This document shows positions 1-64,000 of a stretch of DNA of 64,000 nt, in pieces. The first letter of the stretch is position 1. Each line of letters opens with the position of its first letter. Both the position numbers and the translations under genes were made by a program. The stretch is from the NCBI GenBank assembly GCA_002269645.1, contig NIVC01001338.1:246639-310638 (forward strand), given 5' to 3'. This DNA comes from Macrostomum lignano (Eukaryota). The notes beneath the pieces were generated by a model. It ran no database searches and was not told where the DNA came from. It saw only the letters and a program-made list of their open reading frames with translations.

Positions 1-480
1 CTTTAGGATGCGGGATATAAGGATGTGAGGTTTGAGGATTTTTTATTTGGGGATGTGGGATTTTAGGATGCGGGATTTAAGGATGTGAGGTTTGAGGATT
101 TTAGATTTGAGGATGTGGGATCTTAGGATGTGGGACTTTAGGATGTGGGATTTTACGATGTAGGATTTTAGGATGTGGGATTTAAGGATGTGGGAGTTGA
201 GGATGTCGGATTTGAATAGTTAGGATTTGAGGATGTGGGAGTTGAGGGTGGGATTTTAGGATGTGGGATCTTAGGATGTGAGATTTTAAGATGTGGGATT
301 TTAGGATGTGGGATTTAAGGATGTGGGATTTGAGGATGTTGGATTTGAGGATGTGGGATTTGAGGATGTGGGATTTGAGGATGTTGGATTTGAGGATGTG
401 GGATTTGAGGATTTGGGATTTGAGGATGTGGGACTAGAGGATGTGGGACTTGAGGATGTGGGACTTGAGGATATGGGATA
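1..480. repeat. Degenerate ~15-bp minisatellite, consensus GGATGTGGGATTTGA (continues past the window start)
   Basis: About 30 imperfect tandem copies such as ggatttgaggatgtg and ggattttaggatgtg. Confidence 0.9.
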
Positions 481-889
481 GTTGATATTGTGAATATTGT
501 GAGTTTATGAATCTTAAAGTTTTAAGGGTATTCGAGGATGTGAAATTTAAAGCGAGATACGTGTATAAATAAAATGGGGTAAAGAATGATAACTAATAAT
601 ATTACTATGCAGGAAAAAGCCGAACTAAGCCCCATTTAAAGTACGCAACGCTTAAGCTTGTAAAGGGGTTAATTAGGTATATTGCAATATAAATAGCTGG
701 TAAACAAAATGCGTAGAAAGCACACCCTGTAAAACTTGCTAGCAAGAGGAAAATGCCCAAATTAATAAATAAAAAGAGCCATGATAAATACAAAAGAGTC
801 AGCAGTGTTATTAATTAGACCAACACAATATTCTTCGCTTGTAGGGGCTGCATTTGGCCAAATATATAAATAGATTTTGCGCAATTAAC

Positions 890-966
890 CTGCTGCCACT
901 GGTGCAACAGCGCACCTATTCTGCGCTGTACTGCGCTCAACTAATGCGCCTGATTGAAGCGTTTGG
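890..966 (-). CDS. Speculative small exon, possibly the next USP8 exon after the satellite intron
   Basis: GC-richer island; AG acceptor at 968-967 and CAG|GTTAAT donor at 889; open in the phase-2 frame left by the USP8 exon (QTLQSGALVERSTAQNRCAVAPVAA). No recognisable homology and a weak pyrimidine tract. Confidence 0.2.
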
Positions 967-1067
967 CTGATTATTGGTTCATGGCATTCTTGTAGATTCT
1001 ATACATGGAAATCACAACGACCAATCTAAGAAGGAGGGCGATGGAGGGCGAAGCTAAATATAGGGCC

Positions 1068-4000
1068 GATTCTAAGAATGGAATCTAAGGGATTCTAAGA
1101 ATGGAATCTAAGGGATTCTAAGAATGGAATCTGGTGGATTCTAAGAATGGAATCTGGTGGATTCTAAGAATGGAATCTGGTGGATTCTAAGAATGGAATC
1201 TGGGGGATTCTAAGAATGGAATCTGAAGAATTCTAAGAATGGAATCTGGTGGATTCTAAGAATGGAATCTGGTGGATTCTAAGAATAGAATCTGGTGGAT
1301 TCTAAGAATAGAATCTGGTGGATTCTAAGAATGGAATCTGGGCGATTCTAAGAATGGAATCTGGGCGATTCTAAGAATGGAATCTGGTAGATTCTAAGAA
1401 TGGAATCTGGTGGATTCTAAGAATAGAATCTGGTGGATTCTAAGAATAGAATCTGGTGGATTCTAAGAATAGAATCTGGTGGATTCTAAGAATGGAATCT
1501 GGTGGATTCTAAGAATGGAATCTGGGGATTCTAAGAATGGAATCTGGAGGATTCTAAGAATGGATCTGGTGGATTCTAAGAATGGATCTGGTGGATTCTA
1601 AGAATGGAATCTGGTGGATTCTAAGAACTCAATCTAGGGGATTCTTAGAATGTAATCTGGTGGATTCTAAGAATTCAATCTAGGGGATTCTAAGAATGGA
1701 ATCTGGTGGATTCTAAGAATGGAATCTGGTGGATTCTAAGAATGGAATCTGGGGATTCTAAGAATGGAATCTGGGGATTCTAAGAATGGAATCTGGTGGA
1801 TTCTAAGAATGGAATCTGGTGGATTCTAAGAATGGAATCTGGTGGATTCTAAGAATGGAATCTGGGGATTCTAAGAATGGAATCTGGTGGATTCTAAGAA
1901 TGGAATCTGGTGGATTCTAAGAATGGAATCTGGTGGATTCTAAGAATGGAATCTGGGCGATTCTAAGAATGGAATCTGGTGGATTCTAAGAATGGAATCT
2001 GGGGATTCTAAGAATGGAATCTGGGGATTCTAAGAATGGAATCTGGTGGATTCTAAGAATGGAATCTGGTAGATTCTAAGAATCAATCTGGGGATTCTAG
2101 AATGTAATCTGGGGATTCTAAGAATGGAATCTGGGGATTCTAAGAATGGAATCTGGGGATTCTAAGAATGGAATCTGGTGGATTCTAAGAATGGAATCTG
2201 GTGGATTCTAAGAATGGAATCTGGGGGATTCTAAGAATGGAATCTGGAGGATTCTAAGAATGGAATCTGGGGGATTCTAAGAATGGAATCTGGTGGATTC
2301 TAAGAATGGAATCTGATGGACTCTAAGAATGGAATGTGGTGGATTCTAAGAATGGAATCTGGGGGATTCTAAGAATGGAATCTGGTGGATCTAAGAATGG
2401 AATCTGGGGATTCTAAGAATGGAATCTGGTGGATTCTAAGAATGGAATCTGGGGATTCTAAGAATGGAATCTGGATTCTAAGAATGGAATCTGGGGATTC
2501 TAAGAATGGAATCTGATGGACTCTAAGAATGGAATGTGGTGGATTCTAAGAATGGAATCTGGGGATTCTAAGAATGGAATCTGGTGGATCTAAGAATGGA
2601 ATCTGGGCGATTCTAAGAATGGAATCTGGTGGATTCTAAGAATGGAATCTGGGGGATTCTAAGAATGGAATCTGAAGAATTCTAAGAATGGAATCTGGTG
2701 GATTCTAAGAATGGAATCTGGTGGATTCTAAGAATGGAATCTGGGGGATTCTAAGAATAGAATCTGGTGGATTCTAAGAATGGAATCTGGGCGATTCTAA
2801 GAATGGAATCTGGGCGATTCTAAGAATGGAATCTGGAGGATTCTAAGAATGGAATCTGGTGGATTCTAAGAATGGAATCTGGTGGATTCTAAGAATGGAA
2901 TCTGGTGGATTCTAAGAATCAATCTGGGGATTCTAGAATGTAATCTGGTGGATTCTAAGAATCAATCTGGGGATTCTAGAATGGAATCTGGTGGATTCTA
3001 AGAATGGAATCTGGGGATTCTAAGAATGGAATCTGGGGATTCTAAGAATGGAATCTGGTGGATTCTAAGAATGGAATCTGGGGATTCTAAGAATGGAATC
3101 TGGATTCTAAGAATGGAATCTGGTGGATTCTAAGAATGGAATCTGGTGGATTCTAAGAATGGAATCTGGTGGATTCTAAGAATGAATCTGGTGGATTCTA
3201 AGAATGGAATCTGGGGATTCTAAGAATGGAATCTGGGGATTCTAAGAATGGAATCTGGTGGATTCTAAGAATGGAATCTGGTGGATTCTAAGAATGGAAT
3301 CTGGTGGATTCTAAGAATGGAATCTGGGGATTCTAAGAATGGAATCTGGTGGATTCTAAGAATGGAATCTGGTGGATTCTAAGAATGGAATCTGGTGGAT
3401 TCTAAGAATGGAATCTGGGGATTCTAAGAATGGAATCTGGGGATTCTAAGAATGGAATCTGGTGGATTCTAAGAATGGAATCTGGTAGATTCTAAGAATC
3501 AATCTGGGGATTCTAGAATGGAATCTGGTGGATTCTAAGAATGGAATCTGGGGATTCTAAGAATGGAATCTGGGGATTCTAAGAATGGAATCTGGGGATT
3601 CTAAGAATGGAATCTGGTGGATTCTAAGAATGGAATCTGGTGGATTCTAAGAATGGAATCTGGGGGATTCTAAGAATGGAATCTGGAGGATTCTAAGAAT
3701 GGAATCTGGGGGATTCTAAGAATGGAATCTGGTGGATTCTAAGAATGGAATCTGATGGACTCTAAGAATGGAATCTGGGGGATTCTAAGAATGGAATCTG
3801 GTATTCTAAGAATGGAATCTGGGGATTCTAAGAATGGAATCTGGTGGATTCTAAGAATGGAATCTGGAGATTCTAAGAATGGAATCTGGGGATTCTAAGA
3901 ATGGAATCTGGTGGATTCTAAGAATGGAATCTGGGGATTCTAAGAATGGAATCTGGGGATTCTAAGAATGGAATCTGGATTCTAAGAATGGAATCTGGTG

Positions 4001-7000
4001 GATTCTAAGAATGGAATCTGGTGGATTCTAAGAATCAATCTGGGGATTCTAGAATGGAATCTGGTGGATTCTAAGAATCAATCTAGGGGATTCTAGAATG
4101 TAATCTGGTGGATTCTAAGAATTCAATCTGGGGATTCTAAGAATGGAATCTGGGGATTCTAAGAATGGAATCTGGTGGATTCTAAGAATGGAATCTGGGG
4201 ATTCTAAGAATGGAATCTGGATTCTAAGAATGGAATCTGGTGGATTCTAAGAATGGAATCTGGTGGATTCTAAGAATGGAATCTGGTGGATTCTAAGAAT
4301 AATCTGGTGGATTCTAAGAATGGAATCTGGGGATTCTAAGAATGGAATCTGGGGATTCTAAGAATGGAATCTGGTGGATTCTAAGAATGGAATCTGGTGG
4401 ATTCTAAGAATGGAATCTGGTGGATTCTAAGAATGGAATCTGGGGATTCTAAGAATGGAATCTGGTGGATTCTAAGAATGGAATCTGGTGGATTCTAAGA
4501 ATGGAATCTGGTGGATTCTAAGAATGGAATCTGGGGATTCTAAGAATGGAATCTGGGGATTCTAAGAATGGAATCTGGTGGATTCTAAGAATGGAATCTG
4601 GTAGATTCTAAGAATCAATCTGGGGATTCTAGAATGGAATCTGGTGGATTCTAAGAATGGAATCTGGGGATTCTAAGAATGGAATCTGGGGATTCTAAGA
4701 ATGGAATCTGGGGATTCTAAGAATGGAATCTGGTGGATTCTAAGAATGGAATCTGGTGGATTCTAAGAATGGAATCTGGGGGATTCTAAGAATGGAATCT
4801 GGAGGATTCTAAGAATGGAATCTGGGGGATTCTAAGAATGGAATCTGGTGGATTCTAAGAATGGAATCTGATGGACTCTAAGAATGGAATCTGGGGGATT
4901 CTAAGAATGAAATCTGGTAGATTGTAAGAATGGAATCTGGGGGATTCTAAGAATGGAATCTGGTGGATTCTAAGAATGGAATCTGGAGAATTCTAAGAAT
5001 GGAAACTGGGCGATTCTAAGAATGGAATCTGGTGGATTCTAAAAATGGAATCTGGAGGATTCTAAGAATGGAATCTGATGGATTCTAAGAATGGAATCTG
5101 GTGGATTCTAAGAATGGAATCTGGGGATTCTAAGAATGGAATCTGGTGGATTCTAAGAATGGAATCTGGGCGATTCTAAGAATGGAATCTGGTGGATTCT
5201 AAGAATGGAATCTGGGGGATTCTAAGAATGGAATCTGGATTCTAAGAATGGAATCTGGTGGATTCTAAGAATGGAATCTGGTGGATTCTAAGAATGGAAT
5301 CTGGTGGATTCTAAGAATAGAATCTGGTGGATTCTAAGAATGGAATCTGGGGATTCTAAGAATGGAATCTGGGGGATTCTAAGAATGGAATCTGGAGGAT
5401 TCTAAGAATGGAATCTGGTGGATTCTAAGAATGGAATCTGGTGGATTCTAAGAATGGAATCTGGTGGATTCTAAGAATCAATCTGGGGATTCTAGAATGG
5501 AATCTGGTGGATTCTAAGAATCAATCTGGGGATTCTAAGAATGGAATCTGGTGGATTCTAAGAATGGAATCTGGGGATTCTAAGAATGGAATCTGGGGAT
5601 TCTAAGAATGGAATCTGGTGGATTCTAAGAATGGAATCTGGGGATTCTAAGAATGGAATCTGGATTCTAAGAATGGAATCTGGTGGATTCTAAGAATGGA
5701 ATCTGGTGGATTCTAAGAATGGAATCTGGTGGATTCTAAGAATGGAATCTGGTGGATTCTAAGAATGGAATCTGGGGATTCTAAGAATGGAATCTGGGGA
5801 TTCTAAGAATGGAATCTGGTGGATTCTAAGAATGGAATCTGGTGGATTCTAAGAATGGAATCTGGGGATTCTAAGAATGGAATCTGGATTCTAAGAATGG
5901 AATCTGGTGGATTCTAAGAATGGAATCTGGTGGATTCTAAGAATGGAATCTGGTGGATTCTAAGAATGGAATCTGGGGATTCTAAGAATGGAATCTGGTG
6001 GATTCTAAGAATGGAATCTGGGGATTCTAAGAATGGAATCTGGTGGATTCTAAGAATGGAATCTGGGGATTCTAAGAATGGAATCTGGGGATTCTAAGAA
6101 TGGAATCTGGTGGATTCTAAGAATGGAATCTGGGGATTCTAAGAATGGAATCTGGTGGATTCTAAGAATGGAATCTGGGGATTCTAAGAATGGAATCTGG
6201 TGGATTCTAAGAATGGAATCTGGATTCTAAGAATGGAATCTGGTGGATTCTAAGAATGGAATCTGGTGGATTCTAAGAATGGAATCTGGTGGATTCTAAG
6301 AATGGAATCTGGTGGATTCTAAGAATGGAATCTGGTGGATTCTAAGAATGGAATCTGGGGATTCTAAGAATGGAATCTGGGGATTCTAAGAATGGAATCT
6401 GGGGATTCTAAGAATGGAATCTGGTGGATTCTAAGAATGGAATCTGGTGGATTCTAAGAATGGAATCTGGTGGATTCTAAGAATCAATCTGGGGATTCTA
6501 AGAATGGAATCTGGTGGATTCTAAGAATCAATCTGGGGATTCTAAGAATGGAATCTGGTGGATTCTAAGAATGGAATCTGGGGATTCTAAGAATGGAATC
6601 TGGGGATTCTAAGAATGGAATCTGGATTCTAAGAATGGAATCTGGTGGATTCTAAGAATGGAATCTGGTGGATTCTAAGAATGGAATCTGGTGGATTCTA
6701 AGAATGAATCTGGTGGATTCTAAGAATGGAATCTGGGGATTCTAAGAATGGAATCTGGGGATTCTAAGAATGGAATCTGGTGGATTCTAAGAATGGAATC
6801 TGGTGGATTCTAAGAATGGAATCTGGTGGATTCTAAGAATGGAATCTGGGGATTCTAAGAATGGAATCTGGTGGATTCTAAGAATGGAATCTGGTGGATT
6901 CTAAGAATGGAATCTGGTGGATTCTAAGAATGGAATCTGGGGATTCTAAGAATGGAATCTGGGGATTCTAAGAATGGAATCTGGTGGATTCTAAGAATGG

Positions 7001-10000
7001 AATCTGGTAGATTCTAAGAATCAATCTGGGGATTCTAGAATGGAATCTGGTGGATTCTAAGAATTCAATCTGGGGATTCTAAGAATGGAATCTGGGGATT
7101 CTAAGAATGGAATCTGGGGATTCTAAGAATGGAATCTGGTGGATTCTAAGAATGGAATCTGGTGGATTCTAAGAATGGAATCTGGGGGATTCTAAGAATG
7201 GAATCTGGAGGATTCTAAGAATGGAATCTGGGGGATTCTAAGAATGGAATCTGGTGGATTCTAAGAATGGAATCTGATGGACTCTAAGAATGGAATCTGG
7301 GGGATTCTAAGAATGAAATCTGGTAGATTGTAAGAATGGAATCTGGGGATTCTAAGAATGGAATCTGGTGGATTCTAAGAATGGAATCTGGAGAATTCTA
7401 AGAATGGAATCTGGGGATTCTAAGAATGGAATCTGGTGGATTCTAAAATGGAATCTGGGGATTCTAAGAATGGAATCTGATGGATTCTAAGAATGGAATC
7501 TGGTGGATTCTAAGAATGGAATCTGGGGATTCTAAGAATGGAATCTGGTGGATTCTAAGAATGGAATCTGGGGATTCTAAGAATGGAATCTGGTGGATTC
7601 TAAGAATGGAATCTGGGGATTCTAAGAATGGAATCTGGATTCTAAGAATGGAATCTGGTGGATTCTAAGAATGGAATCTGGTGGATTCTAAGAATGGAAT
7701 CTGGTGGATTCTAAGAATGGAATCTGGTGGATTCTAAGAATGGAATCTGGGGATTCTAAGAATGGAATCTGGGGATTCTAAGAATGGAATCTGGGGATTC
7801 TAAGAATGGAATCTGGTGGATTCTAAGAATGGAATCTGGTGGATTCTAAGAATGGAATCTGGTGGATTCTAAGAATGGAATCTGGGGATTCTAAGAATGG
7901 AATCTGGTGGATTCTAAGAATCAATCTGGGGATTCTAAGAATGGAATCTGGTGGATTCTAAGAATGGAATCTGGGGATTCTAAGAATGGAATCTGGGGAT
8001 TCTAAGAATGGAATCTGGTGGATTCTAAGAATGGAATCTGGGGATTCTAAGAATGGAATCTGGATTCTAAGAATGGAATCTGGTGGATTCTAAGAATGGA
8101 ATCTGGTGGATTCTAAGAATGGAATCTGGTGGATTCTAAGAATGGAATCTGGTGGATTCTAAGAATGGAATCTGGGGATTCTAAGAATGGAATCTGGGGA
8201 TTCTAAGAATGGAATCTGGTGGATTCTAAGAATGGAATCTGGTGGATTCTAAGAATGGAATCTGGTGGATTCTAAGAATGGAATCTGGGGATTCTAAGAA
8301 TGGAATCTGGTGGATTCTAAGAATGGAATCTGGTGGATTCTAAGAATGGAATCTGGTGGATTCTAAGAATGGAATCTGGGGATTCTAAGAATGGAATCTG
8401 GATTCTAAGAATGGAATCTGGTGGATTCTAAGAATGGAATCTGGTGGATTCTAAGAATGGAATCTGGTGGATTCTAAGAATGGAATCTGGTGGATTCTAA
8501 GAATGGAATCTGGGGATTCTAAGAATGGAATCTGGGGATTCTAAGAATGGAATCTGGTGGATTCTAAGAATGGAATCTGGTGGATTCTAAGAATGGAATC
8601 TGGTGGATTCTAAGAATGGAATCTGGGGATTCTAAGAATGGAATCTGGTGGATTCTAAGAATGGAATCTGGTGGATTCTAAGAATGGAATCTGGTGGATT
8701 CTAAGAATGGAATCTGGTGGATTCTAAGAATGGAATCTGGTGGATTCTAAGAATGGAATCTGGGGATTCTAAGAATGGAATCTGGGGATTCTAAGAATGG
8801 AATCTGGATTCTAAGAATGGAATCTGGTGGATTCTAAGAATGGAATCTGGTGGATTCTAAGAATGGAATCTGGTGGATTCTAAGAATGGAATCTGGGGAT
8901 TCTAAGAATGGAATCTGGTGGATTCTAAGAATGGAATCTGGGGATTCTAAGAATGGAATCTGGTGGATTCTAAGAATGGAATCTGGGGATTCTAAGAATG
9001 GAATCTGGGGATTCTAAGAATGGAATCTGGTGGATTCTAAGAATGGAATCTGGGGATTCTAAGAATGGAATCTGGATTCTAAGAATGGAATCTGGTGGAT
9101 TCTAAGAATGGAATCTGGTGGATTCTAAGAATGGAATCTGGTGGATTCTAAGAATGGAATCTGGTGGATTCTAAGAATGGAATCTGGGGATTCTAAGAAT
9201 GGAATCTGGGGATTCTAAGAATGGAATCTGGTGGATTCTAAGAATGGAATCTGGTGGATTCTAAGAATGGAATCTGGTGGATTCTAAGAATGGAATCTGG
9301 GGATTCTAAGAATGGAATCTGGTGGATTCTAAGAATGGAATCTGGTGGATTCTAAGAATGGAATCTGGTGGATTCTAAGAATGGAATCTGGGGATTCTAA
9401 GAATGGAATCTGGGGATTCTAAGAATGGAATCTGGTGGATTCTAAGAATGGAATCTGGTGGATTCTAAGAATGGAATCTGGGGATTCTAAGAATGGAATC
9501 TGGTGGATTCTAAGAATGGAATCTGGGGATTCTAAGAATGGAATCTGGGGATTCTAAGAATGGAATCTGGGGATTCTAAGAATGGAATCTGGTGGATTCT
9601 AAGAATGGAATCTGGTGGATTCTAAGAATGGAATCTGGGGATTCTAAGAATGGAATCTGGGGATTCTAAGAATGGAATCTGGGGATTCTAAGAATGGAAT
9701 CTGGTGGATTCTAAGAATGGAATCTGGTGGATTCTAAGAATGGAATCTGGGGATTCTAAGAATGGAATCTGGTGATTCTAAGAATGGAATCTGGGGATTC
9801 TAAGAATGGAATCTGGTGGATTCTAAGAATGGAATCTGGGATTCTAAGAATGGAATCTGGGGATTCTAAGAATGGAATCTGGTGGATTCTAAGAATGGAA
9901 TCTGGGGATTCTAAGAATGGAATCTGGGATTCTAAGAATGGAATCTGGGGATTCTAAGAATGGAATCTGGGGATTCTAAGAATGGAATCTGGTGGATTCT

Positions 10001-13000
10001 AAGAATGGAATCTGGGGATTCTAAGAATGGAATCTGGTGGATTCTAAGAATGGAATCTGGGGATTCTAAGAATGGAATCTGGATTCTAAGAATGGAATCT
10101 GGTGGATTCTAAGAATGGAATCTGGTGGATTCTAAGAATGGAATCTGGTGGATTCTAAGAATGGAATCTGGTGGATTCTAAGAATGGAATCTGGGGATTC
10201 TAAGAATGGAATCTGGGGATTCTAAGAATGGAATCTGGGGATTCTAAGAATGGAATCTGGTGGATTCTAAGAATGGAATCTGGTGGATTCTAAGAATGGA
10301 ATCTGGTGGATTCTAAGAATGGAATCTGGGGATTCTAAGAATGGAATCTGGTGGATTCTAAGAATGGAATCTGGGGATTCTAAGAATGGAATCTGGTGGA
10401 TTCTAAGAATGGAATCTGGGGATTCTAAGAATGGAATCTGGGGATTCTAAGAATGGAATCTGGTGGATTCTAAGAATGGAATCTGGGGATTCTAAGAATG
10501 GAATCTGGATTCTAAGAATGGAATCTGGTGGATTCTAAGAATGGAATCTGGTGGATTCTAAGAATGGAATCTGGTGGATTCTAAGAATGGAATCTGGGGA
10601 TTCTAAGAATGGAATCTGGGGATTCTAAGAATGGAATCTGGGGATTCTAAGAATGGAATCTGGTGGATTCTAAGAATGGAATCTGGTGGATTCTAAGAAT
10701 GGAATCTGGTGGATTCTAAGAATGGAATCTGGGGATTCTAAGAATGGAATCTGGTGGATTCTAAGAATGGAATCTGGTGGATTCTAAGAATGGAATCTGG
10801 TGGATTCTAAGAATGGAATCTGGGGATTCTAAGAATGGAATCTGGTGGATTCTAAGAATGGAATCTGTGGATTCTAAGAATGGAATCTGGGGATTCTAAG
10901 AATGGAATCTGGGATTCTAAGAATGGAATCTGGGGATTCTAAGAATGGAATCTGGTGGATTCTAAGAATGGAATCTGGGGATTCTAAGAATGGAATCTGG
11001 GGATTCTAAGAATGGAATCTGGTGGATTCTAAGAATGGAATCTGGGGATTCTAAGAATGGAATCTGGGGATTCTAAGAATGGAATCTGGTGGATTCTAAG
11101 AATGGAATCTGGGGATTCTAAGAATGGAATCTGGTGGATTCTAAGAATGGAATCTGGGGATTCTAAGAATGGAATCTGGTGGATTCTAAGAATGGAATCT
11201 GGGGATTCTAAGAATGGAATCTGGATTCTAAGAATGGAATCTGGTGGATTCTAAGAATGGAATCTGGTGGATTCTAAGAATGGAATCTGGTGGATTCTAA
11301 GAATGGAATCTGGTGGATTCTAAGAATGGAATCTGGGGATTCTAAGAATGGAATCTGGGGATTCTAAGAATGGAATCTGGGGATTCTAAGAATGGAATCT
11401 GGTGGATTCTAAGAATGGAATCTGGTGGATTCTAAGAATGGAATCTGGTGGATTCTAAGAATGGAATCTGGGGATTCTAAGAATGGAATCTGGTGGATTC
11501 TAAGAATGGAATCTGGGGATTCTAAGAATGGAATCTGGTGGATTCTAAGAATGGAATCTGGGGATTCTAAGAATGGAATCTAATTCTAAGAATGGAATCT
11601 GGTGGATTCTAAGAATGGAATCTGGGGATTCTAAGAATGGAATCTGGATTCTAAGAATGGAATCTGGTGGATTCTAAGAATGGAATCTGGTGGATTCTAA
11701 GAATGGAATCTGGTGGATTCTAAGAATGGAATCTGGTGGATTCTAAGAATGGAATCTGGGGATTCTAAGAATGGAATCTGGGGATTCTAAGAATGGAATC
11801 TGGGGATTCTAAGAATGGAATCTGGTGGATTCTAAGAATGGAATCTGGGGATTCTAAGAATGGAATCTGGGGATTCTAAGAATGGAATCTGGTGGATTCT
11901 AAGAATGGAATCTGGGGATTCTAAGAATGGAATCTGGGGATTCTAAGAATGGAATCTGGTGGATTCTAAGAATGGAATCTGGGGATTCTAAGAATGGAAT
12001 CTGGTGGATTCTAAGAATGGAATCTGGGGATTCTAAGAATGGAATCTGGGGATTCTAAGAATGGAATCTGGGGATTCTAAGAATGGAATCTGGATTCTAA
12101 GAATGGAATCTGGTGGATTCTAAGAATGGAATCTGGTGGATTCTAAGAATGGAATCTGGTGGATTCTAAGAATGGAATCTGGTGGATTCTAAGAATGGAA
12201 TCTGGGGATTCTAAGAATGGAATCTGGGGATTCTAAGAATGGAATCTGGGGATTCTAAGAATGGAATCTGGTGGATTCTAAGAATGGAATCTGGTGGATT
12301 CTAAGAATGGAATCTGGTGGATTCTAAGAATGGAATCTGGGGATTCTAAGAATGGAATCTGGTGGATTCTAAGAATGGAATCTGGGGATTCTAAGAATGG
12401 AATCTGGTGGATTCTAAGAATGGAATCTGGGGATTCTAAGAATGGAATCTGGGGATTCTAAGAATGGAATCTGGTGGATTCTAAGAATGGAATCTGGGGA
12501 TTCTAAGAATGGAATCTGGGGATTCTAAGAATGGAATCTGGTGGATTCTAAGAATGGAATCTGGTGGATTCTAAGAATGGAATCTGGTGGATTCTAAGAA
12601 TGGAATCTGGTGGATTCTAAGAATGGAATCTGGGGATTCTAAGAATGGAATCTGGGGATTCTAAGAATGGAATCTGGGGATTCTAAGAATGGAATCTGGG
12701 GATTCTAAGAATGGAATCTGGTGGATTCTAAGAATGGAATCTGGTGGATTCTAAGAATGGAATCTGGTGGATTCTAAGAATGGAATCTGGTGGATTCTAA
12801 GAATGGAATCTGGTGGATTCTAAGAATGGAATCTGGGGATTCTAAGAATGGAATCTGGGGATTCTAAGAATGGAATCTGGTGGATTCTAAGAATGGAATC
12901 TGGGGATTCTAAGAATGGAATCTGGTGGATTCTAAGAATGGAATCTGGGGATTCTAAGAATGGAATCTGGGGATTCTAAGAATGGAATCTGGGGATTCTA

Positions 13001-16000
13001 AGAATGGAATCTGGGGATTCTAAGAATGGAATCTGGTGGATTCTAAGAATGGAATCTGGTGGATTCTAAGAATGGAATCTGGGGATTCTAAGAATGGAAT
13101 CTGGTGGATTCTAAGAATGGAATCTGGGGATTCTAAGAATGGAATCTGGTGGATTCTAAGAATGGAATCTGGGGATTCTAAGAATGGAATCTGGTGGATT
13201 CTAAGAATGGAATCTGGTGGATTCTAAGAATGGAATCTGGGGATTCTAAGAATGGAATCTGGTGGATTCTAAGAATGGAATCTGGTGGATTCTAAGAATG
13301 GAATCTGGTGGATTCTAAGAATGGAATCTGGTGGATTCTAAGAATGGAATCTGGGGATTCTAAGAATGGAATCTGGGGATTCTAAGAATGGAATCTGGGG
13401 ATTCTAAGAATGGAATCTGGTGGATTCTAAGAATGGAATCTGGTGGATTCTAAGAATGGAATCTGGTGGATTCTAAGAATGGAATCTGGTGGATTCTAAG
13501 AATGGAATCTGGTGGATTCTAAGAATGGAATCTGGGGATTCTAAGAATGGAATCTGGGGATTCTAAGAATGGAATCTGGGATTCTAAGAATGGAATCTGG
13601 GGATTCTAAGAATGGAATCTGGGGATTCTAAGAATGGAATCTGGGGATTCTAAGAATGGAATCTGGGGATTCTAAGAATGGAATCTGGTGGATTCTAAGA
13701 ATGGAATCTGGTGGATTCTAAGAATGGAATCTGGTGGATTCTAAGAATGGAATCTGGTGGATTCTAAGAATGGAATCTGGGGATTCTAAGAATGGAATCT
13801 GGGGATTCTAAGAATGGAATCTGGGGATTCTAAGAATGGAATCTGGTGGATTCTAAGAATGGAATCTGGTGGATTCTAAGAATGGAATCTGGGGATTCTA
13901 AGAATGGAATCTGGTGGATTCTAAGAATGGAATCTGGTGGATTCTAAGAATGGAATCTGGTGGATTCTAAGAATGGAATCTGGGGATTCTAAGAATGGAA
14001 TCTGGGGATTCTAAGAATGGAATCTGGGGATTCTAAGAATGGAATCTGGGGATTCTAAGAATGGAATCTGGGGATTCTAAGAATGGAATCTGGTGGATTC
14101 TAAGAATGGAATCTGGGGATTCTAAGAATGGAATCTGGGGATTCTAAGAATGGAATCTGGGGATTCTAAGAATGGAATCTGGGGATTCTAAGAATGGAAT
14201 CTGGGGATTCTAAGAATGGAATCTGGTGGATTCTAAGAATGGAATCTGGTGGATTCTAAGAATGGAATCTGGGGATTCTAAGAATGGAATCTGGGGATTC
14301 TAAGAATGGAATCTGGGGATTCTAAGAATGGAATCTGGGGATTCTAAGAATGGAATCTGGGGATTCTAAGAATGGAATCTGGGGATTCTAAGAATGGAAT
14401 CTGGTGGATTCTAAGAATGGAATCTGGGGATTCTAAGAATGGAATCTGGGGATTCTAAGAATGGAATCTGGTGGATTCTAAGAATGGAATCTGGGGATTC
14501 TAAGAATGGAATCTGGTGGATTCTAAGAATGGAATCTGGTGGATTCTAAGAATGGAATCTGGGATTCTAAGAATGGAATCTGGTGGATTCTAAGAATGGA
14601 ATCTGGGGATTCTAAGAATGGAATCTGGTGGATTCTAAGAATGGAATCTGGGGATTCTAAGAATGGAATCTGGTGGATTCTAAGAATGGAATCTGGTGGA
14701 TTCTAAGAATGGAATCTGGATTCTAAGAATGGAATCTGGTGGATTCTAAGAATGGAATCTGGTGGATTCTAAGAATGGAATCTGGTGGATTCTAAGAATG
14801 GAATCTGGTGGATTCTAAGAATGGAATCTGGTGGATTCTAAGAATGGAATCTGGGGATTCTAAGAATGGAATCTGGTGGATTCTAAGAATGGAATCTGGT
14901 GGATTCTAAGAATGGAATCTGGTGGATTCTAAGAATGGAATCTGGTGGATTCTAAGAATGGAATCTGGTGGATTCTAAGAATGGAATCTGGTGGATTCTA
15001 AGAATGGAATCTGGGGATTCTAAGAATGGAATCTGGGGATTCTAAGAATGGAATCTGGTGGATTCTAAGAATGGAATCTGGTGGATTCTAAGAATGGAAT
15101 CTGGTGGATTCTAAGAATGGAATCTGGGGATTCTAAGAATGGAATCTGGTGGATTCTAAGAATGGAATCTGGGGATTCTAAGAATGGAATCTGGTTCTAA
15201 GAATGGAATCTGGGGATTCTAAGAATGGAATCTGGGGATTCTAAGAATGGAATCTGGGGATTCTAAGAATGGAATCTGGGGATTCTAAGAATGGAATCTG
15301 GTGGATTCTAAGAATGGAATCTGGGGATTCTAAGAATGGAATCTGGGGATTCTAAGAATGGAATCTGGTGGATTCTAAGAATCAATCTGGGGATTCTAAG
15401 AATGGAATCTGGTGGATTCTAAGAATCAATCTGGGGATTCTAAGAATGGAATCTGGTGGATTCTAAGAATGGAATCTGGGGATTCTAAGAATGGAATCTG
15501 GGGATTCTAAGAATGGAATCTGGGGATTCTAAGAATGGAATCTGGTGGATTCTAAGAATGGAATCTGGTGGATTCTAAGAATGGAATCTGGGGATTCTAA
15601 GAATGGAATCTGGTGGATTCTAAGAATGGAATCTGGTGATTCTAAGAATGGAATCTGGGGATTCTAAGAATGGAATCTGGTGGATTCTAAGAATGGAATC
15701 TGGGGATTCTAAGAATGGAATCTGGGGATTCTAAGAATGGAATCTGGGGATTCTAAGAATGGAATCTGGTGGATTCTAAGAATGGAATCTGGTGGATTCT
15801 AAGAATGGAATCTGGTGGATTCTAAGAATGGAATCTGGGGATTCTAAGAATGGAATCTGGGGATTCTAAGAATGGAATCTGGGGATTCTAAGAATGGAAT
15901 CTGGTGGATTCTAAGAATGGAATCTGGTGGATTCTAAGAATGGAATCTGGGGATTCTAAGAATGGAATCTGGTGGATTCTAAGAATGGAATCTGGGGATT

Positions 16001-19000
16001 CTAAGAATGGAATCTGGTGGATTCTAAGAATGGAATCTGGGGATTCTAAGAATGGAATCTGGGGATTCTAAGAATGGAATCTGGTGGATTCTAAGAATGG
16101 AATCTGGGGATTCTAAGAATGGAATCTGGGATTCTAAGAATGGAATCTGGTGGATTCTAAGAATGGAATCTGGGGATTCTAAGAATGGAATCTGGTGGAT
16201 TCTAAGAATGGAATCTGGGGATTCTAAGAATGGAATCTGGTGGATTCTAAGAATGGAATCTGGGGATTCTAAGAATGGAATCTGGATTCTAAGAATGGAA
16301 TCTGGTGGATTCTAAGAATGGAATCTGGTGGATTCTAAGAATGGAATCTGGTGGATTCTAAGAATGGAATCTGGGGATTCTAAGAATGGAATCTGGGGAT
16401 TCTAAGAATGGAATCTGGGGATTCTAAGAATGGAATCTGGTGGATTCTAAGAATGGAATCTGGGGATTCTAAGAATGGAATCTGGTGGATTCTAAGAATG
16501 GAATCTGGGGATTCTAAGAATGGAATCTGGTGGATTCTAAGAATGGAATCTGGTGGATTCTAAGAATGGAATCTGGGGATTCTAAGAATGGAATCTGGTG
16601 GATTCTAAGAATGGAATCTGGGGATTCTAAGAATGGAATCTGGGGATTCTAAGAATGGAATCTGGTGGATTCTAAGAATGGAATCTGGGGATTCTAAGAA
16701 TGGAATCTGGTGGATTCTAAGAATGGAATCTGGGGATTCTAAGAATGGAATCTGGTGGATTCTAAGAATGGAATCTGGGGATTCTAAGAATGGAATCTGG
16801 ATTCTAAGAATGGAATCTGGTGGATTCTAAGAATGGAATCTGGTGGATTCTAAGAATGGAATCTGGTGGATTCTAAGAATGGAATCTGGTGGATTCTAAG
16901 AATGGAATCTGGGGATTCTAAGAATGGAATCTGGGGATTCTAAGAATGGAATCTGGTGGATTCTAAGAATGGAATCTGGTGGATTCTAAGAATGGAATCT
17001 GGTGGATTCTAAGAATGGAATCTGGGGATTCTAAGAATGGAATCTGGTGGATTCTAAGAATGGAATCTGGGGATTCTAAGAATGGAATCTGGTGGATTCT
17101 AAGAATGGAATCTGGTGGATTCTAAGAATGGAATCTGGGGATTCTAAGAATGGAATCTGGTGGATTCTAAGAATGGAATCTGGGGATTCTAAGAATGGAA
17201 TCTGGGGATTCTAAGAATGGAATCTGGGGATTCTAAGAATGGAATCTGGGGATTCTAAGAATGGAATCTGGTGGATTCTAAGAATGGAATCTGGGGATTC
17301 TAAGAATGGAATCTGGTGGATTCTAAGAATGGAATCTGGGGATTCTAAGAATGGAATCTGGTGGATTCTAAGAATGGAATCTGGTGGATTCTAAGAATGG
17401 AATCTGGGGATTCTAAGAATGGAATCTGGTGGATTCTAAGAATGGAATCTGGGGATTCTAAGAATGGAATCTGGTGGATTCTAAGAATGGAATCTGGGGA
17501 TTCTAAGAATGGAATCTGGGGATTCTAAGAATGGAATCTGGGGATTCTAAGAATGGAATCTGGGGATTCTAAGAATGGAATCTGGTGGATTCTAAGAATG
17601 GAATCTGGGGATTCTAAGAATGGAATCTGGTGGATTCTAAGAATGGAATCTGGGGATTCTAAGAATGGAATCTGGGATTCTAAGAATGGAATCTGGGGAT
17701 TCTAAGAATGGAATCTGGTGGATTCTAAGAATGGAATCTGGGGATTCTAAGAATGGAATCTGGGATTCTAAGAATGGAATCTGGGATTCTAAGAATGGAA
17801 TCTGGTGGATTCTAAGAATGGAATCTGGTGGATTCTAAGAATGGAATCTGGTGGATTCTAAGAATGGAATCTGGGGATTCTAAGAATGGAATCTGGTGGA
17901 TTCTAAGAATGGAATCTGGGGATTCTAAGAATGGAATCTGGGGATTCTAAGAATGGAATCTGGTGGATTCTAAGAATGGAATCTGGTGGATTCTAAGAAT
18001 GGAATCTGGTGGATTCTAAGAATGGAATCTGGGGATTCTAAGAATGGAATCTGGTGGATTCTAAGAATGGAATCTGGGGATTCTAAGAATGGAATCTGGT
18101 GGATTCTAAGAATGGAATCTGGGGATTCTAAGAATGGAATCTGGGGATTCTAAGAATGGAATCTGGGGATTCTAAGAATGGAATCTGGGGATTCTAAGAA
18201 TGGAATCTGGTGGATTCTAAGAATGGAATCTGGGGATTCTAAGAATGGAATCTGGGGATTCTAAGAATGGAATCTGGTGGATTCTAAGAATCAATCTGGG
18301 GATTCTAAGAATGGAATCTGGTGGATTCTAAGAATGGAATCTGGGGATTCTAAGAATGGAATCTGGTGGATTCTAAGAATGGAATCTGGGGATTCTAAGA
18401 ATGGAATCTGGGGATTCTAAGAATGGAATCTGGGGATTCTAAGAATGGAATCTGGTGGATTCTAAGAATGGAATCTGGTGGATTCTAAGAATGGAATCTG
18501 GGGATTCTAAGAATGGAATCTGGTGGATTCTAAGAATGGAATCTGGTGGATTCTAAGAATGGAATCTGGGGATTCTAAGAATGGAATCTGGTGGATTCTA
18601 AGAATGGAATCTGGGGATTCTAAGAATGGAATCTGGGGATTCTAAGAATGGAATCTGGGGATTCTAAGAATGGAATCTGGGGATTCTAAGAATGGAATCT
18701 GGTGGATTCTAAGAATGGAATCTGGGGATTCTAAGAATGGAATCTGGTGGATTCTAAGAATGGAATCTGGGATTCTAAGAATGGAATCTGGGGATTCTAA
18801 GAATGGAATCTGGTGGATTCTAAGAATGGAATCTGGGGATTCTAAGAATGGAATCTGGTGGATTCTAAGAATGGAATCTGGGGATTCTAAGAATGGAATC
18901 TGGGGATTCTAAGAATGGAATCTGGGGATTCTAAGAATGGAATCTGGGGATTCTAAGAATGGAATCTGGTGGATTCTAAGAATGGAATCTGGTGGATTCT

Positions 19001-22000
19001 AAGAATGGAATCTGGGATTCTAAGAATGGAATCTGGTGGATTCTAAGAATGGAATCTGGGGATTCTAAGAATGGAATCTGGTGGATTCTAAGAATGGAAT
19101 CTGGGGATTCTAAGAATGGAATCTGGTGGATTCTAAGAATGGAATCTGGGGATTCTAAGAATGGAATCTGGTGGATTCTAAGAATGGAATCTGGTGGATT
19201 CTAAGAATGGAATCTGGTGGATTCTAAGAATGGAATCTGGGGATTCTAAGAATGGAATCTGGTGGATTCTAAGAATGGAATCTGGGGATTCTAAGAATGG
19301 AATCTGGTGGATTCTAAGAATGGAATCTGGTGGATTCTAAGAATGGAATCTGGGGATTCTAAGAATGGAATCTGGTGGATTCTAAGAATGGAATCTGGGG
19401 ATTCTAAGAATGGAATCTGGGGATTCTAAGAATGGAATCTGGTGGATTCTAAGAATGGAATCTGGGGATTCTAAGAATGGAATCTGGTGGATTCTAAGAA
19501 TGGAATCTGGGGATTCTAAGAATGGAATCTGGGGATTCTAAGAATGGAATCTGGTGGATTCTAAGAATGGAATCTGGGGATTCTAAGAATGGAATCTGGT
19601 GGATTCTAAGAATGGAATCTGGGGATTCTAAGAATGGAATCTGGTGGATTCTAAGAATGGAATCTGGGGATTCTAAGAATGGAATCTGGATTCTAAGAAT
19701 GGAATCTGGTGGATTCTAAGAATGGAATCTGGTGGATTCTAAGAATGGAATCTGGTGGATTCTAAGAATGGAATCTGGTGGATTCTAAGAATGGAATCTG
19801 GGGATTCTAAGAATGGAATCTGGGGATTCTAAGAATGGAATCTGGTGGATTCTAAGAATGGAATCTGGGGATTCTAAGAATGGAATCTGGTGGATTCTAA
19901 GAATGGAATCTGGGGATTCTAAGAATGGAATCTGGTGGATTCTAAGAATGGAATCTGGGGATTCTAAGAATGGAATCTGGGGATTCTAAGAATGGAATCT
20001 GGTGGATTCTAAGAATGGAATCTGGGGATTCTAAGAATGGAATCTGGTGGATTCTAAGAATGGAATCTGGGGATTCTAAGAATGGAATCTGGTGGATTCT
20101 AAGAATGGAATCTGGTGGATTCTAAGAATGGAATCTGGGGATTCTAAGAATGGAATCTGGTGGATTCTAAGAATGGAATCTGGGGATTCTAAGAATGGAA
20201 TCTGGGGATTCTAAGAATGGAATCTGGGGATTCTAAGAATGGAATCTGGGGATTCTAAGAATGGAATCTGGTGGATTCTAAGAATGGAATCTGGGGATTC
20301 TAAGAATGGAATCTGGTGGATTCTAAGAATGGAATCTGGGGATTCTAAGAATGGAATCTGGTGGATTCTAAGAATGGAATCTGGGGATTCTAAGAATGGA
20401 ATCTGGGGATTCTAAGAATGGAATCTGGGGATTCTAAGAATGGAATCTGGGGATTCTAAGAATGGAATCTGGTGGATTCTAAGAATGGAATCTGGGGATT
20501 CTAAGAATGGAATCTGGTGGATTCTAAGAATGGAATCTGGGGATTCTAAGAATGGAATCTGGGATTCTAAGAATGGAATCTGGGGATTCTAAGAATGGAA
20601 TCTGGGGATTCTAAGAATGGAATCTGGGGATTCTAAGAATGGAATCTGGTGGATTCTAAGAATGGAATCTGGGGATTCTAAGAATGGAATCTGGGGATTC
20701 TAAGAATGGAATCTGGTGGATTCTAAGAATGGAATCTGGGGATTCTAAGAATGGAATCTGGTGGATTCTAAGAATGGAATCTGGGGATTCTAAGAATGGA
20801 ATCTGGGGATTCTAAGAATGGAATCTGGTGGATTCTAAGAATGGAATCTGGGGATTCTAAGAATGGAATCTGGTGGATTCTAAGAATGGAATCTGGGGAT
20901 TCTAAGAATGGAATCTGGATTCTAAGAATGGAATCTGGGGATTCTAAGAATGGAATCTGGTGGATTCTAAGAATGGAATCTGGTGGATTCTAAGAATGGA
21001 ATCTGGTGGATTCTAAGAATGGAATCTGGTGGATTCTAAGAATGGAATCTGGGGATTCTAAGAATGGAATCTGGGGATTCTAAGAATGGAATCTGGGGAT
21101 TCTAAGAATGGAATCTGGTGGATTCTAAGAATGGAATCTGGTGGATTCTAAGAATGGAATCTGGTGGATTCTAAGAATGGAATCTGGTGGATTCTAAGAA
21201 TGGAATCTGGGGATTCTAAGAATGGAATCTGGTGGATTCTAAGAATGGAATCTGGGGATTCTAAGAATGGAATCTGGTGGATTCTAAGAATGGAATCTGG
21301 GGATTCTAAGAATGGAATCTGGTGGATTCTAAGAATGGAATCTGGGGATTCTAAGAATGGAATCTGGATTCTAAGAATGGAATCTGGTGGATTCTAAGAA
21401 TGGAATCTGGGGATTCTAAGAATGGAATCTGGTGGATTCTAAGAATGGAATCTGGTGGATTCTAAGAATGGAATCTGGGGATTCTAAGAATGGAATCTGG
21501 TGGATTCTAAGAATGGAATCTGGGATTCTAAGAATGGAATCTGGGGATTCTAAGAATGGAATCTGGTGGATTCTAAGAATGGAATCTGGTGGATTCTAAG
21601 AATGGAATCTGGGGATTCTAAGAATGGAATCTGGTGGATTCTAAGAATGGAATCTGGGGATTCTAAGAATGGAATCTGGTGGATTCTAAGAATGGAATCT
21701 GGGGATTCTAAGAATGGAATCTGGGGATTCTAAGAATGGAATCTGGGGATTCTAAGAATGGAATCTGGGGATTCTAAGAATGGAATCTGGTGGATTCTAA
21801 GAATGGAATCTGGGGATTCTAAGAATGGAATCTGGTGGATTCTAAGAATGGAATCTGGGGATTCTAAGAATGGAATCTGGGGATTCTAAGAATGGAATCT
21901 GGTGGATTCTAAGAATGGAATCTGGTGGATTCTAAGAATGGAATCTGGTGGATTCTAAGAATGGAATCTGGGGGATTCTAAGAATGGAATCTGGTGGATT

Positions 22001-25000
22001 CTAAGAATGGAATCTGGTGGATTCTAAGAATGGAATCTGGGGATTCTAAGAATGGAATCTGGTGGATTCTAAGAATGGAATCTGGAGGATTCTAAGAATG
22101 GAATCTGGTGGATTCTAAGAATGGAATCTGGTGGATTCTAAGAATGGAATCTGGGGATTCTAAGAATGGAATCTGGTGGATTCTAAGAATGGAATCTGGT
22201 GGATTCTAAGAATGGAATCTGGGGATTCTAAGAATGGAATCTGGGGATTCTAAGAATGGAATCTGGGGATTCTAAGAATGGAATCTGGTGGATTCTAAGA
22301 ATGGAATCTGGGGATTCTAAGAATGGAATCTGGTGGATTCTAAGAATGGAATCTGGTGGATTCTAAGAATGGAATCTGGGGATTCTAAGAATGGAATCTG
22401 GTGGATTCTAAGAATGGAATCTGGTGGATTCTAAGAATGGAATCTGGTGGATTCTAAGAATGGAATCTGGTGGATTCTAAGAATGGAATCTGGGGATTCT
22501 AAGAATGGAATCTGGTGGATTCTAAGAATGGAATCTGGTGGATTCTAAGAATGGAATCTGGTGGATTCTAAGAATGGAATCTGGTGGATTCTAAGAATGG
22601 AATCTGGTGGATTCTAAGAATGGAATCTGGGGATTCTAAGAATGGAATCTGGTGGATTCTAAGAATGGAATCTGGGGATTCTAAGAATGGAATCTGGTGG
22701 ATTCTAAGAATGGAATCTGGGGATTCTAAGAATGGAATCTGGTGGATTCTAAGAATGGAATCTGGTGGATTCTAAGAATGGAATCTGGGGATTCTAAGAA
22801 TGGAATCTGGGGATTCTAAGAATGGAATCTGGGGATTCTAAGAATGGAATCTGGGGATTCTAAGAATGGAATCTGGTGGATTCTAAGAATGGAATCTGGG
22901 GATTCTAAGAATGGAATCTGGGGATTCTAAGAATGGAATCTGGTGGATTCTAAGAATGGAATCTGGTGGATTCTAAGAATGGAATCTGGGGATTCTAAGA
23001 ATGGAATCTGGGGATTCTAAGAATGGAATCTGGGGATTCTAAGAATGGAATCTGGTGGATTCTAAGAATGGAATCTGGGGATTCTAAGAATGGAATCTGG
23101 GGATTCTAAGAATGGAATCTGGGGATTCTAAGAATGGAATCTGGGGATTCTAAGAATGGAATCTGGGGATTCTAAGAATGGAATCTGGGGATTCTAAGAA
23201 TGGAATCTGGGGATTCTAAGAATGGAATCTGGTGGATTCTAAGAATGGAATCTGGGGATTCTAAGAATGGAATCTGGGGATTCTAAGAATGGAATCTGGG
23301 GATTCTAAGAATGGAATCTGGTGGATTCTAAGAATGGAATCTGGGGATTCTAAGAATGGAATCTGGGGATTCTAAGAATGGAATCTGGTGGATTCTAAGA
23401 ATGGAATCTGGTGGATTCTAAGAATGGAATCTGGGGATTCTAAGAATGGAATCTGGTGGATTCTAAGAATGGAATCTGGGGATTCTAAGAATGGAATCTG
23501 GTGGATTCTAAGAATGGAATCTGGGGATTCTAAGAATGGAATCTGGTGGATTCTAAGAATGGAATCTGGTATTCTAAGAATGGAATCTGGGGATTCTAAG
23601 AATGGAATCTGGGGATTCTAAGAATGGAATCTGGGGATTCTAAGAATGGAATCTGGTGGATTCTAAGAATGGAATCTGGGGATTCTAAGAATGGAATCTG
23701 GGGATTCTAAGAATGGAATCTGGTGGATTCTAAGAATGGAATCTGGGGATTCTAAGAATGGAATCTGGTGGATTCTAAGAATGGAATCTGGGGATTCTAA
23801 GAATGGAATCTGGTGGATTCTAAGAATGGAATCTGGGGATTCTAAGAATGGAATCTGGGGATTCTAAGAATGGAATCTGGGGATTCTAAGAATGGAATCT
23901 GGTGGATTCTAAGAATGGAATCTGGGGATTCTAAGAATGGAATCTGGTGGATTCTAAGAATGGAATCTGGTGGATTCTAAGAATGGAATCTGGTGGATTC
24001 TAAGAATGGAATCTGGTGGATTCTAAGAATGGAATCTGGTGGATTCTAAGAATGGAATCTGGTGGATTCTAAGAATGGAATCTGGTGGATTCTAAGAATG
24101 GAATCTGGTGGATTCTAAGAATGGAATCTGGTGGATTCTAAGAATGGAATCTGGGGATTCTAAGAATGGAATCTGGGGATTCTAAGAATGGAATCTGGTG
24201 GATTCTAAGAATGGAATCTGGGGATTCTAAGAATGGAATCTGGGGATTCTAAGAATGGAATCTGGGGATTCTAAGAATGGAATCTGGGGATTCTAAGAAT
24301 GGAATCTGGGGATTCTAAGAATGGAATCTGGGGATTCTAAGAATGGAATCTGGTGGATTCTAAGAATGGAATCTGGGGATTCTAAGAATGGAATCTGGGG
24401 ATTCTAAGAATGGAATCTGGGATTCTAAGAATGGAATCTGGGGATTCTAAGAATGGAATCTGGGGATTCTAAGAATGGAATCTGGGGATTCTAAGAATGG
24501 AATCTGGGGATTCTAAGAATGGAATCTGGGGATTCTAAGAATGGAATCTGGGGATTCTAAGAATGGAATCTGGTGGATTCTAAGAATGGAATCTGGATTC
24601 TAAGAATGGAATCTGGTGGATTCTAAGAATGGAATCTGGTGGATTCTAAGAATGGAATCTGGGATTCTAAGAATGGAATCTGGTGGATTCTAAGAATGGA
24701 ATCTGGTGGATTCTAAGAATGGAATCTGGTGGATTCTAAGAATGGAATCTGGGGATTCTAAGAATGGAATCTGGTGGATTCTAAGAATGGAATCTGGGGA
24801 TTCTAAGAATGGAATCTGGGGATTCTAAGAATGGAATCTGGTGGATTCTAAGAATGGAATCTGGTGGATTCTAAGAATGGAATCTGGTGGATTCTAAGAA
24901 TGGAATCTGGTGGATTCTAAGAATGGAATCTGGTGGATTCTAAGAATGGAATCTGGGGATTCTAAGAATGGAATCTGGTGGATTCTAAGAATGGAATCTG

Positions 25001-28000
25001 GTGGATTCTAAGAATGGAATCTGGTGGATTCTAAGAATGGAATCTGGTGGATTCTAAGAATGGAATCTGGTGGATTCTAAGAATGGAATCTGGTGGATTC
25101 TAAGAATGGAATCTGGTGGATTCTAAGAATGGAATCTGGTGGATTCTAAGAATGGAATCTGGTGGATTCTAAGAATGGAATCTGGTGGATTCTAAGAATG
25201 GAATCTGGTGGATTCTAAGAATCAATCTGGGGATTCTAAGAATGTAATCTGGTGGATTCTAAGAATCAATCTGGGGATTCTAAGAATGTAATCTGGTGGA
25301 TTCTAAGAATGGAATCTGGGGATTCTAAGAATGGAATCTGGGGATTCTAAGAATGGAATCTGGGGATTCTAAGAATGGAATCTGGGGATTCTAAGAATGG
25401 AATCTGGTGGATTCTAAGAATGGAATCTGGGGATTCTAAGAATGGAATCTGGGGATTCTAAGAATGGAATCTGGTGGATTCTAAGAATGGAATCTGGGGA
25501 TTCTAAGAATGGAATCTGGTAGGATTCTAAGAATCAATCTGGGGATTCTAAGAATGTAATCTGGTGGATTCTAAGAATGGAATCTGGGGATTCTAAGAAT
25601 GGAATCTGGGGATTCTAAGAATGGAATCTGGGGATTCTAAGAATGGAATCTGGGGATTCTAAGAATGGAATCTGGTGGATTCTAAGAATGGAATCTGGGG
25701 GATTCTAAGAATGGAATCTGGTGGATTCTAAGAATGGAATCTGGTGGATTCTAAGAATCAATCTGGGGATTCTAAGAATGGAATCTGGTGGATTCTAAGA
25801 ATGGAATCTGGGGATTCTAAGAATGGAATCTGGGGATTCTAAGAATGGAATCTGGGGATTCTAAGAATGGAATCTGGGGATTCTAAGAATGGAATCTGGT
25901 GGATTCTAAGAATGGAATCTGGGGGATTCTAAGAATGGAATCTGGAGGATTCTAAGAATGGAATCTGGGGGATTCTAAGAATGGAATCTGGTGGATTCTA
26001 AGAATGGAATCTGATGGACTTCTAAGAATGGAATCTGGGGATTCTAAGAATGGAATCTGGTAGGATTCTAAGAATGGAATCTGGGGGATTCTAAGAATGG
26101 AATCTGGTGGATTCTAAGAATGGAATCTGGAGAATTCTAAGAATGGAAACTGGGCGATTCTAAGAATGGAATCTGGTGGATTCTAAAAATGGAATCTGGA
26201 GGATTCTAAGAATGGAATCTGGGATTCTAAGAATGGAATCTGGTGGATTCTAAGAATGGAATCTGGGGATTCTAAGAATGGAATCTGGTGGACTCTAAGA
26301 ATGGAATCTGGGGATTCTAAGAATGGAATCTGGTGGATTCTAAGAATGGAATCTGGGGATTCTAAGAATGGAATCTGGATTCTAAGAATGGAATCTGGTG
26401 GATTCTAAGAATGGAATCTGGTGGATTCTAAGAATGGAATCTGGTGGATTCTAAGAATGGAATCTGGTGGATTCTAAGAATGGAATCTGGTGGATTCTAA
26501 GAATGGAATCTGGTGGATTCTAAGAATGGAATCTGGTAGATTCTAAGAATGGAATCTGGTGGATTCTAAGAATGGAATCTGGTGGATTCTAAGAATGGAA
26601 TCTGGGGGATTCTAAGAATAGAATCTGGTGGATTCTAAGAATGGAATCTGGTGGATTCTAAGAATGGAATCTGGGGGATTCTAAGAATGGAATCTGGAGG
26701 ATTCTAAGAATGGAATCTGGTGGATTCTAAGAATGGAATCTGGTGGATTCTAAGAATGGAATCTGGTGGATTCTAAGAACTCAATCTAGGGGATTCTTAG
26801 AATGTAATCTGGTGGATTCTAAGAACTCAATCTAGGGGATTCTTAGAATGTAATCTGGTGGATTCTAAGAATTCAATCTGGGGGATTCTAAGAATGGAAT
26901 CTGGGGATTCTAAGAATGGAATCTGGGGGATTCTAAGAATGGAATCTGGTGGATTCTAAGAATGGAATCTGGTGGATTCTAAGAATGGAATCTGGTGGAT
27001 TCTAAGAATGGAATCTGGAGGATTCTAAGAATGGAATCTGGTGGATTCTAAGAATGGAATCTGGTGGATTCTAAGAACTCAATCTAGGGGATTCTAAGAA
27101 TGGAATCTGGTGGATTCTAAGAACTCAATCTAGGGGATTCTTAGAATGTAATCTGGTGGATTCTAAGAATTCAATCTGGGGGATTCTAAGAATGGAATCT
27201 GGGGGATTCTAAGAATGATCTGGGGATTCTAAGAATGGAATCTGGTGGATTCTAAGAATGGAATCTGGGGGATTCTAAGAATGGAATCTGGTGGATTCTA
27301 AGAATGGAATCTGGAGAATTCTAAGAATGGAAACTGGGCGATTCTAAGAATGGAATCTGGTGGATTCTAAAAATGGAATCTGGAGGATTCTAAGAATGGA
27401 ATCTGATGGACTCTAAGAATGGAATGTGGTGGATTCTAAGAATGGAATCTGGGGGATTCTAAGAATGGAATCTGGTGGACTCTAAGAATGGAATCTGGGC
27501 GATTCTAAGAATGGAATCTGGTGGATTCTAAGAATGGAATCTGGGGGATTCTAAGAATGGAATCTGAAGAATTCTAAGAATGGAATCTGGTGGATTCTAA
27601 GAATGGAATCTGGTGGATTCTAAGAATGGAATCTGGTGGATTCTAAGAATAGAATCTGGTGGATTCTAAGAATGGAATCTGGGCGATTCTAAGAATGGAA
27701 TCTGGGCGATTCTAAGAATGGAATCTGGTAGATTCTAAGAATGGAATCTGGTGGATTCTAAGAATAGAATCTGGTGGATTCTAAGAATAGAATCTGGTGG
27801 ATTCTAAGAATAGAATCTGGTGGATTCTAAGAATGGAATCTGGTGGATTCTAAGAATGGAATCTGGGGGATTCTAAGAATGGAATCTGGAGGATTCTAAG
27901 AATGGATCTGGTGGATTCTAAGAATGGATCTGGTGGATTCTAAGAATGGAATCTGGTGGATTCTAAGAACTCAATCTAGGGGATTCTTAGAATGTAATCT

Positions 28001-28530
28001 GGTGGATTCTAAGAATTCAATCTGGGGGATTCTAAGAATGGAATCTGGGGGATTCTAAGAATGGAATCTGGTGGATTCTAAGAATGGAATCTGGGGGATT
28101 CTAAGAATGGAATCTGGTGGATTCTAAGAATGGAATCTGGTGGATTCTAAGAATGGAATCTGGTGGATTCTAAGAATGGAATCTGGGGATTCTAAGAATG
28201 GAATCTGGTGGATTCTAAGAATGGAATCTGGTGGATTCTAAGAATGGAATCTGGTGGATTCTAAGAATGGAATCTGGGGATTCTAAGAATGGAATCTGGT
28301 GGATCTAAGAATGGAATCTGGGGATTCTAAGAATGGAATCTGGGGGATTCTAAGAATGGAATCTGGGGGATTCTAAGAATGGAATCTGGGGGATTCTAAG
28401 AATGGAATCTGGGGGATTCTAAGAATGGAATCTGGGGGATGGAATCTGGGGGATTCTAAGAATGGAATCTGGGGGATTCTAAGAATGGAATCTGGTTCTA
28501 AGAATGGAATCTGTTCTAAGAATGGAATCA
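1068..28530. repeat. Satellite array, ~27.5 kb, roughly 1,200 monomers of GATTCTAAGAATGGAATCT + spacer (GGTG = 23 bp, GGG = 22 bp, rarer G, GG, GGGG)
   Basis: Continuous tandem repetition with diverged monomers at both edges and a homogeneous core; two HinfI (GANTC) sites per monomer. Confidence 0.98.
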
Positions 28531-28714
28531 GAGGAATTCTAGGAGTAGGGTTAGAAGACAGCTTCTAGGAGTAGAGAAGACAGCTGAAGATGAGGAGCGA
28601 AGGGTTAGAAGAACAGCTGTGTCAATTATATAAATTTGGCTAACGGACAATTCTAAGACTGAATCAGGTGCCTGCTCATGTCGAGTCGGTGGAATGAAGA
28701 GTATTGACACTCAC

Positions 28715-29136
28715 CGACTATTCAGTCGTTCGGCGAGTGTCTCAACCTGAGTTCTAGCCTGCATCAGCTCTTCATCGTACTTGGACGGAACGGCCTTATT
28801 GAAATTCGGCATGCCGGATATCCTGTTGTGCACCAGAAGCATCCGCATGTACAAGACGTAGGCTCGCTCCTCATCTCGTGCAACATGAAAGTACTTTTCC
28901 GCTGCGCTGAACAAATTGCCCAACAGTTTCATGCCCACAGCTGCACTGCCAACTGCGTGCACTGTGTAGGCTGCGCGCCGATTCAAATCGTTTACCGATC
29001 GGCCGAAATGCAGCGGCAACGGCTGCAGCGATGACTTGCGAGTTGATGCCGTCTTTGCTGGCATTAGCAACTGCTCAGACTGCGGCTGCTGCTGCTGCTG
29101 CTGCTGATCCTGCGGCTGCCGCGGCGGTTGACTCAT
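28715..29136 (-). CDS. USP8: USP8/UBPY N-terminal (dimerisation/MIT-like) exon; the gene continues towards lower coordinates
   Basis: LHFGRSVNDLNRR...ARDEERAYVLYMR...AERLNSR matches USP8 LYLSSSLKDLNKK...RDEERAYVLYMK...AERLSESLKLR. The ORF runs into a CG|GTGAGT donor at 28714; an acceptor TTCTCCAG lies at 29177-29176. Confidence 0.85.
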
Positions 29137-29389
29137 TTCTTTGTTAATGCTAGCAGCTGCCCAGGTGTTAAACAGCTGGAGAAATACAGAGCTTTGTTAT
29201 TATTTATTTACTCAATCACTAATCTATGCGAATATATCGTTCGAGATGATTATTGTTAAGTGATTTATAATTTAATATTTTGAACAAACTCCAGCTATGT
29301 CTATGGCTGCAACATGCTTGTTTGTGTTGAACTTCTAAATTTAGAATCATCACTAGTCTCACATCACTGATCACTAATTTAAGAATCAC

Positions 29390-29613
<224 letters not shown>

Positions 29614-32224
29614 CTCCTGGGGCCCAATTGTTGTGAGCAATTCAAGCGACAAGTTAAAATAAATAAAGACCATCGATGCACAGAAGATTGATGTTTTTGT
29701 GGAGGAGTGGTGGCCTTCTTTCTAAGTTATTGCTACCAATGCGTTTTATTGTTTAATCCAAATAGAAGTGTGAAATAGACGTGTAAGGTGATAAAAAAAC
29801 TGTTTAATCTAATACCGTTTTAACGGTAGAACTATTAAGGGTGATTGTCCAGCAGTTGTAGTTTGTAGCAGTAGAAGCTTGATAAGAAAAATCTGACATA
29901 GTTGCAACAGGATGATAGTCGCCTGGGTGTCATCTGTGAAAAATTTATACAGCGTCGGGGTGACGACTGAATGCTCAAGAGACCACCTAAGGATGTCCGG
30001 CAGTTGAGGTTTGCCCACTGCCAAGGCTTGATCAGCGAAACTAGAGAAATTCGCATCAGGGTGTCCAATGTCACCTAGTGCCACCTGTTGAAAGTCCAGA
30101 AGCTCCGCCTGGGTGCAAGCCAGTGATCAACGAAGGCAGAGCTGATGCAGACACATGCGGTCGACGCGCTGATGAACTTTGGAGGCTCGGCAAATTTGTA
30201 CCTCAAGGTGCAGTGCTGATTGGCGCATAGGGGTACTGAATACACTGGTGCTTATGGAAAAAAATCCGACCTTTTGGCAGCATCGTTAAAGTATGGAGGG
30301 CTGGCCACTTTGATTCTTGTTTGAGAAGGTGCGCAAAAAAGATAGCCCCTTGGTATGGAATAGTTTGGCTTGGTATAGAATAGATGTAATAGAGTGGAAT
30401 AGATGACAAGCGCATACTCAGCAGTCTAGTCTAATTATGAAAATAAATTGAAATAACACATAATCAGAATATACTCAAACCTTTTATGTGATCATTTATT
30501 TTAGTGTCAGTAGACACTTTCTAGTCTATCTGCTAGTTTTAACAGTCTATAGCTTGAATTAATGCCTGGAATTAGCTAGGATGGCTAGGCTAGTTTTCAC
30601 TGCTCACTGTCACTGCTCAATGAATCATTAAACTGTTTCAAGTGATTTGGGCTTGCATGCAAATTCTAGCATTGTGTTTTTTGCATTGCCAGGGTTGCAT
30701 CAGCCAAAATGCACTTTGGTGGTCCTAGGTCCCTGAGACAGTTTTAAATTTTACCCCCTGTACACCTGATCTTATAATTTTTCATAGCTCTATAGTCAAA
30801 AATTAACCTAAATGTACTCAAATGTACCTATCATGGTAGATAGTTAATAATGTTTATGGAAGAATATTTATAAAATATTTTTGTTCTAATAGCCTAGACC
30901 CAAAGTTGGGTCTTATTCTAAATGAGCTAGAGCATGCTTGTTCCATTGATGACTTAGATATAGGATTATAGTCTAGTAAGTCATATCAAAGTAGAAAACT
31001 AATTATTTAGCATAAAAAGAATATGGTTTGCATATGTTATTTTGCTACAATGGTAATGGTGATTATGATATAGTCTCTAATATTGGTAACAATCTAAACT
31101 TATTAAAGTTTTTTAAAGCAACACATCAATAAAGTAAAAATAAGGTGAAAAGTGTGATAAATTTAAGGCTAGTTTTGGTCTATTAGAAATTATTAGGTAA
31201 TAATATTGCAAGTAAGTTTAAATGTATACCTTTGAAAACTCAATCTTTAGCCTATATCTTTCTAGCAATCTACTAATGCTTACCCTACTTGTAGAGTAGT
31301 AAAATGCCTACTTTTACACATTAAACAAGAATTTAGCATGCAATGAAGAATTTCTAGGCGATTTTTGCAAATCATAAGCAAGGTTCTATCTATTTTTTGC
31401 AAAATCTGCCAAAATATAGGCTAAAGCTAATTGAAACAATTTATAGATGTAATGTGTAATATAATATATTGTATTCTACGGCTTTAAAATTTTAATGCAT
31501 AAAATTTGACACCTTTATTATAGATATAGCATTCTTATTGACTACAACAAGAGATAATAAGAATGCCACAAAATAATTACTGTCATAAACAGGCCCAATT
31601 TTAAATATTTGCACAAAATAAATTAAACTAACAATCTGTTAATAGCTAAAAAAGCAACATAAGAAAGAAGAAATAAATACCTAAATGAGTTCTATTGAAA
31701 TTTTAACTGCAAGCAGGTCTGCTTCAGAAATTCAGAATGACAAGAAGTCAGAAGAGTGGGGTAATAATTATAACTGTCTGTAGTATCCCCATCCCTTGTC
31801 GCGTGATGCAAGACTTAAGTCTATCCAGACCTTATGATTAGTCTATGACCTTATGTATGAGCTGATCGGCTTCAATCGACTTTAATCCAATAAGCTTGTG
31901 CGGAATGAACTTCACATTGTAGTATGTTTATAGAAACAGTTGATTAAAATAGTTAAACTGCGCGAAAATTATTATCAGTTTGAAAAGTTGTTCGATAACA
32001 ATATAAGCTAAACTCTAAAAACATGTTATAATATTAAGAAAGGATAAAAAATGCTAAAACTTGCAGCTCAGTGTGTATATTTTATAGTAAGGATTAATAA
32101 GAGCATTGGTAAAAGCGTTTTGTTTAATTGATTGTTTATTCATGGGCCGCTCGCGGTCTTTAGAAACTGCGCACATCCGTAACGTTTGTACGTGCTCGTA
32201 CGTCAACTAGGACGACGCAATGGC

Positions 32225-32512
32225 GGTAATGGCTAGAGTTCCGGCACCGGAGCCCGTTTTCTGACGGCTGGGGATCCGGCAGTGCCGTATAGAAGCATAT
32301 AAAGACTGCTAAGAACATATCTAAGAAGTCTGGATATTACAAGCATCTCGTCCCGAATCTTATCATATTGTCTTAAATTTTAATCTAGAACAAAATCTCA
32401 AATCAGCCACATGTAGAAAGAAAAATATAATGTTCCATCTATATTATAATGGCACTGCCGGATCCATAGCCGTTAGAAAATGGGTTCCAGTGCCGAAACT
32501 CTAGCCATTGCC
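32225..32512. mobile_element. MITE-like element with imperfect ~66-bp terminal inverted repeats, superfamily unassigned
   Basis: GGTAATGGCTAGAGTTCCGGCACC...GGATCCGGCAGTGCCGTATA versus the reverse complement of TATAATGGCACTGCCGGATCC...CTCTAGCCATTGCC. No convincing TSD found. Confidence 0.7.
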
Positions 32513-33073
32513 TGCAAAGGCATCGGTGACTTGGCGATGTGTTTATATTAAAAAAGGCTTATTATTTTTTGGATATTGAGTGGCCAAACTGCCACAGTCA
32601 CAACTAAATAAACATGATGGACAAGAAATATTAAAAGCAATTTTTTAAAGGAAATTAAAGCATCAGATAGCGATGCCGATAGGGCCTAGCTTATAGCCTA
32701 GCCTAGGCCTATCATGTCCTATGCTATAGGCCTATGACTCAATACTTTAAAAGTCGGACTCAGAATCCTGAACCATAAGCCTAGCCATAGCTACGAGTCC
32801 ATGACAGGTCGATCTGATTTTAGACGCATTACTATAGTATTATTATAGGCCTACTAATATTGTATAGGCAATTGACCTAAGTCCCTTCTCGTATTGCAGA
32901 ATTTGCAGGCTTAAAGCCCTATTCTGTATTCTATTTTTAGTTTTAAGTTAATAGACCTCTATTAAAATTAAATCTGTGCCCTCTACTCTAGGCATCTGAA
33001 GCCTAGGCCTAATCTATATATATTATATATTTTCTATCTAAGCCAAGGCCTTAGCCTAATTTAAACTGATAGT

Positions 33074-33245
33074 CATACATGCGCAACCTAGGGATTCACC
33101 CGGCCGTTTCTATTGGCAACACACACATGTAAGTCGCTATTGGCTGAGAGCATTCACGTGACTACTATTCTGTCCAATAGCGACTTACATGTGTGTGTTG
33201 CCAATAGAAACGGCCGGGTGAATCCCTAGGTTGCGCCCAATCATG
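33074..33245. mobile_element. P-superfamily-like foldback MITE, copy 1 (172 bp)
   Basis: CAT...ATG termini, perfect 63-bp inner inverted arms, central CACGTG, exact 8-bp TSD CTGATAGT (33066-33073 and 33246-33253). Confidence 0.85.
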
Positions 33246-33311
33246 CTGATAGTGATATGATATAATAGGCCTATAGAAAAGTATTTAGGCTAGGCTTGGC
33301 CTAGGCCTAAT

Positions 33312-33360
33312 TCTAGACTTTAGAGTCTAGACTTTAGAATCTAGACTTTAGAGTCTAGAC
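33312..33360. repeat. 14-bp tandem repeat TCTAGACTTTAGAG x3.5
   Basis: Direct reading. Confidence 0.8.
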
Positions 33361-33805
33361 CTTGCATTTATTAGTTTGATTTTTTTATTTAGGCACAAGG
33401 CTTAGGCCCTAGCCTAGCCTTGGCCTAGCCCTGACAATTCTGGCTAAAGCTTGCTACCAGTGCCTGACCTATAATACATATATGCGCAACCTCCAAAATT
33501 CAGTCAGCTGTATAACTTAGTTATTAATGAAAAATGCAATTATAGTTTTTACTTTTTAGCCAAAAATACAATTTATATATAAAGCAAAATTAATGTAACT
33601 TTTAGTTTTGGTAGGCCTAAATGGCAGGAGTAACTATGACTGTCTTATTAGGCCCTAAGCCAAAATACCTCATTATCTACTTAGTACTACTTAAGACTTA
33701 GGTATTTATTTGGTTGGGCATTTTTGAAACTTACCTTGGTTGGCTACCAAATTGGTCAGCCCGATTGGCCAACTTAGTTGATTGTTATATATATATGCTA
33801 TAATA

Positions 33806-34478
33806 CAGGAGTTGGCAACCTTTTTCCACTTGATTGTCAGATAAGATTTTTAGTTTAAGAACATGGCCGCAGGTCGTCCCCAATTACTTCAACCCTCCTC
33901 CCCCCTGGGTCTTCCTTTACCCTCTAGAATCCATCCCCCTAGTTTTTTAACCTCGAGAATTGGCCCCCTGGGTCTTTAGGCTACCCTCTAGTATCTGCCC
34001 CACTGGGTCTTTACCCTCCAAAATCTGCCCCTTGGGTCTTTATTCTCTAGAATCCACCCTTGGGTCTTTACCCTCTAGAATCTGCCCCTAGGTCTTTACT
34101 AAATTATTACATTTGTATTCCCATTGTTGGCCTGCCACCTGCTACCACCTCACTTTCCTTTGCCACCAGTTCCCCTATTTCTTTTCTATTCAAAAGTTTG
34201 AACTGATGTGTTGTCTGTCTTCTAGAGTTTGTAAATAGCCACTTACATAATCAGTTCGTGTCTGATTACTATTTACTAATTTGTCATTAATGTTGGCAAT
34301 TGAGGAAAAAAATTCCCCATTTTAGTACACAAAACTTTTGTGGGAAAAACAATGAAGTTAGGCCTACAATAAAGGTGCAGGCCAGATTATAATAATTAGG
34401 ATTAAGGAAATTTGTGGGCTGCATAAAAAGTCTTCATTGGCTGGATCTGGCCCACAGGCTAGAGGTTGCCCACCCCTG
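33806..34478. mobile_element. Non-autonomous hAT-like element (673 bp)
   Basis: Termini CAGGAGTTGGCAACCT and AGGTTGCCCACCCCTG (CAGGGGTGGGCAACC-type hAT TIR); 8-bp flanks CTATAATA / CTAAAATA (7/8 match). Confidence 0.7.
33900..34100. repeat. ~28-bp minisatellite GGGTCTTTACCCTCTAGAATCTGCCCCT, ~7 copies, inside the hAT-like element
   Basis: Imperfect tandem copies read directly. Confidence 0.8.
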
Positions 34479-35478
34479 CTAAAATACAATGTCTATAAAA
34501 TAGGTAGGCCCTAGCTATTGTTTTTTTAATTAAAATTAGGTCTATACTTAGATTTTAATAGAGCCTAATCTAATATAAGAAGATTAGAATATAAAAATTA
34601 ATTCTAGCCTCTAAGCCTAGCCTGGTAAAGAACTTGAATTGAGCTAGGCTTAGGCCCTACATATTGACTAGGCCTAGGCCCAATTGAAAATAATTTATTA
34701 ACTTTTTTGCTAAAATTGTTTATATAATAAAATAAGCTTAACATTTTATTATACATGTGTTTAAGGTATAAAGCCAAATTAAAAGGCCAATCTAGTTAGT
34801 TGGCAAGGTGCGCAGCTAAAAAAGATCACAAAAATGTTTATCTACAAAAGACACATGTAGTACCTTTTAGATTAAAAAGCATTCAGCCTTAATATTATAG
34901 TCATAGATAGTATTCTTGCTATTTATCTAAAATGATATTTTTGCTAGTAAGTCACCTTTTGGTCAAAAAATAAGTTGCATAGCCAGTATAAATTGGGGGT
35001 GGGTGCATATATATATCGGATATTTTATATTAGAGCTTTGTAGACAAAACTAGATTAAATATATGCAGAAAGTTGTGAGCATATAATAATTTACCTTTTC
35101 ATATTCAATTTTGATCAATAGTCTAGTTCTAAAAAAAACTAGCAAAGTCAATTTAGACAATTCCAACTAGGGTAACACTTATAAAAATCAATAAAAACAA
35201 ATCCCAGTTCAAAACAGACAAAGCCATTTCAATTCAAACATAGGCTTTTTGTCTATGGTTAAAGCTTGCTTTGGTGACAAAATGAAGAACATCAATAGAA
35301 CCAGATATCAATTCAAAGAAACAGATAAAAGAATTCCAACAGGATTTTTGTTTATGGCAAAACCCTATGGGGGGAGATAGAGAAGAAAATCAATAAAGAC
35401 AAAATGCTATTCAAAAAGGAGACACAAACACTTCAATAAAAACTGACACAACTGTCTATGGTTGAATCTTTATATATA

Positions 35479-36707
35479 TTAGCAAATTCTTTAAGGGTTA
35501 AACATAGAATCCAATGCAACCCCTGCCACTTCATGTGGCCTCTATCTACCACATCAGATGCAGATAGTGCATAGTGCAGTGCCGACACTATGACAAAGAC
35601 AATGCACAAGAATCAGTTGCTGCAAGCTGGTATCTTACTTAATGATATTAAGTTGGCTCATAAAAACAAAGATCATCTTTGCAGACAAGACTTTTAAAAT
35701 AGATACCAAGATCATTATATTGCTAAGGAGATTGTCACAGATGTTGTGGATGCTAGTAAGCATTCATTGGAAACCAAGTTGCGACTTATAATATATATAG
35801 TCTGAATTGTCTGAATTGACTTTCCCCCAGATTTTTTAGAACTGGACTTTGATCAAAATTGAATGTGAAAAGATGAAGTAGCCTTATATTTTATACACAA
35901 AAACTAAAGTCAGCAGAAGCACTTGACTCAATTCTCCTATTATTAATAGCCATTTATAATCACATAGAGCCAATGCCAAAAAGCCTTTAAGTCTTGGTGA
36001 CAAAGGCTTTGGAAATTTCTATCTAATTGTTTGTAGATAGCCAACAGCAGCTGCCAATTTTATTATAGCTAGACTTTACAAGGCAGTGGCATTTTTACTT
36101 GTCTCCAAGTGTGCCCATATGCCATAATCAAATAGATCAGCATCTAGGCTATTGGGTGGCTAAAAAGGCATGCTAGCCTCTTTGAAGATAAGGAAGTTGG
36201 TCTTTCTGGCCATGTATGCAGGTGCATTTTCTTATTAATGTATGAAGTTGCCATCTGGGAACTTGGCCTGCAGCTATAGCAAAATTTTCTCCCACTGCCC
36301 CTCATGCAGGCATTATTAGCATCTATATTTCTATCAAGGAACACAATTGGCACCTTCTTGCCATTGCTAGTATTGATAAAAACATAATGCTATGGCCTGT
36401 GGGCATTCTTGGTTTCCAATGAATGCTTACTAGCATCCACAACATCTGCGACAATCTCCTTAGCAATATTATGATATTGGTATCTATTTTAAAAGTCTTG
36501 TCTGCAAAGATGATCTTTGTTTTTATGAGCCAACGTAATATCATTAAGTAAGATACCAGCTTGCAGCAACTGATTCTTGTGCATTGTCTTTGTCATAGTG
36601 TCGGCACTGCACTATGCACGATCTGCATCTGATGTGGTAGATAGAGGCCACATGAAGTGGCAGGGGTTGCATTGGATTCTATGTTTAACCCTCAAGGAAT
36701 TTGCTAA
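35479..36707. repeat. 300-bp inverted duplication (35479-35778 versus 36408-36707) with a 629-bp spacer
   Basis: Arms are near-identical reverse complements with only a few mismatches seen. Confidence 0.9.
36020..36700 (-). pseudogene. Degenerate Tc1/mariner-superfamily transposase
   Basis: Minus-strand frame reads FPDGNFIH**ENAPAYMARKT...F*PPNSLDADLFDYGIWAHLE, a decayed FQQDNAPAH...WPPNSPDLNPxDY motif with multiple stops and frameshifts. Confidence 0.75.
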
Positions 36708-37323
36708 ATTGACTTCCTTTAATGCTGGCTATCCTTGTGGACCCCACTTCCTTCACTCCACTGTTGTGAGCAACTTGGAGATGCTATGCAGCCTAATTGC
36801 AGCAAATGCAAATGGCAACAAAAATGAAATGTCACACACTTCAGGCTGTTAGTTATTTTTAATTTCTCTAAAAACTGTTGCACCTTAAATGCTGTTAGGC
36901 TATAGCTAGAAAGTATTCTCAAATACAATGATATGTTATTTATAATGCTAAAACTGTCGATCTAACTATGTCATATATACTAAACTAAAAGAACTTTATG
37001 ATTTGTTAGAAAGACTAGTTAATGACAATTTATCTATAAAGAATGTAATAAGCACTTAAGCTTTAAAACCTTATGACAATAGTTATACTGAAAGACATTA
37101 GACAAGTTATATTTTTATTAAATTGTTTACTAGAATCTTGTAAACAGTGATTCTAGGTAAAAAAGGGTGCTAAATCAAAAGTTAAAGTGCCAATTGTCAT
37201 TAAAAAATGAACATTTGTTTTTATCTCACAATTGCTTTGATTTTTAAGTATTATTTGTGTAATATTTAGTAGCTTTTATAGTTGTTTGAAATTTGTGTTC
37301 CCACAGTACTCTACTCATAGTAG

Positions 37324-37725
<402 letters not shown>

Positions 37726-37808
37726 TGAGCGTTTGCTGTGCGTCGTTTTCTCAGAAAATCTCAAACAAAGGAATGTTTTTTTAACAAAATCCTATATTAA
37801 CTATCAAG

Positions 37809-37931
37809 GTGAGTCACCACTGTCCAAATACACCAATCATTCTGGTGGGCACCAAGCTGGATCTGCGCGACGACAAGGATACGATTGAGAAGCTGAGGGA
37901 GAAACGGCTGGCCCCCATCACGCATCTGCAG
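37809..37931 (+). CDS. RAC1: Rac1-like GTPase, coding exon 2
   Basis: [41 protein letters not shown]; AAG acceptor and CAG|GTATGA donor. Confidence 0.92.
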
Positions 37932-37966
37932 GTATGATTTGCGTCTTTATAGGCCACCGCCCACTC

Positions 37967-38445
37967 CCAGATCCTGTTGCTGAGCCACCAGCCTACCAGA
38001 TCCTCAGTTGCTGAGCCACCAGCCTACCAGATCCTCAGTTGCTGAGCCACCAGCCTACCAGATCCTCTGTTGCTGAGCCACCAGCCTACCAGATCCTCAG
38101 TTGCTGAGCCACCAGCCTCCCAGATCCTCAGTTGCTGAGCCACCAGCCTCCCAGATCCTCAGTTGCTGAGCCACCAGCCTCCCAGATCCTCAGTTGCTGA
38201 GCCACCAGCCTCCCAGATCCTCAGTTGCTGAGCCACCAGCCTCCCAGATCCTCAGTTGCTGAGCCACCAGCCTCCCAGATCCTCAGTTGCTGGGCCAGCC
38301 AGCCACCCAGATCCTCAGTTGCTGGGCCAGCCAGCCACCCAGATACTCAGTTGCTGGGCCACCAGCCTCCCAGATCCTCAGTTGCTGGGCCACCAGCCTC
38401 CCAGATCCTCAGTTGCTGGGCCAGCCAGCCACCCAGATCCTCAGT
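37967..38445. repeat. ~31-bp minisatellite CCAGATCCTCAGTTGCTG(A/G)GCCACCAGCCT(A/C) in the last Rac intron
   Basis: About 15 tandem copies whose variants change progressively from 5' to 3'. Confidence 0.95.
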
Positions 38446-38499
38446 CTCCAAATGCTAGTTTACAGAGCTTTCTATATGGGCACATGCAATACCCCACAG

Positions 38500-38655
38500 G
38501 GCATGACCATGGCCAAGGAGATCAACGCGGTGAAGTACCTGGAGTGCTCAGCTCTGACGCAGAAAGGCCTTAAAAATGTCTTCGACGAGGCAATCAGGGG
38601 GGTCCTGTGTCCCCGGCCGAGGGCGTCGAAGAAAAGCAAGTGCAACCTGTTGTAA
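38500..38655 (+). CDS. RAC1: Rac1-like GTPase, last exon ending in CaaL motif CNLL
   Basis: [51 protein letters not shown]. The three exons total 579 nt = 192 aa, the canonical Rac length. Confidence 0.95.
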
Positions 38656-39106
38656 CTGGTTCTGTTTAGAAATTTTACTTAGACAAAAGTTTTCCAACTT
38701 GCGTGACCATTTTTATGATTGTTAACTCTGATGTCGAATCGAAAATCAAGTAAACACAGGTATAGTCGCTTAATAATTGTAGTTTGCTTTTGTCCTAGGC
38801 TAATTTGGCGTGTGCTTAAATGAAGTGCTTTTAAAGTGCTTTGTTAGCCGTGTTTTTTCGACTTTTGCAGCTAACAGAAATTAATTGTCTAGTCATTAAA
38901 ATGCTTTTTTATTTAGGGTTCAACGCTTTCAGTGAGGATCCAACTCTGCTGCCTTTATATTGTTTTATTAGTGTATAATTTATAATTATCAAAATCAGCA
39001 AGCTCAGTGTGCTCTGTACGAGTATTGAGTCCGACCAAGTTTGAAGCTTTGACGAGTAGATCGAGTCATTTTGAGTCTATTTTCAAGTTTTTTTCTAATG
39101 ATATTG

Positions 39107-39490
39107 CCCACAAATCAACCATAGAATTGCATAAACCACCTCTATATTCACCCACAAATCACCTCTAGATTCACCCACAAACCACCTCTAGATTCACCTG
39201 CAAACCACCTCTAAATTCACCCACAAATCACCTCTAGATTCACCTGCAAACCACCTCTAGATTCACCCACAAACCACCTCTAGATTCACCCACAAACCAC
39301 CTCTAGATTCACCTGCAAACCACCTCTAAATTCACCCACAAATCACCTCTAGATTCACCTGCAAACCACCTCTAGATTCACCTGCAAACCACCCCTAGAT
39401 TCACCAATAAACCAACCCCTAGATTCACCCATAAACCAACTTTAGATTCACTTTTAGAGCAGCCTTAGAATCGCCCACAGACCAACCCTA
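39107..39490. repeat. 23-bp minisatellite CACC(CA/TG)CAAACCACCTCTAGATT
   Basis: About 15 imperfect tandem copies downstream of Rac. Confidence 0.9.
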
Positions 39491-40623
39491 TAACTTGATG
39501 CTCAAATAAATTGTACGTAAAAAAGTCAAGTAGACAAAAATCTAAAAATCTGCAACTACTTAACTCATCCGAGTTCGGCTCGATTGCTTGGTAGGCCTCT
39601 ACTTTATACTCTTTACAATATTATTATTCTTTCTGCTTCGTGTCCCAATTAGTATCGTAAAACGTAAAAAACCTGCAGTTATGTGTTTTGCCTTTTCGTT
39701 TTGACCTTGGTGGACTAACTATGGTGGATCAGTGCATCAAGTACTTATGCCCTATGCATATCACCTGCCTATCCAGATCACAGACGCAAGCCATCGCTCA
39801 ATGCTATAAGCTACAAGACTGAGCAAGGTCTGCTATTAAAAATTATAATTTTAACACTACTTCATAGCCAGTATTTTGGCTATAAATATTTCTCAGAAAG
39901 TGTGCTTCACTGCTGTTTTATTAAAGTCCAAATTTTCTCTTTTATTCTTCTATTCGGATTTTTGTACACAACAGCTTTCATCTATAATCTTTTTAGTTGC
40001 TTTGCTGACTGCTAGTCTTCTGCATATATCTATTATTATAATTATTATTATTATTGCTATATTCAGCTGTATGAGCGGCAGCTTATCAAGTGCGATAAAA
40101 ATTAGTCTAGCGAAAAAAAATTTAAAAAGTATATTCATTCAAAAAATTTTTTGTGCCCTACAAATGTTCTACAGCCTAATAAAACCTCGAGTTTGTTTCG
40201 ATTGACTTATTTTTTCCAGCTATATAGAATCGATAGAAAGTTAGTTAGTAGGTGATTGGGAATTTTGCAAAAAAATCCGACTATATGTTTACTTAAAATG
40301 TTATCTAGATCTCCGAATCAATAAAAACACCTACCCCTCATCTTCATCAAGTGTCAAGCATCTCCGAATCAATAGAAATCCGTCATCTTCATCAACTGTC
40401 CAGCATCCGAGCTGCTGATTTGAGGGACTTTTTACAATTCACAACTCAAGGACCCAGGAACACTCTCAGAGGTCAACTTATGGACACAACTGGTTGGGTC
40501 AACTGTCACTATAAGTGTCTAAATAACACTGTAAAATAACCAGCTCCTAGCTAGTACAACTGACTTGGTCTTTGAAGCCATATACACAATACGTTTGCTT
40601 GGCGTATGTGTATAGTCTTTCAC

Positions 40624-40963
40624 CAACTGCAGTTTTCAAAGTGAAAGCCGAGTACCGCAGCTCAAGCCGGCCGAAGAAACCTCCATATCCGGGTGCGATC
40701 CGGATCTCAGTTGAGCTGAACAGCGACTGGATGCTCCATTCAGGCTTTTCAATGGCGCACATGCAGTAGACTTCCCGATCAAATGAGTAGGCAGCCGCTT
40801 GGAATCGGCGCGTAATCAAAGCTCAGGGCCAGGTAGTGCCCGGGAGGCGAGCCAATGGTCCAGCTGCAGTTCTATGTCAGCTGGTTGGCGATGTTATTAC
40901 CAGACAGTAGGGCGAATTTCTCTTTATTAGGTTCAGCTTTGCCACTCTCGTTTCCATTGCAAA
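40624..40963 (-). pseudogene. Disabled CUB-domain exon (second module)
   Basis: Phase-1 exon xCNGN...*NCSWTIGSPPGHYLALSF, then a frameshift to ...IQSLFSSTEIRIAPGYGGFFGRLELRY; in-frame TAG plus frameshift. Confidence 0.6.
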
Positions 40964-41113
40964 CTGGAGCTCAGGTAACTTTGGGGAGCCAACAGCTCTA
41001 TTGGAAGGTAAATCCAATAGAGTTATGGCTTGAAATTGCGAATAAGCGATCCAGAGTGTACCAAAAAGCAAATTTTAAGATTCTGAGTGACAGCCTACAT
41101 ACAGGCTAAATAC

Positions 41114-41430
41114 CATAATTTGTATTCGCATCGACGGTGAGCTGAAATCCTGAATAGGCCCGAGCCGAGACATTGCAGCCAGGAGTCTATCAAAGCCGTC
41201 GTAAATGAACACGCTGTCGCAGCAGGGCTCCAAGTCCATGTTGGAGACCCAGACGCAGAGCGTGTTGCCGTGTTGCAGGGTCCAATCGAAGTTCATGTTG
41301 TCTTGATAAAGACTGCCGTTCCCGAAGTTCTCATGACTGACCAGCATTATTGGAGACCAGTACTCGGCGAACAGCTCAGTTGTGTCGTAGGCGAGTTCGG
41401 CCGTGCGCACGAGCTGGCTTCCGTTGCAGT
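41114..41430 (-). pseudogene. Disabled CUB-domain exon (first module)
   Basis: Phase-1 exon DCNGS...YQDNMNFDWTL...DLEPCCDSVFIYDG; the CUB C-terminal YSGFQLT lies in another frame after an apparent deletion. Confidence 0.65.
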
Positions 41431-41492
41431 CTGTATTAAATAAAGGCTGCGATACGTTTGCTCACTGGATGACCGCAACGAAGCTGAATGTA

Positions 41493-41949
41493 TTGGGTTA
41501 TAGCAAAAGTTTCGAGCGTTTTCTTTAAACTTCTAGAACTTTCTCTTTCTCGCTGGCGCGAAAATTCGATTTCTTCACGACAACGCCCGACCTCACGTGG
41601 CGAAGAAGACACTGCAGAAGCTGCTCGACCTGGGCTGGGAAGTCATGCCCCACCCTCCATACTCGCCTGATCTTGCGCCATCTGACTACCACGTGTTCCG
41701 CTCTATGCAGAGCCACATAAATGGTGTGACGTTAAAAGATGAGGAGGAGGTGACAGCCTGACTCGAGCAATACTTCAAGTCGCTGCCGCCTGAGTTCTTT
41801 AAGAAGGGCATCCATGATCTCATCGGCAGATGGCAACAGGTCATTGATCAGGATGGTGATTATATCCTGGAATAGAAACTGTTGTGGGACTGGAAAAATG
41901 AATTCAAAGTTTGAGTACAAAAACGCTCGGAACTTTTGTTACAACCCAA
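41493..41949 (+). mobile_element. Internally deleted mariner (DD34D) element, 457 bp
   Basis: TIRs TTGGGTT(A/G)TA(G/A)CAAAAGTT(T/C)CGAGCGTTTT flanked by TA on both sides; 41570-41875 encodes HDNARPH-(34)-YSPDLAPSDY...GRWQQVIDQDGDY with one premature TGA. Confidence 0.93.
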
Positions 41950-41956
41950 TAAGTAA

Positions 41957-42150
41957 GGGGACCGTAGCTTAGCGGTCTAGCTAGCGCGGCGCTCTGGTGT
42001 GTCAGCAGCCCATGGAGGATGCCCTCGAGAGCCAACCCCCAAGGCACAGTGAAGTGTACATGCGCCTAACGATAAATAAAGTTAGGACCGCTGTACGCGG
42101 AATGGGCAGCAATACCTCTCGCTGCTTGTGTGACAATGTCGCTTAATAGT
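41957..42150 (+). mobile_element. Possible degenerate tRNA-headed SINE
   Basis: GGGACCGTAGCTTAGCGG contains an A-box-like motif; no clear B box. Confidence 0.3.
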
Positions 42151-44844
42151 GCACACAGTCTTGAATTTAACTAAAGAAACTAAAGCTGAATGTAAAAAAT
42201 AAACACGAACTCTCTGGGAAAAATGTAAACAGTTATTTAAGAACGTTGAGCTATTTAAAAGTACAGTACAGTTATAAACCCGGAAAATTCATAGCTACTG
42301 TCTGATTTATCAACACGTTGTTAATATTTATTCCTATTTTATTTAAGAAAACTGGGAATTTTCCGGAATCTAAACAGCTGCTGAAGTTTTACTGATTTTC
42401 CAAAGAGAGATCAGATCGACAATCCGTTCGAACTATTAGATGTAGCCACTTACCAACAGCAGATACATACATGTGGAGAATAAATCTTTTTCTTTCATTA
42501 AAAGCTACCTGCAGAGATAGCCAGCAAGCAAGGTTAAGGCAAAATAACTCTTTTTGTTCTTGTCTCCATATAGTGTAATTTTTCTAGACATAGTGGCTCA
42601 AGTTTGTAGTTCAGAAGTCCACAAGGTGAAGCATTGTGAGTTTTAAAACTGAAACATATGTTTATCGATAGCTAATGCATTCGCAAGAATTTCATGTATC
42701 GCGTCCTACTTTTGTTGTTCATGACTATAGCTGTCGTTGAAATAACAGCTAAAAAGGTAACACAAATAAAGCTGGTGTTCATTCTTCCATTTAAATGAGC
42801 AGTAGGAACAACAAAGCTTGCTCACTTATCGGATGAAATATGAAGTTGGCCCGAACTGATATCCGGAATCCTTTACCAACCAGCTGATCGTTTGTGAACT
42901 GCAACCAAGGACTTCTAGACTAGCAGGACGTAAAACTCAAAGATCGTGTAAATTTTTAGGAGGACGATTTCCTGGAAAAAATACACTGCGGAGATAGGAG
43001 CAAATCATTTTTTCATCACAAAATCAATGATTGCATTTGATCTAAGGCAGCTAAGATAACCATTCTTTTTATTTAGCACGCACAACATGTTACTCTATTA
43101 TATTTTAATGTAGTTGTGTCTTGAAAGTTTCATCTTCATATTATTTTCTTTTTATTTCATAAGCCCCAAGTTGCAAAATACTCACAAGTGGCATTAGCCG
43201 AACTTTGTATTTTTCCTTTTTAAAATCAAGTATATTTGCAATAAAAATGCTGCATTACGGTACTATTAAGCCATTATTGTAGGTATAATTCCATTTCAAT
43301 GTAGTAACTATACTAATAGACCTGTCTATGTAGTTAAATATATAAGGACAATATTTACAATATGCCCCCACCATTTTCATTTTTCTTGTTTTACCTAGGC
43401 CTCAAGTCTTTAGAAAGCTATCAGTTTTTTAAGCTAGACCTGCATATATAGGACCAAGAATATAGTCATATAGACCTAGGCACAAAAACAAGCTCTAACC
43501 ATTTTTACTAAGTAGGCCTATCTATAAGAAATATTCTAGATTTTTTTAGTATTTAACTTTTAATATTATTATTATTATTATTATTAAATTGCAAGTTTTA
43601 TAGGTTAAAATGTGTTAATAAGAAATATATTTGCATTAATAATTAACAAAATAAATAGATTAGTCGTTAGAAAAGGTAAATGTTAAATAATAGTTTAAGA
43701 AAAAGGAATTTGTTAAAATAGTTTTATATGTGTACTATTTTAAGTTTAAATTACTTTTTTAGCTAAAAATTTACATCATATAGTAGTAAAACTTCTAATT
43801 GAATTTTTGTACCTTTTGCTTATGTATTAGCTTTTTTTATGTTGACTTATATATTAAAATACAATTGACAACCTTTGATAATATTTATTTTTGCATTAAC
43901 CCTGAACAATTAAATTCTTTATATTTCAACATATTTTGTTTCAGCTGCCAGCAACAAGCTTCAATTGCCACTGCCTGATTTTCAGCCTACATTCTGAGCT
44001 TATCTACTAGCTGTGTATTGGCGAATGCTTCATGTTTGATCAACCTAATGATTGCATTATGGCATTCCATGTCCTGCTCACTTGTCACAACTCAGTGACC
44101 TAGCCTGCCACCCAAAAAGCTAGGCAGGCTGGTTGGTTTTGTGCTGGCAATTGGTTTGGTTGTCAACATACAGAAGATTGCTGTGCTCTAGTAACCAGAC
44201 AACATCAAGCTTTGAGGCTATTCTACTGTGCACTGCATTCAAGATGAGCAACTGCAGTTCTTTAACTGCTTGCTGGCTGACACTAGCACTTCAAGACTCA
44301 TTGGCACTACCTTAATTTTTGCTGGTGATGTCTTTCTTATAAATAACTCAAAGTTAATAACTTCTCTTTCACCTTAGTAAATAAAAAAGACAAGACTTTT
44401 TTTCATTTCAAATGAATTTTATTTTGTTTCACAGATCTGAAATGTGAACTTTCAACTGTTTTGACTTGCAAAGAATGTAAGATGTAATTTATAATATATA
44501 TACAGTGCATTGAAACATTAAAAGAGCAATGTATAGATACATTCTTTATACATACTGATGTAGAAAATAGAAAATGTTCTTTGTTTTTGAATTGGTTTTT
44601 TGCAATGTTTGATGTTTCAGAAATGGAAAAATAAACCAGGCACAAAGATGCACAGCTCATAATATGCAACTGCAAGGGCAAAATTGAGTAAATATTTTGT
44701 ATGACATGGTACTTGTATCTATGAAGTAAATCAAAAGTAAATCAGAAAAGTAAATTTAAATACTGTAAAGGCTTGGCTTAATTTGGAGGTCGAAATATGA
44801 GTATAATAACCAGCAGTGTAGTGTTAAGTGTTTACCAGGCATAG

Positions 44845-45014
44845 CATGCCTGGGCGCAACCTAGGGATTCACCCGGCCATTTCTATTGGCAACACACACA
44901 TGTAAGTTGCTATTGGATGGAATAGTAGTCACGTGACTATTCTCAGCCAATAGCGACTTACATGTGTGTTGCCAATAGAAACGGCCGAGTGATTCCCCAG
45001 GTTGCGCATGTATG
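44845..45014. mobile_element. P-like foldback MITE, copy 2, nested in the 4.8-kb element
   Basis: Same family as 33074-33245 in reverse orientation; flanks AGGCATAG / CGGCATAG (7/8). Confidence 0.85.
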
Positions 45015-46752
45015 CGGCATAGAATTTTTTTGTGGAACTAACAGTGCAGTTGGATTGTCATGGCCATGTGGAGTTTTATGCACGGGGTTAGTGAGGAGCA
45101 CTACATCCAGGCAATGCGTGGGCGGCCTTAGCTCCAATGGCTGCGCAACTTGTAGCTAAACTAAACAGAAAAGCAGATATCAGTATTTAAAAAGAGAAAA
45201 AATTGGCAAATTAGCAAGTACCATGAAGCTTATTTGCTTCAATTAATTTTGCACAGTCGGCCTACAGTGGCTGAAATTGGACTATCTATCAGACTCAGTC
45301 TTGCCGCACTATACCCTTAAAACATTAGTCAGCTTTCTTGAGATGTGGCATAGCAGATCAGGTTCAATGGCATGTCTATGAAGATCGCATCCTACATCGC
45401 TAAGACCACTAAAGTGAGACCTCAATGTTATGTGGGGTGAAGGACATGGGCATTGCTTCTCAGTGTGCAGTTCCCGCTGGCCAGTTATAGATATAGTGAA
45501 TTCCATTTCCAATGCTCAGTTGCAGCTGCCCAAATTCTTTCCAAGGTTGGCACCAGGCTCTACCAGCATGCTTGAGATTGCTTTCCATGGCCTCCAATTG
45601 AGACTATCGCTCTAGTTGATGTTGGAAGCCCAAAAATGCAAAACTTTGACTTGAGTGCTGCAATGATGAGCAATAGGCCTAGTGCTGGAGTCCATCCACC
45701 ACACTAAAATGTTGGTAGGTATGGGCAATGGTAAAATGAGAAATTTTGTCTTTTCATTGGAATGAACTTTCCTAAAAGGTTATACCATAAATTTTGCTAC
45801 AAACTATGCCATCATAAATTTAGGGAAACTAGCCATGTAAAAGGTAAGGATATATCATCTTTTGCCCCAACCACATTGACCCTTGCTTTTTACTAACCCT
45901 TATCCATATATTAAAAAAAACAACATTTAGAAAGTTTACTCACTTGCTAAAGTCAAATGTAATGAAGACCTTGTGGTGTCAGGAAAGACACTTTGTGGAT
46001 CACTTTAATTGGTATCCAAAAGTATATCATCTTGTGCAATGGCATTTTAGCAGGTTGATGCTTTGCAAAAATTTCCACTAAAGTCAGATAGGCACTGGAA
46101 AGATCAAAGGATTAAGTATGTCAAATACAATGCTAGACATAATTTATATCATAAGGAAATCTGTTTGAAATCTAACAAGATTAGATTTTGCAGCCTTTTG
46201 TCTAAAATGGTTGCTAGTGTAAGTTACTACCAAAAATTTAATTGGCATGATAACTATCTATCTATTAAGATAGATGATAGGATAATATATTGGTACAAAA
46301 TACTTATAGTAAAATTAAAGATTATTGAATAAAAATGTAACAATTAGACATCTAAGTACTATTTAGTATTTGGATTAGACCCTAATAGCCAAAATCTAAG
46401 TTATTAAATAATACTAATTAAAAAATCATATTTACCTATAAAAAATAAAATTAAAACTGAATATAGATAACTAAATTAATAAACAAATTTTAAATTAATA
46501 CTAAAAACTAGATTTTCATTGTCAATTATTAGAGCCAGCTTAGTTTTATAAATAGATATAAGGTAGTAAAATGAATAGGCCTAAATATTCCTAGTTTCAA
46601 AGCTTTATGAGTGCAATAAGGCCTAGGCCTAGTTTCAATAGTAAATAAATGCTAAAGTTAAGATAAATGTGGGCATGCAGTATTGTATTACCCATTTTTT
46701 AGTTTATAATAAAAGACCTATCATGACATAATAATCTAATAATTAGGCCTAT

Positions 46753-46931
46753 CATGCTTGGGTGCAACCTAGGGATTCACCCGGCCATTTCTATTGGCAA
46801 CACACATATATAAGTTGCTATTGGCTGAGAGCAATCACGTGACTACTATTCCATCCAATAGCAACTTACATGTGTGTGTTCTGTGTTGCCAATAGAAATG
46901 GCCGAGTGATTCCCAAGGTTGCGCATGTATG
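46753..46931. mobile_element. P-like foldback MITE, copy 3, nested in the 4.8-kb element
   Basis: Same family; exact 8-bp TSD AGGCCTAT (46745-46752 and 46932-46939). Confidence 0.85.
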
Positions 46932-47782
46932 AGGCCTATGATTCAAATATGATATGAAATATACCATTACAAACTAAAATTGCAATTTTAAAGGTATTAT
47001 ATTCAACAAAATATATAATTCAAGGAAGGTAAACCTAAACCAGCTGGGTGCTAGGCCTAGTTTATATAGTATAGTGTATTCAAATTTGCAATAAAAAATT
47101 AAAAATCTAAGCCTAATTAAAAGTGTAAAAACCTAGAAAAAAGGTTAGTGCCCATTTTTGTGACTAGGCCTAGGCCCTAACCATTTTTTTCTGTCTGGCT
47201 TTCAGGTAAAAACTGATAGCTTTCTAAAGACTTGAGGCCTAGGTAAAACAAGAAAAATGAAAATGGTGGGGGCATATTGTAAATATTGTCCTTATATATT
47301 TAACTACATAGACAGGTCTATTAGTATAGTTACTACATTGAAATGGAATTATACCTACAATAATGGCTTAATATTACCGTAATGCAGCATTTTTATTGCA
47401 AATATACTTGATTTTAAAAAGGAAAAATACAAAGTTCGGCTAATGCCACTTGTGAGTATTTTGCAACTTGGGGCTTATGAAATAAAAAGAAAATAATATG
47501 AAGATGAAACTTTCAAGACACAACTACATTAAAATATAATAGAGTAACATGTTGTGCGTGCTAAATAAAAAGAATGGTTATCTTAGCTGCCTTAGATCAA
47601 ATGCAATCATTGATTTTGTGATGAAAAAATGATTTGCTCCTATCTCCGCAGTGTATTTTTTCCAGGAAATCGTCCTCCTAAAAATTTACACGATCTTTGA
47701 GTTTTACGTCCTGCTAGTCTAGAAGTCCTTGACTGCAACTTTAAAATGAAAGACGTAGATTCCCGGTTTCCGTAGATCTGGT

Positions 47783-48077
47783 CCAATAATAAGCGTCATT
47801 TGGGCCAGATGTGCAACCGACAGCTCAGCCGCAGCTATTGCGCGGCGCATCTGAAGGCTGCGTACGGCTGTTCAGTCCAAGGACTGAGGGGTCGCCACAC
47901 ACCCTCAATTACCCCAGCTAAATGCTGGCCCCAATTTTACAGCTTGGGTGAACTGAAGCAATGCAGAGTTAAGTATATCTTGCTCAAGGACACAAAATTG
48001 TTCCAGTGGGATCGAGAATCGAACCCCCGGATCTCCAAGTCGTGAGTCCGACGCTCTAACCATTAGGTTGCAACCTG
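47783..48077 (-). mobile_element. tRNA-headed CORE-SINE
   Basis: B box GGTTCGATTC, MIR-like core TGTCCTTGAGCAAG...CTCAGTT-like...CTGTAAAAT-GG, and a 3' body shared with 63265-63533. Confidence 0.8.
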
Positions 48078-49802
48078 ATCAGTGCATTGTAAAGTAGTGT
48101 AATGCAATACAGATCTTACGATAGTTTAGCAAAGAGGAAATCTGTAGCTCTAACCTACGCAACGCTTTCTGGTCGCTATAAAGGCAATGAAGAAAATGCG
48201 TTATAGTTTTAGCGTTGGGTGTTTGGACCGGAGATCAGAAACTGTGGAACCCCTGCTCCAGCCAGTGGGCAGTCAAAACTGCAGCGGCTGTGAGCAGTAC
48301 AGCCGACAGCAAGCAGCACAAAAAATGTTCGAGCACCGCTTTTCTGCTATGGTCAGCTTGAAATTTCGCTTTGGAGCTCATCACGCTCATTTTTCACTTG
48401 GTAGAAGTTTTTAGGTCATACGGATATTAGAGTTTTTAGTGATAAAACAAATTATAAGCTTCTTTAGCATCCGCATATATTTAGTTGTTGACATCGGCAG
48501 AAAAGACTACTTAAAGTGCAGCTAGAGAGGAGAGAGGGGCAGAGAGCACCGCACGCCAATATGCTATTTCGGGTGAAAAACCGAAGCTTCTGTTGTATAC
48601 GCTAGGTACTGTGCCTATTGTGCCTTAGGTATTGTGCATAATTGGAGTGCGGTTTCTAAATTCGAAGCTCAACACAGTGCTACAATTGGCCACGCAAAAT
48701 GTACGCCAGTTGCCTAACATCCTACATTCTAAGCTTTGAAAATTCACTATTAGCACGTTACTTGTATTAAACAGCTTGAAAAGGCAAACAAAAATTCTAT
48801 GCGGAAAAAACTGTTTAGTTCGGGCAAAGAAACCGCTAGTTAAACCTGCAGAGATGCAGAAAGTAACACACCGTATTCCAATGCAGTTCGCACTAATCGC
48901 CCTTTTGGGTAAGTTGTTTTACCTTGTGTTGGATTATAGTGGTTTGTATGTACTTGTTGCAATAAGAAGCTAGAGCTGTCAAATAGTGTCATTTTGACTG
49001 TAAGGATTTCAGTTTAACTTATAAAATATTTCATGTTGGCACCAAAACCGGCAATCAATGCCCCCGTTAAAAAGGCGACAGAGAAAGGAATGATAGAGAG
49101 ATGCGGTTTTCGACGATTCTTCTCTCATTGTCGGTCCAGTAGAGAGATCCGATAGAGAAACCGGCTCAATCGGCCACCGCTTCCATTTCAGAGCCTTAAG
49201 TTCACATGAAATCCCCATTTTTCCCCATTTATCCCATGCGGAAGCGGCCGGGGTGGAAGAAAGATCAATTACGCTTTTCTTGTCTATTTGGGTCTGAATA
49301 GTGAGAATTTCGCAGCGGTTTGGTTGCTGGACTCACGGCTTCCAAATCGCGCTTAAGTTCACATCCTCTTTTTTTCGAATATACTACCTGTAGCTTTTGT
49401 CCTTGTACGGTTTGATGCTTAAAGCAAAAAAAGCATCTGCTCAGCACCGGCCTACATGTATGAACTTTGGCCTAACCCCACATAAGCCTAATTGACAGCT
49501 CAACACCTCCCACTAAACCTTGACCCACACTAAAAGATTCATTTCTTTTAAAAGAGAAAAGAAGAGGCAAAAACAAGTGAAATGTCTTTATGAAGTTTTT
49601 TTGCCGCTGCTTCGTATTTAGTAGGATTACAAGCAAACATACAAACCTTATAAAGATTTAGTATGTTTAGATTATACTGGATGTCTAGGATAAACTTACA
49701 AATAAACCTTCAAGTAAGTTACTGTCAACCAACCAACCTTCTAAGATAGCTGTTTTGTTGCCCCCGAGTCTGTTTGTAGCAAGATAGCGTAGTACGAGCT
49801 AC

Positions 49803-50022
49803 ATGTACTTTATTTATTCACTTTTAGCCACAATTCTGCCAATAGCCGTCAATAGTAAAGCAATAACAACTGACGACGACGCGACCTTGACGACCGACAC
49901 GACTTTGACTGAGGATGCAACTTCCGATTCCAAGGCCAGCTCAAGGCACACAGATGCGCCGACCACCACGCCCTCTGAAGTGTCTTCTATTGCTTCGGAC
50001 GACACGTTGGCACCACTACGAG
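49803..50022 (+). CDS. Candidate exon: signal peptide plus Thr/Ser/Asp-rich mucin-like stalk
   Basis: MYFIYSLLATILPIAVNS followed by a T/S/D-rich tract; would end at an AG|GCAAAT (GC) donor. Confidence 0.5.
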
Positions 50023-50117
50023 GCAAATGCTATGATTTAATTTTTGCTGTTGCTTTGGGCTATAACTAAACAGAACAAGCTAAATAACACTGCAGTAGTG
50101 TGCTCACATTGTTTCAG

Positions 50118-50218
50118 GTGTTATGACATTGGCAAAAAAATTTTTGATCGCCATCGGGGCATGCACAGGAGGGTGCCTCGTACTGGCAGCAGTTGCGTCA
50201 CTGATTTTTTCTTCAGGG
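50118..50218 (+). CDS. Candidate exon encoding a transmembrane helix of the same small membrane protein
   Basis: TTGTTTCAG acceptor; the phase-1 join gives GVMTLAKKFLIAIGACTGGCLVLAAVASLIFSSG, followed by a GTATGG donor. Confidence 0.45.
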
Positions 50219-51793
50219 GTATGGATATTGTTACACAATTACTGTTTACGAGTAAAGCCGCGGTGATCTCCATTTGTTGCAATTAAAAAATTCTAATTCC
50301 TTTTATTTTTACCTTTTCAGACTTTGTAACATCTTGCGCCGCAGTATTTCGGAACAATTTGGTCGAGTGAATGACATAGATTGTACTGTATTTTTTAATG
50401 TTCGGTCAATAAAGAACATATAACTTACACTGGAGTTCACGCGCGTTACTTTTACTAATTTAATTCAGTTACTTTACCCCGCGATACTATATAATTTAGG
50501 TAATCATTATTAGATCTGAAACTTTTCATTCTAGCTCTACATGTAAGTAATTGTATTCACAGCTGTAAACAAATAAATTGTACACTTGTAACCTCGTAAT
50601 TTCTATGCTTCAGTAGACAACTTAAAAAACTTAAAAGACAACATATGTTATTCACTATAAAAACTTCTATGAATATTTCATTTCACGTTCTTACCTATAT
50701 TACAGAAGAACCTAAACGACTCTTTTGGTCGTCGGCTTTTCTAGACACGAATATTATTGCAAAAGCTATCGAGAAGAATTCTCTATTAATTTTAATTAGC
50801 TTTTCGTCGCCATTTACATGTACATGTAAATGTTTGAAGAACTGCCAATTTCATTTTAAGATTAGCTATGATCCAGCAGAGCAACTCATTGGTCTGACTC
50901 GGTCTCGCCACGACCTATGATTCGATTCCGTGCGCAAACCGCAAACAAGGACCACTGTATAGATATAGCTATGTCATGCAACTTTGAGTAACATGTGTTG
51001 TGTATGTACTCGAATATGTATAAATTACTTGGGATGAATCAGAATTTTTTGGCTGATAGAGCAAATCAAGTACTATTTTAACTAGCAAATGCAGACAACC
51101 GTCTTAAAGCCAGTGCAGCTCTTAAAGCACTTTTTACACATGGTGAATTACAAAACATAGTTGAAAAGCTTTATTTTGTAAAATACGATGGTACCGTAAT
51201 ACCCATTGTACATAAAATCATATTGGTTTGTTTTACTGACATAGTTCGTTCTGGACATCGATAACCATTTTAAAATGGACACTGCAGGCTATATGTTCAA
51301 AAAGCGGTAGCTACGCATTGAAGTTGTAATAATTATTATTGCCGAAGCGCCTGAAAGCTCAACAGACACTTATAGAGAAATATCCGGTTTGTCTTTTGCC
51401 GTTATAGTGGTATGTACATCTATTTGAAAGCAATGCTTACTTCATTCGTATTATTTTTTGATATCCTAATCCACGAGAAATTTTTCTTTGAGTATATTTG
51501 CATTGTCATTTTAAAAAATTCAATTCGTTGGTTGGGGTGTAGTCTTGAAATTTATATATATTTTTTCCAATTATATATTGATTTTGAAAAAAGCATTTTG
51601 TTTAAACTTATTAGTTAACGTGTTAGAACTCTTTAAGGTCAAATTTACCTTAATTCTTTGAATTCAATAAATTATTAAGTTAATAATAATTCAAAGAATA
51701 ATATAAATCAAAGAATGTTATTATCATTATCATTATCATTATTATTATCCTTTATTTATTTATTACCGAGTTACCGAATTAATTTATTAAAAG

Positions 51794-51967
51794 TATGGGT
51801 ATTTTGTTGTACTTTTTATTTGCAACTCAGTTTGTCATAAATTACCATAGACTAATTTCCTTTTACAGTTCTTTCTCGCAGTTAAGTTTCTCGCCCCAAG
51901 CCCTCTCGTCTTTAACTCATAAAATATATTGCAATTCGAATCTAAGTCAAGTTGTAGTTTCACTACA
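51794..51967 (+). repeat. 5' LTR
   Basis: Direct repeat of 56336-56509; ends in ...CACTACA. Confidence 0.93.
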
Positions 51968-51970
51968 AAT

Positions 51971-51985
51971 TGGTCCGGTGAGGCG
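51971..51985 (+). promoter_or_regulatory. Primer binding site TGGTCCGGTGAGGCG
   Basis: TGG starts 3 nt after the 5' LTR. The implied tRNA end (A73, G72) resembles eukaryotic tRNA-Tyr; this assignment is inference only. Confidence 0.7.
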
Positions 51986-52032
51986 GCGAAAGATATTACT
52001 CGCATACTCAATACTCACAGAAGACAAATCCA

Positions 52033-52938
52033 ATGACGGACAGTGCAAGCAACAATTCCGCTCCTACACCACCTACAACCACGCAAGCCGCACCAAGTTC
52101 GGCCGCACCAGTGGTTACAACTGCAGTAGGAAACGCCGCCGACACCGCTATAGTCTCCCTGGCCCACCTGAAGCTGCCAATCTTCTATCGCAACAACCCG
52201 GAAGCATGGTTCCTCACGCTGGAGGCCCAGTTTATGCTCAACAGGGTGACCAACGAGACCGCCAAATTTTACCACCTAGTCTCTCATCTACCGGAGGATA
52301 TCGCGGCTCTGCACTTGTCCGCTCAGACTCCAAAACAGTACGAACAACTGAAATCAGCGATTACATCGACTCTGCAAAAGTCCAAGCAGGAGAAGGTTTC
52401 GGAAGTATTGCAAGTCTCGGACCTCGGAGGAGACAAGCCATCAATCTTCATGCGCAAACTCCGGAGCAAGATGGAGCAGTGCCAGATACAGCCCGACGAG
52501 GATCTCCTCAAGGCCACTCTGATGCGCTGTCTTCCACAGGACCTTCGTATCGCACTGTCGGGATTCCAACAGCAGTCATCCCAGCAAATTTCCGAGATTG
52601 CTGACTCGATGTTAGTCGTCAGAGGCCTTAGCTCTCCATCGCCAGCGACAGTTTGCCCAATTCAGCAGGCCGGTGCAGATAGGACACCCCAACAGCGCTT
52701 TGAGCAAGCTCCACACCGACAAGCACCTGGTAAGCCCACTGGAACAGACCCATTTAAGCCTGGCCAACGCCCCGTCGTTTGCCGCTCACACCTCTACTAT
52801 GGCCGCCGTGCTCGGTCGTGTCGCCCCTGGTGCCAGTTTCCCAAGGACAGCTCGCGTCCGATCCGAGTGCTGCATCCCAATGAAAAAACGCCATCTCAGT
52901 CGCGTTCATCATCACCTTCTCGACAGCCGGAAAACTAA
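52033..52938 (+). CDS. gag: Gypsy Gag
   Basis: 301-aa ORF after the PBS with [22 protein letters not shown] and a C-terminal [18 protein letters not shown] motif. Confidence 0.9.
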
Positions 52939-52965
52939 ATCGCACTGCGACCGAGGTCGCGGTGC
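52929..52965 (+). promoter_or_regulatory. Putative -1 ribosomal frameshift signal (G GAA AAC + 6-nt spacer + 11-bp hairpin)
   Basis: pol is in the -1 frame and open from 52884; hairpin GCACTGCGACC-GA-GGTCGCGGTGC at 52942-52965. Confidence 0.7.
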
Positions 52966-55900
52966 GCAGTGCCGAGATACCATCGACCACCTGTTTGGAG
53001 TTAGATGTTAAAATCAACAATACCTACAGCAAGTTTCTTGTGGATACCGGAGCCTCGGTTTCCATTGTTCCACCTCACCTCGTTAATGCACTCGTTCAAG
53101 ATACAAACGTTCGTTTAATTACTGCTACCGGAGCCGCCATACCAGTTCGCGGGTCGGTCCTACTGGATGTCTCAATCCGCGGTTTGCGTCGCGCCTTCCA
53201 GTGGACCTTCCTCGTGGCGTCAGTGGTGAAACCCATAATTGGTTACGATTTCTTGGCTCACCATGGGTTAGTTGTCGATTGTCAGCGCAAACACGTTCGA
53301 GACTCAGAAACAGGACTGTCTACTGTTACCTTGTCAATTTCAAATGTTCATTGTGGCCCATTCACTGTGTCGGTAGAACTGCCACCCAACCTGGATTCTC
53401 GGACGAGTACGCTGTTGACAAAGTTTGCAGATTGTTTTTCTTTCGTTGAAGGCGGAGCCCTTCCGCCAGCTTCAGAGGTCAAGCATGACACTGTTCACCG
53501 GCTAGACACTGGTAGTGGACAACCAATTCACTTGCGACCCCGGCAACTGCACCCTGCAAAACTACAGGCTGCAAAGCAGGAGTTTCAGCAGCTAATCGAT
53601 GCTGGCTACCTCAGACCTTCCTCAAGCGCTTGGGCGTCACCCCTCCACATGGCACCCAAGGGAGCTGGCTGGCGTCCGTGCGGTGACTATCGCGAATTGA
53701 ACAAACGAACAAAGCCGGACAACTATCCGGTTCCACACATTCAAACATTCACTCGGTACCTACACGGAAGCACTGTGTTTTCAAAGTTAGACCTTGTTCG
53801 CGCCTTTCATCAAATTCCAGTCGCCGAAGAGGATATTTGCAAAACCGCTATCACCACACCGTTTGGATTGTTCGAGTACACACGCATGCCCTTCGGCCTG
53901 AGGAATGCAGCACAAACATTTCAACGCTTCATCGACTCTGTTTTTCACGGACTGTCATTCGTCATCTCTTACATCGATGATGTCCTGATATTCTCAAAGA
54001 CTCGTGAGGACCACTACTCGCATTTGGAACAAGTTTTGGACCGCCTAAGAACACACGGCCTACAGGTTCATTTGAAGAAGTGCGAATTCTTTCAGTCCGA
54101 GGTAGATTTCCTTGGCCATCGCGTGACTCCTGAAGGAATAAAACCTCTCCAGAAGAAGATCCAAATAATCACTGACTGGCCGACACCCACGGATTCGAAT
54201 GCACTTCGGCGCTTCCTCGGTGTCGTCGGTTTCTACCGTCGATTCGTTCCCAACTTTGCCGACCGCATCTGTCCGCTGCAAGACCTACTCACTGCATCAC
54301 TACAGTCAGCAGGAAACTTCCAATGGACAGAGCAGCATCAGAAATCTTTCGAAAACATCAAACAAGCTCTCTCAGAGAGACTACTGCTGCATCATCCGGA
54401 CCCCAACTGTACTGCGTACCACCTGTACACTGATGCCTCAGCCGACTGTGTTGGTGCCGTTCTGCATCAAACCTCTTCAACCGGAACGTCACCTCTTGGC
54501 ATGTTCAGCAAGAAGTTGTCGTCATCTCAAAGGATGTACAGCACGTTCGACCGAGAACTACTCGCGGCGTACCTGGCAGTGTTGCACTTCCGCAGCCTCA
54601 TTGAAGGACTGAGCGTGACCTTGTTCACCGATCATAAACCACTAGCTCAGGCCTTCCACGCCAATCGCACCACTACGTCAGATCGCAATCAGCGCTACTT
54701 GACCGTCTTGTCCGAGTACGTGGCAGATGTCCAGTACATTCGCGGTGCAGACAACGTAATAGCTGATGCCCTTTCTCGACTGCCTGACTTCCCAGTGAAT
54801 GATCACGTGTCCAACATCGCAACAGTCGCTGTAGTCGCTGCCCCATCAAGCCAATTCCCTGTTGATCTGCCCAGTATCGCTGAAGCACAACGACCGGAGT
54901 CGTTCTCAGCTGCACCAAATATTCGATCGTATTCTCTGGACAAAGACGTCGTCGTTTGGTGTGAGACGTCAACGCCGTATCCTCGCCCGATCATTCCGCC
55001 GTCCCTCCGCGACGCCGTGATTGCTTCCTTCCATCGACTTGGTCATTTCGGCTACCGTAAAACAGCAAAACTCATCACAGAACGTTACTTTTGGCCCGGA
55101 ATGCGCAAGTCCATCAAGACCTACTGCTGGAACTGCCAGGACTGCCAACGGAGTAAAGTCACTCGCCACACTGTCTCCCCGCAACAGGCCTTCGCATTAC
55201 CATCAAATCGCTTTGAGGCGGTACACATCGATATTGTGGGACCACTTCCACCAGCTAATGCTACCACCTTTGGCCACCAGTCTGCTCGCTACCTTCTCAC
55301 GATGGTCGACCGCTCGACTGGCTGGCTAGAAGCTACACCACTGGAATCAATAACCGCGGAAGTAGTCGCCCATGCATTCGTCTCGTCTTGGGTCTCGCGC
55401 TACGGAGTGCCACTGTATGTAATCACTGATCGGGGGCGCCAGTTCGAATCAGAATTCTTTCACTCGGTCTCGTCATCAATTGGTTTTCATCGATTACGCA
55501 CAACGGCCTACCACCCTCAAACCAATGGCAAGGTCGAGCGAGCCCATCGCACCCTGAAGACGATGCTACGTGCTCGAGGCAATGACTGGCTGACAGACCT
55601 ACCTGTGGCTCTCCTCGCGATGCACGTCGCACCTGACGACCAAGGAATATCACCGTTCACCAGGGTTACGGGCGAGCTTCCGATGGTTCCGCGCATTCTA
55701 ACTTCTGAACCACTCGCCCCAACGGACATTCGGACACGGCTGCAGGAACTGCTGACAGAGTTACCGAGTCCACACGCGAAGACGCACGAACCACGGAGCT
55801 ACGTACCCAAGGACCTGGAAATGGCTGAATTCGTCTGGGTTCGGGTCGATCGCGTGCGGTCGCCGCTCGAGGCGCCGTACTCAGGGCCGTATCGCGTGAA

Positions 55901-56141
55901 ACAGCGAACTGACAAGTTCTTCGTTATTTTCCTACCGTCAGGCAACACCGAATCTGTCTCTATCGATCGCCTCAAGCCGGCGCGACTTTCGCTTCCGAAG
56001 TCGGCTGTTCAGCCGGCCGCGAACTCGCTGCCGGAAAAAGCCGCCAAACCAAAGGAACCGGTGGACTCATCACCTCCTAGAGCGACCTCTAGCGGCCGCC
56101 GAGTCCAATTCCGACGCCATAATGATTACATTTATTATTAA
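52930..56141 (+). CDS. pol: Gypsy Pol (protease, RT, RNase H, integrase), probably expressed by -1 frameshift from gag
   Basis: LVDTGA protease, YIDD RT, LYTDAS RNase H, HHCC-type zinc motif, and HIDIVGP...TDRG...NGKVER integrase core; no stops. Confidence 0.97.
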
Positions 56142-56321
56142 CCTTGTAATGTATAACGTCTACTGACTGCTGTTCCAATGTTCTCAATATTTCTCAATGT
56201 TCAACCCTTCATATAAAATTTAGCTCGTATTTCAACTGTATAACCGCTTCGTTTCAATAATTTAAGCCATTCCACCATTTTATAATTCAGTTACAGTCTC
56301 TTTTCCCCGTGCTCCGCAATT

Positions 56322-56332
56322 GGAGGGGGGAG
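56322..56332 (+). promoter_or_regulatory. Polypurine tract GGAGGGGGGAG
   Basis: Lies immediately before the 3' LTR. Confidence 0.85.
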
Positions 56333-56335
56333 TCG

Positions 56336-56509
56336 TATGGGTATTTTGTTGTACTTTTTATTTGCAACTCAGTTTGTCATAAATTACCATAGACTAATTT
56401 CCTTTTACAGTTCTTTCTCGCAGTTAAGTTTCTCGCCCCAAGCCCTCTCGTCTTTAACTCATAAAATATATTGCAATTCGAATCTAAGTCAAGTTGTAGT
56501 TTCACTACA
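56336..56509 (+). repeat. 3' LTR
   Basis: Direct repeat of 51794-51967. Confidence 0.93.
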
Positions 56510-56654
56510 AAAGAGTTAGACTTAAATGACCAGTAATTGAATAAAAAAACAAAAAAGTTTGGAACATAAGATAAAGTTGATCACATGCCTCAATAAATTT
56601 CTTTCTAGTACATTGCGTATTTTCCGACTGTGTGCTAGACTATTCAAGGAATCG

Positions 56655-56676
56655 ATGAATCTCATTTATTTATATG
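56655..56676 (+). CDS. GLB1: Beta-galactosidase exon 1 (22-nt coding start, MNLIYLY)
   Basis: ATG, then a perfect G|GTAAGT donor; the phase-1 join restores a continuous signal peptide. The GTG start in the ORF track is intronic. Confidence 0.75.
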
Positions 56677-56769
56677 GTAAGTTTGTATTTTTTCTATTGT
56701 AATTACCGATGTACTGTACATAAGAGCTATATATAATAAAATCAATCAAAGTGAATTTATATTTTTCAG

Positions 56770-57495
56770 CAGTCCTACTGACCTGCGCTTGCTTGGCGTC
56801 CTTCAGTTTGGCGGTTCAACTTGATTCCAACTCGCAAAGAAGCTTCACAATTGACTACGACAACGATACGTTTCTAAAGGATGGCCAACCATTCCAGTAC
56901 ATATCCGGCAGCATTCATTACTTCCGCCTGCTTCCTGCCGACTGGGACGATCGGCTGGCCAAAATGCGAGCCGCCGGCCTGAACGCCGTGCAGATCTACG
57001 TGCCCTGGAATTTCCATGTGCCCAGGCCTGGCCAGCACCGGTTCACCGGTTCGGCCGACCTCGACCTGTTCCTGGCGCTGGCGCAGAAGCACGACCTCTT
57101 GGTCATTGTGCGCGCCGGTCCGTACATCTGCGCCGAGTGGGACTTCGGCGGCCTGCCAGCCTGGCTGCTGCAGCGCAACGCCTCCATGGTGATGCGCAGC
57201 AGTGACCCGCAGTTCCTGGCCGCAGTCGACGAATGGATGGCCGTCCTGCTGCCCATCATCGCCAGGCGTCTGTACTCCAGCGGCGGCAACGTGATCATGG
57301 TGCAGCTGGAGAATGAGTACGGTAGCACTGGTCAGTGCGACCTGGCCTACATCCGGCATCTGTACCAGCTGGGCAGGCGTTACCTAGGCAACCAGACGGT
57401 GCTGTTCAGTACAGACGGACAGTCTGCCGGCTTTCTGAAGTGCGTCGCGAAAGAAAGACTGTTCTACGCTACTGTGGACTTTGGACCGGAAGGCA
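56770..57495 (+). CDS. GLB1: GH35 beta-galactosidase exon 2
   Basis: [45 protein letters not shown] (acid/base Glu); A|GTGAGT donor at 57496. Confidence 0.93.
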
Positions 57496-57534
57496 GTGAG
57501 TTGTTTTTCTCTACGAGTGTGTTAAGTGCTTGTG

Positions 57535-57938
<404 letters not shown>

Positions 57939-58003
57939 TTGTGTCAAAACAAGTGCGCGACGTCAAAACCATCATTAAAAAGCAATTAACAACAAATTCT
58001 CAG

Positions 58004-58304
58004 CCAAATCGCTGAACGACACGTTCGCCCCGTTGCGAGCCGTCCAGCCCAAGGGCCCGCTGGTTAACTCCGAATACTACGCTGGCTGGCTGGACAACTG
58101 GTCCGGTCAGCACGCACAAGTTGACGCCAAGGCGGTCTCTGACGGCCTCGCTCGGATGCTGGCGTACGGAGTCAGCGTCAACATCTACATGTTCTTCGGG
58201 GGCACGAATTTTGGCTATTGGAACGGCGCCAACTCGCCGCCGCTGGCGCCGCAGCCAACATCGTACGATTATGACGCGCCTCTGGCCGAGAATGGCGACA
58301 CCCG
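58004..58304 (+). CDS. GLB1: GH35 beta-galactosidase exon 3
   Basis: PKGPLVNSEYYAGWLDNW (nucleophile Glu), NIYMFFGGTNFG, TSYDYDAPL; CG|GTGAGA donor. Confidence 0.93.
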
Positions 58305-58335
58305 GTGAGAGCGCAGCTTGGGGCTTGACTCTGCC

Positions 58336-59150
58336 TGTTTTAAGTTTATTGGGACCTTCACGATAGTCAAGGGTAACCATCCCCTGGGCACCCTGGTGCT
58401 ACGCATTCCGCTGATGAAGTACTTATGGTTGTCTCGGGGTTGTCTTTGGAAGGGTCTCAGTCAGACCAAAGCAGAGAACTCAATGTACGCAGACGGGCGG
58501 TCGGTACAGTCACTCAGACTCGGAAACTCGGAAACTTAGAATTCGAGAAACTCAAGACTCCTTGACGGAAACAAGGCGGAGAGGGGTCCTATTTATGGCC
58601 GGGATTCTCCGGCGCACAAGACCTCGTGACTCGTTCTATTTTTAGAACTGACGTCACTTGAGGTCTGCGGGAAGAGTGCGCCCGGAAGTGACTCAGCGTC
58701 TATTTTTAGAACTGACATCACTTTCCGCCTTAGAGAAGGCGGGGTCTACGGGCAAAGTGCAAGGGGCCGCACGACTCAGTATCTATTTTTAGAAACATGA
58801 GTCATCCTTTACCTTAGGGAAGGCAAGGGCCCCGAGGCACGTGATTCTCCCATAAACAGGACTAGCGAGTGCAGTAAACATGTTTACTGCACTTTAGGAC
58901 TCCAAGAACGCAAGATGGTCACATGACAGAGGAAACCGGGACGGGAACGAAACAGACAGCCCACAGCAGAGAGGCTGAGGGCTGAAAACAGAGGCACAAG
59001 AAACGAACAGGGTAGGAAAAGGGGCAACAACAGACAGAAAAGGGAGGCGGGAAGCTGACCAGCGGCAGACAGCAACCCAGGGCGAGGACGCAGGCGAGGG
59101 AAACTGCTGACAAAAGGGGACGCCTAACGCTAAACTAGCGGCTCACTACA
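58336..59150. mobile_element. Probable solo LTR in GLB1 intron 3; boundaries and orientation uncertain
   Basis: GC-rich insert ending in CACTACA with three enhancer-like direct repeats; TATA-like CCATAAATAGG and AATAAA on the minus strand. An alternative left edge at 58426 would give a CTTA TSD. Confidence 0.45.
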
Positions 59151-59351
59151 CTTACCATAGCGGGGGCGCCATCCTAGAATCCACTCCTGACTCACCCTGC
59201 CATCTAGCCAGTGAAACAACACAGTTTGCATTTTTAAATAGGACAGACGGTAGAATGACACAGGATGTGCGGTGTGTCCTGACATTTCTCATAGCGTTAG
59301 CACTCCCGAACGCGCTCGACGGGGGCTGATTCGTACACGAAGAGGCAACAA

Positions 59352-59613
59352 CAGGGGCGTCGCCACCTGGGGGGGGGGGCTGGCAGGGGGACATATCTCC
59401 TCAGTAAAAGCTATGGGGGGACAAACTGCTGCTTATGTGACCCGTTACGGAAATCAGTAATTTTGTTTCAGGGGCTAAAATATAGTGCATGTGGCGCTAA
59501 AATGAGCGCTAACAACATCGATGCTCAAAATGATGTACATGTAGGAATTTATTCATATACATGTACAATTCTTGCCTTTGTCCCCCACCATAAAATCCAT
59601 GGCGACGCCCCTG
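59352..59613. mobile_element. hAT-like MITE (262 bp) in GLB1 intron 3
   Basis: Perfect 14-bp TIR CAGGGGCGTCGCCA / TGGCGACGCCCCTG; flanks GCAACAA / CCAACAA (imperfect, 7 bp rather than the usual 8). Confidence 0.75.
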
Positions 59614-59818
59614 CCAACAAGCCAGGTGCAGACTGTACATTCAGTACATGCCAGACGGACGCAAAGAAGGGCTTATAAGTTTTTCAGATAGTTATTAGAT
59701 AACAAATCAACCGAATCTGCACTTTTGAGGTTGAAAAAGAGGTTGTACCCGTGAGTGCGTGTGCCCATCCATGTGCGCGCTCAGGTACTAGATGTAAGCA
59801 ACCGCCTTTCCCTCACAG

Positions 59819-60296
59819 GTACAAGTACCAGCTCATCCGTCAGGTAATCATCAACGCGACGGGTCGTCAACCGCCACCGGTGCCACCGAACTCAACGGTC
59901 TCATCGTTGGGCACCGTCAAGCTGCGCCGTCTCGCCAGCCTCCTGGGAAATCTGGACTCCCTAATTGTGAATCGGGTGGACAGCAAATTCCCGGTTGCCA
60001 TGGAAACTCTAGGCCAGTATCAAGGCTTCGCTCTGTACGGAGCTCAAATCCCCAAAGGCTACGATGCGACTGAGTATTCGCTCCGGCTGGCGAAAGCTCG
60101 CGATTTTGTCTACGCATTCGCTTCGAGTGAGTCCCAGCCATCGCTGGGCCAGTTTCTCGGCTCCATCAGCTATTCGGATTCAGAGGCTGTCTTGAACTTC
60201 ACCGCCAGCAATTCGAGTGGCGTCAGAAACCTCTGGCTGCTCGTTGAGAACTGCGGCCATGTCAACTATGGCGGCGACCTACAGGGCAATGTTAAG
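59819..60296 (+). CDS. GLB1: GH35 beta-galactosidase exon 4
   Basis: YKYQLIRQVII...METLGQYQGFALY...LLVENCGHVNYG; CACAG acceptor and AAG|GTTGGC donor. Confidence 0.88.
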
Positions 60297-60844
60297 GTTG
60301 GCAATATTCAACGATTTTGCCAGAAGTTCGGATTTTTCCCTTAGGCTTAAGTGCTTGTGTATTTAATACAACCCTGTTGCGCCAATCAGCACTGCGCCTC
60401 AGTGCAGCCTTGCCAAACCTTCATAGTTCATGTGTCTGCATCAGGTCTGACTTCCTTGGTTTCGCTGATCAAGCCTCAACTGCTGGACATCTTCTGCTGG
60501 TATCTCTAGCATTCCTTCATCACCCCAAGAATGTTTAGTAGGGCTTAGATCAACAAAAAAATAGTGGTGTAAGTAAATTCAAGAAGTTTTGACGTGTCAG
60601 CGCTGTTTCAACAAGCATTTAAATAATAGTACATGTACTAAAATTAATAATAGTAATAGTCAGTAACTTTTATAAGTAAGTCAGAAGCCTTCAAACACCG
60701 CATGTCAGATCTTCTGTAGAGTTACAGGCATACAGTATTCTGTTGCTTGTTCTTTCCTGTGGTTTTTTATGTACAACTCGTTATCTATCTGTGCATTAGA
60801 ATGTGTCATTCAATACAATTCCATGAACCTGAAACTGCGCACAG

Positions 60845-60948
60845 GGCATTCTCGGCTCGGTGACGCTGAACGGTGCACCGCTGTACGGCTGGCGCAGCTA
60901 CGCTTTGGACTTTGACCGCTTGGCCGCCAGGCCGCTGCGCTCGCGCCG
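60845..60948 (+). CDS. GLB1: GH35 beta-galactosidase exon 5
   Basis: GILGSVTLNGAPLYGWRSYALD; phases are consistent with both neighbours. Confidence 0.82.
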
Positions 60949-61130
60949 GTCAGTGTTTAACTTTGGTCCCGTGCAACACATTTTGCTTAGCTGGCTTCAG
61001 TGCAAGTTTATCTAGCATATAGTTTTAAAACTTAATTAGATTTCGTTAGATAGTTTGTTGCTGACCTCTGATTATATGGTTGACGATGATCCTATGATCC
61101 CACGACTGTTGATTGCTTTGGCAGGTAAAA

Positions 61131-61633
61131 CAGCCTCCCAGATCCCCTCAGTTGTTGGGCCAGCCTCCCAGATCCTCTCAGTTGCTGGGCCAGCCTCCCA
61201 GATCCCCTCAGTTGCTGGGCCAGTCTCCCAGAGTGTCGGTTGCTGGGCCAGCCTCCCAGAGTGTCAGTTATTGGGCCAGCCTCCCAGATCCTCTCAGTTG
61301 CTGGGCCAGCCTCCCAGATCCCCTCAGTTGCTGGGCCAGTCTCCCAGAGTGTCGGTTGCTGGGCCAGCCTCCCAGAGTGTCAGTTGTTGGGCCAGCCTCC
61401 CAGATCCTCAGTTGCTGGGCCAGCCTCCCAGATCCTCTCAGTTGCTGGGCCAGCCTCCCAGATCCCCTCAGTTGCTGGGCCAGCCTCCCAGATCCCCTCA
61501 GTTGCTGGGCCAGCTTCCCAGAGTGTCAGTTGCTGAGCCAGCTTCCCAGAGTGTCAGTTGCTGGGCCAGCTTCCCAGAGTGTCAGTTGCTGGGCCAGTCT
61601 CCCAGAGTGTCAGTTGCTGGGCCAGCCTCCCAG
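61131..61633. repeat. ~29-32-bp minisatellite CCAG(ATCC/AGTG)TCAGTTGCTGGGCCAGCCTC in the last GLB1 intron
   Basis: About 17 tandem copies; same family as 37967-38445. Confidence 0.95.
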
Positions 61634-61675
61634 CTTACCAAACATTCCTCTACCGATCTGTTCCCCGCTATTTAG

Positions 61676-62114
61676 ATTAGCAGCCTCAGCAGAGGCTCAC
61701 AAAGGGCAGGACGCGGCGCAGGCGGCCCAGGCCAGCCTGTACATGGGCGAGTTCACACTGGACAAGAACAACCTGACCGACACGTACGCCAACTTGTCAA
61801 CATTTTGTAAAGGCCAACTGTGGATCAACGGCTTCAATTTGGGCCGCTACTGGCCCTGCGCCGGTCCCCAGGTGACCTTGTACGTACCCGGAGCGGTGCT
61901 GAGAGAAGGCAGCAACTCTATTGCAGTGCTGGAACTGCTCCAAGCGCCCTGTTTGAATGACAGCTCCTGTCGAGTTGACTTTCTTGCCATGCCGGACATT
62001 GGTTTGAGCAGACCTGCTGGCGAGTCCGTTGGCCGACTCGAATATGACCGAGAGTCGCTGCAGGTCCTGGCAACCGCCGAGGAGCTGCCCCAGCTCGATG
62101 ACGGTCGCATGTGA
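61676..62114 (+). CDS. GLB1: GH35 beta-galactosidase last exon
   Basis: KGQLWINGFNLGRYWPCAGPQVTLYVP. The six exons total 2070 nt = 689 aa plus stop. Confidence 0.9.
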
Positions 62115-62181
62115 ATGAAAACTGCATGTAACTTTAAGTACTGGATTCTGTTGCATTGCATATCATTGCATGATTCTCCCT

Positions 62182-63220
62182 GAGGAGCAGAGGGGCGGAA
62201 AGGGGAAGAAAAAAGGGGCGGAGGGAGAGAGAGAGCAGGGCGGAGAGTGGATGGAGAGAGAAGGGCAGAGCGTGGAGGGAGAGAGAGGGGCGGAGAGAGG
62301 AGGGAGAGAGAGGGGCGGAGAGTGGAGGGGGAGAGAGGGGTGGAGAGTGGAGGGGGAGAGAGGGGCGGAGAGTGGAGGGAGAGAGAGGGGCGGAGAGTGG
62401 AGGGAGAGAGAGAGCGGGGCGGAGAGTGGAGGGAGAGAGAGGGGTGGAGAGTGGAGGGAGAGAGAGGGGCGGAGAGTGGATGGAGAGAGAAGGGCAGAGC
62501 GTGGAGGGAGAGAGAGGGGCGGAGAGTGGAGGAGAGAGAGGGGCGGAGAGTTGGGGGAGAGAGGGGCGGAGAGTGGAGGGAGAGAGAGGGGCGGAGAGTG
62601 GAGGGAGAGAGAGAGCGGGGCGGAGAGTGGAGGGAGAGAGAGGGTGGAGAGTGGAGGGGGAGAGAGGGGCGGAGAGTGGAGGGGAGAGAGGGGCGGAGAG
62701 TGGAGGGGGAGAGAGGGGCGGAGAGTGGAGGGAGAGAGAGAGGGGCGGAGAGTGGAGGGAGAGAGAGGGGTGGAGAGTGGAGGGAGAGAGAGCGGAGAGT
62801 GGAGGGGAGAGAGAGGGCGGAGAGTGGAGGGGAGAGAGGGGCGGAGAGTGGAGGGAGAGAGAGGGCGGAGAGTGGAGGGGAGAGAGGGCGGAGAGTGGAG
62901 GGAGAGAGAGAGGGGGCGAGAGTGGAGGGAGAGAAGGGCGGAGAGTGGAGGGAGAGAGAGGGGCGGAGAGTGGAGGGAGAGAGAGGGCGGAGAGTGGAGG
63001 GGAGAGAGGGGCGGAGAGTGGAGGGAGAGAGAGGGCGGAGAGTGGAGGGGAGAGAGAGGGGCGGAGAGTGGAGGAGAGAGAGAGGCGGAGAGTGGAGGGA
63101 GAGAGAGGCGGAGAGTGGAGGGAGAGAGAGGGGCGGAGAGTGGAGGGAGAGAGAGGGGCGGAGAGTGGAGGGGGAGAGAGGGGCGGAGAGTGGAGGGAGA
63201 GAGAGAGGCGGAGAGTGAAG
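62182..63220. repeat. Purine-rich ~25-bp minisatellite GGGGCGGAGAGTGGAGGG(AG)n
   Basis: About 40 copies; it generates the long low-complexity ORFs on both strands. Confidence 0.95.
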
Positions 63221-63264
63221 GTAAAGAAGCAATTTTTGTTAGAAAAAGCGCACAAAATGAATGA

Positions 63265-63533
63265 GGGGTTGTAGCCGAGTGGTCAGAGCGTCGGACTCAC
63301 GACTGAAAGGACGGGGGTTCGATTCTCGACCCCATTGGAGCACTTTTTGTCCATGAGCAAGGCACTCAACTCTGCATTGCTTCAGTTCACCCAGCTGTAA
63401 AATGGGTGCCAGCATTAGCTGGGGTAATTGAGGGTGTGGCGACCCCCAGTCCTTGGGCTGAACAGCCGTACGCAGCCTTCAGATGCGCCGCGCAATAGCT
63501 GCGGCTGAGCTGTCGGTTGCACATCTGGCCCAA
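63265..63533 (+). mobile_element. tRNA-headed CORE-SINE
   Basis: A box TAGCCGAGTGG, B box GGTTCGATTC, core TGAGCAAGGCACTCAAC...CAGCTGTAAAATGGG, and 3' body shared with the 47.8-kb copy. Confidence 0.85.
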
Positions 63534-64000
63534 TTGGGGCAGGTGTAACAAAAACCTTGCATGCCGTGTGTCAATCAATAATCGAAATTAAAATTTAGTG
63601 CCAATAATTTCATTCGGCAAAGAGCCTGCTCATGTTTTTGAGAATACTTCGCAACTCGATTCATACATGTATTTGTTTTATTTTTTGATTGTTTTTTTGT
63701 CAGAAATTGCGAGAAAATCCGAAGTTAATTTTCTCCGGCACTCTTGAAGGTCAAATGCTCTGGAAACTTCTTTGATTCGACTTCTGCATTAGTTTCTATT
63801 GAAAAAAATATTTGAATCACAATACACGTCTGTCGTAGCAGTGTACAGTAATAATAATAATATTTATAATAATATTAATACAATAGACAATAACTTTATT
63901 TCATTGCGCTGTCGAGTTCGCCAAAGACTACTAATAGTAAGAGAAAGCAAAACTGCATGTTTTCATGTTTCAAGAGGCAGAGGGAAATGCAGAGCAGAGG

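Follow-up and report, generated by a model that had tools for sequence, protein, structure and literature searches.

A 27.5-kb array of a 22/23-bp tandem repeat, probably intronic, beside the first coding exon of one USP8 copy in Macrostomum lignano

A satellite array of 27.5 kb lies 173 bp beyond the splice donor of a USP8 exon in a 64,000-nucleotide window of DNA from the free-living flatworm Macrostomum lignano (the whole stretch analysed; contig NIVC01001338.1, positions 246,639 to 310,638). We favour, with slightly better than even confidence, the explanation that it is a passive, locally amplified 22/23-bp repeat in intron 1 of one copy of USP8. The array itself is genuine, well past anything that chance would produce. 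It is also ordinary, and nothing indicates a new biological system.

The array and its surroundings

The array occupies positions 1068–28541 (minus strand, taken in the sense of USP8) and consists of about 1,200 units of 22 or 23 bp, in a single orientation and with no interruption. TRF placed it at 1068–28440/28513, with a period of 23 (also 45), 1,218 copies and 95% matches; beyond these limits degenerate units continue to 28541. Splitting the array on the anchor TCTAAGAAT yielded 1,196 units, with anchor spacings of 23 bp in 644 cases and 22 bp in 465. The two main unit variants, ...CTGGTGGAT (n = 534) and ...CTGGGGAT (n = 450), were distinguished in the same census, and 23-mer and 22-mer variants are intermixed along the array. 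The unit reads GATTCTAAGAATGGAATCTGG(T)G on the plus strand and CACCAGATTCCATTCTTAGAATC in the sense of USP8.

At three or fewer mismatches the monomer occurred 1,177 times, compared with 0 occurrences in 100 shuffles. The 1,177 close matches, as listed or as counted, all lay on the plus strand, with no inverted copies in the array, and at up to five substitutions no copies were detected in the window outside it. These results, together with the TRF call and the unit census, bear out the 27.5-kb satellite described in an earlier sequence-only reading of this DNA. The array contains no N bases. The largest gap between anchors in 1068–28541 is at most 115 bp, so the array holds no inserted transposon. 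We also rejected derivation of the array from a transposon: its flanks are unique in the window by blastn and no transposable-element termini adjoin it.

Variant units are concentrated at both edges of the array and the core is homogenised, as expected of a natural array. Recurring strings of unit variants were visible in the variant label map only. Ungapped autocorrelation of the array revealed no long higher-order period, as the phase is lost through the mixing of 22- and 23-bp units. The satellite dimer gave 0 matches in a metagenome scan, the monomer string was not found in the literature searched, and a G-quadruplex paper contained nothing on this repeat.

On the USP8 side the array is bordered by 173 bp (28542–28714, minus strand) that were read directly, are unique in the window by blastn and form the 5′ end of the putative intron. 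This segment holds decayed repeat-like units, comprising two TTCTAGGAGTAG..AGAAGACAGC copies and AATTCTAAGACTGAATCAGGTG at ~28650, which grade into the array. On the far side is an AT-rich spacer (480–1067), also unique by blastn, in which the ORF list for 1–1100 and tblastn with USP8 fragments gave no credible ORF and no USP8 exon. A second, unrelated tandem array, recognised by TRF and in the sequence, follows at 5–479, with about 32 copies of the 15-bp unit AGGATGTGGGATTTG at 82% matches. Only 1,067 bases of the window lie past the satellite, 475 of them in this 15-bp array; the latter extends as far as the window edge, and the stretch filled with repeats therefore continues past it. The sequence on the other side of the exon contains, some 250 bp upstream from the USP8 ATG, a perfect (AGAT)56 microsatellite (29390–29613; TRF, 100% matches). 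Outside the array, scans with Rfam and for tRNAs found nothing in the window.

Of the 28,714 bases of the putative intron in view, 27,474 + 475 (97%) thus belong to tandem arrays. At 28.7 kb or more, the visible intron is about 20–25 times the species mean of 1.1–1.4 kb, and simple and tandem repeats make up about 15% of the M. lignano genome (PMC5730564). Arrays are also found in introns of both neighbouring genes. A Rac-type GTPase gene with three coding exons (37420–38655, plus strand; Pfam Ras, E = 7e-35, with exon/intron reading and TRF) has a 31-bp × 15.5 tandem array in its last intron (37964–38445). In a GH35 beta-galactosidase gene (56751–62114, plus strand; Pfam Glyco_hydro_35, E = 1e-75, with boundaries and TRF), intron 1 (about 57504–58002) is about 80% (TAGT)101, and the last intron carries a 28-bp × 17 array (61131–61633) whose unit is related to that of the Rac intron.

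The USP8 exon and its probable continuation

The exon beside the array (28715–29136, minus strand; 140 codons plus 2 nt) was assigned by Pfam PF08969 and phmmer to a USP8 (UBPY) orthologue, as its first coding exon. Its ORF (29136–28711, minus strand) matches Pfam USP8_dimer (PF08969) at 33.2 bits (cut-off 24.6 bits; E = 6.3e-8), and searches of exon 1 and of exon 1 plus exon 2 scored 33–35 bits overall. The best PDB matches were human USP8 2A9U and 8Y9A, with E about 7e-8. After a Q-rich N-terminus comes the greater part of the USP8 dimerisation (MIT-like) domain; the second Met, at codon 25 (MPAKTAS...), aligns with the start of human USP8.

The last base of exon 1 is 28715, leaving an intron of phase 2, and the next six bases form the 5′ splice donor GTGAGT (28709–28714, minus strand), read from the sequence as ...AGTCG|GTGAGT. 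This donor is the sole GT[AG]AG on the sense strand of 1–28714. A USP8 exon ending in GTGAGT close to the array had been reported in the sequence-only reading and is confirmed here, with the distance corrected from ~185 to 173 bp. The reading had found no in-frame exon between donor and array, and the ORF list and tblastn gave no USP8 exons in 28542–28714, nor in 1–1067. No UCH sequence was detected in the window by tblastn. When the window was searched for the rest of USP8 with five protein models (P0001–P0005; tblastn, E ≤ 10), only noise was obtained past residue 981.

The only public protein found to contain exon 1 is P0001 (UniRef100_A0A1I8HPD5, Macrostomum lignano), a model of the same locus in which exon 1 is spliced in silico to the remaining USP8. 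It maps to the window as 13 colinear pieces, from 62120 to 28714 on the minus strand, mostly at 96–100% identity, with three pieces at 80–89%. A Drosophila origin of the DNA, which the Q-rich exon and the Rac and beta-galactosidase neighbours might suggest, was rejected on the strength of these M. lignano identities. The mapped pieces include antisense fragments of the beta-galactosidase, LTR-element and Rac sequences. The 1,325-residue protein is a chimera that joins antisense segments from three neighbouring genes and a retrotransposon, and its C-terminal 344 residues are USP8 sequence absent from the window. As an ab initio gene model P0001 is obviously wrong; it is evidence of linkage and colinearity in some assembly, but not of splicing. 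Annotators should be aware that the sole public protein model found with exon 1 is a multi-gene antisense chimera. P0001 departs from the window sequence in a few residues, such as A to E in HVARDEE (the window codon is GCA, Ala), and may represent an allele, a duplicate or an older assembly with the array collapsed or absent.

P0001 joins exon 1 to an exon 2 starting 'YKTSRTIDELRG...', and a transcript with this junction would be predicted to read ...ETLAERLNSRYKTSRTIDELRG... after MSQPPRQ/MPAKTAS. Exon 1 plus the P0001 tail covers positions 5–113 of the 114 of the USP8_dimer profile and then reaches the UCH Cys box. In a phmmer comparison with human USP8 2A9U, the alignment (E = 7e-8) ran through the junction (LNSR|YKTS versus LKLR YEEA). 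Another model, P0003, starts 'QSPNTANAIFS|YKTSR'; its start back-translates to ...ATHTTYAG|Y, which we infer to represent an acceptor plus the one base completing the phase-2 CG| codon. The P0001 tail and P0004 match the UCH catalytic domain PF00443 (GLRNLGNSCYANCVLQCL), which is encoded outside the window only. No rhodanese-like domain was detected in the P0001 tail by Pfam at E ≤ 0.01, and the model sequence may be error-ridden. The restored dimerisation domain is colinear with the human one, and the array is therefore probably located between exons 1 and 2 of USP8. The earlier proposal that the array fills a USP8 intron has partial support, from exon 1 and its donor and, indirectly, from the P0001 junction; the window itself holds no later USP8 exon.

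No transcript-based protein across the junction was found in a protein search that also missed P0001. Since the query was a 100% substring of P0001, this silence carries little weight. A search for contigs encoding the exon ORF, P0001, P0002 or P0004 found none on record, the metagenome scan gave 0 confirmed matches to USP8-tail peptides, and no paper naming both 'Macrostomum' and 'USP8' was found in the literature searched.

Sense-strand signals and rival explanations

On the sense (minus) strand the array contains 18 GT dinucleotides, all in weak sites, versus about 785 expected from base composition. AG occurs 2,455 times and pyrimidine tracts followed by AG 1,831 times, with CCATTCTTAG|AATC and CCACCAG|ATTC among the candidate acceptor sites. 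There are 0 GTRAGT and 0 AATAAA/ATTAAA sequences on this strand, which is C-rich and G-poor, and its RNA folds at −14.2 kcal/mol per 92 nt versus −33.9 for the antisense RNA. With no GT donors, no poly(A) signals and a weak fold, the array would create no internal exons or premature 3′ ends, and should therefore be tolerable in an intron. The AG-rich, GT-poor sense strand was correctly described in the sequence-only reading, which gave undue weight to the missing donors. The deficit is a property of one 23-mer copied 1,200 times and so counts as a single observation, and it is not significant for one 23-mer with two G's (P about 0.46): GT is absent from 46% of monomer shuffles of the same composition and from 20% of random 23-mers. 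Moreover, GT is present on the sense strand of the intronic arrays in the neighbouring genes.

In the explanation that we favour, exon 2 lies past the array, this gene copy is transcribed and the array is neutral. Exon 2 ('YKTSRTIDELRG...') would be beyond the window on the same strand, with the intron splitting the USP8 dimerisation domain. The array would have been amplified locally, in a setting where ordinary short introns routinely carry arrays. If the copy is expressed, Pol II would read through the array, with roughly 10 minutes added, and the normal spliceosome would join 28715 to the distant acceptor; dedicated machinery is neither required nor indicated. Against this explanation, splicing could still be diverted to the approximately 1,800 acceptor-like sites, as could SL trans-splicing, which about 39% of M. 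lignano genes undergo.

With other copies existing, the USP8 copy that carries the array need not be functional. The DV1 assembly contains 180 Mb in duplicated blocks of non-repetitive sequence with at least 95% identity (PMC5730564), and at least three separate fragmentary models (P0001, P0002 and P0003) cover exon 2, so that a framing as a unique housekeeping gene is not supported. It is conceivable, if rather unlikely, that this copy is disabled or redundant: expansion of the array, or the satellite block as a whole, would have cut exon 1 off in one of several USP8 copies or haplotypes of a partly polyploid genome, leaving it an orphan or poorly expressed, and functional USP8 mRNA would come from a short-intron copy. 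The duplicated blocks are consistent with this, as are the presence of exon 1 in one model only and the frameshift-like differences among P0001–P0003 over exon 2 and two further models, P0004 and P0005, over the UCH start. However, the differences in P0002–P0005 resemble early long-read indel errors rather than those of true paralogues. Exon 1 also retains an intact 140-codon ORF with an ATG, a conserved domain and a consensus donor, which would be surprising in a long-disused copy, but a disabling event that happened recently would leave no trace. An assembly artefact, in which the length of the array was inflated or deflated or one of its junctions was falsely joined through repeats, so that exon 1, array and spacer would not physically be arranged as assembled, we regard as improbable. 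Homogeneous arrays with 95% matches are hard to assemble, simple repeats make the genome of this species notoriously difficult (PMC5730564), and the 1 kb of window past the array begins in another repeat. Against this, at both edges the array decays gradually until the sequence is unique, with degenerate units lying in the flank, the unit variants are structured rather than random, the array has no gaps, and an independent gene model links exon 1 and downstream USP8 exons on one strand.

The asymmetry of the sense strand, with its 18 GT against 2,455 AG, its lack of poly(A) signals and its weaker fold, might be taken to mean that USP8 transcription across the satellite needs dedicated RNA-binding factors or selected sequence features, in the manner of Drosophila Y loops. 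Blanks and Heph are indeed needed for satellite-containing introns in Drosophila (PMC6508613), in line with the earlier reading's statement on dedicated factors. For USP8 we consider such specialised expression extremely unlikely: the asymmetry belongs to a single monomer, the neighbouring intronic arrays carry sense-strand GT, the window encodes or hints at no dedicated factor, and the visible intron is ~29 kb, compared with hundreds of kb to Mb in Drosophila (PMC11207136). It is likewise very unlikely that the donor-less, acceptor-rich 27-kb stretch acts as a giant 'outron' and that a sense strand free of GT and poly(A) signals is a prerequisite for satellite expansion in essential genes. 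If this were true, a genome-wide orientation bias of intronic satellites would follow, and USP8 transcription would either finish, in a measurable share of cases, in SL-capped satellite RNAs or be braked by the array in its elongation or timing.

Comparison with known repeat-bearing introns

Satellite-containing gigantic introns have been described in the Drosophila Y-linked fertility genes kl-3, kl-5 and ks-1 (Fingerhut et al. 2019, PMC6508621; PMC6508613; PMC11207136), the last of these sources giving sizes of hundreds of kb to Mb. As in those introns, the putative USP8 intron is almost all simple tandem repeat between coding exons of a conserved gene, and transcription would have to traverse satellite. 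The satellite fraction, 97% of the visible intron, is in keeping with that class. Gigantic introns are about 1000 times the size of a typical intron, whereas the visible part here is 20–25 times (at least 28.7 kb), and the flanking exons are joined only in the in-silico chimera P0001, by a junction that restores a conserved domain. Unlike the testis-specific Y genes, USP8 is probably an autosomal gene in broad use. Judged from its DNA, the USP8 locus gives no sign of dedicated factors, of lampbrush-type loops or of slow timing in development.

Pathogenic intronic repeat expansions are known in the human genes CNBP (CCTG) and ATXN10 (ATTCT). The GAA expansion in FXN is a further human example (cited in PMC6508613). 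Like the putatively intronic USP8 array, these are pure tandem arrays of multiple to tens of kb; they lie in introns of genes that are expressed widely and are still transcribed and for the most part spliced. Their units, however, are 3–6 bp and they are deleterious through elongation block or RNA toxicity, whereas the USP8 unit is 23 bp and there is no sign of harm. The arrays in the Rac and beta-galactosidase introns resemble the USP8 array in belonging to the same genome and in having 23–31-bp units in one orientation, and they lie wholly inside introns of expressed-looking genes; at 0.3–0.5 kb they are much less homogeneous than the USP8 array, which is about 60 times longer.

The array is chiefly an example of how rich in repeats the M. 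lignano genome is already known to be. If it is transcribed, the locus would provide a natural test case, in a regenerating flatworm amenable to transgenesis, of how far intronic satellites can expand in a constitutively needed gene and of how an animal with SL trans-splicing splices over tens of kb of acceptor-rich, homogeneous repeat. The suggestion that it represents an undescribed system is not upheld: ~29 kb amounts to minutes of Pol II transcription, both neighbouring genes have arrays in their introns, and a comparable array, the TRACT, is present in intron 3 of human CACNA1C as a 30-bp repeat of 3 to 30+ kb (PMC13131567, PMC11118589). Intronic VNTRs or minisatellites have units of ~10–100 bp arranged head-to-tail in one orientation, as do the 22/23-bp units here; on the 5′ side their position in the intron is given by the donor at 28714 and the array from 28541, and on the 3′ side it would follow from P0001 and P0003. 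The CACNA1C and USP8 arrays both have units of tens of bases, head-to-tail in one orientation over tens of kb, with few, intermixed variants. The TRACT lies in an intron of an essential, normally spliced gene, as the USP8 array putatively does. The USP8 array differs in taking up nearly the whole visible intron, beginning 173 bp from the donor, and in its host, a flatworm with SL trans-splicing.

The satellite array and its flanks

Tandem Repeats Finder reported a single array at positions 1068-28440/28513, with degenerate units continuing to 28541, a period of 23 (also 45), approximately 1,218 copies and 95% matches. Splitting at the invariant core TCTAAGAAT yielded 1,196 units, spaced mainly by 23 bp (n=644) or 22 bp (n=465) with few other spacings, the two main forms being TCTAAGAATGGAATCTGGTGGAT (n=534) and a form without the T (n=450). 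The largest spacing was at most 115 bp, and the array therefore contains no insertions. Unit matches numbered 1,177, compared with none in 100 shuffles, which bears out the array described in the sequence-only reading. There were no inverted units in the array, and no unit-like sequence was found elsewhere in the window with up to five substitutions allowed.

Rare unit variants were concentrated in the outer 2-6 kb at both ends, the core being a homogenised mixture of the two main forms, and certain variant strings recurred along the array; no clean long period was detected by ungapped autocorrelation. Edge-clustered variants, a homogenised core and repeating strings are the look of natural arrays. 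Degenerate units grade into unique sequence on the right (28542-28714). On the left, positions 480-1067 hold unique, AT-rich sequence, beyond which an unrelated 15-bp array (5-479) reaches the window edge. The satellite unit shows dyad symmetry in GATTC...GAATC and in ATTCT-A-AGAAT, and multi-unit RNA of either strand folded significantly better than shuffled RNA, the antisense much better; these properties could equally mark a candidate binding site for a dimeric protein.

Exon 1 of USP8 and its predicted continuation

The first coding exon of the USP8 copy (exon 1) lies in a minus-strand ORF of 141 residues (29136..28711), residues 41-138 of which score above the curated cut-off for Pfam USP8_dimer (E=6.3e-8). 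The reading frame ends ...CTG AAT AGT CG/GTGAGT, placing the last exon base at 28715, in phase 2, before a consensus donor. This donor, the sole GT[AG]AG on the minus strand across the whole of 1-28714, is 173 bp from the array edge, and the earlier description of an exon with a GTGAGT donor close to the array was correct. Upstream, approximately 250 bp separate the start codon from a perfectly uniform (AGAT)56 microsatellite (29390-29613). Closer to the ATG, 44 nt before it, the sequence TTTCTCCAG/C resembles an acceptor and could be one for SL trans-splicing or in the 5′ UTR.

When 1.84 billion representative proteins were searched exhaustively with HMMER, only one matched the exon, the Macrostomum lignano protein model P0001 (UniRef100_A0A1I8HPD5; 1,325 residues), whose residues 916-980 are 97% identical to exon 1. 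A word-indexed protein search missed P0001 even with an exact 344-residue substring as query, and its negatives for this locus weigh little. When P0001 was compared with the window by tblastn, it fell into 13 colinear minus-strand pieces between 62120 and 28714, most of them 96-100% identical and three 80-89%, which cross the beta-galactosidase gene (56751-62114, plus strand), an LTR retrotransposon and the Rac gene (37420-38655, plus strand) in antisense before reaching genuine USP8 exons. P0001 is therefore a junk chimeric model, representing either this locus or an allelic or duplicated version that has the same retrotransposon. This public 'USP domain-containing protein' is a chimeric annotation error worth flagging, and its source may be an older assembly with a collapsed array.

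After '...ETLAERLNSR', P0001 continues for 344 residues ('YKTSRTIDELRGFESL ... GLTGLRNLGNSCYANCVLQCL...') that had no tblastn match anywhere in the window, indicating that the other USP8 exons lie outside it. Searching with this tail recovered four further M. lignano fragments; P0002 and P0003 begin at or slightly before 'YKTSRTIDELRG', and P0004 and P0005 span the UCH Cys box. These protein matches identify the DNA as that of a flatworm and not of a fly. With the tail joined to exon 1, the USP8_dimer match grew to profile positions 5-113/114 and the UCH start was added. By phmmer, residues 39-147 aligned across the junction with the N-terminal domain of human USP8 (2A9U, 8Y9A; E ~7e-8), 'LNSR/YKTS' facing human 'LKLRYEEA'. 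P0003 has 'QSPNTANAIFS' ahead of 'YKTSR', and its last codons before YKTSR would back-translate to ...ATH TTY AG/Y, a putative pyrimidine-rich acceptor that would supply exactly the one base completing the phase-2 CG codon. The domain extension, the phmmer alignment and the P0003 start together make it likely that the array is positioned between exons 1 and 2 of a predicted USP8 gene copy.

Splice signals and neighbouring repeats

On the USP8-sense (minus) strand the array has 18 GT, all in poor context (e.g. AGA/GTCCAC, TGA/GTTCTT), against 2,455 AG and 1,831 pyrimidine-tract-AG matches; GTRAGT, AATAAA and ATTAAA do not occur in it on this strand. The donor-free, acceptor-rich strand of the sequence-only reading nearly stands as a count. 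The scarcity of GT is that of a single monomer, which has two G's and is repeated 1,200 times, and chance alone leaves 46% of monomer shuffles and 20% of random 23-mers without GT. Moreover, all three neighbouring intronic arrays (the Rac 31-mer, (TAGT)n of beta-galactosidase intron 1 and the 28-mer of its last intron) contain GT on the sense strand, giving no sign of selection against donors in the window. RNA from the array's sense strand is rich in C and poor in G (the plus strand has a GC skew of +0.55). Its fold is weak, at -14.2 kcal/mol per 92 nt (z = -3.2), and that of the antisense RNA is good, at -33.9 kcal/mol (z = -6.9). The weak sense fold and this composition are compatible with easy read-through, without proving it.

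Tandem arrays of 0.4-0.5 kb occupy one of the two Rac introns (37964-38445) and two of the approximately three beta-galactosidase introns (57535-57939 and 61131-61633), all ordinary short introns. Approximately 80% of beta-galactosidase intron 1 is (TAGT)101. The 31-mer and the 28-mer share a single unit in variant form, CAGCCTCCCAGATC.CTCAGTTGCTG.GC, and so represent a dispersed intronic tandem-repeat family. The M. lignano assembly comprises 15% simple and tandem repeats and 21% LTR elements, and introns average 1.1-1.4 kb (PMC5730564). Given this repeat-rich genome and the array-bearing neighbouring introns, the USP8 array is the extreme of a phenomenon common in M. lignano.

Other repeats were also observed. 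Short arrays of a 23-bp unit, AAACCACCTCTAGATTCACCCAC (x14), and of 28-bp units with TCTAGAAT lie downstream of the Rac gene (39133-39451) and between USP8 and Rac (33312-34099), respectively; they have in common with the satellite TCTAAGAAT a TCTAGA(A/T)T-like core, a resemblance that does not establish kinship. Directly after the beta-galactosidase stop, a purine-rich 25-bp array (62189-63221, approximately 42 copies of AGAGGGGCGGAGAGTGGAGGGAGAG) produces long spurious ORFs on both strands. The start of P0001, at 62120, falls at the 3′ end of the beta-galactosidase gene, shortly below this array, and may reflect a contig or model break in an older assembly. The LTR retrotransposon (51793-56511) is young, with 177-nt LTRs (51793-51969 and 56335-56511) that are 100% identical and intact gag (DUF7041) and PR-RT-RNaseH-IN pol ORFs, and it is inserted approximately 240 bp upstream of the beta-galactosidase start codon.

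Interpretation and comparison with known introns

The satellite observation is confirmed, and the interpretation first placed on it is partly supported. On balance we favour a minisatellite that has expanded within the first coding intron of one USP8 copy of M. lignano, where it is passive and tolerated. That this copy is redundant or disabled is unlikely, if worth weighing. In favour, duplicated blocks with identity of 95% or more total 180 Mb in the sequenced DV1 line (PMC5730564), and a further USP8 copy is to be expected; against, the exon keeps an open frame and a consensus donor. An assembly artefact of array length or junction is less likely again, the array having a natural internal structure and a graded right edge. 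A specialised system, to which the GT and AG counts might point, is very improbable beside the chance frequencies and the neighbouring arrays. The remaining probability falls to other arrangements, such as independent expression of exon 2 via SL trans-splicing, which operates in 38.8% of M. lignano genes (PMC5730564).

Under the favoured reading of a tolerated expansion, the USP8 intron can be set beside known cases. In Drosophila, Y-linked fertility genes have introns of satellite measuring hundreds of kb to Mb, whose transcription occupies most of spermatocyte development and which require Blanks and Heph (PMC6508613; PMC11207136). Intron composition is the sole likeness, the visible part of the putative USP8 intron being approximately 29 kb. 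Multi-kb intronic expansions in CNBP and ATXN10 are further analogues, as is that in FXN (cited in PMC6508613), and the 30-bp VNTR of 3-30+ kb in a CACNA1C intron (PMC13131567) is a closer analogue than the Drosophila introns. The view of satellite introns as mainly a Drosophila-Y peculiarity is too narrow. Nor is the proposed undescribed system needed, since Pol II at its usual speed would cross approximately 29 kb in minutes and intronic VNTRs are already known.
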